Below are positions 1 to 64,000 of a stretch of DNA of 64,000 nucleotides, in pieces. The notes beneath the pieces are model-generated. The model was given only the letters and a program-made list of their open reading frames with translations. It did not search any database and was not told the DNA's origin. The first letter of the stretch is position 1, and every line of letters begins with the position of its first letter. The translations under genes and the position numbers were made by a program. Source of the stretch: a virus; the IMG/VR virus record IMGVR_UViG_3300042301_002363, positions 1 through 64,000 of that record. The stretch is one strand, 5' to 3'.

Positions 1-636
1 GATATAGATGAAAAGGATGAAGAACTATTCTTTAGCATTTGCAAAGAGTGGGAAGATTTGACGCAACTACAGCTTGAGTCTGTAGAGTACAAGAAGATGA
101 TTATTGGTGATGTAAACAATTACATTGGAATCTATGACAATGGTAAGACAAAATGCAAAGGTAGATTTGAGTTTGAAGAATTACCTCTTCATAAGAATAA
201 ATCTAATCTTGTAATACCTAAAGCATGGTTTGAATACTTTGTAAATGGTACTGATCCAAAAGAGTATCTCATGACAAACAGAAATATATTTGACTATTGC
301 ACTGGTTCTAAAATCAAAGGTAATTGGTTCTTTGTAGAGCGAGGTGTAAAAGAAGGTGTCTTTTATGAAAACAAGTTACAAAAACTTGTAAGATATTTTG
401 TATCCAAAAAAGGCACTAAAATAATTAAATGTAATCCTGATGGTAGACAAATACAACTTGAGAGTGGTCCAATTTTACAGACCATTTTTAACAAAGCAGT
501 TGTATTACCATGGGAAGAATATGACATTGATGAGAAATATTATCTTGATAAAATCTATGATGAGATTAAAAAGATAGAAAGCACATCTGAAGTCATTCCA
601 CAAAATATGTATCAACAGTTAAAATTAGAATTATGA
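1..636 (+). CDS. Family B DNA polymerase, C-terminal part (5' truncated by window)
   Basis: Frame is open from base 1. YKKMIIGDVNNYI and KCKGRFE match the DVNNY/KG motifs of crAss-like PolB. Ends in QQLKLEL. Confidence 0.8.
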   Translation, partial: DIDEKDEELFFSICKEWEDLTQLQLESVEYKKMIIGDVNNYIGIYDNGKTKCKGRFEFEELPLHKNKSNLVIPKAWFEYFVNGTDPKEYLMTNRNIFDYCTGSKIKGNWFFVERGVKEGVFYENKLQKLVRYFVSKKGTKIIKCNPDGRQIQLESGPILQTIFNKAVVLPWEEYDIDEKYYLDKIYDEIKKIESTSEVIPQNMYQQLKLEL

Positions 637-1412
637 AAAGAACAGTAAGTGGCATGGATGCCTATGCGAAAATTCTGTCTACTGGATTACCAGAGAAAAC
701 AGAAACTTACACCCCAATCTCACATGCAAGTGTGATAAACCGTGTGAGAAGTGAGATAACCAATGCTGGTTTTATTATCACTGGAGAAGATTACAGATGT
801 ACCAATGATGGGCAAATTGCTCTAGGTACATTAAGAATGAATTATAAAGCAGACCCAGACATTGAGTTGTCTGCTAATTTTACCAATTCATACAACAAAC
901 AACTTGCCTTCAGATTTAATCTTGGAGGCTTAGTAAAAGTCTGTATGAATGGTATGATGTTGAATAACAACAAGTTTGGCAAATTTAAACGCGTACATAA
1001 AGGTGCAGCAGATCTTTTAGCAGAAGGTATCATTAGTGATTATATAAATAACGCTGGTGAATACTGGGATTCTTTAGTAGAACACAAAGATTCTATGAAA
1101 GGAATCTTATTGTCAAGCACTGCGCAGCATGATGTACTAGGTGAATTATTCTTAAAAAGAGATGTCATAAATACAATGCAGCTTAACACTGTAAAGAAAG
1201 AGTTGATTAAACCATCTTTTGATTATAAAGTTGATTCTGATTCTGCGTGGGCATTGTATAATCACATTACTTTAGCACTGAAAGATTCACATCCTTCAGA
1301 CTGGATGGAAGATCAAATCAAAGTTCATGAAGTGTTTTCTAATATGCTTGACTTGGATAAAACTGAAGTAGAACTAACACCTGTAGAAGATGAACATATC
1401 ATTCTTGAATGA
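633..1412 (+). CDS. DUF932-like phage protein
   Basis: TYTPISH, NSYNKQ..F..G..V.VCMNGM, H, and SAWALYNHIT..LK resemble the DUF932 family. ATGA overlap with the polymerase stop. Confidence 0.65.
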   Translation: MKRTVSGMDAYAKILSTGLPEKTETYTPISHASVINRVRSEITNAGFIITGEDYRCTNDGQIALGTLRMNYKADPDIELSANFTNSYNKQLAFRFNLGGLVKVCMNGMMLNNNKFGKFKRVHKGAADLLAEGIISDYINNAGEYWDSLVEHKDSMKGILLSSTAQHDVLGELFLKRDVINTMQLNTVKKELIKPSFDYKVDSDSAWALYNHITLALKDSHPSDWMEDQIKVHEVFSNMLDLDKTEVELTPVEDEHIILE

Positions 1413-1578
1413 CATAATAAAAGATACTTATTATGTAGTTATGAAGAGAAAGAAAAACTCTAATCATGACAAGTTAGAAATTCTCAGAAGATTCTTAAAA
1501 GTAAAGTACAATATTACTATTGGAATGGAGTCTTTGAAAAGAAGAGATAAAGAATACAAGGGTCAAAATAAAGGTTAA
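1390..1578 (+). CDS. Hypothetical basic protein, 62 aa
   Basis: ORF overlaps the end of the upstream gene and is followed by a hairpin. Confidence 0.55.
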   Translation: MNISFLNDIIKDTYYVVMKRKKNSNHDKLEILRRFLKVKYNITIGMESLKRRDKEYKGQNKG

Positions 1579-1586
1579 ATGGAAAG

Positions 1587-1631
1587 TCTGTAGAAACGAA
1601 AATCCCCCATCACTGGGGGACTTTCTACAGA
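1587..1631. terminator. Hairpin between convergent gene blocks (probable terminator)
   Basis: TCCCCCA-tcac-TGGGGGA inner stem (1603-1620) nested in outer arms TCTGTAGAAA (1587-1596) and TTTCTACAGA (1622-1631). Confidence 0.65.
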
Positions 1632-1669
1632 AGAAGAAAAACCACTAAACATTTGCATAGTAGCATCTT

Positions 1670-1816
1670 TTATCGCCCTTGCCCTTTGTAGCTCTTGCGA
1701 TAGTTTTTTGAGTTCTTAGACTTTGATGTTTTTGTTTTTGCATGAACACCTGGTCTAGAAACTTCAGGTTTCTTCAAAAAGGATGTAACGCTACTGGTTT
1801 TAAGCTTCGCTGCCAT
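1670..1816 (-). CDS. Small Lys/Ser-rich basic protein, 48 aa (absent from the ORF track)
   Basis: Manual translation: MAAKLKTSSVTSFLKKPEVSRPGVHAKTKTSKSKNSKNYRKSYKGQGR*. Overlaps the end of the upstream gene and fills the gap before the hairpin. The Y-x-GQGR ending is one I recall from other small phage proteins. Confidence 0.7.
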   Translation of the reverse strand: MAAKLKTSSVTSFLKKPEVSRPGVHAKTKTSKSKNSKNYRKSYKGQGR

Positions 1817-1985
1817 CTTTCTTTTCTTTTTTGTCTACAACAGACCATATAAGACCTGCTAGAGTAATTACAGAACCAACAATTTCAGTAAGTGTAGATT
1901 CATCAACTGTGCCTCTTACAACAAGAAAACCTCCAACAAAGGTTAAAATGTGTCGTGCAATTCCTAGGATTTGATTTTGATTCAT
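1800..1985 (-). CDS. Putative holin (two TM helices, basic C-terminus)
   Basis: ILGIARHILTFVGGFLVVRG...IVGSVITLAGLIWSVV then KKEKK. Directly downstream of endolysin genes. Confidence 0.65.
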   Translation of the reverse strand: MNQNQILGIARHILTFVGGFLVVRGTVDESTLTEIVGSVITLAGLIWSVVDKKEKKDGSEA

Positions 1986-1999
1986 ACTTATTAGTTTAA

Positions 2000-2815
2000 T
2001 TAAATAATATCGCTGCTTTCTATTAATGTATAGGTAAAGTTATTACCATGAAGTGCTTTGGCCTTGCGACAAATTGCCATAAACTCTTCAAAGTCTGCTG
2101 CTTTTTTAAACACTTGACATCCTTCAGACCAGTTTTCTACAAATGTAGAATCTGCACCTGCTTTATGAATATTGATACCAAAAACACCTTCTTGAATAGA
2201 TTTCTCATCATATGTCATATCTTTGTTTGGATCACGATAAACTTTTACTGGTTTGTTTTGTCCTAATGCTTCATACTTACCAGCGTGAAGTCTCATGATA
2301 TGAGAGTCAACATATTGACCTTCAACTAGTCTAGCAACACCAGCCTTGTTACCAAATTGCATAACACCCTTTGTTCCTGGATCTGTAGTAGCTGGCCATA
2401 CGTGGCATTTCCAAACTCCATTTTCTGTATAAGAAAGAGTTATGTTATCATCAAATAGATTAGTTACCTTCTGACCTGTTGCAGAATTTCTTACCCCAAT
2501 GATGTTTAAAAGAAAGTCTTTATGCTCAAACCACTTATAACCTTTTGCCTTAACAGCAGTTTCAAGTTGTTCTTTGGTATACTTACCTACTGTTGCAGGT
2601 TTATTACTTTCAGTAGCACCAAATTTAGTTACAATAATGCCAAGTTTGGCTAATGTAGCAGGACCTACAATTCCATCTGGAGTAAGTCCCTGCTTTTTTT
2701 GAAACTCAATAACAGCAGCTTCTGTTTTTGGTCCAAAGTTTCCTGTTTGCTCTACACCTAATACTGCTTGAATTTTCTTAACAACATCATTGTTGTCTCC
2801 TTTTTTCAGTGTCAT
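2000..2815 (-). CDS. Putative endolysin: N-terminal peptidoglycan-binding domain plus His/Cys (YkuD/L,D-transpeptidase-like) domain
   Basis: LKKGD..VKKIQ..L...GNFGPKTEAAVIEFQ..GLTPDGIVGPAT fits PG_binding_1. GINIHKAG...WSEGCQV matches the H-x(14-17)-S-x-GC pattern. Confidence 0.7.
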   Translation of the reverse strand: MTLKKGDNNDVVKKIQAVLGVEQTGNFGPKTEAAVIEFQKKQGLTPDGIVGPATLAKLGIIVTKFGATESNKPATVGKYTKEQLETAVKAKGYKWFEHKDFLLNIIGVRNSATGQKVTNLFDDNITLSYTENGVWKCHVWPATTDPGTKGVMQFGNKAGVARLVEGQYVDSHIMRLHAGKYEALGQNKPVKVYRDPNKDMTYDEKSIQEGVFGINIHKAGADSTFVENWSEGCQVFKKAADFEEFMAICRKAKALHGNNFTYTLIESSDII

Positions 2816-2825
2816 AATTCTATAT

Positions 2826-3284
2826 TTATTTTTTAAAGTACAAGTTTGCTTCAGCTTCTCTACGTCTAACTAAACCAGTCAGCGTTTTACCACCTGCTTT
2901 TACCCATTTCATAAATTCTAATCTGATAGATTCATCATTAGGATTAGCGTTTACTTTTTTAAGTAACGTAGAAGATTTCAAGTTTGCTGGCCCTAAGTTG
3001 TAAGCAAATGATACTAACGCATCAAATTGATTCTGTGTAATAGTGTCTACACAATAACTGTCTACGTATTTTTCAAAACTAATAAGCATGTTTGCTAACA
3101 ATTCAACAGCTTGTTCTTCTGTTATGCTTGCATCACTCATTGTTACTTTTTTCCCACCAGGATAGAATGTTGCACCATATCCAATTGTAGGAACACCTGC
3201 AGAACATTTGTAAGGAGCTGCTCTGAACCCTTCAAAAGATTTGATTAAATCAATCCCTGCTTTCGCTGTCTGTGTTATTTTCAT
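2826..3284 (-). CDS. Lysozyme, GH24 family endolysin
   Basis: IKSFEGFRAAPYKCSAGVPTIGYG gives the E-x8-C-x5-T triad. Also QNQFDALVSFAYNLG and GLVRRREAE. Confidence 0.92.
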   Translation of the reverse strand: MKITQTAKAGIDLIKSFEGFRAAPYKCSAGVPTIGYGATFYPGGKKVTMSDASITEEQAVELLANMLISFEKYVDSYCVDTITQNQFDALVSFAYNLGPANLKSSTLLKKVNANPNDESIRLEFMKWVKAGGKTLTGLVRRREAEANLYFKK

Positions 3285-3525
3285 CTTCGTTCTTTTTTTT
3301 GTTTGACATAATTCTACCTACTGTAGTAATTCCAAATGCTCCAAGGGTAATAATCATAAAGCCATCAAAGATGAACTCTTTTATGACAAGTTCTTTACCC
3401 CATATGCCTGTAACTACATCTACTGTTAGGATAAATACCATAGCAAAAAATGCTATTACCCCTACAAATGTTTGCTCGTTTATTTGATTATCATTTGAAA
3501 CGAGTTGTTTAAAAAACTTTTTCAT
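3250..3525 (-). CDS. Small two-TM membrane protein (holin/antiholin candidate), 91 aa
   Basis: Likely start is MKKFFKQ at 3525, just after the PAS gene stop. Two hydrophobic helices and a charged C-terminus. Overlaps the lysozyme start. Confidence 0.6.
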   Translation of the reverse strand: MKKFFKQLVSNDNQINEQTFVGVIAFFAMVFILTVDVVTGIWGKELVIKEFIFDGFMIITLGAFGITTVGRIMSNKKKNEDENNTDSESRD

Positions 3526-3529
3526 ATTC

Positions 3530-4645
3530 TTACTTTTTTTCTTTACTGCCTTCTTGAGTAGCATACTTGATACCCATGATTGTACCAACTATTGAAAAGG
3601 CATTTGTTAATAATACACTAAACATGTTACTCCATGTTGAACCAATAATTTGTGTGTCTTGATTTGTTACAATGGCCATCCAGTATAACACAGTTGTTAC
3701 AGCCCCCACTCCTACTATAACAGATAACGCAACTTTGACAATTATTTTTATTAGCTCACTTTGACTTTTCTTCATCATTACATCTAAGTCATTTAAAGCT
3801 GCATCTTTCTCTATCTCTATTGCATTTTTAAGTTTTTGAGAGTTATCAAGTTCTATTTGTAAATTCTTTGAAAGATCCTCTATCTTCTTCTCATTGTTTA
3901 CAGCTTCAGTAACATCAGTTGCAATTTTAACTACGTCAGTGATATTTCCTTTACTGTCTAAAACAGGATTATAAGATGCTTGTAAGTAAACAGTAGAACC
4001 ATCTACTTTTCTTCTTTCAAATATCCCATCAAAGTATTTTCCTTTTCTTAAACTTTCCCAAAACTTAGTATACTCATCAGACTTAGAATACTCATAACTT
4101 ACAAAAACACTGTGATGTTTACCAATGACTTTATTTTGCTCATTAGCTTTATAACCCATTGTTTCTAAGAATACAGAATTTACTTCTGTTATAAACCCAT
4201 CAATGTTAAAATTGATAAGAGCTGTACTTCTGTTGATTGCGTCTATCTGTTTTTTGCTATTGACAATTAAACTAATGTCAGTAGCAATCTTCATTACTTT
4301 AGTAATCTTACCATCCTCATTAAAGATAGGATTGTAAGTTGCTTGAAGATTGATAAGACTTCCATCCTTTCTTCTTCTTTCAAATTCACCAGTGTAATAC
4401 TTACCACTTCTTAAGATGTCCCAGAACTTTTCATACTCAAGGGATCTTGCGTAATCATCACATACAAAGATGCTATGGTGTTTACCAATGATATCATCAT
4501 GGTTGCCTTTGCCATAACCCATTGCTTCCAAAAAAATGTCATTAACCCCTAGTATAATACCAGCGAGGTCAAAGTAGATAATAGCGTTGCTTCTATTAAT
4601 CGCTTCAAGTCTACTTAATAATTCTTCTTTTGGTAAATTTTTCAT
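3530..4645 (-). CDS. Tandem PAS/PAC domain protein with coiled coil and C-terminal TM helices
   Basis: Two ~122-aa repeats AINRS.A.I.F...G.I..VN..FL..MGY.....IGKHHS.FV......EY.KFW..LR.GKY..G.FERR..DGS...LQA.YNP.....G.IT.V.KIATD, typical of chemoreceptor-type PAS domains. Hydrophobic C-terminus. Confidence 0.88.
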   Translation of the reverse strand: MKNLPKEELLSRLEAINRSNAIIYFDLAGIILGVNDIFLEAMGYGKGNHDDIIGKHHSIFVCDDYARSLEYEKFWDILRSGKYYTGEFERRRKDGSLINLQATYNPIFNEDGKITKVMKIATDISLIVNSKKQIDAINRSTALINFNIDGFITEVNSVFLETMGYKANEQNKVIGKHHSVFVSYEYSKSDEYTKFWESLRKGKYFDGIFERRKVDGSTVYLQASYNPVLDSKGNITDVVKIATDVTEAVNNEKKIEDLSKNLQIELDNSQKLKNAIEIEKDAALNDLDVMMKKSQSELIKIIVKVALSVIVGVGAVTTVLYWMAIVTNQDTQIIGSTWSNMFSVLLTNAFSIVGTIMGIKYATQEGSKEKK

Positions 4646-4902
4646 TACTTATTTATCAATTGTCTCACTGTATCTGCTAAATCTCCAACATTCTTTGCTA
4701 GATTTTTAATTTCCAACTGAGTTTGCTCTTGAATAGCTTGGTACTTTAGTCTTGATTCTTGTTCTACAAGTTCAATTTTTCCTTTAAGTTTACCTTGTTC
4801 TTCTGTATTTTTACGTACATCACTGTGTACAATTTTTAAGAAGTATCCAATAATTGTTATGGCAGTACCCAAGATGAATACTACAATGTCTGAACTTGTC
4901 AT
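4645..4902 (-). CDS. Membrane protein, N-terminal TM plus coiled coil (lysis accessory candidate)
   Basis: IVVFILGTAITIIGYFL followed by a heptad-like Q/E/K-rich segment. Overlaps both neighbours (ATGA and TAATG). Confidence 0.6.
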   Translation of the reverse strand: MTSSDIVVFILGTAITIIGYFLKIVHSDVRKNTEEQGKLKGKIELVEQESRLKYQAIQEQTQLEIKNLAKNVGDLADTVRQLINK

Positions 4903-5375
4903 CTCCTAAATTGTTTAATGATTAATAAGATTGCAACTAATATTATAGCAAGAAATAGCATCCACCAAGGAAAACCTGATCTTTCTGTATACTTTGTTTT
5001 TTTAGTTTCAGCTTTGGTATTTTGCTTATTAATCTTAACTGCTGCAGATAATGAGTCATCATACATTCTAGCCATGATTTTCAGTGAGTCTTTGAATCTC
5101 TTATTATCAAATCTAGTTTGCCATCTAGTTTGCCATCTTGTTTCTACAGTGGCTTCTGGACAATTGCAGGGTACTTGGGTAGTAACATAGATTAATGAGT
5201 CTTTGCCATCTTTACCTTTGACAAGTAAAGTATCTGTTTTTTCTACATAGATTGTATCACACGTAATTTTACCACCTTTGGAATAGAACTTATCCAAATG
5301 GTATTTAGCATTGTGACAACTAGATACAATAACTAACAATGACAATAATGTAAGTAGTACAAAAAGTTTTTTCAT
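4899..5375 (-). CDS. Putative unimolecular spanin (lipoprotein with C-terminal TM)
   Basis: Signal peptide MKKLFVLLTLLSLLVIVSSC with lipobox Cys, and C-terminal TM FPWWMLFLAIILVAILLII-KQFRR. First gene of the lysis block. Confidence 0.7.
   Translation of the reverse strand: MKKLFVLLTLLSLLVIVSSCHNAKYHLDKFYSKGGKITCDTIYVEKTDTLLVKGKDGKDSLIYVTTQVPCNCPEATVETRWQTRWQTRFDNKRFKDSLKIMARMYDDSLSAAVKINKQNTKAETKKTKYTERSGFPWWMLFLAIILVAILLIIKQFRR
5112..5143. repeat. 12-bp tandem repeat (about 2.7 copies) encoding TRWQ-TRWQ-TRF
   Basis: tctagtttgcca tctagtttgcca tcttgttt. Confidence 0.8.
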
Positions 5376-5400
5376 ATGTCTTTTTTTGTACTCTCACCTT

Positions 5401-5436
5401 CCTCAAGTATAAGATAATACAAATATCTGAAATTAC
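5401..5436 (-). promoter_or_regulatory. Conserved phage promoter-like motif, copy A (upstream of lysis block)
   Basis: Minus strand GTAATTTCA-N11-TATCTT-N5-TGAGG. Same layout in three other intergenic regions. Confidence 0.6.
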
Positions 5437-5479
5437 ATGAAAATACTTACACATTTTGTAAATTTTTTTCATAAAGTTT

Positions 5480-5511
5480 TTTGGCAGCCAATGTAAATTT
5501 TACGATCTTTG
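5480..5511 (+). promoter_or_regulatory. Bacteroidota sigma-A-like promoter upstream of the RNR gene
   Basis: TTTG-N20-GATCTTTG versus consensus TTTG-N19/21-TAnnTTTG (one mismatch). Confidence 0.5.
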
Positions 5512-5554
5512 TTGCCTTTCCATTTTATTTTTTTAACCCTATAATTCTTAAATT

Positions 5555-7462
5555 ATGACAGAAACAAAAGCGAGTTCTCTTGTTGTGCCTTGGGGTCCAG
5601 TAGGGTATGTTACTTACAAAAGAACATACTCCAGACCAACCAAAAATGGCAAAACAGAAGAGTGGCATGATACTATTGAAAGAGTAGTAGATGCATGTAA
5701 AAATCAACTAGAAGTTGGATTTTCAAAAACAGAAGAAGATTCTTTAAGAAGAATCATGGCAAACCTGAAAGGTACAGTAGCAGGGAGATTCTTATGGCAA
5801 CTAGGTACAAAAACCGTTGACAAATTAGGATTACCATCTTTGCAAAACTGTGCGTTTGTAGTTTGTGACGAACCCATTAGACCATTTACATGGGCATTTG
5901 AAATGCTTATGTTAGGTTCAGGTGTAGGATTTAACATCCAACGTGAACATGTTTATCAAATACCTAAAGTCCTTAAGAAGGTAAAGGTAGAACGCATGGA
6001 TGTTAATGATGCTGATTTTATTGTACCTGATTCAAGAGAAGGTTGGGTTGAACTTATGAGACGTGTTCTTGAGGCATCATTTGTAACAGGACAAGGATTT
6101 ACATATGCATGTCACCTTATTCGTTCAAAAGGTTCGCCAATCAAAGGATTTGGTGGTGTGGCATCTGGTCCACAAGACTTAGTATGGGGAATTGGAGAAA
6201 TCAATAACATCTTGAATAGTAGAGCTGGTAAAAGACTGCGTTCTATTGACTGTCTTGACATTATGAATATCATTGGTCGCATTGTTGTTGCAGGTAACGT
6301 AAGACGTTCAGCACAAATTGCACTTGGTGATTATGATGACTTTGATTTTTTACGTGCAAAACGTTGGGATTTAGGTAACATTCCTAACTGGCGTGCAATG
6401 AGCAACAACTCAGTCATATGTGATGATACAACAAAATTACCAGAAGAGTTTTGGGAAGGTTATAAAGGTAATGGTGAACCGTATGGTTTAATAAACCTTG
6501 ATGCTTCTCGCAGAATGGGTAGAGTTGATGAGATTCAGTATCCTGATCCAGAAGTTATGGGTTTCAATCCATGTGCAGAACAGTCTTTAGCTAACTTTGA
6601 GACATGTTGTTTGGCAGAAATCTATTTACCAAACATTGATTCTTATGATGAGTTAAAAGAAGTTGCTCGTACATTGTACAGAATCAATAAACATTCTTTG
6701 GCAATCAAGTGCGCTATTAAAGAAACTGAGGATATTGTACACAAGAACATGAGAATGGGTATTGGTGTTACAGGTTATCTTCAGGCTACTGATGAGCAAC
6801 GTTCATGGTTGTCAGATTGCTATGTGTATTTGCGCGCATATGATGAAGAGTACAGTAAGCAAAAAGGATTTAATCCATCTATCAAACTTACAACAGTTAA
6901 ACCTTCAGGTACATTGAGTCTACTTGCAGGTGTTACATCAGGCGCACATCCAGCTTATTCTCAATATTACATTCGTAGAATTAGAATGTCTTCTGACAGT
7001 CCTATTGTAAACGTGTGTAGAAAGAATGGATACCCAGTAGAGTTTCAGCGAAATTTTGATGGCACTGAGGATCATAGTACTGCAATAGTATCTTTTCCTT
7101 GTAAATTTCCAAAACATACAATTCTTGCTAATGACATGACAGCTGTAGACCAGTTAGAAGTAATCAAAAGATTGCAAACAGAATGGTCTGATAACGCAGT
7201 GTCTGTTACAATCTACTATCGCAAGCATGAGTTAGATGAAATTAAACAATGGCTTTCTGAGAACTATTTTAATGTGAAGTCTGTATCATTCTTGCTTCAC
7301 AATGATCATGGTTTTGATCAAGCACCATTAGAAGAAATCACTGAAGACAGATACAATGAACTTTCAGCATCTGTAATTCCTATTTCATCTTTTGATGATA
7401 CCATCAATTTAGATGATTTGGATATTGCAGACTGCGATGGAGGAGCCTGTCCTGTTAGATAA
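5555..7462 (+). CDS. nrdJ: Class II (adenosylcobalamin-dependent) ribonucleotide reductase
   Basis: YKRTYSR, GRFLW, LQNC, GSGVG, VVAGNVRRSA, catalytic NPCAE, TTVKPSGT and C-terminal CDGGACPVR. No small-subunit gene adjacent. Confidence 0.9.
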   Translation: MTETKASSLVVPWGPVGYVTYKRTYSRPTKNGKTEEWHDTIERVVDACKNQLEVGFSKTEEDSLRRIMANLKGTVAGRFLWQLGTKTVDKLGLPSLQNCAFVVCDEPIRPFTWAFEMLMLGSGVGFNIQREHVYQIPKVLKKVKVERMDVNDADFIVPDSREGWVELMRRVLEASFVTGQGFTYACHLIRSKGSPIKGFGGVASGPQDLVWGIGEINNILNSRAGKRLRSIDCLDIMNIIGRIVVAGNVRRSAQIALGDYDDFDFLRAKRWDLGNIPNWRAMSNNSVICDDTTKLPEEFWEGYKGNGEPYGLINLDASRRMGRVDEIQYPDPEVMGFNPCAEQSLANFETCCLAEIYLPNIDSYDELKEVARTLYRINKHSLAIKCAIKETEDIVHKNMRMGIGVTGYLQATDEQRSWLSDCYVYLRAYDEEYSKQKGFNPSIKLTTVKPSGTLSLLAGVTSGAHPAYSQYYIRRIRMSSDSPIVNVCRKNGYPVEFQRNFDGTEDHSTAIVSFPCKFPKHTILANDMTAVDQLEVIKRLQTEWSDNAVSVTIYYRKHELDEIKQWLSENYFNVKSVSFLLHNDHGFDQAPLEEITEDRYNELSASVIPISSFDDTINLDDLDIADCDGGACPVR

Positions 7463-7466
7463 TCAC

Positions 7467-7502
7467 AAAAGGGCTGTGTAAAAGCAGCCCTATTTTTTTT
7501 TT
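7467..7502 (+). terminator. Intrinsic terminator after nrdJ
   Basis: AGGGCTG-N8-CAGCCCT followed by a long T run. Confidence 0.8.
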
Positions 7503-7507
7503 ACATT

Positions 7508-7735
7508 ATGGAAGAACAACAAAAAATCAAAAGAAACATTTACAGATTTTTTCATCCTGAGTCAGGATCCAAATTGAACATTTGGGCAGCAACAGATGAA
7601 GAAGCTATGACAACATTTAGCACAATTGTTAAAAGTGTAATTCCTTGGAAATTAAGGAAACCTGCACCATCAAGCAAACGTTTTAAGCAACGTCCACATA
7701 CAAACCCAAAGAAAAATGGAAGTCCTGTGCATTGA
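7508..7735 (+). CDS. Hypothetical protein
   Basis: 75-aa ORF in a tightly packed co-oriented cluster. Confidence 0.55.
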   Translation: MEEQQKIKRNIYRFFHPESGSKLNIWAATDEEAMTTFSTIVKSVIPWKLRKPAPSSKRFKQRPHTNPKKNGSPVH

Positions 7736-7967
7736 TGCTGACAAATTACCTCCTGGCGCAGAAGTTGAGGAGGGCAAAACTTACTCAGTTGTATCTGAGT
7801 TTATAAACAACTTTGACCAAAAAGTCTACATCATTAAAGGTGTGACAAATGAAGGTAGAACAAAATATGGTCTACCATGGATTGGATACAGAGCAAGCAG
7901 ATTTGTCTTGTTATCAGAGAAATCTATATCTGTAAAAGAGAAGAAATACGAACCAATACTAAATTGA
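7716..7967 (+). CDS. Hypothetical protein (small beta-rich domain)
   Basis: 83-aa ORF with V.CID...EGKTY.V...Y...RF, a pattern of small phage proteins. Confidence 0.6.
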   Translation: MEVLCIDADKLPPGAEVEEGKTYSVVSEFINNFDQKVYIIKGVTNEGRTKYGLPWIGYRASRFVLLSEKSISVKEKKYEPILN

Positions 7968-7968
7968 C

Positions 7969-8574
7969 ATGAAAGAATTCTTTGACTATCTGGTTAAGCA
8001 CAAGCTTAGCCCCAATGGCTTCTACGTGTTACATTCTACATTCAATGGGTACAGTCATTCTAATTTTATAAATGTTCGCAGTGAACAGTATAGATTAGCA
8101 TTATGTGACTATATGAAAGAAGTAGAAGGCACGTATGTGTTGACGACATTAGGTAAAGGTGTACTAAGAAATGGCCAAAAGCTATTAGAAAAAGCACCTA
8201 AACCAAAAAAAGTACCATTTGAAGAATGGGAAGAACACATTACTAAGTATAATGAATGTTTTCCAAAAGGAAAGCGTCCTGATTCAACGCATGCTTATCG
8301 CACAAATCCTAAAGAACTTTATGAGAGATTCATTTGGTTCTTTAATGAGTATCCTGAGTATACCTGGGATCTTGTACATCAAGCAACAGAACAGTACACT
8401 GAAAGTTTTAAAGAGCAAAGTGACTACACTTACATCCAAAGCTCTAAATACTTTATTAAAAAAGATGACAAGAACAAGCAAACTGTTTCTGGTCTTGCTA
8501 CAATGTGCTGGAATATTGTTGAAGGAAATGACACAGACATTATCAATGAGGGCTTTCATTACTTTGGACCATGA
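7969..8574 (+). CDS. Hypothetical protein, possible winged-HTH / replication-initiator-like
   Basis: Wing-like YVLTTLGKGVL, then a Lys/Pro linker and F..W....Y...FP helical domain reminiscent of phage initiators. Function is inference. Confidence 0.5.
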   Translation: MKEFFDYLVKHKLSPNGFYVLHSTFNGYSHSNFINVRSEQYRLALCDYMKEVEGTYVLTTLGKGVLRNGQKLLEKAPKPKKVPFEEWEEHITKYNECFPKGKRPDSTHAYRTNPKELYERFIWFFNEYPEYTWDLVHQATEQYTESFKEQSDYTYIQSSKYFIKKDDKNKQTVSGLATMCWNIVEGNDTDIINEGFHYFGP

Positions 8575-8849
8575 GTAAACCTAACGCTGATTATGAGCTG
8601 ATTTTCAATTTGATAAAAGAAGGATTAACAATGAATCAGATACATGTAAGAACAGGTGTATCCATGTCATATCTTGATAAGAACTATTCTGCTTATTATA
8701 GAACTGAAAAGCTCAACAAACTTGGTCATAAAGATGAACCTTATTACAAAACAGAAAAGGAGATGCTTGAAGACAAAGTGTATACTTATGAAAGTCTTAG
8801 TCCTTCTGAGAAAGAGATTTATGACAACTTAAATAAAGGGGAGATTTGA
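8571..8849 (+). CDS. Hypothetical protein with possible N-terminal HTH
   Basis: LIKEGLTMNQIHVRTGVSMSYL fits an HTH pattern. ATGA overlap with the upstream gene. Confidence 0.5.
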   Translation: MSKPNADYELIFNLIKEGLTMNQIHVRTGVSMSYLDKNYSAYYRTEKLNKLGHKDEPYYKTEKEMLEDKVYTYESLSPSEKEIYDNLNKGEI

Positions 8850-8866
8850 CACTCCCCTTTTTATTA
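8832..8866. terminator. Bidirectional intrinsic terminator between convergent genes
   Basis: AAAGGGGAG-atttgaca-CTCCCCTTT flanked by A and T tracts. Confidence 0.8.
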
Positions 8867-10960
8867 TTAACATGGATCATATGCCTCTAAACAATCTTGG
8901 CAATTGTTAAGTGTTTCATTTATAGTAAATTCATTTGTAAAGCCACTTGTGCTTAATCCTAATAATGTGTAACAACCAAACTCGCCATTTAAAACATCAT
9001 ACAAAGCATAAATTCCACCAACTCCATTGATAAATTGACCTGTAACATATCCTACTATAATACTGTTATCACAGCAATTTTGCAATTCAACAATTTTTGG
9101 AGCTTGTGTGTATATATTACAAAGTTCACATGATCCTGCGCTCCAGTTTAATCCTAAATCTAATTCAAATATAGGATCACCAAATGCAGGATAACCATAT
9201 CCAATTATTTGATAACACTCTTCTGATTTTTTATCAAAGTAGTATTGTCCAAAATTTATAGGGTCAAATGGAAGTCTGCATATTGCAACAGATGTTATGT
9301 TTGTTACACAATTGATTACTTCAAATAGCATGTAACAAGTTTTTTGACCACCATAGATTTGTTTTACACAATCTTGGCAATCTTGATAAACTGGAACTGA
9401 AGGTTCATCAGGCCAATTCCAAATTGGATAAGTTTCAGTACCAACAGTAGAAACTGACATTACCTCCCAACATAATTTCCATATATCGCTAATAATAGCA
9501 CCTTCACCAAAATTTATAAAATCTGCAGGAATTGAAGTAACCTCAACTCTATCTGGATCACAACATGCGCGTATTGTTAAAAAATACTCTGTTGGACAAG
9601 GATTATCATTTGTACATGGTGTACAAGCTTTTACTCCAATACCAGGAGGTGGATATACTGTAACAACATCAATACCATAATCTGTAGGTAATTCATTTAC
9701 ATTTGCATCGTTAACTGACCAACATCTTCCAAATTGATCTACAAATGAATCGTTAACATTCAAAATAGTTGTTGATGCTATTACTGCACCAATACCAAGA
9801 CAGCAAGAACTGACTTTATAAAAAATAGGACAAGGGTGCAATGCTTGACAAGCTTCACAAGCTCCATTTATAATTGTATCAACTGTAATTGACTCTTCTG
9901 ATATTGGTGCAGATGTGTCACCTACAACATTCCAACATAATCCATGATTGTCAACAAATGTATCACCTACTACTAATCCTGGAAGTGATCCAGTTACAAA
10001 TTCAGCTCCAGGTGCACAACATGATTCAATAACAAGGTTAGCTGGACAACCATTATCATTTTGACATTCAGCACACGAAACGTAAGCATTTACAAAGTTT
10101 CTGCTAAAGTTGGTTACATCTGTGGATTCAGATAAAACCTCCCAACAGTTACCTTCATCATCGCTAAGAAAATCACCAACTGTTAAACCATCAGGTGCAT
10201 AAACTAATTCAGTAATGATTGGTTCACAACAGTTTTTAATAATGTAATTATCAACATTTGCTGCACAAGGTCTTTCAACATCAAGTGTATAAGATAAACT
10301 AATAAGATTTTCAGCAATAGGTTCAACAAGTTCACAAGTATTACCTTCTGGACAAATAGCTGTTGCTCCAGCACCTACAAGAAACCTAGTAGTGTGTAAA
10401 TCATAATTTTTAGGTAATGTTACTTCTGCTGAAAAACAAAGTGAGCTGTCTTTACCAAAAAAGTATGTTTGCAAAGGAATTAATGTAAATGAAGGATATT
10501 TATCATCTATGATTTCTGAACAATCAAATACTGAAACAGCAATAAAAAAGTTTACATTAAATCCTCCATCATTATATTTCTCAAAATTATTATAGTAAGC
10601 TGATCCTGATATTCTTAAAACATCATTTTTAACCAAATTTGCTGGACATGCAATACCTAATGCTTTTTGATTAGGATTTATACCAGGTGTGGCAAAACCA
10701 AATTTGTAATTATGCAATTCAGTTGACCATATTGGCAAAAATGAATCATCATAATTATAAGGAAATCCACCAAATAAAACTGAAAGTTCTGGATTTTGTA
10801 TTGTTCCTACAATTACATTGCAGGAATGAGATGCAATTTTTATAAACTCTGGTTTACAAGAAGTAGATGTAGCTACTAAAGGACTACTTGGAGTTCCATC
10901 TCCAGTAATTGTTGTACCATCAACAGATATTCTTTTTGGTATGGTAATAAATGTACTCAT
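8867..10960 (-). CDS. Cysteine-rich repeat protein, probable virion surface/fibre protein
   Basis: N-terminal VDGTTITGDGTPSSPL fibre-like motif. Six ~70-85 aa repeats of C(C)-x-C[WY]-x-CxxC. Confidence 0.7.
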   Translation of the reverse strand: MSTFITIPKRISVDGTTITGDGTPSSPLVATSTSCKPEFIKIASHSCNVIVGTIQNPELSVLFGGFPYNYDDSFLPIWSTELHNYKFGFATPGINPNQKALGIACPANLVKNDVLRISGSAYYNNFEKYNDGGFNVNFFIAVSVFDCSEIIDDKYPSFTLIPLQTYFFGKDSSLCFSAEVTLPKNYDLHTTRFLVGAGATAICPEGNTCELVEPIAENLISLSYTLDVERPCAANVDNYIIKNCCEPIITELVYAPDGLTVGDFLSDDEGNCWEVLSESTDVTNFSRNFVNAYVSCAECQNDNGCPANLVIESCCAPGAEFVTGSLPGLVVGDTFVDNHGLCWNVVGDTSAPISEESITVDTIINGACEACQALHPCPIFYKVSSCCLGIGAVIASTTILNVNDSFVDQFGRCWSVNDANVNELPTDYGIDVVTVYPPPGIGVKACTPCTNDNPCPTEYFLTIRACCDPDRVEVTSIPADFINFGEGAIISDIWKLCWEVMSVSTVGTETYPIWNWPDEPSVPVYQDCQDCVKQIYGGQKTCYMLFEVINCVTNITSVAICRLPFDPINFGQYYFDKKSEECYQIIGYGYPAFGDPIFELDLGLNWSAGSCELCNIYTQAPKIVELQNCCDNSIIVGYVTGQFINGVGGIYALYDVLNGEFGCYTLLGLSTSGFTNEFTINETLNNCQDCLEAYDPC

Positions 10961-10977
10961 AAATACTTTTTTAGTTA

Positions 10978-12225
10978 TTATCTACTTATTTCTTCCCAGT
11001 CTACTGAAGCATAAGCTCCTAATGTGCCTCCTATAACATCAATAGCCATTTCAATAACTATTTCAAATGCTACTCCTGTAAAAGTATTTCTTTCTAGTTG
11101 AGCTGCAAATAAAGCTTCTTTTAGTATATCCATACTTGGAGAACCTTGATTAGATGAATTTATATATCCTTGTGCTAATACTCTACCTCCTGTAGCAGAT
11201 GCTCCTGTAAGGTTATATTCTACAGATGAATCTGCACTTGCTGGATTCCAAGCTCCACCTGTTATTGTGGCTCCATTCACAACTCTCCATGCATAGTTTT
11301 TACCATTACCTAAACCTAATAAAGATACAGCAGTAAGAATAGCAATAGCATCCAATCTAGTAAATCTTAATCTAATACCTACAATAGGATAAAATGTCCC
11401 TGCTACTGCAAAAGTTCTTGGAGTAGTAATAGGAGTACCAACAGCTTGTTGTGCACCTCTTAATTCATAACCTCCTTCTGATATAACAGTAGAACATACT
11501 TGTTTCAATGTAGCAGGAATACCTGTTGCTCCTCCAGATATCTCATATCGTAATGGTAATGAAGCTGTTGTAATATATGTAGAGGTAATTAAGTTAGCGT
11601 GGTTAAATCTATGACAAAGTATAAAGTTGCCATCAATAACAAATCCTAATCTTACTGTTCCTTCACCCAACCACTCAATATCCATGAAAAGAATTTGAGC
11701 TTTAGTTATATCAAGAGTTACTCCTGAAGGGCCTGTGCCATCTAATGTGTCTACATTCCAAGCAGTTTGAGGTACACTATTTTCAGTTAAGCTACCTGTT
11801 ACTATACTTCTTTCTACAAAACTTAAAACATCATCTCTAAGTTCTATATAAATGCCATTATCTATTCCAAAATATCCTACTCTTTGTCTAAGATCTATTT
11901 GTGCAGGAGCCATTACAAATGTATTAAATACAAGTAGTGACTTACCTGGTTGATAAGAGAATACTTTTGAAGTTTCTCTTATTACTTGAGATCCAGCTGC
12001 ACCAGTTACATTTAAATTTACTAGTCCTTCATTTGGACTAAATACAGCAGTACCACCTATTGTAGCAAGTGTATTCCATAAACCATTGTCCCTATATCTA
12101 TGAGATGAATCAAATAAAGTTAAAGGTTCTGATACTCTCAATCTTCCAAATGCATCAGTCAGCATAGGTTGGTTACTAAGAAGCGAAAAGTTTTTTGGTA
12201 TCGCTGATGTTATAGATGTTCCCAT
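10978..12225 (-). CDS. Conserved phage protein, probable virion structural protein (beta-sandwich)
   Basis: DAFGRLRVSEPLTLFD, YQPGK, EWLGEGTVRLGF, LPLRYEI and terminal WEE form a pattern I recall from aquatic phage proteins. Confidence 0.6.
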   Translation of the reverse strand: MGTSITSAIPKNFSLLSNQPMLTDAFGRLRVSEPLTLFDSSHRYRDNGLWNTLATIGGTAVFSPNEGLVNLNVTGAAGSQVIRETSKVFSYQPGKSLLVFNTFVMAPAQIDLRQRVGYFGIDNGIYIELRDDVLSFVERSIVTGSLTENSVPQTAWNVDTLDGTGPSGVTLDITKAQILFMDIEWLGEGTVRLGFVIDGNFILCHRFNHANLITSTYITTASLPLRYEISGGATGIPATLKQVCSTVISEGGYELRGAQQAVGTPITTPRTFAVAGTFYPIVGIRLRFTRLDAIAILTAVSLLGLGNGKNYAWRVVNGATITGGAWNPASADSSVEYNLTGASATGGRVLAQGYINSSNQGSPSMDILKEALFAAQLERNTFTGVAFEIVIEMAIDVIGGTLGAYASVDWEEISR

Positions 12226-12230
12226 AACTA

Positions 12231-12848
12231 TTATACTCGATTATATGTGATCAATAATTGCGCACCTAAATTTGTTGTATCCCAATAAAATCTATTGTCC
12301 TCATAATACCAAGCATTTATTCCTGCATCCATATTAACAGTTGTACCAGGAGATAGTGTTGTATATGTAACACCTTGATCAAATGATACAGATGCATCTG
12401 CAGTACCAATAGACGCAAATGATATAGAATAAATAGGAAAATCAAAGACACCAGAATCACCACTTTTTGTAGTAATAACTGGTTGAACTTTACTTTGAAA
12501 TTGCTCTTTACATATTACTGTGGTAGCAGCTGAAGAACAATCAGTAGAAATTGATGGTGCTAAAACAGTTGTTGTATGCAAATCACCAGTGTTTAACTGA
12601 TACCATGTTTCCCAATCTGCTTGACTAAAAGGATCACCATCTTCATTATAAATTTGAGTATAGCTGACACTATAAAAAGCACCAGGAGTAACTTCTGGTC
12701 TTAAAAATACAATATCATAAATGCCACTTTCTGGTCCAGTTTCTTTAACAAAAACCCTAAAACTGTGTTCTTGATATAAAACGTTTTTGTCCATATCATA
12801 TATGTACACATAGTTTTCTTTTCTATAAATTTTTATGTCTGAAATCAT
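12231..12848 (-). CDS. Hypothetical protein
   Basis: 205-aa ORF leading a three-gene block, downstream of motif copy B. Confidence 0.65.
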   Translation of the reverse strand: MISDIKIYRKENYVYIYDMDKNVLYQEHSFRVFVKETGPESGIYDIVFLRPEVTPGAFYSVSYTQIYNEDGDPFSQADWETWYQLNTGDLHTTTVLAPSISTDCSSAATTVICKEQFQSKVQPVITTKSGDSGVFDFPIYSISFASIGTADASVSFDQGVTYTTLSPGTTVNMDAGINAWYYEDNRFYWDTTNLGAQLLITYNRV

Positions 12849-12883
12849 CTTGTTTTTGTTTTATAATTTAAGTAACAAATACA

Positions 12884-12919
12884 CCTCAATTTAATATACC
12901 AAATAATATTGAAATTAAC
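12884..12919 (-). promoter_or_regulatory. Conserved phage promoter-like motif, copy B
   Basis: Minus strand GTTAATTTCA-N11-TATATT-N4-TGAGG. Confidence 0.6.
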
Positions 12920-12931
12920 TAGAACATTTAA

Positions 12932-15900
12932 TTACTGATTACGTTTTAACACATCAATTCTGTAATTAGGATCAAGTATATCTCTAAAGTTTTTAATACC
13001 TGTAAGGTCAACAATGTCTTTTACAATTTTTGCATCACCCTTTTCATATGCTCCTGATTTTCTAGAATAGAATGCATCTTTCCAAATAGATTGATACAAT
13101 TCACTATCATAATCTGGATCTGCTTCTTCACCACCATTCATTGTCATGGCCATTCCATATTTGATACCATGATTTAGCATTCTAATGGTTGCAGAAAATT
13201 CACGCACAAATGGTATTGCTGTTGTAAAGTTCTTAACGTATTCCTGAGAACCTTGTCCAACAGGGAACATGGATACAGTTTCACCTTTTGTACCCCAGAT
13301 CACTCTAATTGCATTACCTTCAAGCATGCTTAGTTCCTCATCATCGTCATCTCTACGTTTAACAAATGATAATAACATCATACTGATGACAGTTAATAGT
13401 GCCATTGCAATTGCGTCACGCCTTGCATGATGTACACGTTTTGCATAGAAATCACCAACATCTTCTGTTCTTACAACCTTACCTGTTTTAGGATCCTTGA
13501 TTACATAAGTTTTTAAACCACCAGACATTCCCATTTTGGAAAGAGTATTTGAACCTACCAAAAATTCTTTCATTGTATTTCCTACGCCAAACAACTTCAT
13601 TGATCTTGCAAATGCTCTCCAGTAACCTAATGCCATTTCTGAACCTTCCCAGTTAGGACGCAAATATCCAAATCTGTTTAGAAATTGTGGAACCAAGAAT
13701 TTTCTAAAGAAGAACACCATCTTACCAAGTATTCTACTTTCAAATTCTGTTTGGTCATTCCCTGCATAGTTACCTTGTGCTCTACGCATTTCTGAATAAA
13801 CAATATTCCTTATACGTTTTTCATCTTCTTTTGTATAGTTTACATCTTTTCTAATTACAAGATTACCATTGGCATCTTTGTAATATGCTTGATGAGAGGG
13901 TATCATAATAATATTCCCACTAGCATCTCGCTTAAAAGTTTTTTCACCAGTAACAGGATCAATAGATTCTATTTCTTCAAATCTGTAGTTATCCATAATT
14001 GCATACATTACTGTAACTGCAATTTCTGTATCACCTTTATCTTGAAGCATGTATCCTAACTCACCAACAGACGATAACTTTTCAGCCATTCTTCTTTTTC
14101 TTGATCCAGATGAGTTTTGAAAATACTTAATGATATCTTTTTGTGCAGGATTCATCATCCTGTAAAGCATTGTGCTTTCACTCAAGTCAGAAAGTCTACC
14201 CCAGTCTTTTAAATAATTTGCTAGAAAACCATTATACCCATACACTTTACCTTTTGCATAAAGCCAATTCTTTTTGCTATAATGATCACTGTCATTACCA
14301 CCAGCTGCAAGAAATGCTTGAACATTACCTGAAGTATAGTTTTTTGTTTGATTGACAATATCAAATCCAATTCTGATAAAACTTGTATACTTGAAGAAAG
14401 AATCTACCATCTTCTTCATCTTTCTACTTGCCTCTTGAGTACTTTCAGTAATACCATATAGATATTTACCATTCTCAAACTCAATGATCTTTAAGAGGTT
14501 ATCTATCTCACCAAGTTTTGTCTCAATATCAATTTTAGTTTTTTCTCCAGTCTGTGGATCTGTCACATAGATTTCACCTTTCAAACGATCTTTTGCTAAC
14601 TCATTACGTTGAAGTCTGAGAAATTCAATAAAACCTTTTGATACAGGGGCTACTTCTTGCATTGCAATATTCATGTGTGCTTCAGTAGTCCACTTCATAA
14701 ATGAACCAACAGCGTCAGTAGATTGTATTTCCTCATCAAGTTGATTAGAAAAACGCATGCGTATACGTGCACCAATATCACCATAGATATTTTCTGACAT
14801 ATCTTGTTGACCTTCAGCTTTCAAGTGTTTATCTACAAATGCATTATACTGCTTTGCAAAACCTCTACCAAATCCTTCATTTGCTATACTTTCAACAAGA
14901 CTAGCAGCAAAACCAGGAACAGTGTAACCAATTGTTCTACCTTCAATACGCTTTTGCATACCAAAGAAAATATCCATCATTGTATTGTAAAACTCAAACA
15001 TCTGAGGATTTTTTAACAAGTCAAGATACTTAGCATTTATGTTGTTTGTTGGAGCCTTGGTAGGATCAATAACAAAATGACCTTCGTCTGATACAATAAT
15101 TTCCTTTGGAAGAGGAATGCCATCATTACCCTTGATAAATCCAGGATTATATGCGCCTCTTTCAATTGTAAGTCTACCTGAGATATTTAATTCTGTAACT
15201 TCTTCAGGTGTTTCTTGTAGTGCTTCAATTTCTGAATTGCTAAGTTTTCTACCATCCAACGTCCAATTACCAATACGTAAGCGTTTAAGTTTGTAGTATT
15301 TAGGATTAGGAACAGTCTCCATGTATTTATCAGCAACAGTAGAAGATGGAAGTCTTTCAAAGTTAAATGACTTAGGAACCTTGTTTGCTTTTGTGTCGTA
15401 TCCAGTTGCAATACTTTGATATTTGTTGTAATGCGTTTTCTCATACCAGTTTCTGAAAGAATTTTCAACTTCACCAAATCTGCGTACAGAAAATATTACA
15501 TTATTCTCAGCCTCTTCTATTTCATCTGCAATACCTTTTGTTCTTGCAACAGCCAAATTAGATTGAGCATTATTCATCTCATTGAATGCAGTTTGTAATA
15601 ATCTATACTGTGTATCAAACTCTTCAATGTAATTAGGGTTCAACTGAAATGAAACAAGCTTTCTGATCTCTGCAGATATTTCTGCTACTTTTTTACGATC
15701 CTCTTTATCAAGTGTGCTCTTTTCTGTTTTCTTACCTTCAATAATGTCTTCAATCTCAGCCTCAATTCCATCTAATTCTGAAATCTCTTCATCAGTAAGA
15801 TACTTTGGATTAAAACGTCCTGCATTTTTATAAGGACCCATAATCTTTTTCTTCCTGTCAATAAGTTCTTTTATTGTTGGATCGCTTTGTACAATTTCTG

Positions 15901-18900
15901 ATCGCTGCTCATAAAGCTCATTCAGCTGATCATACCACTCAGCAGTTGGTCTAGTTACTGTATTGTCCTTATACCACTTGTCTAATTTCTCTGGACTATC
16001 TGAAAAACGCACGCGTGCATTCTTTTCCATTACCCTAAAGTAATTGTCATTAGTATCAAACTCATACAAACTATCTAACTCATCAAGATACGCAGCATAC
16101 TCAGGACTTCTTTCTGCAGCCTCCATTCTTAACTTTTTGGCTTCTGCATCAAGTTCTTTTAACCTGTCAAAGTCAGACTCTTCAAGTAATACTTCATTGC
16201 CTCTTCCTACACTGTATAGAATAACCTCTTGCTCAAGATATATTTCTTGCAACTTATCGCGAATGTCTTCTGGTAATTTTAACTGAAGATTATAAAATGA
16301 ATCAACGTATGGTAGATTAGAATTTTCTAACATCCACGCAATCATTGAACGTTTATGTTCATCTCTTTCTGATTGTTTTGCTAATAGCGCATCTTTTGCT
16401 TCTTGTTCAGCTTGTGCATCAATGCCAAATTTTTCTTGGTAAAGCGCATACGCCTCATAGTATTCTCTGTTGAGTATTCTAAGATTTTGCTGAAACCCTC
16501 TATATGCATTTTCATATTCTTCGCTGTAAGGTTTTACATACACAAGTCTACGTTGCTGCTTTACTTCTTTTGTTTTAGGGTCTTCATAAGATACAGTAAT
16601 CCACTCAGACGTAAGTTTGTTTATATCCTCTAATGAAAATCCTTGATCTTGAAGTGCACGAAGCATTCTGTCAAACTTTTGCAATTGTGGATCTGATAAG
16701 GTATTATACTCAGCTTGAGCTTTATGTTCCTTAAGCAATGTAGTAAAAGCAGAGACTGCTAAATCAGAGTTAGACGCTGAAGCAATTGCAGAATCCATCA
16801 TCCATCCTCCAAGTATTGTGTCAGAACCTTCATAAGGGTTTTGCATTCCAGGATAGAATGGTGATGTGTGGTCAGTAATACCATTGATATACTTTTCCAT
16901 TGCCTCCTCACTATATTCAAATCCATTAAGCAACATTTCAATTTGCATAATGCGTTTTTCAACTCTTTGAATTTCAGCAAGAACTATATCCCCATTAGGA
17001 CCCATCGCTTCTTTTACCTTTTCCTTGAAGTTCTTATTCATCAAAGAAAAGATAGAATACTTCATTTTTTTATAGATACCTAACTTTGGATTATTTTTAA
17101 GCATCTCAAGTTTATTCTTAAGATTTTCTAACTCAGGTATAAGAGCTTGGCGTTTTTGTTCATTTACACCAGAGAATACTTTTTCTCCAGGTGACATAAG
17201 AACTTTAACAGCATTCATCGTACCTATACGCTTAAAGTCTGACTGTATAGATTCTACAAATATAGATAGTTGTGTTAACCTTTGTCTCACAGGACTTGTT
17301 ACTGATAACTCACTACCTTCAATAGATGCTGCCTCGTTTACAACCTCATTCATAAAGTCAATGATTGTTGCTAAACTTGCACTTTTATTAAATGCAATAC
17401 GCACTGATTCAAAGTTTTTACTTTGCTCTTTAGCATCAGTTGTGCCAAGATATAGTTGAGTAGCTATTTTTGAAATTTGACTTAATGTATCTAAATCATT
17501 TTCCATCACATTCAACGCATTAAAGAAATTTGTTGAGTTTAATAGTACTGATGGAGATGTTGTTTTTAACTTTTCAGCAATCTGCTTTAAGTTATTCAAT
17601 GTATCTCTACGTGTTTTTAATAGCTTTTCTAATTCTTTATCACGTAATGGTTTGTTCTGAGCATCTTGGATTTCTTGATATGCTTTATCAATCTGACCAT
17701 TAATAACACTTTCAAGTATAGTTACAAAATCCTGCATGTTCTTATCAGTAGGATTTATGTCAAATAATTCTTCAGGTCTTTTGTTTCTGATTTCCTCTTC
17801 AGTGTATTCACCTGTTGGAACCTCAATTGCTACAGCTTTTTTAAAGTCTAAGACAACTTTGTTTACTGTATCAAGATCATTAAACCATACACCATCAGTA
17901 GTTAAATTAACACTACGTGCTTGATCGTAATAATCTTGCTCTTCAAATACATGAAGAACACTTCCTTTATAAGATTTATTGTCATCATCAATCTGATACA
18001 TCAATGCTGATATGATTTTATTAGCAACAGGTATATCACTTTGTAATAGAATATTTTCATATACATCCAGTTGGAGCATCCAGGTATCATACGTTGTACG
18101 TACAGGAAGTTCTCTGAACTTTTCTGCTGTACCTGGTTTGTTTCCAATTGGAAATTCTTTCAGTGCCAATCCATACAAAGCTCTGTCAACATTTACTTCT
18201 TGAGCACCTGTTATTGCATTTCTTTCAACAAGGTATTTTACCTTCTTTGTTTTAAAGTCATAGATGTGTACTTTACCAACAGCATCAATCATTAAAATAT
18301 CTAAACGCCCAATAACCTTGCTACCTGTTCTAGATGTACCAACAATAGTTACCTCTGGAAGAATGATATATCCACTTGCATTTTTAGAATTGACATGTGA
18401 CACCAAGCCCATTGCCATTTCATACATTTCTTCTTTAGAAAGTTTGTCAATGTCAAATGGATTTTTCTTTGTGTAATTCTCATACACTTTGTCAAAAAAC
18501 TCTTGACTATAAACCTGAGCTATGGTTTTGTTTTTAGCAATCGCCTCTTCTTGTGCAAGTTCTAAAAGCTCATGCATGAATGTACCAAACAATTTAAAAG
18601 CTTCATATTCTTTTGGATCACCTTTGAACTCTGAAGAACCAATAAACTTAGATACACTTAATGTTTGCTCTACAGCAGTACCATTTTTAGCTGCCTCTAT
18701 ATTGCTTTTTAGAAACTCTTGATATGCATCGTTCATGTCAATAAGCTTTTGCATTGTAGCTTTTTGATTTTTGTTTGCACGAAACTTCATTGTCTCTAGA
18801 ACCTGGCGTTGTTGTACAGCCCTTGACAATTTAAACTGATCAGATGCAAGAGAAAGTTGTTCATCCTTATCCTGAATTCTTAAATCTTTTAATATTTGTT

Positions 18901-19027
18901 TTGCCTTTTCAATTGATGGCACTTCATTACCATTACGCACAAATGCAGTCATTGCATCTGCTTCACTACTTAAGGCTATTACCAAGTCTTTCCAGGCTTG
19001 GTCATTTGGATTTGGACATGCACTCAT
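12932..19027 (-). CDS. Giant virion cargo/ejection protein with N-terminal PD-(D/E)XK nuclease domain
   Basis: GTFMHELLE...E...GRLD...IYDFKT...QLDVY is a RecB-like motif set. Helical body and a hydrophobic segment near the C-terminus. Lies in the crAss-like RNAP gene block. Single Cys at position 4. Confidence 0.7.
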   Translation of the reverse strand: MSACPNPNDQAWKDLVIALSSEADAMTAFVRNGNEVPSIEKAKQILKDLRIQDKDEQLSLASDQFKLSRAVQQRQVLETMKFRANKNQKATMQKLIDMNDAYQEFLKSNIEAAKNGTAVEQTLSVSKFIGSSEFKGDPKEYEAFKLFGTFMHELLELAQEEAIAKNKTIAQVYSQEFFDKVYENYTKKNPFDIDKLSKEEMYEMAMGLVSHVNSKNASGYIILPEVTIVGTSRTGSKVIGRLDILMIDAVGKVHIYDFKTKKVKYLVERNAITGAQEVNVDRALYGLALKEFPIGNKPGTAEKFRELPVRTTYDTWMLQLDVYENILLQSDIPVANKIISALMYQIDDDNKSYKGSVLHVFEEQDYYDQARSVNLTTDGVWFNDLDTVNKVVLDFKKAVAIEVPTGEYTEEEIRNKRPEELFDINPTDKNMQDFVTILESVINGQIDKAYQEIQDAQNKPLRDKELEKLLKTRRDTLNNLKQIAEKLKTTSPSVLLNSTNFFNALNVMENDLDTLSQISKIATQLYLGTTDAKEQSKNFESVRIAFNKSASLATIIDFMNEVVNEAASIEGSELSVTSPVRQRLTQLSIFVESIQSDFKRIGTMNAVKVLMSPGEKVFSGVNEQKRQALIPELENLKNKLEMLKNNPKLGIYKKMKYSIFSLMNKNFKEKVKEAMGPNGDIVLAEIQRVEKRIMQIEMLLNGFEYSEEAMEKYINGITDHTSPFYPGMQNPYEGSDTILGGWMMDSAIASASNSDLAVSAFTTLLKEHKAQAEYNTLSDPQLQKFDRMLRALQDQGFSLEDINKLTSEWITVSYEDPKTKEVKQQRRLVYVKPYSEEYENAYRGFQQNLRILNREYYEAYALYQEKFGIDAQAEQEAKDALLAKQSERDEHKRSMIAWMLENSNLPYVDSFYNLQLKLPEDIRDKLQEIYLEQEVILYSVGRGNEVLLEESDFDRLKELDAEAKKLRMEAAERSPEYAAYLDELDSLYEFDTNDNYFRVMEKNARVRFSDSPEKLDKWYKDNTVTRPTAEWYDQLNELYEQRSEIVQSDPTIKELIDRKKKIMGPYKNAGRFNPKYLTDEEISELDGIEAEIEDIIEGKKTEKSTLDKEDRKKVAEISAEIRKLVSFQLNPNYIEEFDTQYRLLQTAFNEMNNAQSNLAVARTKGIADEIEEAENNVIFSVRRFGEVENSFRNWYEKTHYNKYQSIATGYDTKANKVPKSFNFERLPSSTVADKYMETVPNPKYYKLKRLRIGNWTLDGRKLSNSEIEALQETPEEVTELNISGRLTIERGAYNPGFIKGNDGIPLPKEIIVSDEGHFVIDPTKAPTNNINAKYLDLLKNPQMFEFYNTMMDIFFGMQKRIEGRTIGYTVPGFAASLVESIANEGFGRGFAKQYNAFVDKHLKAEGQQDMSENIYGDIGARIRMRFSNQLDEEIQSTDAVGSFMKWTTEAHMNIAMQEVAPVSKGFIEFLRLQRNELAKDRLKGEIYVTDPQTGEKTKIDIETKLGEIDNLLKIIEFENGKYLYGITESTQEASRKMKKMVDSFFKYTSFIRIGFDIVNQTKNYTSGNVQAFLAAGGNDSDHYSKKNWLYAKGKVYGYNGFLANYLKDWGRLSDLSESTMLYRMMNPAQKDIIKYFQNSSGSRKRRMAEKLSSVGELGYMLQDKGDTEIAVTVMYAIMDNYRFEEIESIDPVTGEKTFKRDASGNIIMIPSHQAYYKDANGNLVIRKDVNYTKEDEKRIRNIVYSEMRRAQGNYAGNDQTEFESRILGKMVFFFRKFLVPQFLNRFGYLRPNWEGSEMALGYWRAFARSMKLFGVGNTMKEFLVGSNTLSKMGMSGGLKTYVIKDPKTGKVVRTEDVGDFYAKRVHHARRDAIAMALLTVISMMLLSFVKRRDDDDEELSMLEGNAIRVIWGTKGETVSMFPVGQGSQEYVKNFTTAIPFVREFSATIRMLNHGIKYGMAMTMNGGEEADPDYDSELYQSIWKDAFYSRKSGAYEKGDAKIVKDIVDLTGIKNFRDILDPNYRIDVLKRNQ

Positions 19028-19028
19028 T

Positions 19029-19610
19029 TTATAAACACTTTATTTTATCAAGTATATCGTCATTATTGTAGTTAAGACCTCGCATATTTGCGACAAGATC
19101 TCTAGCAGCTTTTACAAATTGATCTAGTCTCATTCTCTGACTGCTCTCACTATAAAGATACTCAATTACTGCAGGAGAAAGATCAAGATTGGCCATTTCT
19201 TCATACATATTATAAAGAGGATTGTCAGACTCTGGATTATCAAACAAGTACTCATCAGAGTATTCTATCCCAGCTCTTTTTGCATCTTCTTCTTGAATTG
19301 CTCTTGCTTCTATTTCATTAAATGCTTTCAAATACTCGTTATAGTATATGGTAACTAAATCCTGACTTGGATTAAATACAACCTCTTGACCATTAGACAT
19401 CTCTCTACGATACGCGACATTGCCTTCAAAAAGTTTATTGTTCTTATTTACAATGCTTTCAGCAACTCTATACGCTTGAGCTTTGCCACTTGGAAAAGCA
19501 GCGTTACTAATAAATAATGTATCAAAAGAGGTTTGCTGAATGTTCTTTGTTACATTAGGAGCAATTGCTTTTTTGATAATTGATTTTTTTATATCAGTTC
19601 TACATTTCAT
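19029..19610 (-). CDS. Small protein between the giant cargo genes (candidate linker)
   Basis: 193 aa, separated from its neighbours by 2 nt and 1 nt. Cys only at positions 3 and 192. Confidence 0.7.
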   Translation of the reverse strand: MKCRTDIKKSIIKKAIAPNVTKNIQQTSFDTLFISNAAFPSGKAQAYRVAESIVNKNNKLFEGNVAYRREMSNGQEVVFNPSQDLVTIYYNEYLKAFNEIEARAIQEEDAKRAGIEYSDEYLFDNPESDNPLYNMYEEMANLDLSPAVIEYLYSESSQRMRLDQFVKAARDLVANMRGLNYNNDDILDKIKCL

Positions 19611-19612
19611 AG

Positions 19613-22600
19613 TTAACAGTTATTTTCATCTGTTGGGTCAATACTTGGTCTATTATTAGGCTTAATGATAGTCCTGTTCTGAGCAGCAAGAGCAAGTATG
19701 GCTTTTCTATTACCATCTTCTTCACCCCACATCATCCTCTTATTTGTTGTCAAAGATATGATAGTATTTTTAGATGTCACTATGTATTCTGTATCTTTAT
19801 ACTCTATGATTTTTGCAGCTATATCAAGTGCTTTCATATTTGCTTCAGCTACTGATATTTTAGATTTAGCACCTTCTAATAGTGGATTATAAAGTTGCCA
19901 TGTACCATTTGCATTTTGTTGAGTAACAATATAAGTTGTGCCATTATAATTAACATATCTTCCTCTTTGTATTTCAGGAACCTTTGCTTCATTTTCAGGT
20001 TGAGGTTTCATGCCCAATACATTCATAAGAGCTGCAAGAGAATTTTCACCAGCATCTATTTGATTCTGAGTCACATCAGTTTCTTTATCTATGCCTTCTT
20101 GCAAAATACCTGGATCATTCTTTTTCAATTGTGATTCAGAAATATCATCTGTGATAACAACGTTCTCAGTAGGTTTTTTACTTGTGTCTGGTTTTTTGTT
20201 TTCTTCACTCACATCAGTTCCAACTTTTTCACCAGCAGTGGTGTCAACAATATTTGTGTTGAATACAATTGATTCTTTTTTATCTATGTATCGCTTATAT
20301 GTTTCAGCATTTTCTGTACTGAAAGCAATTGGACTAAGTGCTTCTGAAGCATACTGTGATGGTATTATCTTATACTTTGCAAAGGTTCCAATATTTGAAA
20401 ATGTTGTTGTACCCATGATTGAATCAAACAAGTTAGATCCAATTGATTTTCCTTTAGAAGCATTGTTGTCAATACCCTGTAACACATATGTATTTAAACC
20501 AATACGCAAGATACTTGGGAATACAAACTCAACAGAGTCTTGTTCTGTCATGTCTTTTTGAATACCAAACATTCTACCAAGTGTTACATTTGCTTTTTGA
20601 TTTTTACCAGAAAGGTTTACAGTAAACTCTGAACCTAATGCGTCTGCTATATTTATACGATCTACTTTTGCAAGATCTGTACCTTCAGGAAACTGTAAAT
20701 CTAATGCATCAAGTACATAGTTCATTGCTTTAATCTTAGCTTCAGGTAAAGACTCTTTTGTCATATCCTGTTTTTCATCCAAGAATGCTTTTACAATAGG
20801 TTTTGAGAAATTTGGTTTCTTAGAGTTTATTGTAAACAATACTCCTCTTGTGTTGTTCTTATCTCTAAACTTAGGTATCTTTCTGTTATTATTTTCTGAT
20901 GCTGCAGCATATGCAATTTGATCAAACATCTCATCAAAAAACTTAATAACACCATCTTGTGATTTTTCTCCAGTATAGTTTAGCATAAAAGATTTGAAAT
21001 CTTCTTCAAAGTTTTTACTCTGAACAACTGACTCAATACCTTGTATAAACTCATCAATATAATTTGACAATGGAACTTTTAATTCTGCTGGCATATATGA
21101 TAAGAATGAACCCTCTTTGTATTGTAATCCTGTACGTACAAGGTCATGATAGAATAGACTTTTGACAAACTGTCTTTCATCTGTACCTCCTTGATTGTAT
21201 AAGAATGCAATATCATCAGCTATCTTACTTGCATATTCACCTTTGACTTTAGCTTTGCTTATCATTGATATAAATCTTTCACTTATACCCTGATAGCTTT
21301 TACCATTAAACAATACTGTTGCTGTGTTCTTAGATTCAGACTGACGCAACAATTTTAAGAATTCATTGTCAGGATATTTTTCTCTAAATCTTTCTACCTG
21401 TGTAAATAAATCATTTGTAAACCAGTACTCAGGAGTAAACGTTCTAAGTATCATCTCATCATCATTATCTAACAATGCTTGAATTGTTGGATTATTTACT
21501 TTTCTAGAACCAGGATAAGTCATTTTAAACTTATTCAATGCTAAGAAACTTGTAAGTGTATTTGAAATTGTCTTTGGATCTTCAAAGTATCCTTTAAACG
21601 CTGCTGTTATAGGGAAAAAGAATGGTGTTCTTTCTAAGAATATTTTAGAAAATTGTTCATTAGCATCATCTAATGCATCTTTTAAAATTGACCATACTTG
21701 ATTATCTCCAAACAACTCAGATGCAGATTCCTTATCAAAAAGCTTTTCATCATCTTTTAACTCATTGATGTTATCTCTCATCTTGTCAAAAGCTACAAGA
21801 CTTGGATTAAGTCTTTTAAACAAATTGGTAATACTAGCAGCTCTATTGATTGTCCATGTTTGCTGAGCTTGTTTTCCATAGTACATCAGCAAAATAATCT
21901 TCATTTCATTTTCAGTCAATGGTTGATCATTATCTGCATATACCATTTCAAAACCTATTGCAGATGGCGTAAGTTGATTATTTTTTAACGCATAAAGACT
22001 AAGTTTCTTTGGTGCAAATCCAATCTTAACTTTAAGTGGATTTTCAAATAACACCATGTCTTTAAATGATTTTGATGTAACAACCCCTGCAGCTTTTAAT
22101 CTATTAAGTGCAGACTCATCCTCTTCAATAAGTGCAGCTAGTTCTTCTTTTACTGCTTGATTGTAGAATTTGTAATCTTGTTCTAGATCTTCTGACAATG
22201 CAAACTGTGATTGTTGTACTGCTAACGCAGCTTTGCGCACCTCTGGTAAAAAGTTAAAGGCCAACGCAAACTCTGGATCCAATCCAATACCAATCATTGC
22301 AAGTGTGGTACTTGCGTTTACTTCATTCATTTGAAGAGCTGCAGGAATAGGATCTTTAGCACCATCAGCAAACATACCAAGTATGTTACCAATTATTGCA
22401 ATAACTCTTTGATCCTTTTCATTCATTTGTCCAAATGTATCTTTCAATACTATTCTTCCTTCAAGTGTTTGATATGCCCACACTATTGCTTTATCAGATA
22501 GCTTTAAGTTATATTGACTAGCTAATGACAAGAACTTGTTCATGACAGCTGTACGTCCAATACCATCCTTGTTCATGTTGTTTTCTACCTTAGACTCAAT

Positions 22601-25600
22601 CATGTTAGTAGGAGTAAACAAGTTGGATTTCTTTGTAATTGCTTTAAGATCAATTCCAAATGCAGATAAGATATCTTTAAATTCTTGTGTTGATGATCTT
22701 TGGTTTATGTATAAAAAGTTAAACACAGCTTCATTTGCAAGTATTTGCAAGCTTGCAGCAAGGTTTTTATTCTGATACTTTGGTGAAACCATTTCTGAGA
22801 AACCTGGTCTAGAAAGATATTGCGACACATTGCTTGGTATACCATACTTGGCAAGTGTATCCATTATTGCTTGATACTCAAATACAGAATCCAAATAGTT
22901 TAGTAACTCTTTTGTTTCACGTTGTTTTCTTACAGACTCTTTTCTTATTGCTTTAAGATCAGCCAGTTCTTTACCATAAATATTACGTGTCTTTGCAAGC
23001 TCTCTATTTTCTGGATTTTGTTCAGCTATCTCTTTTGCTTTTACATATAGTTCCTTAGATTCTTTTGTAAGTTCAAACATGTAATTTGTAAAATCTAATT
23101 GTTCTGTGTATTTAGATTTTAAAGCTACCTGTCTGAATGCACCCATAAACTTTTCATCACCAAAACCTAACGCTTCCATTACTTCAAACAATGGACCTTC
23201 ACCTGGCATTTCTATTGTGCCTTCATTTAAAAGTTCTTGTTTACGTTGTTTTATTGCTGGTGCAATATCTTCATGCTTAGACATGTAATGCATAAACTCA
23301 ATAAACTCACCAACTTCAGGATTGTCGTATATACTATAGTCACCATACAAAGAGTAATTTCCTTTGCCATTCTTATAGTATGACATCATTCTTCCAAACA
23401 ATGAGTCAATATCAAAGTCAGATCCTGCCAACAAGTGTACAAAATGTGGTACAATAATGTTGTTCATTTTAGAAGAATCAGTGAAGTCAACAACTTTCAA
23501 AGCAATCATTGAACGTTTATCTTCTGTAGGAATACGTACACCAAACATTCTGGTCAAGTTATCCATGTAGAACTGTTCTTGTTGTGCGTTCTCAAAAAAT
23601 GGTTTAGGAATAATTGCTTCTACATAATATAGCTTTGTTCCATCTGCTTGCTCTTCGACACTAATACCAAGTGGTCTAGATTTAAATCTTCTTGTGTCTT
23701 CAAATGCTTGTGGATTCTCACCAATCTCTTGTGTTGTTACTACTCTATTTTCTTGAGTATCAAACAATACATTATAACCAAATGAACTTTCATGGAAGTT
23801 TTTAAATCCTGAAACTTTTTCATCTGTTACGTTTTTGCTATACTGAGCCAATAAATAATACTCAAGAGTAGAACGTATTAGACTAAGGTTTGGATTAAAC
23901 ACTGGCGTGCCATCTGGTTTAACAGCAAACATATCAAGAATATTCTTTGGTGCATTTTGTTGTTGTAAACTATCACGTATCATTGTGAATAATTTACCCA
24001 TATCAAAGTCATCACCTTTTCTAAGAACTTCAGTAAAGTATAACAATCTTGCTTTTGTTGCCTGACGTAATGATAATTGATAATCATTAAGTGCAGTTTT
24101 TATATTTTGCATCGCAATGATGTCACCTTCAGAAACTGTTCTTCCTGTATTGCGTACTTCTGTTTCAATTATTTTTCTAAACTCTTCTTCATTGATATTA
24201 GCTGGAAGTAAAAGTTTTGACTGAACAGAATGTTTCGCTTTGTCTTTAACACCACTTGTTTCAACCTGCAAATACTTTGCACTGTTTGGAACATTAAGCG
24301 CTGCCATTTTAAAGTTAATGTATCCATCTTCTGTTTTTTCTGAGAAGAATACATCTACTGGTAGAAGTGTAGCGTTTTTAGATGCTGTAGTATCCATCAA
24401 CTGATCAATTTGGAAAAGTTCCATTGAGTTGAGAATGTTGTGCATCATTTGGCGATGTGGCATTGGCCTATAATAGGAGTGTATATCTCTATACAAATTC
24501 TGGATGTCAATATCTATTTTGGTTATTTGATTTTTGGCATCAGGCATTTCTGCTGCTAATTCACGATCCTTACGTAAATCATAAACAGACATGTATAATC
24601 CATGCAGCTCATCATATGTACGAGCAGTTGCTTCATCAATTGATTCTTCTCCTTGTGGTATGATATCAAGAATACTTACATCTGTTCTGTCAATATAACT
24701 TTCAGATTGTTTATGGTAAACATTGCGATCTGCTGTAATTGTTTTCTTAGCATTGTTGACTACCTTCATTGACTCAAGATATCGTGTTTCATCTTGAGTA
24801 AGTGCTCTGTAATGTTTAGCAACTAAGATGTACAAACCACGATCATCTAGCCTACCTAGTGTATCATGCATATCAATCTGGTGCATTAATGATGAAATAC
24901 TTTGACCATCAAAGATTTCACGCATCATGTCTGCCCATTTTACAACACGCCCATTAATATTTTCAACAGTATTACCTTTTGCTTTTTCAAAACCCTCCAG
25001 TAATTCCTCACGAATATTTTGATTAGGAATTGTAAAGTCACTTTCAATTTGTTCTGCATCAAAGTATGGTCCAAATTGAGGAAACTCTTCATGGATAAAA
25101 GCTGTAATAGTATTCATGTATGCAACTTTGTGACTTCCATTTTTCATATTGGATCCACTTGCCACAATTTTCTTTAGACGTTTTACATAATCTTGAGCGT
25201 TCTTTACGTTCAATGCCATGTCACCATCCATTAACTGATTTAAATAAAGTCCATTTCTCCAGTTATTCATGAACATATCAAACAACAATTTCTCAATTGG
25301 TTCAATTGCTGATGCTTCATTAGTACCATATGGTGTTCCATATGCATCTATAAGAGATTGTTTAGCAAAACCTTCTTTAAGAGATGTTGGTAACATACTT
25401 GAAGAATAATACTGAGATGGCAACAATGCTGCAACAGCTGGTCTTATTTCAGCCTTCTTATCTTTCTCATTAATAGGAAGTGTCTCTATTAAACCAAGTG
25501 TTTCAAGTTTTTCCAAATATGTTTGAAACTCTTTCTGTGCATAATCATTTAATGCTGATAACAAATCAGACATGTCTATCTCTTCAAATGCAACTTGTTT

Positions 25601-28600
25601 TTTGGCCAAGTCAATTAAATCATCTCTCAGAGATTGGTTATTTGGATCATCAAAGAAATCTTCTAACATGTTGAACCTGTAAGCTCTCAAACTTGAGTCA
25701 TCAACATTTGCTGTTACATTATCATCTTCTAATACAGCATTATATTTGTTTATTAACTCATTGCTTTTGCCATTTTCAAAATTAGCTTTCAAGTCAAGTC
25801 TACGATTCCACTCGCGAGATGCTCTATTGTATTCTTGATTTACAATAGAAACAAGATCCTCAACTATCTTAAGATACTTTCCTTGATAAAGCAATTGACC
25901 TTTGTCATTAGTTTGTTTTGCTTCTTTTGAAGTAAATGGCTGGTATATAGCAGATATTAAAAAGTTTGTAGATGTAGCCTCTAACTGATGGAATGATCTT
26001 AAGTATGTAGATATTTCATTACCTCCTTTGTCACGCAATACTTTTTTATCCATAAACGCTAATACCTGCAGCATGTGCAAAGATCTTTCGTCAACAGATT
26101 TAAAGGTTTGTCCTTTTTTAGTGACATCCCCAATACGTTGTTGTACGCCACCAAACATTGCTACAGTAAAGTTGTCTAAGAACAACTGCATTTTTACGCT
26201 GTCTGCATTAACTTCTCCTTTTAAAATTGGACCAAGTAATGCATTGTCTTCCATGAATGATCTTAATGTAGTTTCAAAATATGGATCATCAGCCAATGCT
26301 TCTTCTAATGTCATTGTGTTCAAACGCTGACCAAGTAGTAATAATGGATTGTATTTTGTAAAACGATAGATTGGTTTACCCTCAGCATTTTTTACAACAC
26401 TTGGTATTTCTGTTGGATCATACTTCACAACATATGCAGATGCCTTTTTAAGAATAGTAAGCAATCGTTTTGCATCTTTATTTTTAGATTTCTCATCATC
26501 TAGTATATTTCTAATACCACTATTTGGTTTACCACTTTCAAGATAAGATGCGTCTAAAACAATCTTCAAACTTCTGAAAAAGTCTTTTTCTAAATACTGC
26601 TCTTGTCGTACAAAGTCTTCATTGACATCATAAAACTTTTGCAGTCTTATATCAACATCAAGATTGATATTATTTTCAACCTTGTTAATTCCCATCAATG
26701 ATAATCGCACTAATGATTTTGGAACTCTCATTCCAATTGTAATCATAGCATTGTGGATTTCATCAGTAAGCTTTTGTAAACGCATTGTTTGACCAACCAT
26801 TCCATCAAGAATATCTGGTGCGTTCATAAAGTTTGTGGCAAAGTTTTTAAGATATTGAACTGCCTCTTTAAACTCATCAGTGTTTGCATCTGTTGAATGC
26901 TTCTTAATGAATCCTGAAATAATATCATTACGTTTTTTAGTAACGTCTGCATCAACAACCTTGTCAAATACTCTAAAGTTTACAGACTCAGAACGTAATA
27001 ATTCTTCGCCAGAAGTGATGTCTTCCATGTTAACCTTACGTGGAGTAGATACATTGAACATCACATTATTCAACTCAACACCATGTAATACTTCTACAAT
27101 AAGATTTAGTAATTGCTTATTGGTTTGTGCAACACCATTTGAGTCTGCTTTTGTACGTGTTTGTATTTCATTGAATATTGTCTGAAGATCTTTACCCACT
27201 TGATCGTATCCATCTTCAATCATTTGTTCTGACATTACACCAATGCTATCAATGATGTTTTTTGGATTAATGCCAGCTGTTATTTTCAAAAGTGTAGGGA
27301 ATAACACTTGTCCATCAATCATACGTGGAAAGTATATTCCATTCTTTTTATCAAACTGATCACTTCTAAGAGTAGAAAAGAATCTTCTTATTTGAGCTAC
27401 ATAAGAATCCATGCGATTATATTCTGCCATTCCAGAATCAAAGTCATTGCTTTCTAATTCTTCTTGTGCTGATACGCGTTCATCATCTTGTACCTCAGTT
27501 GCAGTTTCACCATTAAATGTGTTTTCTACTTCCTCTGAATCTAACGTAAACTCATCATTTTCTCTTAGTATCTGTACACTGTTAGCTTTGGTATACTTGT
27601 CTTTTACCAATCGTTTCAATGTTTCAAAAGAGTACTGACCCATAGTGTTGTCTATAACTTCACCATTAATTAGTCTTATCTTATTTACGTTAGCCTTACT
27701 GTCATACTTTGAATCACCAGTAAGGTTAATATCATTTACATTTAAACCCTTCATTCTTGCACCAAGAATAAATCTGTAAGATGATATCAATGGTCCATAA
27801 TCTTTTTCAATCTGCTCTCTTGCTGCAGGATTTTGCGCAACAAGTTTTTCCATACTATAAACCTCACTTAGAATTTTATCTGCAGCACGTTGGAATTTAG
27901 TTTCAAAAGTATCTGACTGAACTGCATCTTGAAATATAACACCAACCATCATGTCAATCAATTGGTTTTGTTCAGAAACACTAAGTGTAGAATTTTTCTT
28001 TTCTACGTTACCTTGTTCATTTGTATTATACTTTACAAGTCCATCAATTAATTCATATGCAACTTGACCATTGTACATGTCAGATTTAATAGTTGCTGTT
28101 TTGTAGTATCCAGTTTTCACACGGTCATACACAGCTTCTATCTGAGTTCTATTTTTGACAAAGAAGTTAAGTAACTTTTTAAGCATGTCAAAGAATATTT
28201 GCAATGCTGTTTTAGGTTTTCCTTTTCTTTCTTTGCTCATGTATTTTTGAAAGCCATCAGCAAGTATTTCTTCTGCTACTAACTCAGCAAGCACATCATA
28301 GTTTGTAATAGATAAATTTCTTACTCTTGCAAACTCTTTCAATGATAGTGATGTAAAGTTGTCAGAATGCTTTGGGTCATCCATTATTTGTTTGACTAAC
28401 ACCTTACGTTCTGAATCTGTTAAAAGATATCTAAAGACACCATGAAATGCTTCATGGTAGATTGTACCTTTACCAGTAATAGTATCATTTAGGTAAATGA
28501 TTTTGTCTTTAAACATTCCTAAAACTGTACCATCAATTTTAGCCAGATTGATCATATCCTTTAATGAACTTGTATCAAGTCCAAACTGAGGTAAGTTTTC

Positions 28601-31600
28601 AGCAAGCCATTGTGATTCTGTTAATATATCTTGTTCAGTAGCAACTTCAATACCTGTACCTTCAGCAATAGAGAATGGAACATCATCATCAGTAAAGTCA
28701 ATTACATCATTGTCTTCATCGTTTTGATTTTCATCAGTAACATCTTCTTCTGTTTCTGTAGTATCATTCAGGATAATTGGCGTACTGCTAACATTATCTG
28801 GTGTAATTTTTACAGAAGAATTTTCTTTGTCAGCAACCTCATCTACAATAGCTTTTTCTTCTGAAGTCTGATCAAGATTTTCAGAAGTTTGATCAGCCAT
28901 TGATACATTAACAGGAGACTTTGCAACAAGATTAAATGATCTACGACCAGTAGATTCATACACTTTTACATTTTTCATGGATCTGTTGTACGAACTTCTA
29001 GCATCGCTTTGAGTAGATAATGGTGAATTAATTTTCAAAACACGTACGCCTTCATCATTTTCTCTTGAGAATAAATCTTCTATTTGGAAATTTGTATATG
29101 GAGCAAAGTCTTCATTAAGCGCATCTAAAAATTCACCATATACATTATCAGGATTTGCCTTAATATATTTGGTAACAGAGTCTAGAACTGTTGCAGTAAA
29201 CTTCTCTTGTGCAATAGATACTTGCTGTGCAAGATTTTTAACATTTAGAGATGCTGTTGGTAATTTTGCTAATTCAAAAACTGTTGTATAAAATTGCACC
29301 AAATCATCTGCCTTGGATAAATCTAATTTTGATAATGCAATGTTTTCTGATTTTACTATACCAACAAGAGGTCCTTCAGTAAGTGCTTTTGATAATAACA
29401 TAATTTCCTTTTCAGGAATTATAAAATTATACGCGTACTTAGAGTTATCAGACTTAAGAATGATGTTACCATAACGAGAATCTTTTGAACCTCTGTATGG
29501 GCGTATCTCTACTTGCAACGCTCTTCCATTTTTAATGGTAGATGTTGCAAAGTCAATAGTCAATTGTGGTTCTGCTTTTCCTGGCATTCTTACAGGATCA
29601 AACTGATACATTGTCTTCTGCATTGCTCTTATGTTTGCAGATTTATTTATATTAGTTGGATCAATGATTGTTGCCATGGTTGTGATAAACTTTGCAAAAA
29701 ACTCAGGGTTTTGCAATTGGTATACCTGATCAACAATAGCATAAGAGATTTCACCAGTAGATGGAAACTTCAATACAAAATGCATTGTTTTTGTCACACG
29801 AGTCAATGGTTGATTTGTTTTCATCAACTCAATCAATCGTGCATCCTCTTCTTGAAATAATGTTTTTACTTTTTCATTTAGATTCAGTACATCCTCAATG
29901 TATGTTTTTTCAGTAAGCATTTTGACTTCTCCACCAGGCAGTGTTACTTTAATTCTTTCATTAGCTGATAAGAAAGTAGAACTGACATAGTTGATTGTAG
30001 CAAATTTTGGATCAAAGGTTTTGTAAAAGTAAAAAGGCAGTTTGCGTTCTTCTTCAGATACAGCATCTCCTTTTGCATCAATTTGCACTACTGTTACTGT
30101 TTGACTAAATTGAGGATTCTTTTCTACAAGTTCTTTAAGAGTTGTTTTTACAGGTTGTGAAGAACGCGTATTGGTAAAATCATACATCTGCAAAAAGTCA
30201 TCAGTGACATCAATTGATGTTCCTGTATTAAAAGCTTCTTCAATTTTATTGGATATCTTGTCTTTGAACTCTTGATACAATTTTTGAGAAGCAACAATAG
30301 AAAGGATGTCAGAATTATTTAAGTCCTGTACATTGTTTCCTGCTTTCTTAACTGACATATCCTGAAGCATTTTCAAATGTCCAGGATTTGTAAGATCAAG
30401 TTTTTCTGTAGAGTTGTCACTTGACACAAATACAAAGTTGTCCATAGAGTATATGTAAAACTTTTTACCTGTTGCAAGTATCTCACCTACCAACGCAAAA
30501 TCTTGTTCACTTGCTTTTGGTCTTGATACAGTAAGCACTTTGCCATTTGGATTAGACTGAAGATATGCAACCTGAGTTGAATTCTCAAAAGTTTCATAAT
30601 CTCTTTTTGCAAGAGCTGCATATTCTGTTTCTGTTGCTGCGAGTTCTTTTAATCTTTGAACACGCATATCACCAAAGTCACTTAGCTTAACAGCAGTAAT
30701 TTTAATACCTGATGATGGTGATGACATCTTACTTAGTTCTGTAAGGATACTAACATGGTCTTCAGGATTAATTGCATCTACTGTTAAACCAGACGCAAAG
30801 AAATCTTCTTTGAATACTTGCTTGCCATCATTTGAATCAGACCAGTCTGCAGGTCTTGCTGATTTTCTTGCGATAATATTTATAGGATCAATTTCTGTAA
30901 GTGTTCCATCGCTTTCAATCTTGTTAAGCATACCATCATATTCAATGGCTTCAATCATAGAACCATCCTTTAATGTGACAAGAACGTTATCTAATTGAAT
31001 AGTCTCTGCAACAGAATCAATAGGAATATAACTTGACTTAGGCTGCAAACTGTCAATGTAATCATCTATTGCAGAATACAATACCTGTTTGTATGAGTTA
31101 TCTGCTTTAGATAAATCACCAATTACTTCTTTTAATTGACCACGTATTTGATCAATGGCATCTGTCTTATCTTCTATTGTATCAAATTTATAAGTTGATA
31201 CATAGTTCTTTAATAACTGAAGAACACCTCCAGCTTTTGTTAAGTCTTGAAGAGTGATTAATGATTGCTTACCTAACTCTTCAATTGCTTTTGATATACC
31301 ATCATAAGTTTGAGGTCTTGGTTTTTTCAAATCAAAAAGCGTAAAAGCATTTGATAAATACTTAGCTGTATCATCAAACATGGAGTCTGTTCCAAGATTG
31401 ATAATATCCAGTCCTTTACCAATATTATACTTCTCTTGATTTAAACCAGAAAGCCCATTGTAGATATGGGCCATATTGTGCAGAGCTAATTTCTTTTGCT
31501 CTTCTGTCAAATTTGCACTTAGAATAAATCTTGCTGCGTTATCATAGTTAGTGTAAACACTTGGACTTAACCTAATTAAGTTTTCTACTACAGGTATATA

Positions 31601-31627
31601 TTGTTCAGTAGTTAAAGCACATCCCAT
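19613..31627 (-). CDS. Virion-packaged two-barrel RNA polymerase fused to a zincin-like protease domain
   Basis: RIPTEDKRSM...AGSDFDIDSL (DFDID at 23405-23419) as in crAss-like RNAPs such as phi14:2 gp66, plus D.AKDP. HEAFH (28442-28456) followed by EEILAD. Confidence 0.88.
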   Translation of the reverse strand: MGCALTTEQYIPVVENLIRLSPSVYTNYDNAARFILSANLTEEQKKLALHNMAHIYNGLSGLNQEKYNIGKGLDIINLGTDSMFDDTAKYLSNAFTLFDLKKPRPQTYDGISKAIEELGKQSLITLQDLTKAGGVLQLLKNYVSTYKFDTIEDKTDAIDQIRGQLKEVIGDLSKADNSYKQVLYSAIDDYIDSLQPKSSYIPIDSVAETIQLDNVLVTLKDGSMIEAIEYDGMLNKIESDGTLTEIDPINIIARKSARPADWSDSNDGKQVFKEDFFASGLTVDAINPEDHVSILTELSKMSSPSSGIKITAVKLSDFGDMRVQRLKELAATETEYAALAKRDYETFENSTQVAYLQSNPNGKVLTVSRPKASEQDFALVGEILATGKKFYIYSMDNFVFVSSDNSTEKLDLTNPGHLKMLQDMSVKKAGNNVQDLNNSDILSIVASQKLYQEFKDKISNKIEEAFNTGTSIDVTDDFLQMYDFTNTRSSQPVKTTLKELVEKNPQFSQTVTVVQIDAKGDAVSEEERKLPFYFYKTFDPKFATINYVSSTFLSANERIKVTLPGGEVKMLTEKTYIEDVLNLNEKVKTLFQEEDARLIELMKTNQPLTRVTKTMHFVLKFPSTGEISYAIVDQVYQLQNPEFFAKFITTMATIIDPTNINKSANIRAMQKTMYQFDPVRMPGKAEPQLTIDFATSTIKNGRALQVEIRPYRGSKDSRYGNIILKSDNSKYAYNFIIPEKEIMLLSKALTEGPLVGIVKSENIALSKLDLSKADDLVQFYTTVFELAKLPTASLNVKNLAQQVSIAQEKFTATVLDSVTKYIKANPDNVYGEFLDALNEDFAPYTNFQIEDLFSRENDEGVRVLKINSPLSTQSDARSSYNRSMKNVKVYESTGRRSFNLVAKSPVNVSMADQTSENLDQTSEEKAIVDEVADKENSSVKITPDNVSSTPIILNDTTETEEDVTDENQNDEDNDVIDFTDDDVPFSIAEGTGIEVATEQDILTESQWLAENLPQFGLDTSSLKDMINLAKIDGTVLGMFKDKIIYLNDTITGKGTIYHEAFHGVFRYLLTDSERKVLVKQIMDDPKHSDNFTSLSLKEFARVRNLSITNYDVLAELVAEEILADGFQKYMSKERKGKPKTALQIFFDMLKKLLNFFVKNRTQIEAVYDRVKTGYYKTATIKSDMYNGQVAYELIDGLVKYNTNEQGNVEKKNSTLSVSEQNQLIDMMVGVIFQDAVQSDTFETKFQRAADKILSEVYSMEKLVAQNPAAREQIEKDYGPLISSYRFILGARMKGLNVNDINLTGDSKYDSKANVNKIRLINGEVIDNTMGQYSFETLKRLVKDKYTKANSVQILRENDEFTLDSEEVENTFNGETATEVQDDERVSAQEELESNDFDSGMAEYNRMDSYVAQIRRFFSTLRSDQFDKKNGIYFPRMIDGQVLFPTLLKITAGINPKNIIDSIGVMSEQMIEDGYDQVGKDLQTIFNEIQTRTKADSNGVAQTNKQLLNLIVEVLHGVELNNVMFNVSTPRKVNMEDITSGEELLRSESVNFRVFDKVVDADVTKKRNDIISGFIKKHSTDANTDEFKEAVQYLKNFATNFMNAPDILDGMVGQTMRLQKLTDEIHNAMITIGMRVPKSLVRLSLMGINKVENNINLDVDIRLQKFYDVNEDFVRQEQYLEKDFFRSLKIVLDASYLESGKPNSGIRNILDDEKSKNKDAKRLLTILKKASAYVVKYDPTEIPSVVKNAEGKPIYRFTKYNPLLLLGQRLNTMTLEEALADDPYFETTLRSFMEDNALLGPILKGEVNADSVKMQLFLDNFTVAMFGGVQQRIGDVTKKGQTFKSVDERSLHMLQVLAFMDKKVLRDKGGNEISTYLRSFHQLEATSTNFLISAIYQPFTSKEAKQTNDKGQLLYQGKYLKIVEDLVSIVNQEYNRASREWNRRLDLKANFENGKSNELINKYNAVLEDDNVTANVDDSSLRAYRFNMLEDFFDDPNNQSLRDDLIDLAKKQVAFEEIDMSDLLSALNDYAQKEFQTYLEKLETLGLIETLPINEKDKKAEIRPAVAALLPSQYYSSSMLPTSLKEGFAKQSLIDAYGTPYGTNEASAIEPIEKLLFDMFMNNWRNGLYLNQLMDGDMALNVKNAQDYVKRLKKIVASGSNMKNGSHKVAYMNTITAFIHEEFPQFGPYFDAEQIESDFTIPNQNIREELLEGFEKAKGNTVENINGRVVKWADMMREIFDGQSISSLMHQIDMHDTLGRLDDRGLYILVAKHYRALTQDETRYLESMKVVNNAKKTITADRNVYHKQSESYIDRTDVSILDIIPQGEESIDEATARTYDELHGLYMSVYDLRKDRELAAEMPDAKNQITKIDIDIQNLYRDIHSYYRPMPHRQMMHNILNSMELFQIDQLMDTTASKNATLLPVDVFFSEKTEDGYINFKMAALNVPNSAKYLQVETSGVKDKAKHSVQSKLLLPANINEEEFRKIIETEVRNTGRTVSEGDIIAMQNIKTALNDYQLSLRQATKARLLYFTEVLRKGDDFDMGKLFTMIRDSLQQQNAPKNILDMFAVKPDGTPVFNPNLSLIRSTLEYYLLAQYSKNVTDEKVSGFKNFHESSFGYNVLFDTQENRVVTTQEIGENPQAFEDTRRFKSRPLGISVEEQADGTKLYYVEAIIPKPFFENAQQEQFYMDNLTRMFGVRIPTEDKRSMIALKVVDFTDSSKMNNIIVPHFVHLLAGSDFDIDSLFGRMMSYYKNGKGNYSLYGDYSIYDNPEVGEFIEFMHYMSKHEDIAPAIKQRKQELLNEGTIEMPGEGPLFEVMEALGFGDEKFMGAFRQVALKSKYTEQLDFTNYMFELTKESKELYVKAKEIAEQNPENRELAKTRNIYGKELADLKAIRKESVRKQRETKELLNYLDSVFEYQAIMDTLAKYGIPSNVSQYLSRPGFSEMVSPKYQNKNLAASLQILANEAVFNFLYINQRSSTQEFKDILSAFGIDLKAITKKSNLFTPTNMIESKVENNMNKDGIGRTAVMNKFLSLASQYNLKLSDKAIVWAYQTLEGRIVLKDTFGQMNEKDQRVIAIIGNILGMFADGAKDPIPAALQMNEVNASTTLAMIGIGLDPEFALAFNFLPEVRKAALAVQQSQFALSEDLEQDYKFYNQAVKEELAALIEEDESALNRLKAAGVVTSKSFKDMVLFENPLKVKIGFAPKKLSLYALKNNQLTPSAIGFEMVYADNDQPLTENEMKIILLMYYGKQAQQTWTINRAASITNLFKRLNPSLVAFDKMRDNINELKDDEKLFDKESASELFGDNQVWSILKDALDDANEQFSKIFLERTPFFFPITAAFKGYFEDPKTISNTLTSFLALNKFKMTYPGSRKVNNPTIQALLDNDDEMILRTFTPEYWFTNDLFTQVERFREKYPDNEFLKLLRQSESKNTATVLFNGKSYQGISERFISMISKAKVKGEYASKIADDIAFLYNQGGTDERQFVKSLFYHDLVRTGLQYKEGSFLSYMPAELKVPLSNYIDEFIQGIESVVQSKNFEEDFKSFMLNYTGEKSQDGVIKFFDEMFDQIAYAAASENNNRKIPKFRDKNNTRGVLFTINSKKPNFSKPIVKAFLDEKQDMTKESLPEAKIKAMNYVLDALDLQFPEGTDLAKVDRINIADALGSEFTVNLSGKNQKANVTLGRMFGIQKDMTEQDSVEFVFPSILRIGLNTYVLQGIDNNASKGKSIGSNLFDSIMGTTTFSNIGTFAKYKIIPSQYASEALSPIAFSTENAETYKRYIDKKESIVFNTNIVDTTAGEKVGTDVSEENKKPDTSKKPTENVVITDDISESQLKKNDPGILQEGIDKETDVTQNQIDAGENSLAALMNVLGMKPQPENEAKVPEIQRGRYVNYNGTTYIVTQQNANGTWQLYNPLLEGAKSKISVAEANMKALDIAAKIIEYKDTEYIVTSKNTIISLTTNKRMMWGEEDGNRKAILALAAQNRTIIKPNNRPSIDPTDENNC

Positions 31628-31639
31628 TTCTTTAAGTAT

Positions 31640-34600
31640 TTATTTAAAACAAGAATTTATCTTTCTCAATTGATCCAAAATTGATTCTTCAGAGACAGTA
31701 TCCTCCTTAACAAATTTACCAATTTTTTCTGAGATTTTTGCTAATTCTCTTCTAGTATCTTCCACAGTTTGAGTTGCTTTTTCTATTGCATCATCATATT
31801 CAGCAATAAGCGTATTCAACTTTTCTACTAATGCAGGATTAGATGCAAGATTTCTTTGACTGACAAGATCTTTTCTTTCTTGTTGATAGTCTGGTATAAT
31901 AGCAGTTTCATAGTCATTGATTACAAATTCCAATGACTCAATGCGACTTTGTGTTCTTTTGTCTATTACAGGTTTGTTTGTAGTAATTGATTTTTGAATT
32001 GCATCTCTAATTTCATTTAAGACTCTTTCTGTTTCTGCAGGTGTAGTAGAATTAGGGTATTTGATTTCTGCTACAAGTTTTGCAAAAACAGTTTCATCAA
32101 AACCTTCTGGAACTTTAACATTCACTTTTGTAGAACCACCATCTCTTCCAAATAAATCTTTGCCCTCAATGATTACACCAAGCACTCCATTGTTGATATA
32201 GTAATTAGTCTTACCATATCGTTTTAACTTGTTAAGTTCTTGAGATTCATCACCCATTTTTATAGATGTATCATCATTGATAAGTCTTTCGTTACCATTT
32301 TTTGTAGTAGATTCTACATTCAAATTTAAAACTACATCAACTGCTGATGTTTGTGCAGACATGCTTTCAAGTCTGTCAAACAAATCTTGAACTGATTGCA
32401 TTGGTAATGCAGGTCCACCTACAAATCCAGATGTTGTATCTTCAAATAGATTTAATTGTTCTTGCTCTTGACGAGCTGCTTTTTTTCTTTTCTGTTTGAT
32501 TTTGTCAAGAGGCACACCTGTCAGTATGGATTCTTTTATATCATCAAGATTACGTTTACCTTGTGGTATCTTGTAATACTCTTCTAATGTTTGAATGGTA
32601 GTTTCATTTGCTTTGTTATAAGCACGCAAAGATATTTGACCTCTACGCACCATTTGATCTACCTTATAGGTTGGATCTTCAAATGCTGTTAAATCACCCA
32701 AATGTAATCTTGTCCAATCAATATCTGTTCTTGCGTTGTTAAGTTCATTTGCAAGATCATTTGCTTTATCTTCAGATTCAATTTTCTCATCAGTAAGAGT
32801 TATTCCATTTCTGGAAACAACGTCATACCCTTCTTCTGGATCTCCTTCAACAACAAATGGCTCTTGCTCATTCTCTGCTTTGTTTGTACCATCTTTACCA
32901 GTACCATTAAGTTTTTCAAGTATTTCCAACTGTGCTTGTGCTGCTGCATCAGCTGCATCTATTGTTGATTGGCTTACAGGATTGTCTAATGGATCTTTTG
33001 TTTCATCAAGTGTTCCTTCTGGTTGTTCAAATACTTGAGGAACTTCTTCCTCTTGTGCTTCTTGAACAGGTGCATTTTCTTCCTCTGATCTCAAACGTTC
33101 ATCTTCTATAATAGATTGAATATCAGATATTTCAGCAGCCTTTGCAGTCATAATTTCAACCTCACGTGGAGTTAAATCAATACCTTCAAGATCGCGTCTT
33201 GCAATACTTTCTAATGTAATATCATCAACTTGTTGATTCTGTTTAAAGTTTTCATATACAGTATCAGAAATTACTTCAATAGGTGTATTGTTAAAGTGTT
33301 CTATAACATCATCATTGGTGATGAGATTTCGCTCCATTGCCAAATTCAACACTTCATTTTCTGGCATTGCATCAAGTTGTGCCATTTCAAATTCGCCACT
33401 ATTAACAAGAGCTTCTTTTGCCAAAGTTACTTTTGAACCATCCTCTACACCTCCATTTGCATTTTCATCAAAGTTTAAAGTTGATACAATAGAATCCACT
33501 TCATCTTTGTTAGCATTATATACTTCACTTTGTCTGTCAGTTAATTGAACCTTTTGAGCAATTCTACGTGCAATAAGTGCAAGTGTATATCTTGGAACTT
33601 TTTTGGTTTTTTGAAACTCTTCATACTGCATGTCATTGATGTCACCTGTAACATCCTGAGTTGCATATGAGTCAAGCATTTCAGCAATCTTGTCAGAAAT
33701 TAAATCATTAAGTTTTTTAATGTTTTCCTGTGCAAACTTTGCATTTTGTAAACCTGTGTTTTCATCAATACTAACAAGAACAAGATTTTTATAGTAGTCA
33801 CTACTTGTAACAGCAGTAGATAGTTCCTCATATAGTTTAGCAGCAAGTTGTAATTTTTCTACAACATCTTCTAAATCTGAGTTGGTAGCTACACTTAAAA
33901 TTATATCTCTTAATCTGTTATTTAAATTATCTACGAACTCAAGGATTTCATATTTGAATCTACCATCTTGAATGTTTGTAAGCGTTTGACGATAGTACTC
34001 TGGATTAAACAGCAAGTCCATTGCCTGTGTGTAATCTTTTGAATCTTGATCTAAACGCATGAAATCTACAACCTTATCAAGTGCATCACGTAATGATTGT
34101 TCTGATAATTTATCTGATATCCCAAATTCTTTATTGCGCAGATTGATAAATTCTCTAAATGTTTCTGCTATGTCTTTATGATCTAAAGAGTAGACAGTGG
34201 TATTTTCATCAATAAGGTTCCCATTCTCATCATAGTATTTAATAGAATTGATTGGAACTCCAACAAATGTGTTATAGATTTTTTCTTTTTGTTCTACAAC
34301 TTCTCCTGTTTCAGAATCTTGTCTCATCGCAATAGTATCACGATCATCCCAAAATTCCATCCACTTATCATATAATTCTAATAAGCGTTTCTTATCTTTT
34401 ATTTTTGCTTGTACTTGTTCTTTTTGCGCAGGTGTCATCTCTGTTGACTCTAAACTTTCTTCAAGAAGTTTAATATCTGCAAGCATGTTACCTGATTCAG
34501 CTTTGAAATTTTCAGGATTAGCAAGAACACGTAATGCATACTCAGATGAGTTAGACATTCCAGGAATTGCCAAAAGATCTTGAGAAACTTTTTGTGCGCG

Positions 34601-37219
34601 CTCAGAAGCACGCGTTGCTTTCATAGCGTTAAGTGCTACAATACGAATTGCTTCTTCTTGAGCATTATGCATTATGATTGCAGTCATTTGTTCTTTGGAT
34701 CCTTTTTCATACATTAAAGGATCTGGTATATTGCGCACCTTTCTGCGTATACCATCAACAGTGTCAGAATATTTTTTAACGTCTTTGGCCATTGCCTCAG
34801 TCATCTCAGCAGCAGAATTATATTTTGTGTCTGAAAGTTTAATTCCAAACGCAGCCTCAAACTCTTCATTACTCATAGTTTTACCCATTTCACGAAGTGC
34901 TTGTTGGAATGTAAGGATAGTACCAGAACGATTAGCTGCAAGCGCAGCACCAAGTACTGAATTATCCTGAGCATTTTGCCATTCATACTGATGACCTTTT
35001 GCTGCTGCTTCTGTTTGTGCTAAAGTTGAATCAACTTGGTTTGTAAAGTTTACAACATTATCTTCAAATTTCTTACCTGACATCTGAGCCATGACATCAT
35101 TTTGTAAATTGATATCACGTTTCAATTGCTCACGCATTTTTACATATGGATTTTCAGCAGGATTATCTTTGTACGCTCTTTCTGTTGCTTTTTCATTTAT
35201 GTAACTTGTCATTTTGCCAACAGTGTGAGTAACAGGTCGTATCATAGATCCTGTTAATGCACCTTGTAAAAATGTTCTAAGTCCTTGTTTTGTAAACTGC
35301 TCATCTAGACCTTTATTAAAAGCTTCGCCCAATGTGTATTTAGTACCATTGTACTGTCCAGCATAATAGTATTTCCAACCAGCTCCAGACATTTCTTGAA
35401 GGTTCTCTTGAATACCTTCAGTAACCTCAAACCTAAGCAAGTCCTTAGCAAAAGCTTTACCTACTTCAAATGCTGCTTGCTTTCTTCCAAAATCTTTAGC
35501 AATCTTTCCTGCTAAACCATACGTACCAAAGAAACCTTTTTCATAAGTCTTGCCAAGAAGCTTAGTTGATTTCCACATTTTATTTACACCAAGTGTTTTT
35601 TCAACACCTTCTTCTAAAATTTCTTTTGTCCATTTATTTGCTCCAATAAAGCGATTGAATAAAGTACCAAATTGCAATCTGTTTGTGACTAGTAACAGGT
35701 TAAGATTTGTATTATAATTTGCACTTGCTGATCTCATTGCAAGATCTTGCATTTTAGTAAAGTCTTCAGCAGATGGATTTTTACCTTCATTATCAGAACG
35801 ATACTGTTCAACCATCATATCTAATGTTGAACCATAAGATGTAACAGCCTCAAAGTTTGCTTCTGTAGAAGACATGTTAAACTCTTGAGCCATACGTCTC
35901 ACACCTTGTAATCCAATTCCTGTAAGCTTGCCTGCACTTAATCCACCTTTAGCACCTGCTACAACCTTTTCACCATAGCGTATTCCTGTACCTAGTATAG
36001 GCGTACCTTTTGCAAAATTAGCAGCAAGTTCTCCAAATGATTTAGATTTGATAATGTTACGCATGTTTAGTGTGTAAATATCAAATACTTCTTTCATTGA
36101 TGAACGTAATGCTTCAGATCCCACCTTACCAGCATTGGTTATATTTTTTGCTTGATTAGCTTTCTGAGTAACCTTACCAGCTGCTGATAATGCGTCAGTA
36201 GATTGGTTAGCAAATTGATATGCCCCCTTACCCATATCAGCAACAAAATCAGTAAATCTAAAAGCAGTAGATTTTAAAGTTTGCCTTAAACCAGTTTTTG
36301 CTCCTGCCATTGCTGCTTCTTTAGCACCAACACGTGCAGCTGTTGCACCAAAAGATACAGCACCACCACCGCCAGTTACAGCTGTTAGCACTGCATCAGC
36401 AACAAGTTCCAATCCTAATCCTGCAAATGTACCTAATGCAAAACCAGCATTACCTACAAACTCAGATACTGAACGTTTACTAAATATATCATCTTCTTCT
36501 TCTGGTGGTACAAACGTATAGTTACGCATTGATTCTTTGTACTCTTCAAAATTGGCATCTATCATTTCACCCTCAGTATACTTGAGTTTGTCCCAGTCCC
36601 AATTCCAAATTGCTTCACCTATCCTTCCATAGGATGCAAAGTAATCTGTAAAAGTATTACCAAATCTTGTGGCAAAACTGTCAAAGCCTTTGCCTAATGC
36701 GGATCCCCAAGTTTCTGCTTCAATATAACCCTTCTGCTTTTCAGGATTGAAGTAGTTAAACCCTTGAGGATCAAAGTCATCTTGATATCTAAACATATCA
36801 ATATCCTGTCCTGCATACCTTGTCTTAGGTCCTACAATAGGATTGATCTTTTCACTTAAAGTTTTTGGTTGAAATCTTTCTACAAATATCTCATTAGCAT
36901 TTGAATCAATTACTTGATTCATTGCACTCATAAAATCACTTGGCTGAGGTGTTGGCTGTGTTGATATATTTGGTTTTGCAGGAGCAGAAGGTTGTCCAAA
37001 ATTATTTGCACCATCTCCTGGTCCAGGAGCTACAATGTTATTAATATTAAAGGATGGCGCAGATGCTTCAGACGTAGCTTGTATTTCTGCTGCGCCCATA
37101 TCTAATGCATCTTCTACTGATAAGTTTTGTGACAAACTTGTTTCAGCACCCATGCTTGCTTCAGCATTAGCAGCCATTTCTGCTAATTGCTGTGTTCCCA
37201 TTTCTAGTTCCTCTGCCAT
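31640..37219 (-). CDS. Giant virion cargo/ejection protein with Gly/Ala-rich membrane-inserting segments
   Basis: GNAGFALGTFAGLGLELVADAVLTAVTGGGG and TEGIQENLQ motifs typical of ejection proteins. Acidic low-complexity region. Single Cys, third residue from the C-terminus. Confidence 0.7.
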   Translation of the reverse strand: MAEELEMGTQQLAEMAANAEASMGAETSLSQNLSVEDALDMGAAEIQATSEASAPSFNINNIVAPGPGDGANNFGQPSAPAKPNISTQPTPQPSDFMSAMNQVIDSNANEIFVERFQPKTLSEKINPIVGPKTRYAGQDIDMFRYQDDFDPQGFNYFNPEKQKGYIEAETWGSALGKGFDSFATRFGNTFTDYFASYGRIGEAIWNWDWDKLKYTEGEMIDANFEEYKESMRNYTFVPPEEEDDIFSKRSVSEFVGNAGFALGTFAGLGLELVADAVLTAVTGGGGAVSFGATAARVGAKEAAMAGAKTGLRQTLKSTAFRFTDFVADMGKGAYQFANQSTDALSAAGKVTQKANQAKNITNAGKVGSEALRSSMKEVFDIYTLNMRNIIKSKSFGELAANFAKGTPILGTGIRYGEKVVAGAKGGLSAGKLTGIGLQGVRRMAQEFNMSSTEANFEAVTSYGSTLDMMVEQYRSDNEGKNPSAEDFTKMQDLAMRSASANYNTNLNLLLVTNRLQFGTLFNRFIGANKWTKEILEEGVEKTLGVNKMWKSTKLLGKTYEKGFFGTYGLAGKIAKDFGRKQAAFEVGKAFAKDLLRFEVTEGIQENLQEMSGAGWKYYYAGQYNGTKYTLGEAFNKGLDEQFTKQGLRTFLQGALTGSMIRPVTHTVGKMTSYINEKATERAYKDNPAENPYVKMREQLKRDINLQNDVMAQMSGKKFEDNVVNFTNQVDSTLAQTEAAAKGHQYEWQNAQDNSVLGAALAANRSGTILTFQQALREMGKTMSNEEFEAAFGIKLSDTKYNSAAEMTEAMAKDVKKYSDTVDGIRRKVRNIPDPLMYEKGSKEQMTAIIMHNAQEEAIRIVALNAMKATRASERAQKVSQDLLAIPGMSNSSEYALRVLANPENFKAESGNMLADIKLLEESLESTEMTPAQKEQVQAKIKDKKRLLELYDKWMEFWDDRDTIAMRQDSETGEVVEQKEKIYNTFVGVPINSIKYYDENGNLIDENTTVYSLDHKDIAETFREFINLRNKEFGISDKLSEQSLRDALDKVVDFMRLDQDSKDYTQAMDLLFNPEYYRQTLTNIQDGRFKYEILEFVDNLNNRLRDIILSVATNSDLEDVVEKLQLAAKLYEELSTAVTSSDYYKNLVLVSIDENTGLQNAKFAQENIKKLNDLISDKIAEMLDSYATQDVTGDINDMQYEEFQKTKKVPRYTLALIARRIAQKVQLTDRQSEVYNANKDEVDSIVSTLNFDENANGGVEDGSKVTLAKEALVNSGEFEMAQLDAMPENEVLNLAMERNLITNDDVIEHFNNTPIEVISDTVYENFKQNQQVDDITLESIARRDLEGIDLTPREVEIMTAKAAEISDIQSIIEDERLRSEEENAPVQEAQEEEVPQVFEQPEGTLDETKDPLDNPVSQSTIDAADAAAQAQLEILEKLNGTGKDGTNKAENEQEPFVVEGDPEEGYDVVSRNGITLTDEKIESEDKANDLANELNNARTDIDWTRLHLGDLTAFEDPTYKVDQMVRRGQISLRAYNKANETTIQTLEEYYKIPQGKRNLDDIKESILTGVPLDKIKQKRKKAARQEQEQLNLFEDTTSGFVGGPALPMQSVQDLFDRLESMSAQTSAVDVVLNLNVESTTKNGNERLINDDTSIKMGDESQELNKLKRYGKTNYYINNGVLGVIIEGKDLFGRDGGSTKVNVKVPEGFDETVFAKLVAEIKYPNSTTPAETERVLNEIRDAIQKSITTNKPVIDKRTQSRIESLEFVINDYETAIIPDYQQERKDLVSQRNLASNPALVEKLNTLIAEYDDAIEKATQTVEDTRRELAKISEKIGKFVKEDTVSEESILDQLRKINSCFK

Positions 37220-37221
37220 TA

Positions 37222-39897
37222 TTATTCTATTGTAGGATATTGTAATAAATCTTGCGTACTAAACTGTTCTTCCCAAATTGACGTTGCGTTTTGGAAGTTG
37301 GTCCATGTTGTATTAACCATTTCAGATATTTGCATAAACTGAGAAGGATCATTTGGATCAACTTGAAAGAATCTACTTGTACCTTCTTTTACACCTTTCT
37401 GTGGATTTAACATTGTAAAGTCAATATTTACACCATACTGTCCATTATTATTTCTTACGCCTGCTGCAGTAAAATCAAACCCAGTTGCTGTCATACTTGC
37501 TGGAGCTTGAACTCTTGCCATTGGATTTCTAGAAAAGTCTTCCATGATACCATAAGAATCAGCAACAATAGAGTTATTAGGAAGATAATTTTTAAAACGT
37601 GTTAGTGGACTATTCTGTATATATGAGTATGGTAATTTTACACGTATTGTTTCACCTGCTTGCAGTTTCATAGATTTTGCTTCACCGCTATCTGGATTAA
37701 CTTTTAAATCTACATAAACACTTTTACCACCAGGATCAAAACTTGCCAAGAAACTTTCACCAAATAATTTTACTTGACTAGCATAAGGCAAATTACCAAT
37801 AAGTGATGGATCAATCTTTTCACCATTTGATCTTGTAATAACAATGTTTTTATCTGCTTTATTAAAAAACTGATACAACTCTTCTGGTTGAGGTTTGGTC
37901 ATGCTATATGTTGAACCTATAGGATTTGCACGACTACTAAACTCAGAACCAACAACTGTGCTTAAATGTTTACGCTTTGCTTCTGACAAACCAGATAAGT
38001 CAAATATAGGAGTACCATCAGCAAGTCGCGATACAATTTTAGCACCTGCGTAATCTGATTTAACTTTTCCTGATCTAAAATCATATACTTTAGATGCTAC
38101 TTCTCTATAACTTTTATCAAGTTCTTTTTGTTCTTGCAATATACCTTTCATTGATGTAATTGTACCTTCAAAGGATTGAGCATATTTTCTACCTTCAGAC
38201 TGTTTACCATTATCTGAATACCATTGTAAAACTTCAGTTGCTTTATTATAAGTATTTGATGCAAGAGTTTGTATTAAAGCATTAGCACTTGACGCATTAT
38301 TGACCTCAATACCACGTCTGTAACCTACAAGACTTCCATATTCTTTTAATAATTGTGTATCTTGTGCAGTTAGTTTTGCGCCATTACCTTGAGCAATTCC
38401 TTGAACTTTTGATAGCACTTGATAATATTTAGAATGGTCTCTATTTTTGCCAATAACCATATTCATTAAACCATTCTGTGCACCAAATGCATTATTAAAT
38501 AGTTCAGTTTTATTTTTAGAATTTGCTGTTCCAAGAACGTCTACACCTGTACTACCTGTACCAACATAATCACCAACATAAGTTTCAGTAGGAAGTTTGC
38601 CTTCTGCTTTGAGTTTCATCATTTCAATCTCATTGGCATTTTGCATTTTCGCAATTTCCATTTGTTGGTTTTGTTGAAAATGTCTTTCGTTTTGTGCAAG
38701 AGTAGCAGCATGTCTTGCATTGGCTGCAGCTCTATCAAAATCAGCAATTACTTTTTGATCTGGCTTTACATCCACCTCAGCAGTAGCTTGAGCAGTACTC
38801 ACACCCCATACTGTAGCAGCGTTTTTCTTAGCTTGTCCAGAAAGTATTCCATACAAATTAGAGACAGTATAATTTTCAGGATCCTCTTCTATTTTTTTGA
38901 TTTCGCCTTCTGATTGAGTTTTAGATGAATTTAAATCATAACGTAATTGCAAAAGTTTTTCATACTTTTGAAGCACATCTGCTCTACCAGATGGAATACC
39001 TTGAGGATACAAATCTTTTATTGTCTGAATTTGTTGTTCAACACTTGTTAAATTGGTAGCAGTTTCTTCAACGTCAACCTGCTGAGACTTCATGTAATCA
39101 GCAGACAAACTTTTTGCAACTTGTTGCGTAGCTTGCTCTCTTGATACTCCTTGACTTATTAAGTCACGTATTTGATTTTCAGCTGTCACACGTCCAATAA
39201 CTCCAAACTGTCTATCAAAACGATTACCCATAGTCATTGCAGCCCAGTTACTAAAAGGAACTTCAGCATACTTACCATTGGTATATGTCATTATATATCC
39301 TTTTCCATCAGGATTAGCAAACTTTACTTGAAGTTTTGCTTCTTTTGCTGCACCTGATAAATATTCATTGATATCTTCAAATGGTGTAAAGTCACGTGGT
39401 TGTACAGATGTTATAGATCCATCGCCACGTTTTGCCTGACGCAAGTCATCTTCAGCAAACATCAAGTCAAGTTTTGCATAGTCACTATATTGAGCGCGCA
39501 CTTTTGCGTCAGTACTATTTTTATAACTATCCATTAATGCTTTTTGATTACCCTCATACTTAGTAAAGTACATATCATACGCAATCTCTTTGTCATCTGT
39601 AATTGGATCCAACAATGATTGTGCACGCATAACATTTGATGGATCAGATAAATCTAATGCAGAAACATTACGAAGACTTCCTTGAATTTTTTCAAACATG
39701 TCTTGTCTAAATTTCTGATTGTCACCATTTGTCAGTGGACTATTTAATACAGAATTGTATAAACTCTTAACTTGATTAAATCCTTTATCAAAACGTGCTT
39801 GAGTCACACCATAAACCTGAGATAAAAAAGACCAATCAGGAGACCATGGTTTTATCTCTGCTATTGGGTTTGCATCACCTGGAACAAAATTTGCCAT
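37222..39897 (-). CDS. Putative virion cargo/ejection protein, 891 aa
   Basis: Helical N-terminal half, no Cys seen, and position between cargo genes as in crAss-like genomes. Confidence 0.6.
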   Translation of the reverse strand: MANFVPGDANPIAEIKPWSPDWSFLSQVYGVTQARFDKGFNQVKSLYNSVLNSPLTNGDNQKFRQDMFEKIQGSLRNVSALDLSDPSNVMRAQSLLDPITDDKEIAYDMYFTKYEGNQKALMDSYKNSTDAKVRAQYSDYAKLDLMFAEDDLRQAKRGDGSITSVQPRDFTPFEDINEYLSGAAKEAKLQVKFANPDGKGYIMTYTNGKYAEVPFSNWAAMTMGNRFDRQFGVIGRVTAENQIRDLISQGVSREQATQQVAKSLSADYMKSQQVDVEETATNLTSVEQQIQTIKDLYPQGIPSGRADVLQKYEKLLQLRYDLNSSKTQSEGEIKKIEEDPENYTVSNLYGILSGQAKKNAATVWGVSTAQATAEVDVKPDQKVIADFDRAAANARHAATLAQNERHFQQNQQMEIAKMQNANEIEMMKLKAEGKLPTETYVGDYVGTGSTGVDVLGTANSKNKTELFNNAFGAQNGLMNMVIGKNRDHSKYYQVLSKVQGIAQGNGAKLTAQDTQLLKEYGSLVGYRRGIEVNNASSANALIQTLASNTYNKATEVLQWYSDNGKQSEGRKYAQSFEGTITSMKGILQEQKELDKSYREVASKVYDFRSGKVKSDYAGAKIVSRLADGTPIFDLSGLSEAKRKHLSTVVGSEFSSRANPIGSTYSMTKPQPEELYQFFNKADKNIVITRSNGEKIDPSLIGNLPYASQVKLFGESFLASFDPGGKSVYVDLKVNPDSGEAKSMKLQAGETIRVKLPYSYIQNSPLTRFKNYLPNNSIVADSYGIMEDFSRNPMARVQAPASMTATGFDFTAAGVRNNNGQYGVNIDFTMLNPQKGVKEGTSRFFQVDPNDPSQFMQISEMVNTTWTNFQNATSIWEEQFSTQDLLQYPTIE

Positions 39898-39907
39898 AAC
39901 CTTTTAA

Positions 39908-42900
39908 TTAATAATTATCATCAAAAAACATACCTCCAAATTCCATAGCGCCTGGTGCTGTATACATTGTTCCCCCAAACCTTTGAATAAAGTTTTGACC
40001 GTACATTTGTTGTTGTGTTTTTGTTTGTGCATTTGCTTTATTTAAATTCTGAGAAATACAAGCCTTTTGCATATTAGACGCATACTCTTCTTTAGCATCT
40101 TGATCCATTGTTGTATCATTTTTAACTTGGGCCATTGCATCAGAATATGCTTTTGAACAATCTGCTTGTGTTGCTGCTGCACCTGAAGAGACTGAGGTAT
40201 CAACAGATGATAATGGATCTTTACCATAACCTGACCATGCAAATGTAGGTTGAAGACGTTGTGCATGCCATGCATTTGGATACATAACTCTTAAAGCATT
40301 ATCTTTTTGTACATTGCCAAATCCTTGACCAAAAAGCATTGCACCTTGTGCATCTTTCTTATTACGTTGTGCAGCTAATTCCTCTTGATATGTTGCACCT
40401 TCTGTATCAAACTTACCACGTAATAATGTGTTTTTGTAATCAACATCAGTATTAAGTTGACCAATTGTTTGAAGATATGGATTAACAATCTTAGTTGTGT
40501 TGCCTTCTTCAACATCAGCAATGTCTCTTGACAATTGTTCATACCCTTGATTTGCACCTGCAGCAAATGCTGTTTGTGCATCCATAGTATTCATTGCCAA
40601 ATCCTGACTTTGTTTTACCAATCCTGTAGTACCAGCAATTCTAGTAATAGGATTAATTGTATCATATCCACTATAGGCAGCATTCATCTGTCTTAACACA
40701 GGTGGTGTGTTAGGAATTATTTGACGCTCATTAGCCATATAGTTTACAATGTCTGGAGCAAACCATGTTTGAGGCTGAGGTATACCACCTGGAGGTTTTT
40801 TAGGTGGTGGAGGTGTGCCACAATTTTTAGTTGCGTCATCAGCAGTTTCATACTGAGTAGCTTTAGTAACAGTTTTACCATTCACCTCACCACTTGGCGC
40901 AACAGGTTGTTCACCTTCTTTGTAAGAAACTGTTTTAGTTTCTTTTGTACCATCAGAATACTCAACACAGTAATATGTGCTTTTTTCACCTGGAACTTCT
41001 GGTGGTGGCGGTGGTTTAAGGTTATAACCAAGTCTTTCCTCTAACGTTGTGTTAGTACTAAATCTATCAATACCAGATACTTTACCTTGAATGCCAAATA
41101 CAGTTTCATCAGCTACACCAGTTTGTTGATGACTAGCTAATCCTTGAAAGTCTGGGTTATTCATAAGAGCACGTCTATAAGAAATATATGTACCCTGTCC
41201 TAGTTCATTTTTAGAAAAATCAATATCACTAAGGTTTACCTTGCCATCTTTTGACTGATTATCTTTAATGATTTGTCTGGCTTCTGCGTTTACGTAATTA
41301 CCTTGATAGTCACCATGAGTAGCATCTGATTTTACAGCAACATTCTGGCCAGCTACAAAGTTAGGATCTGACCATGGACCTGTCCCTGATGTTCTATCCC
41401 CATAACCAAACGCTGCCATTCTTGCATTGTTTTCTTCAAATTGCATCATTGTATTAATGATTGCTTCAGGATTTTGTGCAAGTGCTTTTACATCTGTGCC
41501 ATATAAGTCTGAAAACTTCTTTCTTGTATCTTTTTCTTTACCAGTATACATTCGCAGTTCTGGATCTGCAACATCTGCTTGATACTGACCTACAATTGCA
41601 TCTCTAAATTTACTATTTAATCGTATTTGATTATTTGCATTTTTAAAGTCAATGTATGCTTGTGTATTACCATTCCATCTTGAGTCAACTTCCTTTTTCT
41701 CAGAAGCATTAAGATTATCTGCTGTTATCCAATCATAAGAACTACGAGTTATTTCTGCACCTGCAGGAATAGATTCTTTAGTTGTATTGTTTCTTCTAAG
41801 AATAATATTACCAGTTGCTTGGTCTTCTAAAACCTGAACTTCAGTATCACCACTTTTACTTTTGTAAGTTAATGTATACGCATTCATTGGTTTACCACCA
41901 TTTCTATTTGGATCAGTTACAACTTTTACTTCACTCTTAACTGGATCTCCTGAACCTGATACTGTCCCAGCATTATTGTATTTAGGTAAAACAGAACCTC
42001 CTCTGTCATAACGCAGTTTACCATTTTCATTAATAAGACCACCATACTTAAAGACTTTATCTCCAATGGTTATATTAGAACCAAGTGTTGGCATTGTACC
42101 ACCAAATTTCATACCCCCAGAAGATCCAAAAATATTATCAAGATCCTGATCTGTAAATCCACCTTCATATTTTGGTTTTGAAGGTGCTGGTTGTGATTGT
42201 TTTCCTACTGGAGTTACAGTGCCAGGTTTTTGTTCTGTATTCTTTTTTACAGGAATTACAGTTTGTGGATTAATTTTATTTTCTTGCTCTAGCATTTGAA
42301 TAGCATCCATTGGTGCTTTGGCTGCAGGAAGTGCAACTTTCTTACCTTCTTTTGTAGAAGCTGCTACATTCAATGCGTCAACCCAAACTTGGTTTGATAC
42401 TTCTAATTGAGCACCATCTTGTGTTTCTTCAAACCAAACCATTTGACCATCAATATTTTTACCCATTGTAAATATTGAGTTTGGCGCAGCTTTAAGTTTA
42501 TATGGTTGAGCATAACCTTTTGAATCTTTTGCACTGTTAGATGGATTTTGTACTTGACTTATTGCTCTAACATTGTCAGCTATTTCTGGTGCATTATAAT
42601 TTAAAAAACCTTGTCTTTCATTTGTATGTGTCAACCCTTTATTACCCAAAGGTGCAATTGTTGCAACAGTAGTACCTTTTATTTTGTCATGACCTTTTGT
42701 AATTTCATCATATATTTCAAAATAAGTTTTGTATCTAGGTCCACCAAACCATGAATCAGTTCCCTCAACAACATCATTTTGATCAAGATTCATTCCTAGT
42801 ATTTCTGTTTCGTTAAACAAAAAGTCAGTAGGATAACCATAACGATACATTACCTCCTCATCTTGAATTACGTTTCCTATACCTGGTCCAGGTAGCCAAC

Positions 42901-44866
42901 TGTTTTCTGCTTCAAACTTTGAAGAGTTTACATTTTTTTTCCAACTTTTATGACCTGGGCTTTCTAAGTATTCCTTATAGCGTTTGTATTTAGCAGAAAG
43001 ATCAGCATACTGTTTTTTAGTTTTTACATCTACTGCTTCTCTAGCTTTTTTATCAAAATCAGCTATCAAATCATCTGCTTTTGACAGCATTGTTTCTGTT
43101 TGATAATACTTTTGTATTTTAGTTTTTTCCTTTTCATTTAAAATTTTATAAGCTTGCTCATACAATATGTCATACATATCATCAACCTTATCTTGATCTG
43201 TAAAAGGCAACCAACCTAAACTCCAATCTACATCAATGTTTTTTATATCATCAGCTGCAGCTATCATTTGCTGAGGGTCATTTGACAAAAGTGCTTTGTA
43301 AAATGTATCCCCTGCTACAAATTGACCTGAACCAGAGTTCATATATTCTTTAAGAGCATCTTTGCTACCAAATCCTGGGATAGTATTTCCTAATGCTTTT
43401 TCTTTTTGATACTTATCAGCATAACTTTCAAAACCTTCTGCTTTAGCTTCCTCTTCTCTTTTTGCTTTTGCTTTTTGCTCACTTGAAAGTGTGCCATACT
43501 TTTTATCTGTGTCATACACAAGATCCTCTTCTGCTTGACGTTCATCTGTAAACTTGCCAGTAGCAGGATCTAATCCCAAAAAGTATTTATTAAGATCTTT
43601 CAGTAACGCTTGTTCTTCAGTTGTTGCATTGCCTTCTAATACCTTTTTTGTGAGTGTACCTGCTTGGCTTGCTTTTTCGTAGTAACCTTCTTTTTTGCGT
43701 TTTTCTTCAATAAGTCTTGTTTGTTCTGCTTTTGACTTTTCATATGCAGTAGGACCATTGTCAATTATCTTAAAAGATTTGTCAAAAAGTTCTTGAGCTT
43801 TTTGATCTGCTGCAGTAGGTTTTTTCTTAGGCGCTGCTGTTACTGGTGGAGATTGCCATTGTTGAGCATTACTTTGAAATGCTTCGTATGGTATATTATA
43901 AATTTGTTTTACATTTTTAAAAGTAGGAGTGACACATTCTCCAATAGATGAATTATAAACATAACCAGGTTTACATGCAGCTGGTGCATAACTATTACCA
44001 TAAACAGTTCTGTTTAACATGTCAAACCATGATTCACCACCTTCAGGAAATTTAGGTTTCATACTTCCACCATATCTTCCTTGCATTTGATTAGCAATAT
44101 CTTCAGGTGCTACAGCAGGACCTTCAGGTAACATACCTTGCATTGCATCCTCATCTTCTGACATAGGTATTCCCTGTCCTTCCATTGGAGGCATCATTCC
44201 TTGTTGTGGCATTCCCATACCTTGCTGAGGTTCCTGTGGCGCAAACTGTTGTGCCATTTGATTAGGGTCAATACCCATTGTGGAAAGAACCTCTTCAGCA
44301 ATAGCAGGAATTCCATCAGGAAATCCTTTCATTGATTCTTGAATGAAAGCAAGTAAACCAAGTTTCTGTTTGTTCTTTTTAAGCATTTCAGCTGCAGAAC
44401 GTTTTGCTAATGGATCTGAAGTTTCATCTTTTAAAATCTCAACATACATGTTGATATCATATTTCCTAGAAATTTCAGCAGGTGTGTATCCTTGTTTTCT
44501 TGGAGGAAGATTAAATATTTTTTCAATTACTTCTGGATCTTTTATTGTAAGATTCTTTGTGTCTGAGTAAATAAATGAACCTTCAGGTATATTGACAGGT
44601 ACGCCACCTTCAGTATGTCTTTTTCCTTTAAAGTGCATAAGCTCCATAGTGCCATCTTTATTGACATCGCCAATAACAGATTCACCACCTTCAACTTCTA
44701 TATTTGCTTGATCTCTTGGAATAGCACCCATTGTATCATTTACAGAAACAGATTCAGGAGACGTTTGCATTCCTCTTGAATTTCTAACAAGACCATATCC
44801 ATCTTGTTGTCCTGTGCTTTTATATGTTCCACCTTCTGGAGATGTTTTTATGCGTACCTTAAACAT
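39908..44866 (-). CDS. Putative virion cargo protein with GG-delimited modules, 1652 aa
   Basis: N-terminal ANIEVEGGE...GKRHTEGGV...IYSD domain that I associate with crAss-like cargo proteins. Q/M/P-rich linkers and many YGG/FGG motifs. Confidence 0.65.
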   Translation of the reverse strand: MFKVRIKTSPEGGTYKSTGQQDGYGLVRNSRGMQTSPESVSVNDTMGAIPRDQANIEVEGGESVIGDVNKDGTMELMHFKGKRHTEGGVPVNIPEGSFIYSDTKNLTIKDPEVIEKIFNLPPRKQGYTPAEISRKYDINMYVEILKDETSDPLAKRSAAEMLKKNKQKLGLLAFIQESMKGFPDGIPAIAEEVLSTMGIDPNQMAQQFAPQEPQQGMGMPQQGMMPPMEGQGIPMSEDEDAMQGMLPEGPAVAPEDIANQMQGRYGGSMKPKFPEGGESWFDMLNRTVYGNSYAPAACKPGYVYNSSIGECVTPTFKNVKQIYNIPYEAFQSNAQQWQSPPVTAAPKKKPTAADQKAQELFDKSFKIIDNGPTAYEKSKAEQTRLIEEKRKKEGYYEKASQAGTLTKKVLEGNATTEEQALLKDLNKYFLGLDPATGKFTDERQAEEDLVYDTDKKYGTLSSEQKAKAKREEEAKAEGFESYADKYQKEKALGNTIPGFGSKDALKEYMNSGSGQFVAGDTFYKALLSNDPQQMIAAADDIKNIDVDWSLGWLPFTDQDKVDDMYDILYEQAYKILNEKEKTKIQKYYQTETMLSKADDLIADFDKKAREAVDVKTKKQYADLSAKYKRYKEYLESPGHKSWKKNVNSSKFEAENSWLPGPGIGNVIQDEEVMYRYGYPTDFLFNETEILGMNLDQNDVVEGTDSWFGGPRYKTYFEIYDEITKGHDKIKGTTVATIAPLGNKGLTHTNERQGFLNYNAPEIADNVRAISQVQNPSNSAKDSKGYAQPYKLKAAPNSIFTMGKNIDGQMVWFEETQDGAQLEVSNQVWVDALNVAASTKEGKKVALPAAKAPMDAIQMLEQENKINPQTVIPVKKNTEQKPGTVTPVGKQSQPAPSKPKYEGGFTDQDLDNIFGSSGGMKFGGTMPTLGSNITIGDKVFKYGGLINENGKLRYDRGGSVLPKYNNAGTVSGSGDPVKSEVKVVTDPNRNGGKPMNAYTLTYKSKSGDTEVQVLEDQATGNIILRRNNTTKESIPAGAEITRSSYDWITADNLNASEKKEVDSRWNGNTQAYIDFKNANNQIRLNSKFRDAIVGQYQADVADPELRMYTGKEKDTRKKFSDLYGTDVKALAQNPEAIINTMMQFEENNARMAAFGYGDRTSGTGPWSDPNFVAGQNVAVKSDATHGDYQGNYVNAEARQIIKDNQSKDGKVNLSDIDFSKNELGQGTYISYRRALMNNPDFQGLASHQQTGVADETVFGIQGKVSGIDRFSTNTTLEERLGYNLKPPPPPEVPGEKSTYYCVEYSDGTKETKTVSYKEGEQPVAPSGEVNGKTVTKATQYETADDATKNCGTPPPPKKPPGGIPQPQTWFAPDIVNYMANERQIIPNTPPVLRQMNAAYSGYDTINPITRIAGTTGLVKQSQDLAMNTMDAQTAFAAGANQGYEQLSRDIADVEEGNTTKIVNPYLQTIGQLNTDVDYKNTLLRGKFDTEGATYQEELAAQRNKKDAQGAMLFGQGFGNVQKDNALRVMYPNAWHAQRLQPTFAWSGYGKDPLSSVDTSVSSGAAATQADCSKAYSDAMAQVKNDTTMDQDAKEEYASNMQKACISQNLNKANAQTKTQQQMYGQNFIQRFGGTMYTAPGAMEFGGMFFDDNY

Positions 44867-44879
44867 ATTTTAAAATTTT

Positions 44880-44907
44880 AAAAAGGGATATGTCTTACCA
44901 CATCCCT
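44880..44907 (-). terminator. Terminator-like hairpin overlapping promoter motif C
   Basis: Minus strand AGGGATGTG-gtaaga-CATATCCCT-TTTT. Confidence 0.6.
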
Positions 44908-44939
44908 CATTAGAAGTTACAAAATTATTCTGATTTATC
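44905..44939 (-). promoter_or_regulatory. Conserved phage promoter-like motif, copy C
   Basis: Minus strand GATAAATCA-N11-TAACTT-N4-TGAGG. Confidence 0.6.
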
Positions 44940-44968
44940 CTATCCTCCATAATACAAATGTAGGAATT

Positions 44969-47689
44969 CTAATCTAAAAATTCAACCTCGCCACCCATCT
45001 GTATAATGGCTTGCAATTCTTGTGGAGAAATCATATATGTTCCACCCCTTCTATAATTTTTGGTTCCTCCAAATTTAGAAAGTGTAGTACCCCAATCTTG
45101 TGTATGACCAAGGTCTGCAACATATTGATTGGCTCCTGGTCCAGCATTCAAATTCCAAGTACCATAACTTCCTTGAGTATTGATTGCATTATTAGCCATC
45201 ATAGTATTACCAGCTTGTTTCTGACGTTTCTTTAAGTCTTTAACTGCTCTTCTTTCTGCCCATTGTGCTGTGGCATCCTCCATCATATTGAGACCTTGAA
45301 GTGTATTACTTGCTACTTGAAATCCTAATGGATCTCCACGTTGAGTAGTATACTCTTTTGTGTCAGTCATGTTAGCATTAGGATTAGCACTCAATGCATT
45401 ATTAGTATTGTCTGTAGTATTAATTGCTCCATTTGTCCCTGGTGCAGATGCGTTTGCAGGATTATTAAAGTTTGAAACATAAGTGTTATAAGCATCCCAA
45501 TCATTTCTATTTAATGGGAATGGTCTACCTGTTTTAGTTGCCCATTCTTGCTGAGAGTATGCAACTGTTTCAGTATCAAGCGCACCACCCCCAACATACA
45601 TTGGCATTGTGATATTTAACTTACGTCTATTATCTACAAATGGATTCCACTCGCCACCATCTCTTTTGTTCTCATCATTAATTGGTCCTGACAAATTGCT
45701 AACCATTGAAGGTGCAGCTACAGGCGCTCCTCCAGCATTAGGATCAACAGGTGCAACTGGATTCTTTTTAGGAACATTAGGATTATAGTTAGGTGCAGAT
45801 GGATTATCTGATTGTAAGTCTCCATTGACTGAACCATTTGGTGGTTGATTCACGTTCAATTGACTATTCATATAGTCAAGTTTAGGATTACCTGTTGATG
45901 TATTTTCTGGTACAGTTGATGTTGTTGGTTGTACAGGTCCACTTGGCGTGGCTGCAGGCTGCTGAGCATTTCTTAGCGCTCTTCTCTCATCACCTTTACT
46001 GTTATAAAAGAATACATTACCCTTATCATCATAAACACGAGATTCATCACCAGCCATTCCTTTAGCAATACCTAATCCTGCACCTCCAGCAACTGCTGCT
46101 GCACCCATTAAAAACTTAAGTCCAGGACCAAATCCACCAGTAATAGGTGCAAACCTTGGATCAGCAAATGAATTACTTACTGCCATTGCTCTTGTTGCCC
46201 AATTGGAATCAATGTTTGCAATTTTATTTTTGTCAGACATTACAATGTATGGGCTATTAGTAGTTCTTGGATCTACAGGCATTGTACCAGATGGATTATT
46301 AGCTGCTCCAGTTTTCCATTGGTCATATGACAACTGAGGTGCAGCACCAGTATTACTAGCATTAGTTGCAGAATATTGATTTACATAATTCTGGTATGCA
46401 GCTGGACTAGTTTTCATTTCGTTATACATTTGATCCTGAGCAGGATTCTGAGAAATAAATTCCTCATACGATTGCATTGGTGCTCTATTCATGCTAGGAT
46501 CAACTTTACCACTATTATAAAAGTCTACAACTTGTGTTTGATATTCTTGTTGTGCTTGACCTGCACCAAATATTTTTAAGCAATCACCATCAGGACCTTT
46601 GTAGTATCCAATTGGACATCCATCCTCAGTTCCTCCTGCACCATATTGCTTCATTCCACCATTGACAAATTTATTAAGTCCACCAAAGCGTGCATATCCT
46701 TGAGTAGCGGGAACTTGTGGTTGTGGATTAGTTGTATTTTGAAAAGATTGAAAAAAGTTATTTCCTGGATTTGCCATCTGATCATTGCGAATACCAGAAT
46801 ACAAGTTGCCAATAGCTTGCTGTGATGCCTGTTTTTGTGCAACACGATTGGCATCATAATTTGCTAGTCTATTTGCATAATAACCAGCTTCTGCACTATT
46901 TCTAGTATCAGCTGCTTGTGCAGATGCAACTACATTTTGATTATACTGATCCATTCCTGCTTTTGCACCTTGTGGTCCAGCAACTTCATTGCCACCAAAT
47001 ATTTTCATTCCACCAGCACCTTGTTGTGCAGTGTTTGCTGTAACAGCAGTAGGCATACACGTTGCAGTCATTTCATTCCATTCGTATCCATCAGGACATG
47101 AATTACCACCTGCACCATATCTACGTAACTTTTTCATAGAACCACCATATCTTGCTTGCATTGCCATTTCTTGATCTGACATTTGTTGTTGATCAGAACC
47201 TTGAGCCATTGCCATTTGAGACTGATCCATGCCAGTTTGTGGTCCAGCTTGTTGCCCCATTCCCATTGGATCTTGGTTGTTAAGGATTCCCATTTGTTGT
47301 TGCAATGCCATTTGCTGCTGTTGTTGCAACTGTTGCTGTTGAGCCTTTTCATTTACATAGTCTCCTTCTTGAGCAAGTTTCATGTATTCCTCTTTGGCAA
47401 CAGTTAATAATTCTTCAGCTTGTTCGCGCTTTACTCCAGAATCAATTAATGTCTTTTTAAGAATACGTTCACTTGTTCCTTTGTTCAACTGTTCTAAGAG
47501 AAAAGTCATAAGTTGTTTTGCAGTTGCATCTAATGGATTAGGTGGACGCATTTGTTGTTGTTGCATTTGACCCATGTCTGCAACAGCTGATTGATTTTGC
47601 TGCATCATGTCTCCACCATCAGCATAACGTACTTTGCCACCACACTTGTAGCATTGGCCTCCAGTCATATATTCTAACATGTTATTCAT
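44969..47689 (-). CDS. Low-complexity Gln/Asn/Gly-rich virion protein with GG motifs, 906 aa
   Basis: Poly-Q tracts, more than ten xxGG motifs, two CPxGY...C loops, and a hydrophobic GLKFLMGAAAVAGGAGLG segment. Confidence 0.65.
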   Translation of the reverse strand: MNNMLEYMTGGQCYKCGGKVRYADGGDMMQQNQSAVADMGQMQQQQMRPPNPLDATAKQLMTFLLEQLNKGTSERILKKTLIDSGVKREQAEELLTVAKEEYMKLAQEGDYVNEKAQQQQLQQQQQMALQQQMGILNNQDPMGMGQQAGPQTGMDQSQMAMAQGSDQQQMSDQEMAMQARYGGSMKKLRRYGAGGNSCPDGYEWNEMTATCMPTAVTANTAQQGAGGMKIFGGNEVAGPQGAKAGMDQYNQNVVASAQAADTRNSAEAGYYANRLANYDANRVAQKQASQQAIGNLYSGIRNDQMANPGNNFFQSFQNTTNPQPQVPATQGYARFGGLNKFVNGGMKQYGAGGTEDGCPIGYYKGPDGDCLKIFGAGQAQQEYQTQVVDFYNSGKVDPSMNRAPMQSYEEFISQNPAQDQMYNEMKTSPAAYQNYVNQYSATNASNTGAAPQLSYDQWKTGAANNPSGTMPVDPRTTNSPYIVMSDKNKIANIDSNWATRAMAVSNSFADPRFAPITGGFGPGLKFLMGAAAVAGGAGLGIAKGMAGDESRVYDDKGNVFFYNSKGDERRALRNAQQPAATPSGPVQPTTSTVPENTSTGNPKLDYMNSQLNVNQPPNGSVNGDLQSDNPSAPNYNPNVPKKNPVAPVDPNAGGAPVAAPSMVSNLSGPINDENKRDGGEWNPFVDNRRKLNITMPMYVGGGALDTETVAYSQQEWATKTGRPFPLNRNDWDAYNTYVSNFNNPANASAPGTNGAINTTDNTNNALSANPNANMTDTKEYTTQRGDPLGFQVASNTLQGLNMMEDATAQWAERRAVKDLKKRQKQAGNTMMANNAINTQGSYGTWNLNAGPGANQYVADLGHTQDWGTTLSKFGGTKNYRRGGTYMISPQELQAIIQMGGEVEFLD

Positions 47690-50600
47690 TTTCTGATAAA
47701 TTTACTTAATTTTTTTATACTACCACCATATCTATTATTAGTAGTTTGCTGTTCTTCACCATTGTTCATCATTGTACCAGCAGCTCCTCCAACACCAATT
47801 GTAATTGCAACTTGAGGTAAAATTTGAATCAATGATTTTTTAGTCTCATATGTTGCTTCTGGTTTAAAATGTTTATTCAGATTACCAAAGCCACTATCTA
47901 AATAATATTGATAAAGTTCATCATCTCCTATCCTTTCCATTTCTTTGATTTGCTTTATAGCATCATCCATATTGATATTTTTTTCTTTCATTATTTGATT
48001 TGCAAAATTAAATCTAGCCTTTTGCAACTCTGAATGAAGTTCTCCTGGACTACTTAACCATGATTGATAATCATAATCTTTTTCCACTGTTCCATCTGCT
48101 TTTGTTACTTCTTTAGCAGGTAAAGGATTTAGCATTGCTTCATTATATGTCTCAGCTAATATGTTATCTGAATGACCAGTATAATATCCAGCATCTTGAT
48201 CATATTTCTGAATAAGATTTATCCAACTATCATACATAGGTTGTATATCATGACCAATCTCATGAGCATTAACTCCTGCAACTTGATAAAGAGAAGTTGG
48301 ACTTTGATAACTTCTATCTATTAGTCTAGCTGTTCCATCAGAAGTTGGATCAACATAACTATATGTACCTTCAGGTTCTATCCAATTGTATTTTGGTTTA
48401 AACCATGGGTTAAATGTATTATTTTTCCAAGTCAATGGGTTTGTAATTTGAAATGGATTTGTTTGTTCATAATAACCAGGTTTTGTCACATTAAACTTTT
48501 GTTTAGGTTTTGCTAAAAAATAAGATTGTACAGGTTTAGATGCAAGTGTTATTGTGCTATTGCCAGTTCTAACTCCACCTAAAGTTGGATAATTTTTTAA
48601 CAAGTAGTCTTGGTCATCAAATGATAAATTTGAGAAATTTTTTGCTGTAGGATCAACATCTACAAGTGTTGTCCTTTTAGCATCAAATAATGGATTCCAC
48701 ATACTTACTTTTGTACCACCAAGATCTATTGGCGGTGTACCTATCATTTCTCTATTAAAACCATGCATATATTGAGGCATAGGTCTACCAGCTAATGTGT
48801 GCAATTCACCAATTTTACCTCTAAAATCTGGATCCATGTTGGCTTCCATTTCATCATACAACTTGAAACTATCATCATATAATTGTTGTTCTTGTTGTGC
48901 TAATTTTAAACCACGGTTATATGCTAACTTTACAGTTGGATCTTCTTGTGATATCGCTTTATCAAAATAACCACTTGAATGCATTTCTTGTTTGAGCGCA
49001 TCAAGATCGTCATATTTTTGAGTAAGAGCAGTGGCATCATTTCCTGCAAATCTACCAAATGCCTCACTTGGTTTTAAGAATGGTTTATTATAAGTTCTAA
49101 ATGTATCCAACGCTGTATAAAGATCTTTTATTTCAGTATCACCTAATCCTTTTACATCTCTTAAATAATTATCAAGTATAGATCTTTCTGCATATATATT
49201 CCAATTATAATATTTATTTTGTTTAAGTGATACAAGATCATTATGATTGGTCGTTAACTTAGTACTTAAATCTTCATATTTTAAAGGATCTTTAAACATC
49301 CATTTTTGTGAGAAGTCTGTGGCTTGATCAAATACTCTTTGTTGAGCTTGTTCAACTGTTTCTCCAGGAAGAAAACCTTCTTCCCCAAAAGTGTTTAGTT
49401 TTCCTAAGCGTTGTTGATCTTGAATTAAATTTGGATATCTTTTTAAATATGCATCATACTCATCTTTGCCAGATAATCTAGTAAATTCATACTTGTCATA
49501 ATCTTTAGTAGGATCTAATGAAAGAGGTGGATTTTGAGAACTATTGATTCCATTTGTGTTTTGCAAATTAAAACCTTGCTTCAAGCTAGGAACAGAAAGT
49601 TGTGACTGCAAACCATTTGAAAGTTGCAATGCTTGGTTTGAAAATGCTGGCAAACTTGTAGTACCACTTCCTAGAAATTTGGTAAGTGGAGTTTGATTTG
49701 CAAGTTGCATTGCTTGTGACTCTCCTAATTGAGGAGCTGTTTGTCTTAAAAATTTATATTCTCCAAGATTATTTGCACCTGTAAATCTATTCAACCTGCT
49801 TGTAAATCCAGGAAACATTTCTGTAGTATTAGCCAGATTAGTGTTACCTGCTAATAAATTTGAACCTGATGGAGTTTTAGCAAGAAGACTATATGAGCCT
49901 GGTGTTTTCAATATTGCATTTGCGCCTGGTGTTCTTAAAGCATTAAGTGCTCTGTATGAACCAACTAATGGTTTAACTGCAGGCAAAAGACCAAGAGCTG
50001 AAAAAGCTGTGTTTTTCCATGCTTCATCTGTATCGCCTTTTTGAAATGCGTCATATGCTTGTTCAGCAAATCCTTGTGGTTTTAATGTTTCATATGCTCC
50101 ATATGCTCCTAATGCATTACCTACTGTCAATCCTGGTAATGTTGAGAATGGTGCGTATGCCATGGCTGAACTTAATGCTCCTACAGTAAAAGGAGCTGCA
50201 GCAATCACACCTGGTGCATAGAATAATGGATGTTTATAAAACTCTTCCATATTATCACCAAGCATTGCTTTGTTATATTTATCTGCTTCTTCTTGTGTCA
50301 TGTATACTGTTTGTCCAGCCATTTCATCTGGAGTTACAGTTTTTGTACGAAGTTCGCCAGTCATTGGATCAACTCCTCCAGTTGGTACTTGAAATGAGTA
50401 TTGATAGAACTGTCCAGAAGGATTACCAAAAGCATCCTTTTTATTTGGATCAGTGACAAACATTTTATTTGGTCTCCAAGAATCTTCACTTGCTATTTGT
50501 ACAGCAACTCTTCCATCTTTCCATCTTTTTTCTGCTTCTCCTAACGTAGGAGAATATTTTTGACCAAATGCTTGTGGAGTCAAAGATGTGTAATCTTTAA

Positions 50601-52125
50601 GTTTATTCATTGACTGCACATCAAGTTGAGATGGTTCAGTTATCAATGCTTTGTATGAATCATCTGAATCTAATCTTACCAATTGATTTGATTTAGGCAT
50701 CCATCCCCATTTACCTGTTCTAAGTTTATAAAGGATTTGCGCACCATAGTCAGGACTATTGCTGTAATTAGGAGAAACAATATCAATATTAGCACCATGA
50801 CTATCAATAAAGTCTCTATCTTTTGCCAATGTGATTATATCATTATCATTCCATCTATTAACTATATCTAGATCTTGTCCTTGCTCATATGGTTTTTCAT
50901 ATTCATCGCTGTAAGCAACAAAAGATTTTGCCCATTTCTCTACCTCATTAAAATCTTGATTATACAATTTTTCCAAAGATTCTCTTGATTGACCAAGACC
51001 TTTTTTATTAACCAAGTAGTCAATAGCAGCATCTCTACTCATACCTTTTTTCATAAGGTCAAGCAAGAAGTTTTTGGTTTGATAAGCATGATACTGATCA
51101 GCTTGATCCATGATAGTACCAAATGATTCTTTTATGCTTTCTGCTGTACCAACACCAAGTTTGTTTACAATTTCACCTGTTCTTAAACCATTATCCCATA
51201 TTCTAGATTGTATTTCTGTTGCTGGATATAATTCAACAATATTATCTTTAACATTTACAAAATATCCTTGTTGTTTCAATTCTTCTAGATAGTCAGGATT
51301 AGCATTTATTCTGCTATCATATTCATATTTTGGTATTGTTTCAAATGGTTCTAGTGCATCATGCTTACCTTTTTTGTCAAAATCTTCTTTTCGTTTTGTC
51401 AACTTATCTTGCCATTGTTGCGCAGCCCACTCTTGGTTTTTCAATTGTAACGCTTCTCTTTCAGCTTTTAAGTCGCTCAAAGTTTGGTCTAACTTTGCCA
51501 TTCCTGCAGACCAATCCACATCTTCTTGTGTTACAATAGGATATGTTGCTTCTTGTCTTGCCCATTTTTCCTCTTGTGTCAATTCGTCTCCAGGTAATTC
51601 AAAACCTTGACCTGGTTGATTTATAACCAATGGTACTTTAGTTTTCCAATCCTCATTTGTATTTACTTCTCCAGTAATAGGATCTATCATATGGGTTGTG
51701 TTCCAAATATCATCCAAATATCCTGGTTGTCCATAGTCAGGTCCCATGCTTTTTTTCTTTCTTCTTTTTCCAAAAAGACCACCTTCATCAAATTGTGGAA
51801 CTTGTTGTGAGAACTTTTTACTTTGCATTACTTGCAAAAAGTTAGGTTCTTTTCTAAGTTTCTCAATAACAATTTGCTCCATGTTTAATGGACCTCCAAC
51901 TCTTTGACTATTTTCTTTTGACAAGTAGTATTCATACAACTCAGGAAAATGCTTATCTATATTACCAGAGTTAATTAAAGATTGTGCTAGTTTTTTTTGA
52001 CGTCTAGCAATAGATAAAAATTCACCACCATCTGGATATTTTTTTAAACTAGAGTTTTTCTTTCTTGAACTTGAGAATTCAGAAAGCTTATCAAACATCC
52101 TTTTTTGACTATACTTTGCCATCAA
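47686..52125 (-). CDS. Large modular virion protein with C-terminal zincin-like HExxH domain, 1479 aa
   Basis: HEIGH at 48250-48264 with downstream ELHSE. Central Ala/Gly hydrophobic helices. GG motifs near both ends. Confidence 0.6.
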   Translation of the reverse strand: MMAKYSQKRMFDKLSEFSSSRKKNSSLKKYPDGGEFLSIARRQKKLAQSLINSGNIDKHFPELYEYYLSKENSQRVGGPLNMEQIVIEKLRKEPNFLQVMQSKKFSQQVPQFDEGGLFGKRRKKKSMGPDYGQPGYLDDIWNTTHMIDPITGEVNTNEDWKTKVPLVINQPGQGFELPGDELTQEEKWARQEATYPIVTQEDVDWSAGMAKLDQTLSDLKAEREALQLKNQEWAAQQWQDKLTKRKEDFDKKGKHDALEPFETIPKYEYDSRINANPDYLEELKQQGYFVNVKDNIVELYPATEIQSRIWDNGLRTGEIVNKLGVGTAESIKESFGTIMDQADQYHAYQTKNFLLDLMKKGMSRDAAIDYLVNKKGLGQSRESLEKLYNQDFNEVEKWAKSFVAYSDEYEKPYEQGQDLDIVNRWNDNDIITLAKDRDFIDSHGANIDIVSPNYSNSPDYGAQILYKLRTGKWGWMPKSNQLVRLDSDDSYKALITEPSQLDVQSMNKLKDYTSLTPQAFGQKYSPTLGEAEKRWKDGRVAVQIASEDSWRPNKMFVTDPNKKDAFGNPSGQFYQYSFQVPTGGVDPMTGELRTKTVTPDEMAGQTVYMTQEEADKYNKAMLGDNMEEFYKHPLFYAPGVIAAAPFTVGALSSAMAYAPFSTLPGLTVGNALGAYGAYETLKPQGFAEQAYDAFQKGDTDEAWKNTAFSALGLLPAVKPLVGSYRALNALRTPGANAILKTPGSYSLLAKTPSGSNLLAGNTNLANTTEMFPGFTSRLNRFTGANNLGEYKFLRQTAPQLGESQAMQLANQTPLTKFLGSGTTSLPAFSNQALQLSNGLQSQLSVPSLKQGFNLQNTNGINSSQNPPLSLDPTKDYDKYEFTRLSGKDEYDAYLKRYPNLIQDQQRLGKLNTFGEEGFLPGETVEQAQQRVFDQATDFSQKWMFKDPLKYEDLSTKLTTNHNDLVSLKQNKYYNWNIYAERSILDNYLRDVKGLGDTEIKDLYTALDTFRTYNKPFLKPSEAFGRFAGNDATALTQKYDDLDALKQEMHSSGYFDKAISQEDPTVKLAYNRGLKLAQQEQQLYDDSFKLYDEMEANMDPDFRGKIGELHTLAGRPMPQYMHGFNREMIGTPPIDLGGTKVSMWNPLFDAKRTTLVDVDPTAKNFSNLSFDDQDYLLKNYPTLGGVRTGNSTITLASKPVQSYFLAKPKQKFNVTKPGYYEQTNPFQITNPLTWKNNTFNPWFKPKYNWIEPEGTYSYVDPTSDGTARLIDRSYQSPTSLYQVAGVNAHEIGHDIQPMYDSWINLIQKYDQDAGYYTGHSDNILAETYNEAMLNPLPAKEVTKADGTVEKDYDYQSWLSSPGELHSELQKARFNFANQIMKEKNINMDDAIKQIKEMERIGDDELYQYYLDSGFGNLNKHFKPEATYETKKSLIQILPQVAITIGVGGAAGTMMNNGEEQQTTNNRYGGSIKKLSKFIRK

Positions 52126-52131
52126 TTAAAT

Positions 52132-54477
52132 TTAAAAAAACTTACGCAATTTTCCTATATTTCCTCCATATTTAGCCATCTGTATATCAGATCCTGATAC
52201 ATCATTTTTACCTTCTCCAGAACTAGCAAGAAGGTTAAACAGATTTGCCAAAGATTTGTTATCCTTAGAAAGTCTATACAACCTGTAAATATCATCAATA
52301 TAGTTAGGATTATTTCTATCTGTATATCCTTTTTGTACAGCTTCTTCCATCATTTGTTTAACTCTTTCTTCTGTAATAACATCTGTTGGTTGAAGGTTAA
52401 ATAATTGTCTTGCTACATTTATGTTTGAATGAATATTATCTTCTTTTGGTGTAGTTGAATAATAATAGTCTTCCTCCATTTGTGCTATGGTTTCATCATC
52501 TTTTGGATTAATCTTTCCTTCTTTGATTCCTCTATCAATGATATCATCAAATGACATTAAGTTATCCTCAATAGTTCCTGAATAAAACTGTTGATACTTT
52601 TTGTTCTCAAAGAATGGTTCATTTAGATACGTAGTCCATTCATGATCTAATGTTGCAGCATAATCAAGAGGTTTACCTAACTCATCCTTTCTTACATAAA
52701 TCTGTGCTGGATTTCCATCAGCAGCTTTCACATATTGACCTACAGCACTAGGATCACCAAGCTCATCTTTATATACAATTGGTGGAAGTTCTGAACCTCC
52801 TTCATTTGGAACAAATTGATTTTGCATTTGTGGAATCACAGTATTCATAAGATCAACATGTTTCTGTACTTCATTTGGATATTTTGGATCAGTAATCGCT
52901 TTAAGGTATTCAGGATCAGTAAGAATTTCTGGACGTTTTTGATACCAGTTTTTCATATATGTTTCTGTATCCATTGGATTAGGAAGTTCAACTCCCATTG
53001 GTACGCATGTTTGATGCACATCACTCCATTCATGATTTTCTGGACAATCACCTGGACCCATCATTCCACCCATTGCTTTTCTACGCAACTTACGTTCTTG
53101 CTCTATCATCTCGCGCGTAGGCTTTCTACCAGAACCTTTGTTAGCTCTTATGTTATCCCAAAGACCTCTTTGTGAATATGACCCATCAGCACGTTTAATC
53201 ATCTCACCACCTTTTCTGTAATTGCCATTCATAAATGCAGGAGACACTTCTTTGTAGTGTTCTGCAAAGTATCTAGCATCTGCTGGATTATCAAACTGCA
53301 TTGCTTCATTTGAAGACGCATCGTAATCACCTAGCATCAACTGACCATTTTGGTTTTGTATTTGTGGTACAGCGTAATTGTCCATACTTGCCATATAATG
53401 TGTACCAACTTGACCATTATCAAACATATATGGATTATCAACAGGTGCTACCATTCTTTGAGCTGCTGGATTACCAAATTCATTTGCATAAGCTAATCTT
53501 GATTTCATCATTGCATTGGTAGAGTCTTGCAAGTGTTGTGGTAATGGCACATCATATTGGCCTTCATATTCTTTATAGTCTTTTACAACTTGTCCTTGTG
53601 GTGTATTTTCTCTCCAATTTCTGTACTCATTCAAAGTATCCTGCATTAATTGGTAATCAGTTAATGTCCAACTTGCTGGATTTCCTATTTCTGCTTCAAC
53701 ACTTTTTATATATTGTTTCCATTCTTCAGGAGAATTTGGCACACCCATTCCTAGTTCACCACCTGTTTCCCAGGTAGCTTTTGCGTATGCTCTAAAGTAT
53801 GGGTTCTTTTTAAGATTGCCTGCATGTCTTGCGTAAAAAGCATCTTTACCATTCTTTGATTTGCTACGTTCACCCATATTTGGATCGCCAAAATATTTTT
53901 TAGTACCATCAGGTCCAGTTACAACATGCGTTTTTCCTTTACGATCATTAGATTTTCTTACAGTGTATCCACCTTTACCATATTGTGGCATATCAAAATC
54001 ACCACCATACTGCATGTTGTTAAGAATTTTATTCTGAACATATTCTGGTAAAGCATTAAAACCTGGATTGTTGATTGTACCTCCTTCTTCTTTAGCAAAG
54101 TTTCTGGCAAAGTTTGCTTTCTTTATCATTGCTGACGAATAGTTATCTTTATTTGCCAATATATGTGCAGCTGCTTCTTGTATGCCCATACCCATGCGCG
54201 TAGCTTGAGCTTTGAATGTTCCTTTTTTAGCAGGATCTAGATGTATACCACCACGCTTTGCTTGTTGATATGCTTGCTCCATGCTCATCTCTTCTTGAGG
54301 AGGCATTTGTTGTTGCATACCTGGTACAAATTGACCAAGTTCTTGAGCTTGATTCTGCATCAATGCTTGTTTCAGTTGATCTTTTAGAGACTTTTCTTGT
54401 TGCACTTGAGCTTGTCTTTTACCAAAGTTGGCTAACACATCAGCTATTGTGAACTTGTTAGGGTTACTTGAATTCAT
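52132..54477 (-). CDS. Modular virion protein made of short basic modules separated by GG motifs, 781 aa
   Basis: AKRGG, KEEGG, MQYGG, YGKGG, WETGG, YRKGG, KAMGG and AKYGG separate compositionally distinct segments. Confidence 0.65.
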   Translation of the reverse strand: MNSSNPNKFTIADVLANFGKRQAQVQQEKSLKDQLKQALMQNQAQELGQFVPGMQQQMPPQEEMSMEQAYQQAKRGGIHLDPAKKGTFKAQATRMGMGIQEAAAHILANKDNYSSAMIKKANFARNFAKEEGGTINNPGFNALPEYVQNKILNNMQYGGDFDMPQYGKGGYTVRKSNDRKGKTHVVTGPDGTKKYFGDPNMGERSKSKNGKDAFYARHAGNLKKNPYFRAYAKATWETGGELGMGVPNSPEEWKQYIKSVEAEIGNPASWTLTDYQLMQDTLNEYRNWRENTPQGQVVKDYKEYEGQYDVPLPQHLQDSTNAMMKSRLAYANEFGNPAAQRMVAPVDNPYMFDNGQVGTHYMASMDNYAVPQIQNQNGQLMLGDYDASSNEAMQFDNPADARYFAEHYKEVSPAFMNGNYRKGGEMIKRADGSYSQRGLWDNIRANKGSGRKPTREMIEQERKLRRKAMGGMMGPGDCPENHEWSDVHQTCVPMGVELPNPMDTETYMKNWYQKRPEILTDPEYLKAITDPKYPNEVQKHVDLMNTVIPQMQNQFVPNEGGSELPPIVYKDELGDPSAVGQYVKAADGNPAQIYVRKDELGKPLDYAATLDHEWTTYLNEPFFENKKYQQFYSGTIEDNLMSFDDIIDRGIKEGKINPKDDETIAQMEEDYYYSTTPKEDNIHSNINVARQLFNLQPTDVITEERVKQMMEEAVQKGYTDRNNPNYIDDIYRLYRLSKDNKSLANLFNLLASSGEGKNDVSGSDIQMAKYGGNIGKLRKFF

Positions 54478-57400
54478 TATCTTGGACTATTTAAATTTTT
54501 AACGTTTGTAAGTTTAAGGATCATTTTGTTATCACCACTTATGTTCCTTCTTAAAATTACTCTATTACCATAATGTCTGAACTTTTTATGTTCAAGTGGT
54601 GATTTGTTGTAATCCACATAATCAGGATTGATATACTTTTTACAACCTGCACATTCAGTAATCCACATTGGAAGTTTTGTGCCAGAAAACTCTCCTCTGT
54701 CATTAGTAATATCCCAGAATGTATTGAATCTATACTTGTTCTCTTCTTTAGAGAAAAGTATTTCAATATAATCAGCACCTATTACAGGATTTGCTAATAT
54801 GTCAAGAGGATTGCTTTTTTGCTTAATCCTCATTCTGAGAACACCTGATATCTGTTCTGAATTATAAATGATAGCTCTATCAAAGTTTTCATCTAAAACA
54901 TGGAAGTAATCCTTACCATCATTGTAAAACTTATACACATCAAGATAGTATTCAAAACTTCTGAGAGTTGTAATCTGATTTGGTGTTACAATTGGGTATT
55001 CAATTTCCCAAGGGTAATTTGTACCATAGTAATTACAAAAACTATCCCATCTATTGTTATGCTTCCATATCTGATTGTTGTTGATTGTATAAAAGTTTTG
55101 ATATGATGGCATCATTAGTGATGGCAACCAGTCATGGAAGCTAATCCACATTTTTGATTTTGGATCATAACTTACTGTCCAATTACAAGGTTCAAAACAT
55201 AATGGATCATCAAATGCACATGGACATCTTTGAACAATTGCGTTTAATGTTATATGTATTTCGCATAACTTTTGATCTCCGCTTGCATTTTCCACAAGTA
55301 TATTGTAGGTTGTATTACCTGCTGGTGTTACTGTAAGGCTGCCATTTAATGGTATTGGTCCAATGCCATTATTCATTACAACTGAAACAGCATTTATAGT
55401 AGACCATGTCAATGTAACTGATTGGCCATAATCTACATTTATTGCTGATGCTCCAAGTTGACAATCAGGACAAGGATTGCCTGGTAATACTTCTGTTATT
55501 TGACAAAGTGGTATTTCACAAGATCCTTCAATCTGAGTACTTCCATCAGGACATGTATATTGACCAGACGAATTTGGTACTGGAATTTCTTGACCAATAA
55601 AATCTCTTGTTGAAAATATGATAAATGGTTCTAAGTCTGCTGGAGTTGGTCCACAATTGGTAGGAGCTGTTGTAAATGGAGTCAGCAATGTGCTTGCTTG
55701 CAACTGTGCTAAAGTCATATCATATACTTCTCCTGCAAATGCAGCATCAAGGTCATGATTTCTTCCACACAATCTTATTGTTCTTGTACCTGCAGGAAGA
55801 GTTACAGGAAATACATGCCAGTGATTAAAAGGTCTCATTACGCCACTATCCTCACCACCAGCTGAATCACGTGCAGATAAGTATACCCATAAGTTACCAT
55901 CAACATATATCTTTACTTCATTGTCACCTGCAATCCCAACTAAATATTGTTTTGTTTGAGGAACATCAAAACAAAAAGAATAACACACGTCAACATCTTC
56001 AGGAAGTGTACCACCAGCTGGCCATACACCTGCAATATTCAATCTTCCTCTTGTTGCTCCTCCACATGCACCACCATCTGAGTTCCATAAACCATTTTGA
56101 ACATTTACCAAAGGAGTAACAGGAGCACCAATACCATTCATTCCTCTTACTTGGTATGTACTTTGACTTCCAACTCCTTTTAATGGTTTTATTTCAGTTG
56201 TAATATCTGGATATAATCTAATACCAAATTTATTGTAAGCTGCTACGTTTTGAGCTGCCTCAACTGTAAATGTTGGTCCTGTATATTCAGCAGGAGCTGT
56301 AGATGTTATTACACATTCACCATTAATAATTTCTGCTTCAGGAGGACATCCTTTACATTCTGGAATTACTGGTGGATCATAAGGAATATCTGATGGTATT
56401 ATCTCACCACATATATAATATGGTACACCATTTGGATCATCAAATAATAAATCATCTCTCAATGGTCTATAATCCTTTTTTGAGAAATAGAGTAACTCAT
56501 ATGTTGAGTCATAAATAGCTTGTACTCCAATTCCTGCTACAGGATTATCATATAATGGATAGTTTGGATATACATCAAGCATCTTTGATGGCAAGTTATC
56601 AGCAAACCAAAACTTTAATCCAGTTCTTGATATTTCCTCTAAACCAGAACCATTAGACACAAAGATTTTACCAATGTCTTGAGATACAAAGAATAAACCA
56701 TAAGGTGTGTTTATTGCAGCTCTTGATGAGATTGAAGCCCCATAAGAAAGCGCATCATCTGCGTTAACAAGACTCTGAAAGTTTTGTTGAAATAAACCAC
56801 TATCACCAATTGATACTTTTGTTCCAGCTGTAGTTTGTAATTGATCCTGACCTACAAACGTTGTTGGTTCAGCATCCTCAAACAAAATAATACAACCTGT
56901 TGCATTCAATGGTTTTATGATGTTTATTTTACCATAGAAATCTTTGTAGTTAAGTGGTAGATAATTTCTCCAGTTGTCTCTTCTAAGTCCTGACCTTTGT
57001 TGTAATGAGTACACACTTCTTCGTGGGTAGTATTCAAAACATGATGAATACAGTTGTGGGTCATAGTCACGTGGTAAGATTTGTCCCCAGTTTGCGAGGT
57101 TGTTAAATAACTTGGAACTACTAAGTGATAAGTCATATTTGTAATATGTTGGTTTAGTAATAATATCAGATCTAAACATTGTACTAATGTCATTGAAAGA
57201 AAAGCCATATACATCATAAAACTTTTGGAAATCCTCAAGTCCATAGTCTCTATATGCCATGTTTAATTCTGACTCTGTAAAGTAATCGCGTACACCATTG
57301 TAAAATAAATAAAACCAGTTGTTTCTTCTTACCAATCTTAGAGTAGAACCATCACCTGGTGCATCTAATCTATAATTATCTGAAGGTGTGGTTGCATCCC

Positions 57401-60320
57401 ATTGTGGTAAAATTTCACTAGGAAAGTTCCAAGAAAATGTCAAATCAAAATCTGATGAATCAAAGTTTGCATAGTTTGCCCAGTACCTTGGCGCAGGTCC
57501 ATTTACATAATTTCTGTAATCCCATTCAGTACCATCTAATTCACCTAGCATCCATGTGTTAAAAAAGTAGTATGGATTCTTTTCTGTATATCTGTTGATA
57601 TATACATCCCCACCAAAAATGGCAGAGGTAGAATATGTTAATCCTACTGCTGGTGTTGTTTCGTATACACAAGAATCTGTTGGTATTTGCACAATCCCAT
57701 ATAATTGACCATACTGATTTTGATAGTCAACTTTAATTGCGCCATAGTACTGACAAATATTAGATATAAATTCACCATATGGATCCTTATATGTAATTCC
57801 ATTTACAACACCATCTAAGTCTCTAACTCTTTTTTTAGAGTTATCTGATGATGATGGATTTGGTAAATCTTTTGTCAACTTTAAACATAAAAATTTAGTT
57901 CTGTTTAGGTTGTTGATTCTATAAGTATTATCAAAATCCTGTACATGCATTCCAATGTACTTGATCATATTATTCTGTATCTTTCTTCTATAGCATTTTG
58001 GATATGCAGCAGGAACACTTGAATTGTTTACGTTTGTATAATTTGAATAGAAACCATGACTATTGTACTGAAGAGCATAATCTCTATAGTTAGCCATATT
58101 ACGTATCAAATCTAATACAACGCTCATTCCTTTTGGAACCCAGAAACTTAATTGTAGAATTAACTGTACAATACCTGCAATAGTACCAAGCAAGTTACCT
58201 TGACCACCTGCAGAAATTGCTGACAAAATACCACCACTAATTAAATCTGCAATTGTTGTCGCTGGAGCTGATTCACGTGTTGCGTCTGCGTATATACCAC
58301 CACTACCCACAGCTAATGGAAAGTTACCACCCTTAATTGTGGATTTTCCTACAGCTTCAATAAGTGCAATACCTACTCCAACACCTAACGCTAATGTAAA
58401 TGCGTTATCAGTAAGCAGCTTGAATCTTGGATGTTTATATGGTAATTGATAGTTACCTGTTGAAATTCCTTTTTCCTCAGTGTAGATCTTTATGTAATTT
58501 GTTCCAAATGCTGGTCTTTCAAAATGAATCTCAGGAGAATGGAATGCAAGATAATTCTTTTTGTACTTGTTAAGTTTTGAAGCATCTTCCCAATTTTCCT
58601 CATTTTCATTGTTATCTAAGATTGTGTAATCATCAGATAAGAATGGATCAGGTCTTAAGTCATTATAAGGATAGTTTTCAAATAAACCTTTTCTATTACC
58701 AATAGAACCATTTACATTGAACTCAACCATATTAGAGAACAATCCTTTTGTAATAATAGACTTGTTGTTCTCTCTTGAACCTCTTAGTATTTCATATCCA
58801 ACAATATCAGGAATTGGATTGCCATTTGCATCAACAGGTGGTTCTATATTAGAGAATTCAACACCAAGTACTATAATTCTACTACCACCTTGATTATGAA
58901 TATGCGTGGTCTCATTAGATGGCATTTTGTGATGACGTATAGGTTCATAACACAGATCACCCCATACTTCAGGATTAGTTGGATATCTTTCTGTTGATTC
59001 CCAATATGCCATATTTCCTCTTGCTACTACAATACCTCCATCCTTTTCTGTTCCAGATGAAGGAGCATACGTAGATGTATCATAAACTTGCCATGCTTCT
59101 ATTTCAGTTGGATCCACCACATCGTTGGTTGTAATATTTACCAAATCAGATGGTATTGCAGCTCTTCCTGGTATATGATATGATGCTGTTCTATTACCTG
59201 TATTGTATATCCATCTGATAAAGAATGAATATACTTCATCACGCATGTAACCAACAATATTACCACCATTCCAATAATAATTAACATCATACTCAACAGC
59301 TACCCAGTTGGTAAGTATTTTATTTGCTTGAAGTTGGTAGTTAATATATGGTTGTGTGCTAACGCCACTTCTGATAAGATATCCATTTACTGCAGCCATT
59401 TTTTCACTGCGTTCATATACAACATTTCTAAGTGGTATATAAGAAAGTGGAACAGTTTCTAAACTACCTTGTATAATATCAAGTACTACTGTCTTTTGAT
59501 TAATATTGTAGTATCCTATCTTTTTTGCAATTGCTTGTTGTGTGACAACAGAGATAATAACAAGTTCATACTCATTATATTCCTCATCAAGATCAGTAAG
59601 ATCTATTTGGATACTTCCACCTTGCCCACTATCTTGCCATAATCCTTGTGGCACACTTGGCATTGAATATTCAGTAAGGCGTATGCCATCTTCTGAATAT
59701 GCAATTACTGCCATATAACTTCCATTATTTAACTGTCCAGCACCTAGCGCTTTTCTAATAGATACACATGGTTGTTGGATTAAAGGATGCAAACGAATTT
59801 TGTCACAATCAAGTCTATCTGTGCATATCTCACCATCACATGGATTTTCACTTACTGGCTCACATATGTAAGGAACATTGTTAATGTTCATTGTTCTATC
59901 AGGATTTAGATTATCCTGCCAGTATCCTGAAAAAGTACAGTCATAGTTTTCTTTAACAAATGCTGTTATAAGATGAGTAGTCTTAAAGTTTAAGCAGTCA
60001 TCATTTATGACTGTTGTATAACTACACTTAGACTCATCAAATATTCCAATTTCTGAACCAATATTATTTGTTGAAAATATCAACCATTCAGTCTCTCTAA
60101 TAAAAGCATATCCAATAATTGTATAAGGTGCTTCAGTGCAATATCTATTTGATGGCTCATTGCCTATAGAACCAGATTCTCCATAGTGAGAATTATTTAT
60201 TGCATTAATAGCATTGTACCAAAGACCATCTGACATATAAATGTCAGTATTGTCTTTATTCATTCCTTTATTAAAGGACTGAGTCTTTGCGCCAGATGTA
60301 TTTTGGATTCCTTCAGCCAT
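54477..60320 (-). CDS. Tail stabilisation/muzzle protein (crAss-like) with a Cys-rich insertion
   Basis: SFNKGMNKD..., IGNEPSN, GYMRDEVYSFFI, FGGDVYINR and WTVSYDP....WISFHDW match the crAss-like muzzle family as I recall it. Adjacent to ring-protein genes. Confidence 0.75.
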   Translation of the reverse strand: MAEGIQNTSGAKTQSFNKGMNKDNTDIYMSDGLWYNAINAINNSHYGESGSIGNEPSNRYCTEAPYTIIGYAFIRETEWLIFSTNNIGSEIGIFDESKCSYTTVINDDCLNFKTTHLITAFVKENYDCTFSGYWQDNLNPDRTMNINNVPYICEPVSENPCDGEICTDRLDCDKIRLHPLIQQPCVSIRKALGAGQLNNGSYMAVIAYSEDGIRLTEYSMPSVPQGLWQDSGQGGSIQIDLTDLDEEYNEYELVIISVVTQQAIAKKIGYYNINQKTVVLDIIQGSLETVPLSYIPLRNVVYERSEKMAAVNGYLIRSGVSTQPYINYQLQANKILTNWVAVEYDVNYYWNGGNIVGYMRDEVYSFFIRWIYNTGNRTASYHIPGRAAIPSDLVNITTNDVVDPTEIEAWQVYDTSTYAPSSGTEKDGGIVVARGNMAYWESTERYPTNPEVWGDLCYEPIRHHKMPSNETTHIHNQGGSRIIVLGVEFSNIEPPVDANGNPIPDIVGYEILRGSRENNKSIITKGLFSNMVEFNVNGSIGNRKGLFENYPYNDLRPDPFLSDDYTILDNNENEENWEDASKLNKYKKNYLAFHSPEIHFERPAFGTNYIKIYTEEKGISTGNYQLPYKHPRFKLLTDNAFTLALGVGVGIALIEAVGKSTIKGGNFPLAVGSGGIYADATRESAPATTIADLISGGILSAISAGGQGNLLGTIAGIVQLILQLSFWVPKGMSVVLDLIRNMANYRDYALQYNSHGFYSNYTNVNNSSVPAAYPKCYRRKIQNNMIKYIGMHVQDFDNTYRINNLNRTKFLCLKLTKDLPNPSSSDNSKKRVRDLDGVVNGITYKDPYGEFISNICQYYGAIKVDYQNQYGQLYGIVQIPTDSCVYETTPAVGLTYSTSAIFGGDVYINRYTEKNPYYFFNTWMLGELDGTEWDYRNYVNGPAPRYWANYANFDSSDFDLTFSWNFPSEILPQWDATTPSDNYRLDAPGDGSTLRLVRRNNWFYLFYNGVRDYFTESELNMAYRDYGLEDFQKFYDVYGFSFNDISTMFRSDIITKPTYYKYDLSLSSSKLFNNLANWGQILPRDYDPQLYSSCFEYYPRRSVYSLQQRSGLRRDNWRNYLPLNYKDFYGKINIIKPLNATGCIILFEDAEPTTFVGQDQLQTTAGTKVSIGDSGLFQQNFQSLVNADDALSYGASISSRAAINTPYGLFFVSQDIGKIFVSNGSGLEEISRTGLKFWFADNLPSKMLDVYPNYPLYDNPVAGIGVQAIYDSTYELLYFSKKDYRPLRDDLLFDDPNGVPYYICGEIIPSDIPYDPPVIPECKGCPPEAEIINGECVITSTAPAEYTGPTFTVEAAQNVAAYNKFGIRLYPDITTEIKPLKGVGSQSTYQVRGMNGIGAPVTPLVNVQNGLWNSDGGACGGATRGRLNIAGVWPAGGTLPEDVDVCYSFCFDVPQTKQYLVGIAGDNEVKIYVDGNLWVYLSARDSAGGEDSGVMRPFNHWHVFPVTLPAGTRTIRLCGRNHDLDAAFAGEVYDMTLAQLQASTLLTPFTTAPTNCGPTPADLEPFIIFSTRDFIGQEIPVPNSSGQYTCPDGSTQIEGSCEIPLCQITEVLPGNPCPDCQLGASAINVDYGQSVTLTWSTINAVSVVMNNGIGPIPLNGSLTVTPAGNTTYNILVENASGDQKLCEIHITLNAIVQRCPCAFDDPLCFEPCNWTVSYDPKSKMWISFHDWLPSLMMPSYQNFYTINNNQIWKHNNRWDSFCNYYGTNYPWEIEYPIVTPNQITTLRSFEYYLDVYKFYNDGKDYFHVLDENFDRAIIYNSEQISGVLRMRIKQKSNPLDILANPVIGADYIEILFSKEENKYRFNTFWDITNDRGEFSGTKLPMWITECAGCKKYINPDYVDYNKSPLEHKKFRHYGNRVILRRNISGDNKMILKLTNVKNLNSPR

Positions 60321-60325
60321 TGCTT

Positions 60326-61495
60326 TTAAGTATAATATGGATGATAAGGCATGTGATTCTTGAACATGTCATAGTACTTGTGATACTGTGCTCTTTTATT
60401 TGTCTCCCAAACTTGTTTCATCTCACCAAAGTCAGGAGTATTAATAAATCCTAATGCTTTGTTTCGTGCTTCACGCAATTTGCCAGACATAAGTTGCATC
60501 AACTGCACTGTGTTCTCACCTGCCTGAGCAAGATTTTCATAGATTCTTTCTTTCAATGCGTACTCATAATACTCATCTGCATATGGATGACTTAGTACCA
60601 TAAGTTCTCCTTTGTCAGTTTCCATTACACTTTCATACATGACAAGGACTTCACCTTCTTTAAAGTTTGTTTCTAAGAATCCATTCTTTAAGAATACATT
60701 GTAATAGTTGCGAGAATTTACATCAACACAATCTGCAGAAACTGAATTGTTTTTTACAATGCCAAGTCTAAATAAATTTTTAAACTTTCTAGTTCTACCA
60801 TTACATCTATCTACAACAATAGGACAACCTCCTTCTGATGTAAGAGATGTTTCATGACATGGATTAGGGTCAACTATACAAGGGTTAGGTGGAATAGGAC
60901 ATGGGTCTGGAGGACATGTTGCATCACATGACGATTTAGAACCCATTATTGTAACTACAACTCCACTGTAAGTCGTGGTATAATTGGAAACCAACTGTAT
61001 TGTATCTTGATCAATAACAATAATCTCCAAGTTTAATAAAGTATGATTTGCAGCAAGTGCTTGTACAATCACATAATTAGTTCCTAAGTTATGTGTAACT
61101 GTATTTATGCCTGGTGCAATTGTCAATACTTGAGTACATTGCTCTACCATATTTCTATAGATTTCAAATTCTGCTTGATATATACCATCTGCTACACCTT
61201 GTTGATATGTTTTATAAGACCAAAGTGGTGGAGTTTCTGTTTCAATGGAACCTGTGCATAATAACGCATGATTCAATACAGCAAAGTCAGATGGTAATTT
61301 TGCACGATAGTTTGATACTTCTAACATTTTTGTGCGATTTGGATTTATCTTTAATCCTAAATCATAATTTACACGCTGAACAACTTTGATAAGTGTTTGA
61401 TCATCTATCATTCCTTCAAGATCATACGTTCTTATATCAATCTTGACACTGTCAAGAAGCTCATCAAATGTTCTATATTTAAGTTCTGCTTTCAT
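60326..61495 (-). CDS. Tail tubular/ring protein with internal insertion
   Basis: LEV.NY.A.LPSDF...C and G...TNFKEG.V...Y.....D.G patterns resemble crAss-like ring proteins. Directly upstream of the muzzle gene. Confidence 0.6.
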   Translation of the reverse strand: MKAELKYRTFDELLDSVKIDIRTYDLEGMIDDQTLIKVVQRVNYDLGLKINPNRTKMLEVSNYRAKLPSDFAVLNHALLCTGSIETETPPLWSYKTYQQGVADGIYQAEFEIYRNMVEQCTQVLTIAPGINTVTHNLGTNYVIVQALAANHTLLNLEIIVIDQDTIQLVSNYTTTYSGVVVTIMGSKSSCDATCPPDPCPIPPNPCIVDPNPCHETSLTSEGGCPIVVDRCNGRTRKFKNLFRLGIVKNNSVSADCVDVNSRNYYNVFLKNGFLETNFKEGEVLVMYESVMETDKGELMVLSHPYADEYYEYALKERIYENLAQAGENTVQLMQLMSGKLREARNKALGFINTPDFGEMKQVWETNKRAQYHKYYDMFKNHMPYHPYYT

Positions 61496-61498
61496 TTA

Positions 61499-62179
61499 TT
61501 AAGATGTTGCACTTGTTGCTGATTGACCTGGATCTGATGGGATTTGAATCATCACACCTAAATCACGCATAACTAGTTGTTCAATTTCTGAGAATAAAAA
61601 CTCTGGCACATTTATCTTTTGATTTACAATTGCCAAACAATCATCCTGTGTGTCACAAGTTAACTTTGATATGTCAGCTTCAAACACACCTTCAATTCTT
61701 ATTGCATCCCAATCTAAATTAGGAAAGTATAAGTAACCATTTAAATACCAGTAGTATTTTTTAGTGTTGTATTTGAATGTGCTTTGTTTTGATATTTGTT
61801 GAAACGTAGATGGAAAAGTTGCTAATAATTGATGTGATAAATCTAAAGATGTTACTGCTCTTAATAAAGGACCATAATATCCTTCAATCATTCGTGGTAG
61901 TTTGTCTTTAGTTCTTTTAAAATAACAACCTGTATCTACGCCATAACATTGTGCTTCTGCTTTATCTACAGTAATTAATTCAATAAAGTTTAGTGTTTGA
62001 AATACACTGTTAAACTTCATTATGCGATTTAGATTATCCTGACGATGCATGAAAAAACGTGCATGTTTCATGATCATAGAATACAAATATCTATTTGTGA
62101 TATTTGCATCTTGCTTTACAGATTTAATCTGGTTACGCACTCTTGATATAGCTTCTCCAATTGTCATTTTAAAATTCAA
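61499..62179 (-). CDS. Putative tail ring/structural protein
   Basis: RTKDKLP, YYWYLNGYLYF, IRIEGVFE and position between the IHF-like and ring genes. Confidence 0.55.
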   Translation of the reverse strand: MNFKMTIGEAISRVRNQIKSVKQDANITNRYLYSMIMKHARFFMHRQDNLNRIMKFNSVFQTLNFIELITVDKAEAQCYGVDTGCYFKRTKDKLPRMIEGYYGPLLRAVTSLDLSHQLLATFPSTFQQISKQSTFKYNTKKYYWYLNGYLYFPNLDWDAIRIEGVFEADISKLTCDTQDDCLAIVNQKINVPEFLFSEIEQLVMRDLGVMIQIPSDPGQSATSATS

Positions 62180-62747
62180 ATTCGTTATATGTCTTCAAAC
62201 TTTCTTTAGCATCTTCATTGCGTTCAATGTTATATAATCTGCTTCTATAAAGACTACTAATTTTCATGCGAGGATCTACCTGTATATAAGAATTCCATTT
62301 CTTAGGGTATTCTTTTGCAACAGTTCTTTTAAACTCCCTTACACCAGTAAAGCCCCACAATTCATTATTTTTGAATTTGTATCTACTAGCAAAAGTTGTG
62401 AAAAAGATTTTTGCCAAATAGTCATCGCTTTCATAGTTCTTATGCTGTATCACTTTACCATAATCAGCAGATGTCTTAAAGTCTACGTTTTTACTTTTCT
62501 TACGTGGACAAGAACCTATAAATAGATGACCAAGCTGACTTGGTATTTCAACACCATCTCTTTTCTCTATCACTGTATTCCAAACTTCATTATTGAATTC
62601 TAGAATAATGCTTTTAATTTGTTTTTCTGTTAGGTATTTTGCTGCAAAAACTTCAGACTGTATATGGTCCACCATTTCTTTAACAACAGTTTTCTTTGTT
62701 GTCTTTCTAAATCTTGGTCCTTTTACGTCTGGCATACAATTTTTCAT
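62169..62747 (-). CDS. IHF/HU-like basic protein
   Basis: Helices followed by GVEIPSQLGHLFI, Lys/Arg-rich. crAss-like phages encode IHF-like genes beside tail genes. Confidence 0.55.
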   Translation of the reverse strand: MKNCMPDVKGPRFRKTTKKTVVKEMVDHIQSEVFAAKYLTEKQIKSIILEFNNEVWNTVIEKRDGVEIPSQLGHLFIGSCPRKKSKNVDFKTSADYGKVIQHKNYESDDYLAKIFFTTFASRYKFKNNELWGFTGVREFKRTVAKEYPKKWNSYIQVDPRMKISSLYRSRLYNIERNEDAKESLKTYNEFEF

Positions 62748-62754
62748 AACAGAT

Positions 62755-62790
62755 CCTCATTAAAATATAGGCAAAATAATTGGTTTTAAC
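62755..62790 (-). promoter_or_regulatory. Conserved phage promoter-like motif, copy D
   Basis: Minus strand GTTAAAACCA-N11-TATATT-N4-TGAGG. Confidence 0.55.
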
Positions 62791-62800
62791 AAATGTAATC

Positions 62801-62835
62801 AAAAAACAAAACCCTCACAAGATGCAAGGGATTTG
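62801..62835 (-). terminator. Intrinsic terminator after the tail fibre gene
   Basis: Minus strand CCCTTGCA-tct-TGTGAGGG followed by TTTTGTTTTTT. Confidence 0.65.
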
Positions 62836-62855
62836 TCTAGTATCTCAGAAGTCTG

Positions 62856-64000
62856 TTAACTGCCTATTATTTTTACAAATGCAGGTTTGCTATCTGCAGC
62901 ACCAGATATGGATATAATATCAAGAGATCCTGCACTTGTATTATACACATAATCAATGCCATTGGCTAATACCAGATATGGAAATGCTCCATTTTTTGGC
63001 ACATATATGGTAATTGATGCAAATGCACCAAATCCATGTGTTATTGTAATTAGACCATTTAGTGGGGCTAACGTAACACTGAAAACATTTGCGTCTAATC
63101 CATCTATTGTAACATCTGTAGCTGTTGATGATAACGTAATTCCTGTTCCTGCTTTTAATCCTTTTGTTGCCAAACTAGGACCATTTCCATCATTTACTAA
63201 TGATTCATGCGCTGTTGTACCAGCATCTGCTAAAACAACACCTGATCCAGAATCAGCATTTATAATTGTTATCTCGTCTGTTGCAGAATCTGTTGTTATA
63301 GAAATACCTGCACCTGCCACAAACGTCAAAGTATCATTGTTACTATCTGCTACTACTGTAGGCTGTGTCGCAACTGCAATATTTTTAAAAATAAATTGCG
63401 ATGACCCAAGATCACTGTTTGTAATTGTGAGTTCATCAGTTGCTGGATTTGTTGTAACCGCAATACCTGTTCCAGACACAACTGTCAAAGTATCGTTATT
63501 AGTATCTGCTACAATAGTTGGTTGTGTTGCTACTGCAACATTTTTAAATATATTCTGAGCTGAACCTGGATCAGTATTAGTCACAGTGTAAGTTGTTTGA
63601 GCACCTACTACATTAGGATTAACTTGAATCCCTGCTCCAGCTGCAACTACAAAGGTTTGAGTACTTGTTGGAATAAAATCTAAGAAATTTTCAAATGCTA
63701 TTTTTACTTGCTGACAACCATCCACATACGTAATTGTAAACGTTGAACTATTATTTGGATAACACCATGCACCTGTTGTAGCAGCTATCCATGGAGCATC
63801 AAAAATAATATTTGAAATTGGTGCAGCGTTATTATATTTTGTATCAATTAAATCAGAGTTCAACCATACTAAATTTCCAATAACCTCAGCATTGTAAAGA
63901 TTACCATCATTGTCTTTATATGCGTTTGATATAAAGTCTCCATCTGTTTCATTACAGTCAATTGGTCTTACCAATCTTACTTTGTATCCAAATCTATACG
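62856..64000 (-). CDS. Tail fibre-like protein, C-terminal part (5' truncated by window)
   Basis: Frame is open to the window edge (YRFGYKVRLVRP...). FISUMP-like D.DGN.Y....IG...W motif. Repeated (V/K).AG.GI.(V/I/L) fibre shaft motifs. Confidence 0.7.
   Translation of the reverse strand, partial: YRFGYKVRLVRPIDCNETDGDFISNAYKDNDGNLYNAEVIGNLVWLNSDLIDTKYNNAAPISNIIFDAPWIAATTGAWCYPNNSSTFTITYVDGCQQVKIAFENFLDFIPTSTQTFVVAAGAGIQVNPNVVGAQTTYTVTNTDPGSAQNIFKNVAVATQPTIVADTNNDTLTVVSGTGIAVTTNPATDELTITNSDLGSSQFIFKNIAVATQPTVVADSNNDTLTFVAGAGISITTDSATDEITIINADSGSGVVLADAGTTAHESLVNDGNGPSLATKGLKAGTGITLSSTATDVTIDGLDANVFSVTLAPLNGLITITHGFGAFASITIYVPKNGAFPYLVLANGIDYVYNTSAGSLDIISISGAADSKPAFVKIIGS
63243..63578 (-). repeat. 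Two tandem 159-bp (53-aa) repeats in the tail fibre
   Basis: N.D.GS.Q.IFKN.AVATQPT.VAD.NNDTLT.V.G.GI..TT..ATDE.TI occurs twice, with starts 159 nt apart. Confidence 0.85.

Follow-up and report, generated by a model that had tools for sequence, protein, structure and literature searches.

Lysis timing sets the burst size and fitness of a phage. Holins generally respond to membrane energisation, and class II holins are small proteins with two transmembrane (TM) helices, an N-in/C-in topology and a charged C-terminus. As for PAS-domain proteins, the order of parts in the receptor Aer is PAS domain, linker and membrane hairpin, while the phage protein VqmA is soluble and controls the lysogeny-to-lysis switch of a temperate phage. 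VqmA is described as a quorum-sensing receptor and a transcription factor (PMC8284805). Lysis inhibition in the phages T4 and ICP1 is reported to answer superinfection (PMC11413866, PMC7182436), with the T4 protein RI described as acting on holin T in the periplasm (PMC11413866). In the open-access literature, this superinfection-induced lysis inhibition of T-even phages and ICP1 was the only environmentally responsive lysis control found. The same literature yielded no report that associates a PAS domain with a holin or places a kinase and regulator in a phage lysis cassette, and VqmA was the only phage-encoded PAS protein found to be linked to lysis.

Here we describe a gene for a 371-aa protein with two PAS domains, a long helix and a membrane hairpin (3530..4645, minus strand), located in the window, i.e., the whole 64,000-nt stretch of the viral record IMGVR_UViG_3300042301_002363 that was analysed; the phage is from lake water. 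We suggest, with a probability of about 0.5, that it encodes an optional sensor-effector of the lysis cassette, which gates lysis timing from the intracellular state.

Protein architecture and organization of the lysis operon

The gene starts with ATG and ends with a stop codon at 3530–3532. The encoded protein consists of PAS domain 1 (residues 21–124, 4274..4585, including H57 and W75), PAS domain 2 (residues 141–245, 3911..4225, including H178 and W196), a cytoplasmic connector helix (residues 246–296, 3758..3910), which runs unbroken into TM helix 1 (residues 297–327, 3665..3757), and a short loop with the amphipathic TM helix 2 (residues 328–364, 3554..3664); all of these features lie on the minus strand. 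The first PAS domain is supported by a Pfam stretch (33–120), the AlphaFold2 fold (21–123) and alignments with the FAD-PAS domains of MmoS and NifL, and the second by a Pfam stretch (147–244) and an alignment with the Aer PAS structure 8dik. In Pfam, PAS_3 was matched in two stretches (E 1.9e-25, 89.3 bits, cut-off 25.6), together with PAS_9, PAS and PAS_4, and in NCBIfam TIGR00229 was matched (E 3.8e-28). Only PAS families passed the Pfam cut-off, with no HATPase_c, MCPsignal, GGDEF or HAMP domain; besides the PAS families, Pfam and NCBIfam gave only multi-domain PAS-protein models far under their cut-offs, and the MCP signalling domain was absent. The JGI label "methyl-accepting chemotaxis protein" given to relatives is wrong as to output. 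The whole protein matched no PHROGs family.

In the AlphaFold2 model (mean pLDDT 86), the PAS folds occupy residues 21–123 and 142–244 (pLDDT above 90), followed by a single unbroken helix (246–327) and a second helix (332–364), and the chain ends 7 residues past the second membrane helix. Hydropathy gave two hydrophobic segments at about 298–327, with a peak at 298–316 (score 2.37), and 341–359, followed by KYATQEGSKEKK. The predicted N-in/C-in topology was derived from hydropathy and flanking charges only. Set against the class II holin type, two TM helices and a basic tail are predicted, but the protein has 371 aa, of which 296 form the cytoplasmic part. Pfam, hydropathy and AlphaFold2 therefore agree with the preliminary description, in which the protein had two PAS domains, two membrane helices and a basic tail and no kinase, MCP or GGDEF domain. 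The motifs listed there were each found twice in register (GKHHS at 54/175, FW at 74/195, DGS at 94/215, YNP at 104/225 and KIATD at 119/240). The "short coiled coil" noted at the same time is supported only as a long helix (AlphaFold2, 246–327).

The PAS gene lies within one tightly packed late operon of lysis genes, all on the minus strand. The first gene (4899..5375) encodes a 158-aa protein that is spanin-like (unimolecular) by architecture only, with a VSSC lipobox, a TM helix near the C-terminus and no family match in Pfam or PHROGs. The second (4645..4902) encodes an 85-aa i-spanin-like protein with an N-terminal TM helix, a coil and weak matches to phrog_6179 and phrog_462; its stop overlaps the start of the PAS gene (TAATG), and this previously noted overlap is real. 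Downstream, the next gene (3250..3525), hereafter F1, encodes a 91-aa protein with two TM helices and a charged C-tail. According to its reading frame and hydropathy, F1 is holin-like by architecture only, and no holin match was found for it in Pfam or PHROG. Its true start is probably ATG 3525, which begins 4 nt beyond the PAS gene stop, rather than TTG 3588.

F1 is followed by the gene for a T4-type lysozyme (endolysin; 2826..3284; PF00959, E 3.6e-43; phrog_7 endolysin, E 3.2e-55), the gene for a second cell-wall enzyme (2000..2815; PG_binding_1 PF01471, E 9.1e-15; C-terminal phrog_3000, E 4.6e-34; several endolysin PHROGs) and the gene for a 61-aa holin of the Pam3 gp28 family with two TM helices by hydropathy (1800..1985; PF23987, E 1.7e-18). 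It should be noted that phrog_3000 is a family of unknown function. The sole terminator-like hairpin within 1400–5600 was found at 1604..1620 on the same strand, so the operon probably spans from about 5400 to about 1600. Thus, the position of the gene between spanin-like genes upstream and holin-like F1 and lysozyme downstream, as first proposed, was confirmed by Pfam and hydropathy. A megablast of 1500–5600 against 50,697 phage records gave no match, and no receiver domain or kinase core was found in the 88-kb genome.

Fused and split forms of the protein

To describe the surroundings of the fused form, 80 related IMG/VR loci were compared. A peptidoglycan hydrolase lies within 2.5 kb on the same strand in 75 of them, and some lysis-type neighbour is found in 78. 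The type of hydrolase and the gene order vary: T4 lysozyme, M15 peptidase, GH19, amidase_2 and the PG_binding protein (phrog_3000 plus endolysin PHROGs) all occur. Of 81 loci examined for the F1 family, 67 have a member, which in 61 of them lies directly next to the PAS gene (position +1 in 39 and −1 in 22). The fused protein is 83–99% identical across the related loci, with neighbours that are 35–95% identical and shuffled; the most divergent fused members (74–76% identical) also adjoin endolysins. No receiver or kinase core was found in the flanks of the 80 fused loci. All full-length homologues are on phage-like contigs, and the linkage to lysis genes put forward earlier thus held in the neighbourhood survey. 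On the other side of the comparison, the PAS gene is missing from 43 of the 64 informative sister F1 cassettes, and where it is missing two small TM/coil genes occupy its slot. The PAS gene is an optional, dispensable member of the cassette.

Among the best 150 matches of a search against representative proteins, the tail is covered by just two, P0248 (371 aa) and the 251-aa piece P0293; in the other 148, the top-scoring stretch does not extend beyond residue 319. A tblastn search of the 371-aa protein against the 50,697 phage records gave three records, of which MT836939 was the best and the only strong match. This record was rejected as a phage relative, because by eye it looks bacterial, with a high GC content, a full PAS-PAS-MCP protein and a GGDEF/EAL protein.

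A search with residues 250–371 for shorter proteins gave 1920 matches; of the 10 that were read, 8 represented the PAS2 end and 2 started in the connector. These matches had been taken as cut-off pieces, and the resulting view that no stand-alone tail exists was overturned by a protein family found at F1 loci without the fused gene. Residues 220–364 of the 371-aa protein, i.e., the connector and the hairpin, are 51% identical to residues 42–187 of a stand-alone 189-aa protein (E 8e-42). The invariant stretch shared by the hairpin family, including the 371-aa protein, is DTQIIGSTWSNMF..LLTNAFSIVGTIMG.KYA. Among proteins of 103–331 aa, the stand-alone family gave 7043 matches at E <= 0.001, which probably include fragments of the fused form; the best 120 of the 7043 are 189–207 aa long and have 99–100% coverage. 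The family comprises thousands of database proteins from lakes and other aquatic metagenomes, on contigs of up to 430 kb, and spans phages of very different genome sizes. A tblastn search of the stand-alone protein against the 50,697 phage records gave no match.

In other aquatic phages, the stand-alone hairpin gene is part of a split module. It is preceded by a receiver gene in 78 of 80 loci and by a histidine kinase gene in 74 (Response_reg, E 1.6e-8; HATPase_c, E 1.7e-12). The response regulator is receiver-only. The kinase often has PAS domains, and the PAS pair of the kinase is 32% identical to that of the 371-aa protein (E 4e-46). With a limited marker set, 54 of the 80 split modules adjoin lysis genes and 26 are without any nearby, several of the 26 having short flanks; at loci L201 and L182 the module sits among unrelated genes. 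The N-terminal ~70 residues that are conserved in the stand-alone form are absent from the fused protein, where the PAS pair stands in their place. The stand-alone tail relatives sought in the preliminary description therefore exist, with a length of about 190 aa, but they are not recognisable holins and represent the third gene of a kinase-receiver-hairpin module. With a hairpin shared with this module, and with neither a kinase core nor a receiver encoded in the genome, the gene is a short-circuited version of a phage signalling pathway. Judging by these alignments, the 371-aa protein is a fused, one-protein version of the phage kinase-receiver-hairpin pathway, with the PAS domains wired straight to the output.

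Properties of the PAS pair and the hairpin

The two PAS domains are identical at 61 of 114 positions. When solved structures were searched by sequence, the FAD sensors MmoS (E 2.2e-8), NifL and Aer gave the best matches, and Foldseek ranked MmoS first and also found DosP, NifL and FixL. These results agree with the earlier assignment of the pair to the soluble-chemoreceptor (AerC/BdlA) type. Both PAS domains of BdlA and both of McpS are listed as predicted FAD binders (PMC8694187). The F-alpha Trp is described as the primary FAD determinant, and the His as kept in the AerC and Aer clusters (PMC10468136); H53 of Aer is reported to stack on the flavin, with N85 and R115 also among the flavin contacts (PMC9668731). 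W75 and W196 aligned to the F-alpha Trp of Aer, MmoS and NifL and are both invariant in alignments of 36 and 35 rows, while H57 and H178 aligned to Aer H53 and are invariant or nearly so in the same alignments. Thus, at the level of sequence, both PAS domains carry the Trp and His pattern of AerC-type FAD sensors.

In the HMMER alignments, the Asn of MmoS pairs with R89 in PAS1 and Aer N85 pairs with R210 in PAS2, while Aer R115 pairs with A242 in PAS2; A121 is the PAS1 counterpart of A242 by the internal repeat only, not by alignment to Aer. The missing Asn does not exclude the AerC type, because this residue is described as kept only in FAD clusters other than AerC and Aer (PMC10468136). However, the replacement of two of the three Aer flavin-contact residues (N85 and R115) counts against a settled assignment of FAD as the cofactor. 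FAD is the probable cofactor of the PAS pair, and the pair probably senses a redox or energy signal in the cytoplasm.

The hairpin is the most constrained part of the protein. Residues 331–363 are invariant in 53 distinct family proteins, the invariant columns being 21 of 21 in TM2 and 10 of 13 in the loop. Selection was assessed by codon-diversity counts: over the loop and TM2, synonymous codon diversity was 0.39 and amino-acid diversity 0.025, and the synonymous diversity at residues 331–363 was the highest in the gene despite the invariant protein sequence. The hairpin is a module found only in phages, and its protein sequence is under very strong selection. The hydrophobic moment of TM2 is 0.92 vs. 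0.57 for TM1, and the polar or small residues S339, N340, S343, T347, N348, S351, G354, T355 and G358 lie on one half of the TM2 helix.

Comparisons of the hairpin with known families gave little. The tail alone matched no Pfam holin and no PHROG holin significantly (top holin match phrog_11161, E 0.22), and weak matches were obtained to phrog_1544 (E 0.0019) and phrog_37634 (E 0.012), both of unknown function. The hairpin family has no profile likeness to the adjacent two-TM F1 family (hhalign probability 3.7%). A BFVD fold search with a model of the hairpin protein returned a single uncharacterised member of the family itself, and an ESM Atlas search with the tail gave no usable match. Consequently, the term "holin-like" used for the tail in the preliminary description applies to its topology only. 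Complex prediction for the tail (residues 240–371) with F1 scored 0.00 against a mark of 0.32, which is neither support nor counter-evidence. Furthermore, nearby F1 proteins are mutually 13–84% identical vs. the invariant hairpin, which argues against a co-evolving helix-helix contact between the two.

Proposed role and comparison with known systems

We suggest the following mechanism for signal-gated lysis timing. The PAS pair would sense the cytoplasmic redox or energy signal, probably via FAD. A conformational change would pass down the long helix to the inner membrane and change how the hairpin packs or oligomerises there. This, in turn, could advance or delay the triggering of the cassette holins, either by direct action on them or through changed membrane energisation, and the time of lysis would become coupled to the state of the infected cell. 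The packing of the operon, the TAATG overlap, the 4-nt gap and the 75 of 80 hydrolase-linked loci count for a role in lysis timing. The lack of significant similarity of the hairpin to holin or antiholin families, the 43 of 64 cassettes without the gene and the 26 of 80 split loci without lysis markers count against it. More tentatively, the pathways of aquatic phages, whether built as a kinase-receiver relay or as a direct PAS fusion, may converge on the invariant hairpin as a universal lysis trigger or brake that works with any holin family, e.g., via membrane energisation.

The hairpin could also be an effector that acts on a conserved membrane target or process of the host and not on lysis, such as the management of respiration or the proton-motive force, superinfection exclusion or the blocking of a membrane-based defence, and would then be near lysis genes merely as a late, membrane-directed product. 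We consider this somewhat unlikely. An invariant hairpin among variable phage membrane proteins would fit a conserved host partner or self-assembly better than a phage holin partner, and the optional gene, the hairpin without holin homology and the 26 split loci without a recognised lysis gene, together with L201 and L182 among unrelated genes, point in the same direction. However, the fused gene is embedded in the cassette and has kept this company in 75–78 of 80 loci despite shuffling and enzyme replacement, and lysis genes were recognised beside 54 of 80 split modules although few markers were used.

It is rather improbable that the protein functions directly as a holin or pinholin, i.e., as a PAS-gated pore in which TM2 would line a hole or an ion leak and depolarisation would fire lysis. 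At 371 aa, it is far bigger than the products of the adjacent holin and holin-like genes (61 and 91 aa), and it is not homologous to any holin family. The window already has a Pam3-type holin gene and the two-TM F1 gene, and most sister cassettes work without the PAS gene. Nevertheless, the predicted N-in/C-in arrangement of two TM helices with a basic C-tail is as in class II holins, the amphipathic character of TM2, with its polar and small residues on one helix half and its higher moment than TM1, would suit a pore, and a generic depolarising trigger would be compatible with any holin family and so fit the mosaic neighbours. PAS domains often dimerise, and the PAS pair is 27–48% identical to many cellular multi-PAS proteins; both facts would suit a decoy that forms heterodimers at the membrane with PAS kinases or chemoreceptors of the host and disturbs host PAS signalling. 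Such a decoy is very improbable, since the hairpin and not the PAS surface is the most constrained part and the gene has no tie to host signalling genes. A self-contained phage pathway is indicated instead by the kinase and receiver that the split relatives themselves carry; nothing was found in favour of the interference with host PAS signalling that had also been considered at first.

If lysis timing is indeed gated in this way, a strictly lytic phage "decides" the moment of its burst from the redox or energy state of the host, and phages set the moment of host death by reading the physiology of the infected cell. Lysis gated by an intracellular signal would be a control principle undescribed for any studied phage. 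The invariant hairpin may represent a new class of small membrane effectors, and the fused form could be used as a natural switch, made of one protein, that places cell lysis under the control of a signal.

The kinase-receiver-hairpin modules have a homologous hairpin and connector, a PAS domain of the same type in the kinase and often the same lysis neighbourhood, whereas the 371-aa protein has neither a phosphorelay nor the N-terminal ~70 residues of the stand-alone form. With AerC/Aer/BdlA, MmoS and NifL it shares the PAS fold, related sequence and, in both domains, the Trp and His; unlike the Aer-type receptors, it has no HAMP, MCP signalling or kinase domain, and it has Arg and Ala at the positions of Aer N85 and R115. 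The lysis inhibition systems of T4 (holin T, antiholins RI and RIII) and ICP1 (TeaA, ArrA), as described, resemble it in that a dispensable, cassette-linked protein would couple a sensed condition to holin triggering (PMC11413866, PMC7182436). These proteins have no sequence or fold relation to the 371-aa protein, in which the predicted sensor is a cytoplasmic tandem PAS (in the relatives, a kinase-receiver relay) and the predicted output is an invariant two-TM hairpin. Finally, VqmA of vibriophage VP882 is likewise described as a phage-encoded PAS-domain receptor (PMC8284805), but the PAS domains described here form one protein with a membrane hairpin, and this protein is encoded within the lysis operon itself.

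Architecture of the PAS protein and its operon

In the 371-aa protein encoded by the ORF at 3530–4645 (minus strand), Pfam recognised two PAS domains (PAS_3, E 1.9e-25, above the cut-off); kinase, MCP, HAMP and GGDEF domains were not detected. The generic PAS S-box was the sole NCBIfam model above the cut-off, and no PHROGs family was found for the whole protein. The two PAS domains share 61 of 114 residues, and each of the PAS/PAC motifs described earlier is present twice, in register. According to the hydropathy profile, hydrophobic segments at about 298–327 and 341–359 are followed by KYATQEGSKEKK. The AlphaFold2 model (36-row input alignment, mean pLDDT 86) included confident PAS folds at residues 21–123 and 142–244 and one unbroken helix at 246–327, so the cytoplasmic connector passes directly into the first membrane helix. 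After a four-residue turn, the second helix of the membrane hairpin follows (332–364). Pfam, hydropathy and AlphaFold2 agree on the architecture claimed in the preliminary description, namely a dual PAS, two hydrophobic helices, a basic tail and no output domain. Based on lysines before the first membrane helix (TM1), a loop without positive charge and the basic tail, we infer an N-in/C-in topology with cytoplasmic PAS domains. Despite the JGI label given to its relatives, the PAS protein is not an MCP.

Residues 281–371 (3533–3805, minus strand) weakly matched two PHROGs whose function is unknown, phrog_1544 (E 0.0019, profile positions 124–189 of 200) and phrog_37634 (E 0.012, positions 315–370 of 416), in both cases at the C-terminal end. 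These families could include more proteins with the same hairpin behind other N-terminal domains.

Based on ORF, Pfam, PHROGs and hydropathy analyses, the minus-strand operon starts with genes (within 4645–5375) for a 158-aa protein whose lipobox (VSSC) and TM helix at the C-terminus give it a predicted architecture resembling that of a unimolecular spanin, and for an 85-aa protein with an N-terminal TM helix and a coil; both gave weak PHROG matches only and no other family assignment. The stop codon of the 85-aa gene overlaps the start codon of the PAS gene (TAATG), as had been noted. The PAS gene is followed by the gene for a 91-aa protein with two TM helices and a charged tail (3250–3525; family F1, holin-like by architecture only), a T4-type lysozyme gene (PF00959, E 3.6e-43), a PG_binding_1 gene (with matches to endolysin PHROGs and to phrog_3000, whose function is unknown), a Pam3 gp28-family holin gene (PF23987, E 1.7e-18) and a gene for a 48-aa basic protein (1670–1816). 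The only terminator-like hairpin within 1400–5600 was located at 1604–1620. The 48-aa product is very basic and Lys/Ser-rich, and it recurs at the ends of several related cassettes (L002, L011, L012, L020, L023, L035, L040, L068 and L079).

It should be noted that the F1 gene can also be read as a TTG-started 112-aa ORF (3250–3588, minus strand) overlapping the end of the PAS gene. Since an ATG stands 4 nt after the PAS stop codon, the 91-aa product is probably the correct one; relatives align from this inner ATG (3525). The N-terminal extension was rejected as a conserved protein, as it mirrors the invariant tail of the PAS gene in another frame.

The genome is a single contig of 88,097 bp. 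Further sequencing runs, 18 from 15 studies, contained at least 66% of the words sampled from the stretch; their labels read lake water metagenome or metagenome. The closest GTDB matches were contigs from metagenome bins (labelled Saprospira, Flavobacteriales, Ignavibacteria and Saccharibacteria), which have the appearance of phage contigs that ended up in these bins. One virion structural protein (phrog_1645, 415 aa; 10978–12225, minus strand) was 63–65% identical to its counterparts in the T4-like cyanophages S-RIM12 and S-RIM8 and in Puniceispirillum phage HMO-2011, a striking sequence identity across very different phage groups.

Lysis context and the two forms of the hairpin

At least 179 relatives of the fused gene, in which the PAS pair is joined to the hairpin, were found in IMG/VR, and the best 80 were examined. 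Across these, the PAS protein was 83–99% identical to that of the window, and its neighbours were 35–95% identical, shuffled or swapped for other enzyme types. Using a set of lysis markers compiled from the same loci and verified with Pfam (M15_3 peptidase, GH19, Amidase_2 and Phage_holin_4_1), we found some lysis-type neighbour in 78 of the 80 loci, the remaining two having less than 100 nt of downstream flank. A same-strand peptidoglycan hydrolase was present within 2.5 kb in 75/80 and a small TM ORF within 1.3 kb in 76/80. Neighbour clustering placed F1 (two TM helices, 72–104 aa) in 67 of 81 loci, at position +1 in 39 and −1 in 22. The most divergent PAS proteins (74–76% identical) likewise adjoin endolysins.

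The fused gene is optional and dispensable to the cassette. Among the best 80 of 376 IMG/VR loci with F1 relatives, it was present in 18, while 3 carried a split form with separate kinase, receiver and hairpin proteins; neither form occurred in 43 loci, all of them flanked by 1.3 kb or more on either side, and 16 were too short to judge. In PAS-less sister cassettes, two small TM/coil genes fill the slot between the 85-aa gene and F1, where alternative membrane modules seem to be swapped in and out. At 3379–4004 in L093 and L106 and at 2692–4004 in L118, this slot holds two or three small genes for TM/coil or lipoprotein-like products.

The split form is represented by locus L095 (on the same contig as L164). 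There, F1 and a T4-type lysozyme come first, then a 540-aa membrane kinase (4708–6330) that combines a PAS pair with HATPase_c (E 1.7e-12). The kinase is followed by a regulator of 143 aa consisting of a receiver only (PF00072, E 1.6e-8), by a 189-aa protein without a Pfam family and by a PG_binding protein. The 189-aa protein (residues 42–187) and the window protein (residues 220–364) share 51% identity (E 8e-42), and the model of the former likewise shows one long helix plus the hairpin. The PAS pairs of the kinase and the window protein are 32% identical (E 4e-46). No HisKA was found above the Pfam threshold in the kinase, only HATPase_c and PAS; the motif LRHDMHSG presumably stands where the H-box is expected. 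At other loci, the split-module kinases keep the core, and their PAS sensors are different or absent.

The 189-aa family had 7043 database matches at E ≤ 0.001 among proteins of 103–331 aa, a count that probably takes in cut-off pieces of the fused form; the best 120 were 189–207 aa long with 99–100% coverage. In 80 IMG/VR loci, this gene was preceded by a receiver gene in 78 and by a kinase gene in 74. A lysis marker was located nearby in 54, and several of the other 26 were short-flanked. The hairpin is equally invariant in the alignment of this family, which also has about 70 conserved N-terminal residues absent from the fused form. Receivers and kinase cores were absent from the 80 fused loci, and a search of the whole genome of the window likewise found none. 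One hairpin exists in fused and relay-driven forms.

Within the hairpin (TM1, residues 297–327; loop and TM2, 328–364), residues 331–363, covering the loop end and all of TM2, were invariant among 53 distinct proteins, and synonymous codon diversity there was the highest in the gene (0.39–0.40 vs. 0.23–0.38 elsewhere). Because the residues are invariant where synonymous diversity peaks, the constraint acts on the protein; the high diversity rules out a DNA element or a recent sweep as the cause. TM2 is amphipathic: one half of this helix holds all of its Ser, Thr, Asn and Gly.

Sensor type

The nearest solved structures by sequence were the FAD sensors MmoS (E 2.2e-8), NifL and Aer, and the fold ranking placed MmoS first, followed by DosP, NifL, LOV-HK and FixL. 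W75 and W196 align with the F-alpha Trp of MmoS, NifL and Aer, and H57 and H178 with Aer H53, described as stacking on the flavin (PMC9668731). R89 (aligned with MmoS) and R210 (aligned with Aer) stand at the position of Aer N85, and A242 of PAS2 at that of Aer R115; A121 is its PAS1 counterpart via the internal repeat only. According to PMC10468136, the F-alpha Trp is the primary FAD determinant, and the conserved His occurs in the AerC and Aer clusters, with Asn only in other clusters. Judged by these alignments, the Trp and His without Asn follow the AerC-cluster pattern. For BdlA and for McpS, both PAS domains are predicted to bind FAD (PMC8694187). The PAS pair is most likely a flavin-type redox sensor with a putative cofactor.

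Of 1.84 billion representative sequences searched, 53,810 matched at E ≤ 0.001; 148 of the best 150 matched over the PAS region and connector only, these being multi-PAS proteins of 422–2576 aa with 27–48% identity. The phage collection also contained L001 (MT836939.1, "Bacteriophage sp.", an unverified record), a high-GC sequence of 8.2 kb. By eye, a resolvase-like fragment can be recognised in it, as can a PAS-PAS-MCP of 675 aa and a protein of 698 aa whose motifs resemble GGDEF and EAL; it looks like bacterial rather than phage DNA.

Possible role in lysis and known systems

We suggest the following pathway. The hairpin would be the output of a phage signalling pathway, which the window protein short-circuits; the signal would be the cytoplasmic redox or energy state, sensed through flavin, and the output would alter the time at which the host lyses. 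The observations of the preliminary description were borne out as a whole. Its interpretation, a sensor-holin or sensor-antiholin tying lysis timing to host status or else interference with host PAS signalling, held in part: judging the function from anatomy and context, we give control of lysis timing a probability of about 0.5, and the hairpin matches no holin family.

Other explanations stay alive because the hairpin is invariant whereas its F1-type holin-like neighbours are variable (only 13–84% identical), because it has no holin homology, and because about a third of the split modules lack a recognised lysis neighbour. Among these, a membrane effector outside lysis is possible, with a lower probability than lysis timing; a PAS-gated pore former seems unlikely, and a decoy for host signalling is very improbable.

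The full-text literature search yielded no paper in which a holin is joined to a PAS domain; VqmA of VP882 was the only phage-encoded PAS protein found in connection with lysis, and no phage lysis cassette with a kinase–regulator pair was encountered. By these literature and database searches, the PAS-hairpin system is without a described counterpart. Its nearest functional analogy is lysis inhibition, for which the sources describe the T4 holin T with the antiholin RI (PMC11413866), RIII as a cytoplasmic antiholin (Chen and Young 2016, as cited in PMC7182436) and TeaA with ArrA in ICP1 (PMC7182436). Like these antiholins, the PAS gene is dispensable and adjoins holin-type genes; unlike them, its product carries a PAS sensor inside the cell, and its output is unrelated to theirs.

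Follow-up and report, generated by a model that had tools for sequence, protein, structure and literature searches.

A block of four genes in the 64,000-nucleotide stretch analysed here (the window; positions 1 to 64,000 of IMG/VR record IMGVR_UViG_3300042301_002363) bears on how crassviruses, which are the most abundant human gut phages and are also common in seawater, pack about 1 MDa of protein, including their own RNA polymerase, and deliver it into the host. The four adjacent minus-strand genes (1859, 4004, 193, and 2031 aa) probably encode the RNA polymerase (RNAP) cargo that a marine crAss-like phage packs in its virion. Their ORF translations contained six Cys in 8087 residues. An earlier note had placed all six at abutting termini of the four proteins; this was exact on ORF recount, and no internal Cys was found. 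Counted from the end of the upstream protein and from the start of the downstream one, the Cys positions across the three junctions were -3 and 3, -1 and 3, and -2 and 4. Both outer ends of the four-protein set were without Cys.

The first member (31640..37219, minus strand; 1859 aa, 207 kDa; ORF and Cys count) had its sole Cys at residue 1857 (codon 31649-31651), in the terminal sequence INSCFK, an ending also kept in relatives L005 and L006; its N-terminal end was without Cys. The second member (19613..31627, minus strand; 4004 aa, 454 kDa; ORF, Cys count, motifs, and profile matches) contained only Cys3 (MGC; 31619-31621) and Cys4004 (ENNC; 19616-19618). The third (19029..19610, minus strand; 193 aa, 22 kDa; ORF, homologues, alignments, and AlphaFold2) contained only Cys3 (MKC; 19602-19604) and Cys192 (KIKCL; 19035-19037), and AlphaFold2 placed Cys192 at the end of the terminal helix. 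The fourth and last member (12932..19027, minus strand; 2031 aa, 233 kDa; ORF, Pfam, and AlphaFold2) had a sole Cys, Cys4 (MSAC; 19016-19018), which the AlphaFold2 model placed in an N-terminal coil, and its C-terminal end was without Cys. Directly upstream was a Cys-free 891-aa ORF (37222..39897, minus strand), with an 892-aa homologue in L005 that also had 0 Cys; this ORF probably encodes another cargo protein, one outside the proposed Cys-linked chain. Cys-rich ORFs were found nearby: a 697-aa ORF with 43 Cys (6.2%) and a 1947-aa ORF with 38 Cys.

At the 2.06% Cys rate of 15 other window ORFs, 167 Cys would be expected in 8087 aa, and the Poisson probability of six or fewer was about 1e-62. 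In the four genes TGT or TGC occurred six times in the coding frame vs 201 and 537 times in the remaining two frames; the scarcity is confined to the coding frame, so the depletion acts at the protein level. The probability that all six Cys fall within four residues of a terminus was about 4e-15, and their restriction to the inner ends contributed an extra factor of 1/28. In a background set of 230 mechanical ORFs (100-799 aa, 11 sources), a Cys was found in residues 2-7 of six ORFs (2.6%) and in the last six residues of 12 ORFs (5.2%).

The 4004-aa protein is counted as an RNAP on the strength of its sequence. A DFDID RNA polymerase motif was located at residues 2737-2741 (23405-23419), and GSDFDIDS was conserved in alignment A1, which covers the RNAP region. 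The A1 profile matched the phi14:2 gp66 structure (PDB 6VR4 chain A) with an E of 7e-22, and tblastn against crAss RNAP genes matched 73 phage records with E down to 5e-16, nearly all of them named crAss-like or Bacteroides phages. The agreement among tblastn, alignment A1, and the 6VR4 profile match bore out the earlier proposal that the proteins are crAss RNAP cargo. A HEAFH zincin-like motif was found at residues 1058-1062 (28442-28456), and an HMM of the zincin block matched a Kehishuvirus gp47-like protein (E 6e-25), cr109_1 gp53, and L026. In the 2031-aa protein, residues 140-291 (18155-18610) matched a PD-(D/E)XK nuclease domain in Pfam, and PHROGs and Pfam returned no other family on the cargo proteins. 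Single cargo proteins had no phmmer match among PDB sequences; the phage collection had no match to the region by megablast or to the 193-aa protein by tblastn; and Foldseek with the 193-aa model had no match in PDB at E 0.001 or better. Packaging and ejection of the four proteins are presumed from the phi14:2 and crAss001 relatives, whose cargo is virion-packed and ejected according to published work. Two reports favour ejection of crassvirus cargo proteins in a partly unfolded state (PMC10172136; bioRxiv 10.1101/2020.03.07.982082).

The terminal Cys pattern was also found outside the window. Of at least 478 related IMG/VR loci, the best 80 were surveyed and, with both junction partners at least 140 aa, yielded 94 unique junctions: 73 had Cys on both sides, 18 had Cys on neither side, three had Cys on the downstream side only, and none had Cys on the upstream side only. 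Of the 71 giant-to-giant junctions in these best 80 loci, 56 had both Cys, 15 had neither, and none were mixed. Each of the three one-sided junctions had a gene inserted between the partners, ferritin-like in two and GIY-YIG in one. Because the surveyed loci are mutually related, the junction counts are not independent events. The start codon was simply the first ATG in 65 of the 73 two-sided junctions from these best 80 loci; one of the 73 (L032) depended on a doubtful TTG start, and GTG starts were needed at two IMG/VR junctions. Exactly one Cys was present in 80 of 147 records of at least 1000 aa from the same best 80 loci, a count that middle proteins enter twice. The Cys were retained while the remaining sequence diverged to 11-25% identity.

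The same rule was kept in 11 of 12 annotated Crassvirales records. In phi14:2, g067 had one Cys, its last residue; g066 (RNAP) had only Cys 3 and 2179; and g065 had only Cys 3. In Kehishuvirus, the 2310-aa protein had a Cys at -2, the 2412-aa protein had Cys 5 and Cys -9 plus an internal Cys at 1334, and the 1349-aa protein had Cys 5. The gene of the first Kehishuvirus partner lies on the other strand and the ends match regardless, so that pairing in gene order, as the chain had been envisaged in the earlier note, is not required. In crAss002 and cr110_1, the rule held only with the annotated start moved to an internal MSC. Two cases were exceptional: in cr273_1 the upstream protein had its last Cys 50 residues before the C-terminus, with many internal Cys in both partners, and crAssphage gp47 had a single Cys at 856 of 857 and was followed by a Cys-free protein. 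When 16 downstream proteins were compared over their first 300 aa, the only invariant column was the Cys. The Cys contexts were KxC followed by a hydrophobic residue at the C-terminal end and M-x-x-C-P-N-x-N at the N-terminal end.

By comparison of split and unsplit sequences, Cys pairs track gene breaks, not homologous positions. Both end Cys were kept in 47 of 51 homologues of the 193-aa protein, among them a homologue at 45% identity; the remaining four were pieces of 114-183 aa, each keeping the Cys of its retained end. Residues 127-193 of the 193-aa protein (19032-19232) are a split-off C-terminal tail that is unsplit in relatives, where it aligned to the ends of 4198-4333 aa proteins. 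One such unsplit protein, in L018, contained only Cys 3 and 4229, and in the window a new Cys pair is located at the cut between the 4004-aa and 193-aa genes. The HExxH-to-DFDID spacing was about 1500-1680 aa in all lineages. This stretch was unbroken in the window, L030, and cr109_1; it was broken about 150-250 aa past HExxH in the gut phages and Kehishuvirus and 1059 aa past HExxH in L026, and each of these breaks had a Cys pair. The comparative test proposed earlier thus came out as anticipated, with terminal pairs wherever the module is cut and none in the continuous homologous stretch. The ends of the Kehishuvirus proteins had no blastp match to crAssphage gp44, which precluded a direct split-vs-fused comparison for that pair. 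No phmmer relative of the 1859-aa protein was found in loci whose RNAP protein has no N-terminal Cys, and fusion is therefore not claimed there.

Several known systems resemble the window in part. In AB toxins, one interchain disulfide joins two chains through translocation and is then reduced in the cytosol; unlike the window proteins, these are unrelated, non-phage proteins, and the two chains arise from proteolytic nicking of a single chain. The Schitoviridae share with the window a giant, ejected, nearly Cys-free virion RNA polymerase, which is of a different type from the crAss RNAP. Schitoviridae ejection proteins (N4 gp50; DEV gp71, gp72, and gp73) are Cys-suppressed, which has been attributed to the periplasm that they must cross (PMC11445570); they have no Cys whatever, hence no terminal pairs, whereas the window set keeps six terminal Cys.

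The closest structural precedent is cyanophage A4 (Anabaena phage A-4L), in which a gp27 Cys1715-gp26 Cys5 disulfide was observed by cryo-EM in the pre-ejectosome, where a C-terminal helix is docked in the partner protein (PNAS 2025, PMC12002296). A sequence check found a single Cys at 1715 of 1717 in A-4L gp27 and a single Cys at 5 in gp26. As in the window, these are consecutive giant ejection proteins with a lone Cys at facing ends, and all three window junctions likewise have lone Cys within about five residues of the facing termini. A4 differs from the window in belonging to the Saffermanviridae, in having one link rather than three, and in having no RNA polymerase, and A4 gp26-gp29 had no phmmer match, at E up to 1, in the window cargo or phi14:2 g065-g067. 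In the available text of the A4 paper, the disulfide is given as a structural detail and not as a rule (PMC12002296). The phi14:2 gp67-gp66-gp65 (6VR4) and PhiCrAss001 gp47-gp50-gp49 sets contain the same DFDID RNAP and zincin-like block and share the terminal Cys rule with the window; they have three members compared with four in the window, and their cuts lie elsewhere.

On this pattern, it is moderately likely that three junction disulfides join the four cargo proteins head to tail. The cargo set of about 917 kDa would comprise four polypeptides whose only Cys are those at the three internal junctions. There, the C-terminal tail of each upstream protein would dock on the N-terminus of its downstream neighbour, and the two lone Cys would form an inter-protein disulfide. 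The product would be one covalent pseudo-polyprotein: 1859 - 4004 (zincin and RNAP) - 193 - 2031 (nuclease). With every Cys only 1-6 residues from a terminus, the link would have short stubs; it would keep the pieces together at a fixed stoichiometry inside the capsid and probably also during ejection. Reduction in the cytoplasm of the next host could open it, and the absence of other Cys would prevent mispairing and trapping by periplasmic oxidases. Both the disulfide chemistry at crassvirus cargo junctions, to which the Cys pattern points, and the reductive release of the chain are to be read as predictions. Disulfides do form in crAss001 virions (PMC10172136). Assembly in the reducing cytoplasm and the oxygen-free life of gut crassviruses count against disulfides. 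Neither thioredoxin nor glutaredoxin was found in the 88-kb phage record (69% complete); the control of a sulfhydryl-oxidase (Erv1) search of this record matched nowhere, and that search has no weight either way.

A further reading, tentative and less likely than not, is that the Cys pair substitutes for a peptide bond and that the RNAP module is one ~0.9 MDa covalent thread, ejected as a unit and unzipped by host thiol reductants, with redox-gated release. If true, evolution could cut the thread anywhere provided that a Cys pair sits at the cut, and both the release of nuclease and protease and the switch of a self-inhibited polymerase to its active form would be redox-gated in the cytoplasm. 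The A4 disulfide staples a pre-ejectosome ring, so a tow-line role is not implied by that precedent.

Other explanations of the paired ends were weighed against the head-to-tail disulfides. Non-covalent docking in which two thiolates share a zinc or iron ion, an option already named in the earlier note, fits the co-occurrence of two Cys as would any direct contact; it is unlikely, given that only two ligands are available per junction, that no conserved His, Asp, or additional Cys stands beside the junction Cys, and that the A4 precedent is a disulfide. A different topology, in which each middle protein closes on itself through Cys3 and its C-terminal Cys and the first protein pairs with the last, agrees with middle members always having both Cys, and the counts fit either topology. 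Two-protein chains can pair only between proteins, however; new pairs appear exactly at new cuts, where the ends adjoined in the unsplit protein; and A4 pairs head to tail, which together make self-closure very improbable.

Equally improbable is that the terminal Cys serve other chemistry (acylation, a capsid or portal link, a catalytic nucleophile) without mutual contact. Nothing specific favours it beyond crAssphage gp47 with its unpaired C-terminal Cys, and independent sites leave the Cys-free outer ends unexplained; a C-terminal Cys without a following N-terminal Cys occurred at 0 of the 94 junctions from the best 80 loci, and the protein ends had no intein or other Pfam domain. That the pattern is functionless, arising by chance or shared descent, can hardly be credited. 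The relatedness of the loci would suit descent, but the window probabilities given above, the presence of a pair at break points that differ between lineages, and the persistence of the Cys at such low identity against low background rates all argue against it.

Three other candidates were rejected. An RNA-level or gene-junction signal is at odds with gaps of -8 to 271 nt and with the Kehishuvirus partner on the other strand. With Cys at residues 3-6, a lipoprotein signal peptide cannot fit. For an intein or split intein, there was no Pfam intein domain at the ends of the four proteins, and the terminal Cys leave no space for a fragment.

The rule, then, allows Cys only at gene breaks, with one on either side of each break, and it spans seawater phages to the prototype crAssphage. 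The earlier note had regarded such an arrangement as undescribed. This stands for the crAss rule itself, on which no paper was found in the literature; cargo Cys were unmentioned in the available text of PMC10172136 and of bioRxiv 10.1101/2020.03.07.982082 ("cysteine" had 0 occurrences in the preprint text). It does not extend to the elements of the idea, as the A4 gp27-gp26 disulfide (PMC12002296) and the Cys suppression of N4-like phages (PMC11445570) are published. The rule connects crassviruses to the single disulfide observed in cyanophage A4 and would offer a concrete, testable model of stoichiometric packing, ordered delivery, and release. It also corrects gene starts, explains why the module can be cut at different places in different lineages, and is open to immediate test on cultured phi14:2, crAss001, and crAss002.

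Four IMG/VR loci fit the survey less neatly. L041 and L050 were cut at the 3' end, and L093 had a 3998-aa protein with an open 5' end, 0 Cys, and no following ORF. In L082, the RNAP ORF ended without Cys and was overlapped by an ORF ending with Cys; this locus looks frameshifted. L084 and L088 conformed to the rule under table 11.

Mechanical ORF calling placed four consecutive ORFs on the minus strand of the window, encoding proteins of 1859 aa (31640..37219), 4004 aa (19613..31627), 193 aa (19029..19610), and 2031 aa (12932..19027), with gaps of 12, 2, and 1 nt in that order. Translation and counting gave six Cys among the 8087 residues of this chain. The 1859-aa protein had a sole Cys at 1857, the 4004-aa protein contained Cys 3 and 4004, the 193-aa protein contained Cys 3 and 192, and the 2031-aa protein contained Cys 4 only; the outer ends of the chain (the N-terminus of the 1859-aa protein and the C-terminus of the 2031-aa protein) were without Cys. 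Retranslation and recounting agreed exactly with the count and positions in the earlier note, and the 891-aa ORF upstream of the chain, described there as Cys-free, contained 0 Cys. At the Cys frequency of 15 other window ORFs (2.06%), 167 Cys would be expected in the chain, and the chance probability of all six falling at inner ends was ~1e-16. TGT or TGC occurred six times in the reading frame of the chain and 201 and 537 times in the other two frames; thus, the depletion works at the protein level and not at the DNA level.

Searches of the chain proteins against PHROGs and Pfam, and single-sequence searches against the PDB, returned almost nothing informative. By tblastn, residues ~2400-2890 of the 4004-aa protein matched RNA polymerase genes of crAss-like phages (73 records, E down to 5e-16). 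The alignment of this core conserved GSDFDIDS, and its profile matched the virion RNA polymerase structure from Cellulophaga phage phi14:2 (6VR4, E 7e-22). By homology, the 4004-aa protein is clearly a crAss-type polymerase. Its HEAFH motif, at residue 1058, lay in a block related to a Kehishuvirus gp47-like protein (HMM, E 6e-25). In the 2031-aa protein, residues 140-291 formed a PD-(D/E)XK nuclease domain (Pfam E 7e-7); if this protein is ejected, the nuclease would enter the host along with the polymerase. The source record was an 88-kb IMG/VR virus contig (completeness estimate 69%), and its close relatives were contigs of 119-123 kb. A 415-aa virion structural protein (phrog_1645; 10978-12225) had its best matches in marine phages, with 63-65% identity to proteins of T4-like cyanophages (S-RIM12, S-RIM8) and Puniceispirillum phage HMO-2011, a very wide spread for a single structural gene. 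Together, the polymerase matches, the relatives, and the marine matches of the 415-aa protein identify the chain (917 kDa in total) as the RNA polymerase cargo set of an uncultured, probably marine, crAss-like phage.

Comparison of the 193-aa protein with 51 homologues showed both end Cys kept in 47, one of them 45% identical; the remaining four were pieces of 114-183 aa, each with the Cys of its retained end. Six IMG/VR relatives (L001-L006) kept ...INSCFK, MGC, ...ENNC, MKC or MALKC, ...KIKCL, and MSAC, with a single extra internal Cys in one contig.

A scan of IMG/VR with the polymerase core alignment found at least 478 related stretches, and the best 80, with cores 23-99% identical to that of the window, were surveyed. 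A script found 124 same-strand junctions (the C-terminus of one cargo protein and the N-terminus of the next), 108 of them unique by end sequences. Within these best 80 loci, 94 unique junctions had partners that were both at least 140 aa: 73 carried Cys on both sides, 18 on neither, three on the downstream side only, and none on the upstream side only. Giant-to-giant junctions (71 unique) carried both Cys in 56 cases and neither in 15, with no downstream-only or upstream-only cases. At the 73 paired junctions the C-terminal Cys was found at -1, -2, -3, -4, and -5 in 12, 33, 21, 5, and 2 cases, and the N-terminal Cys at 3, 4, 5, and 6 in 39, 27, 3, and 4 cases; the background in 230 other ORFs was 5.2% for C-terminal and 2.6% for N-terminal Cys. 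The start codon was the first ATG at 65 of the 73, an internal ATG at four, GTG at two (checked), and TTG at two, of which the one in locus L032 is doubtful. All three downstream-only junctions had a small gene inserted between partners, and the giants flanking it paired normally. The insert was a GIY-YIG gene in L032 and a ferritin-like gene in two distant crAss-like contigs (L026:8243-8737 and L067:13907-14392; PF00210, E 3e-19 and 6e-20), lying exactly between Cys-paired cargo genes, on the N-side of the polymerase gene in one contig and on the C-side in the other.

Cys made up 0.095% of the chain records overall (middle proteins enter this count twice). Many proteins of 4300-4870 aa in the best 80 of at least 478 loci contained exactly one Cys, which was C-terminal; across 16 downstream proteins, Cys was the sole invariant column within residues 1-300. 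Internal Cys numbered 4-12 in gut Intestiviridae polymerases (among L039-L089) and 0-1 in most environmental ones (among L015-L094), a difference that may reflect habitat oxygen.

Twelve annotated Crassvirales records were compared. In phi14:2, g067 (1797 aa) had one Cys as its last residue, the polymerase g066 (2180 aa) had Cys 3 and 2179 only, and g065 (1421 aa) had Cys 3 only. In Kehishuvirus 'tikkala', a crAss001 relative, the first protein (2310 aa) had one Cys at -2, the polymerase (2412 aa) had a single internal Cys besides Cys 5 and Cys -9, and the third protein (1349 aa) had Cys 5 only. The first of these genes is on the opposite strand from its partners, so the rule of a lone Cys at each end facing the next cargo protein is a property of the proteins rather than of gene junctions. 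Prototype crAssphage paired ...FSCM of gp45 with MSC of gp44, and cr8_1, cr11_1, cr3_1, cr271_1, cr109_1, and cr4_1 obeyed the rule. crAss002 and cr110_1 obeyed it only with the polymerase start moved to an internal MSC, which was the first ATG of the frame in five IMG/VR relatives of crAss002 (L055, L057, L063, L065, and L069); the starts are probably annotated 32 codons (crAss002, L008:16089-28826) and 14 codons (cr110_1, L010:16497-29750) too far upstream. The exception was cr273_1, where the downstream protein starts MFC and the closest Cys of its upstream partner is 50 residues before the end. Outside the polymerase chain, crAssphage gp47 (L007:5069-7642; 857 aa) had a single, unpaired C-terminal Cys at 856, followed by gp46 without Cys. 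Small neighboring proteins of gut phages end in an RCGG-basic motif (crAssphage gp48, crAss002 gp30, cr110_1, and record L014).

The earlier note had predicted terminal Cys wherever genes are split and their loss where genes are fused, a pattern borne out in three places: the 193-aa tail, the stretch between the HExxH and DFDID motifs, and locus L037. L018, L020, L021, and L022 encode unsplit proteins of 4014-4333 aa that terminate in ...KIKCL or ...ITCL, and the last 56-67 residues of the 193-aa protein aligned to their extreme end; the end of the 4004-aa protein aligned just upstream of this tail in L020 and L021. The unsplit protein of L018 contained Cys 3 and 4229 only; that of L020 had one more, far away at 2811. 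This tandem alignment indicates that the window's clade split off the tail as the 193-aa gene, with the new pair ...ENNC / MKC at the cut. HExxH and DFDID were ~1500-1680 aa apart in all lineages. The stretch lay within one protein and without Cys in the window, and within one protein whose sole Cys is C-terminal in L030. It was cut ~150-250 aa past HExxH in gut Intestiviridae and Kehishuvirus and 1059 aa past HExxH in L026, with a Cys pair at each cut. In cr109_1 it was uncut, with no Cys before residue 2018, ~300 aa past HExxH. In L037 the cut lay 388 aa past DFDID, and the locus encoded a middle protein of 859 aa with a Cys at each end.

Since, in the chains surveyed, a C-terminal Cys was never found without a following N-terminal Cys and outer ends never carried one, the two Cys of a junction must act jointly. 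The simplest reading would be that they form a head-to-tail disulfide, as the earlier note proposed. Weighing against a disulfide, the phages assemble in the cytoplasm, and those of the gut have an anaerobic habitat. Searches of the 88-kb record (estimated 69% complete) turned up neither a thioredoxin nor a glutaredoxin. AlphaFold2 modeled residues 183-192 of the 193-aa protein as a terminal helix that ends with Cys192 and lies in a low-confidence helical half, as expected of a part needing a partner; in the 2031-aa protein, Cys4 fell in an N-terminal coil. One idea is that the Cys pair would stand in for a peptide bond, which fits the statement in the phi14:2 preprint that some phages have the three cargo proteins as a fusion that is then probably cleaved.

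A comparable bond is reported for cyanopodophage A4, in which a Cys1715-Cys5 disulfide that staples a ring holds the inserted C-terminal helix of gp27 in place within gp26 (PMC12002296). In the A-4L genome, gp27 (1717 aa) has its sole Cys at 1715 and gp26 (1114 aa) at 5. The A4 proteins had no sequence similarity to the window's cargo proteins, making them an analogue and not a relative. Because the A4 bond staples a ring, a tow-line role of the putative bond in ejection would be a further conjecture. Excerpts of the crAss001 structure paper report disulfides in the tail and the gp57 dimer and make no mention of cargo Cys (PMC10172136). A published account of Cys suppression in ejected proteins of N4-like phages attributes it to periplasm passage (PMC11445570). 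A full-text literature search found no published description of a terminal Cys rule in Crassvirales. The earlier note's view that the pattern was undescribed holds in part, one such terminal Cys bond being reported for A4 (PMC12002296). Within the reach of these literature searches, the rule itself, the three-link chains, and the way that pairs track gene cuts are new.

Elsewhere in the window, a 1947-aa ORF contained 38 Cys, and a 697-aa ORF (8867-10960) directly after the cargo block contained 43 (6.2%) at roughly repeating spacing, a Cys content at the opposite extreme from the chain proteins. An upstream cargo-like block (39908-54477; 781-, 906-, and 1652-aa ORFs) had few Cys, present as C-x11-12-C pairs (478/491, 198/211, 358/370, and 298/311) in a mini-motif that recurs, beginning with CP.G or CK.G and ending with C-hydrophobic-P. 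These pairs could form small local disulfide loops. The 906-aa ORF also carried CYKCGGK close to its start.
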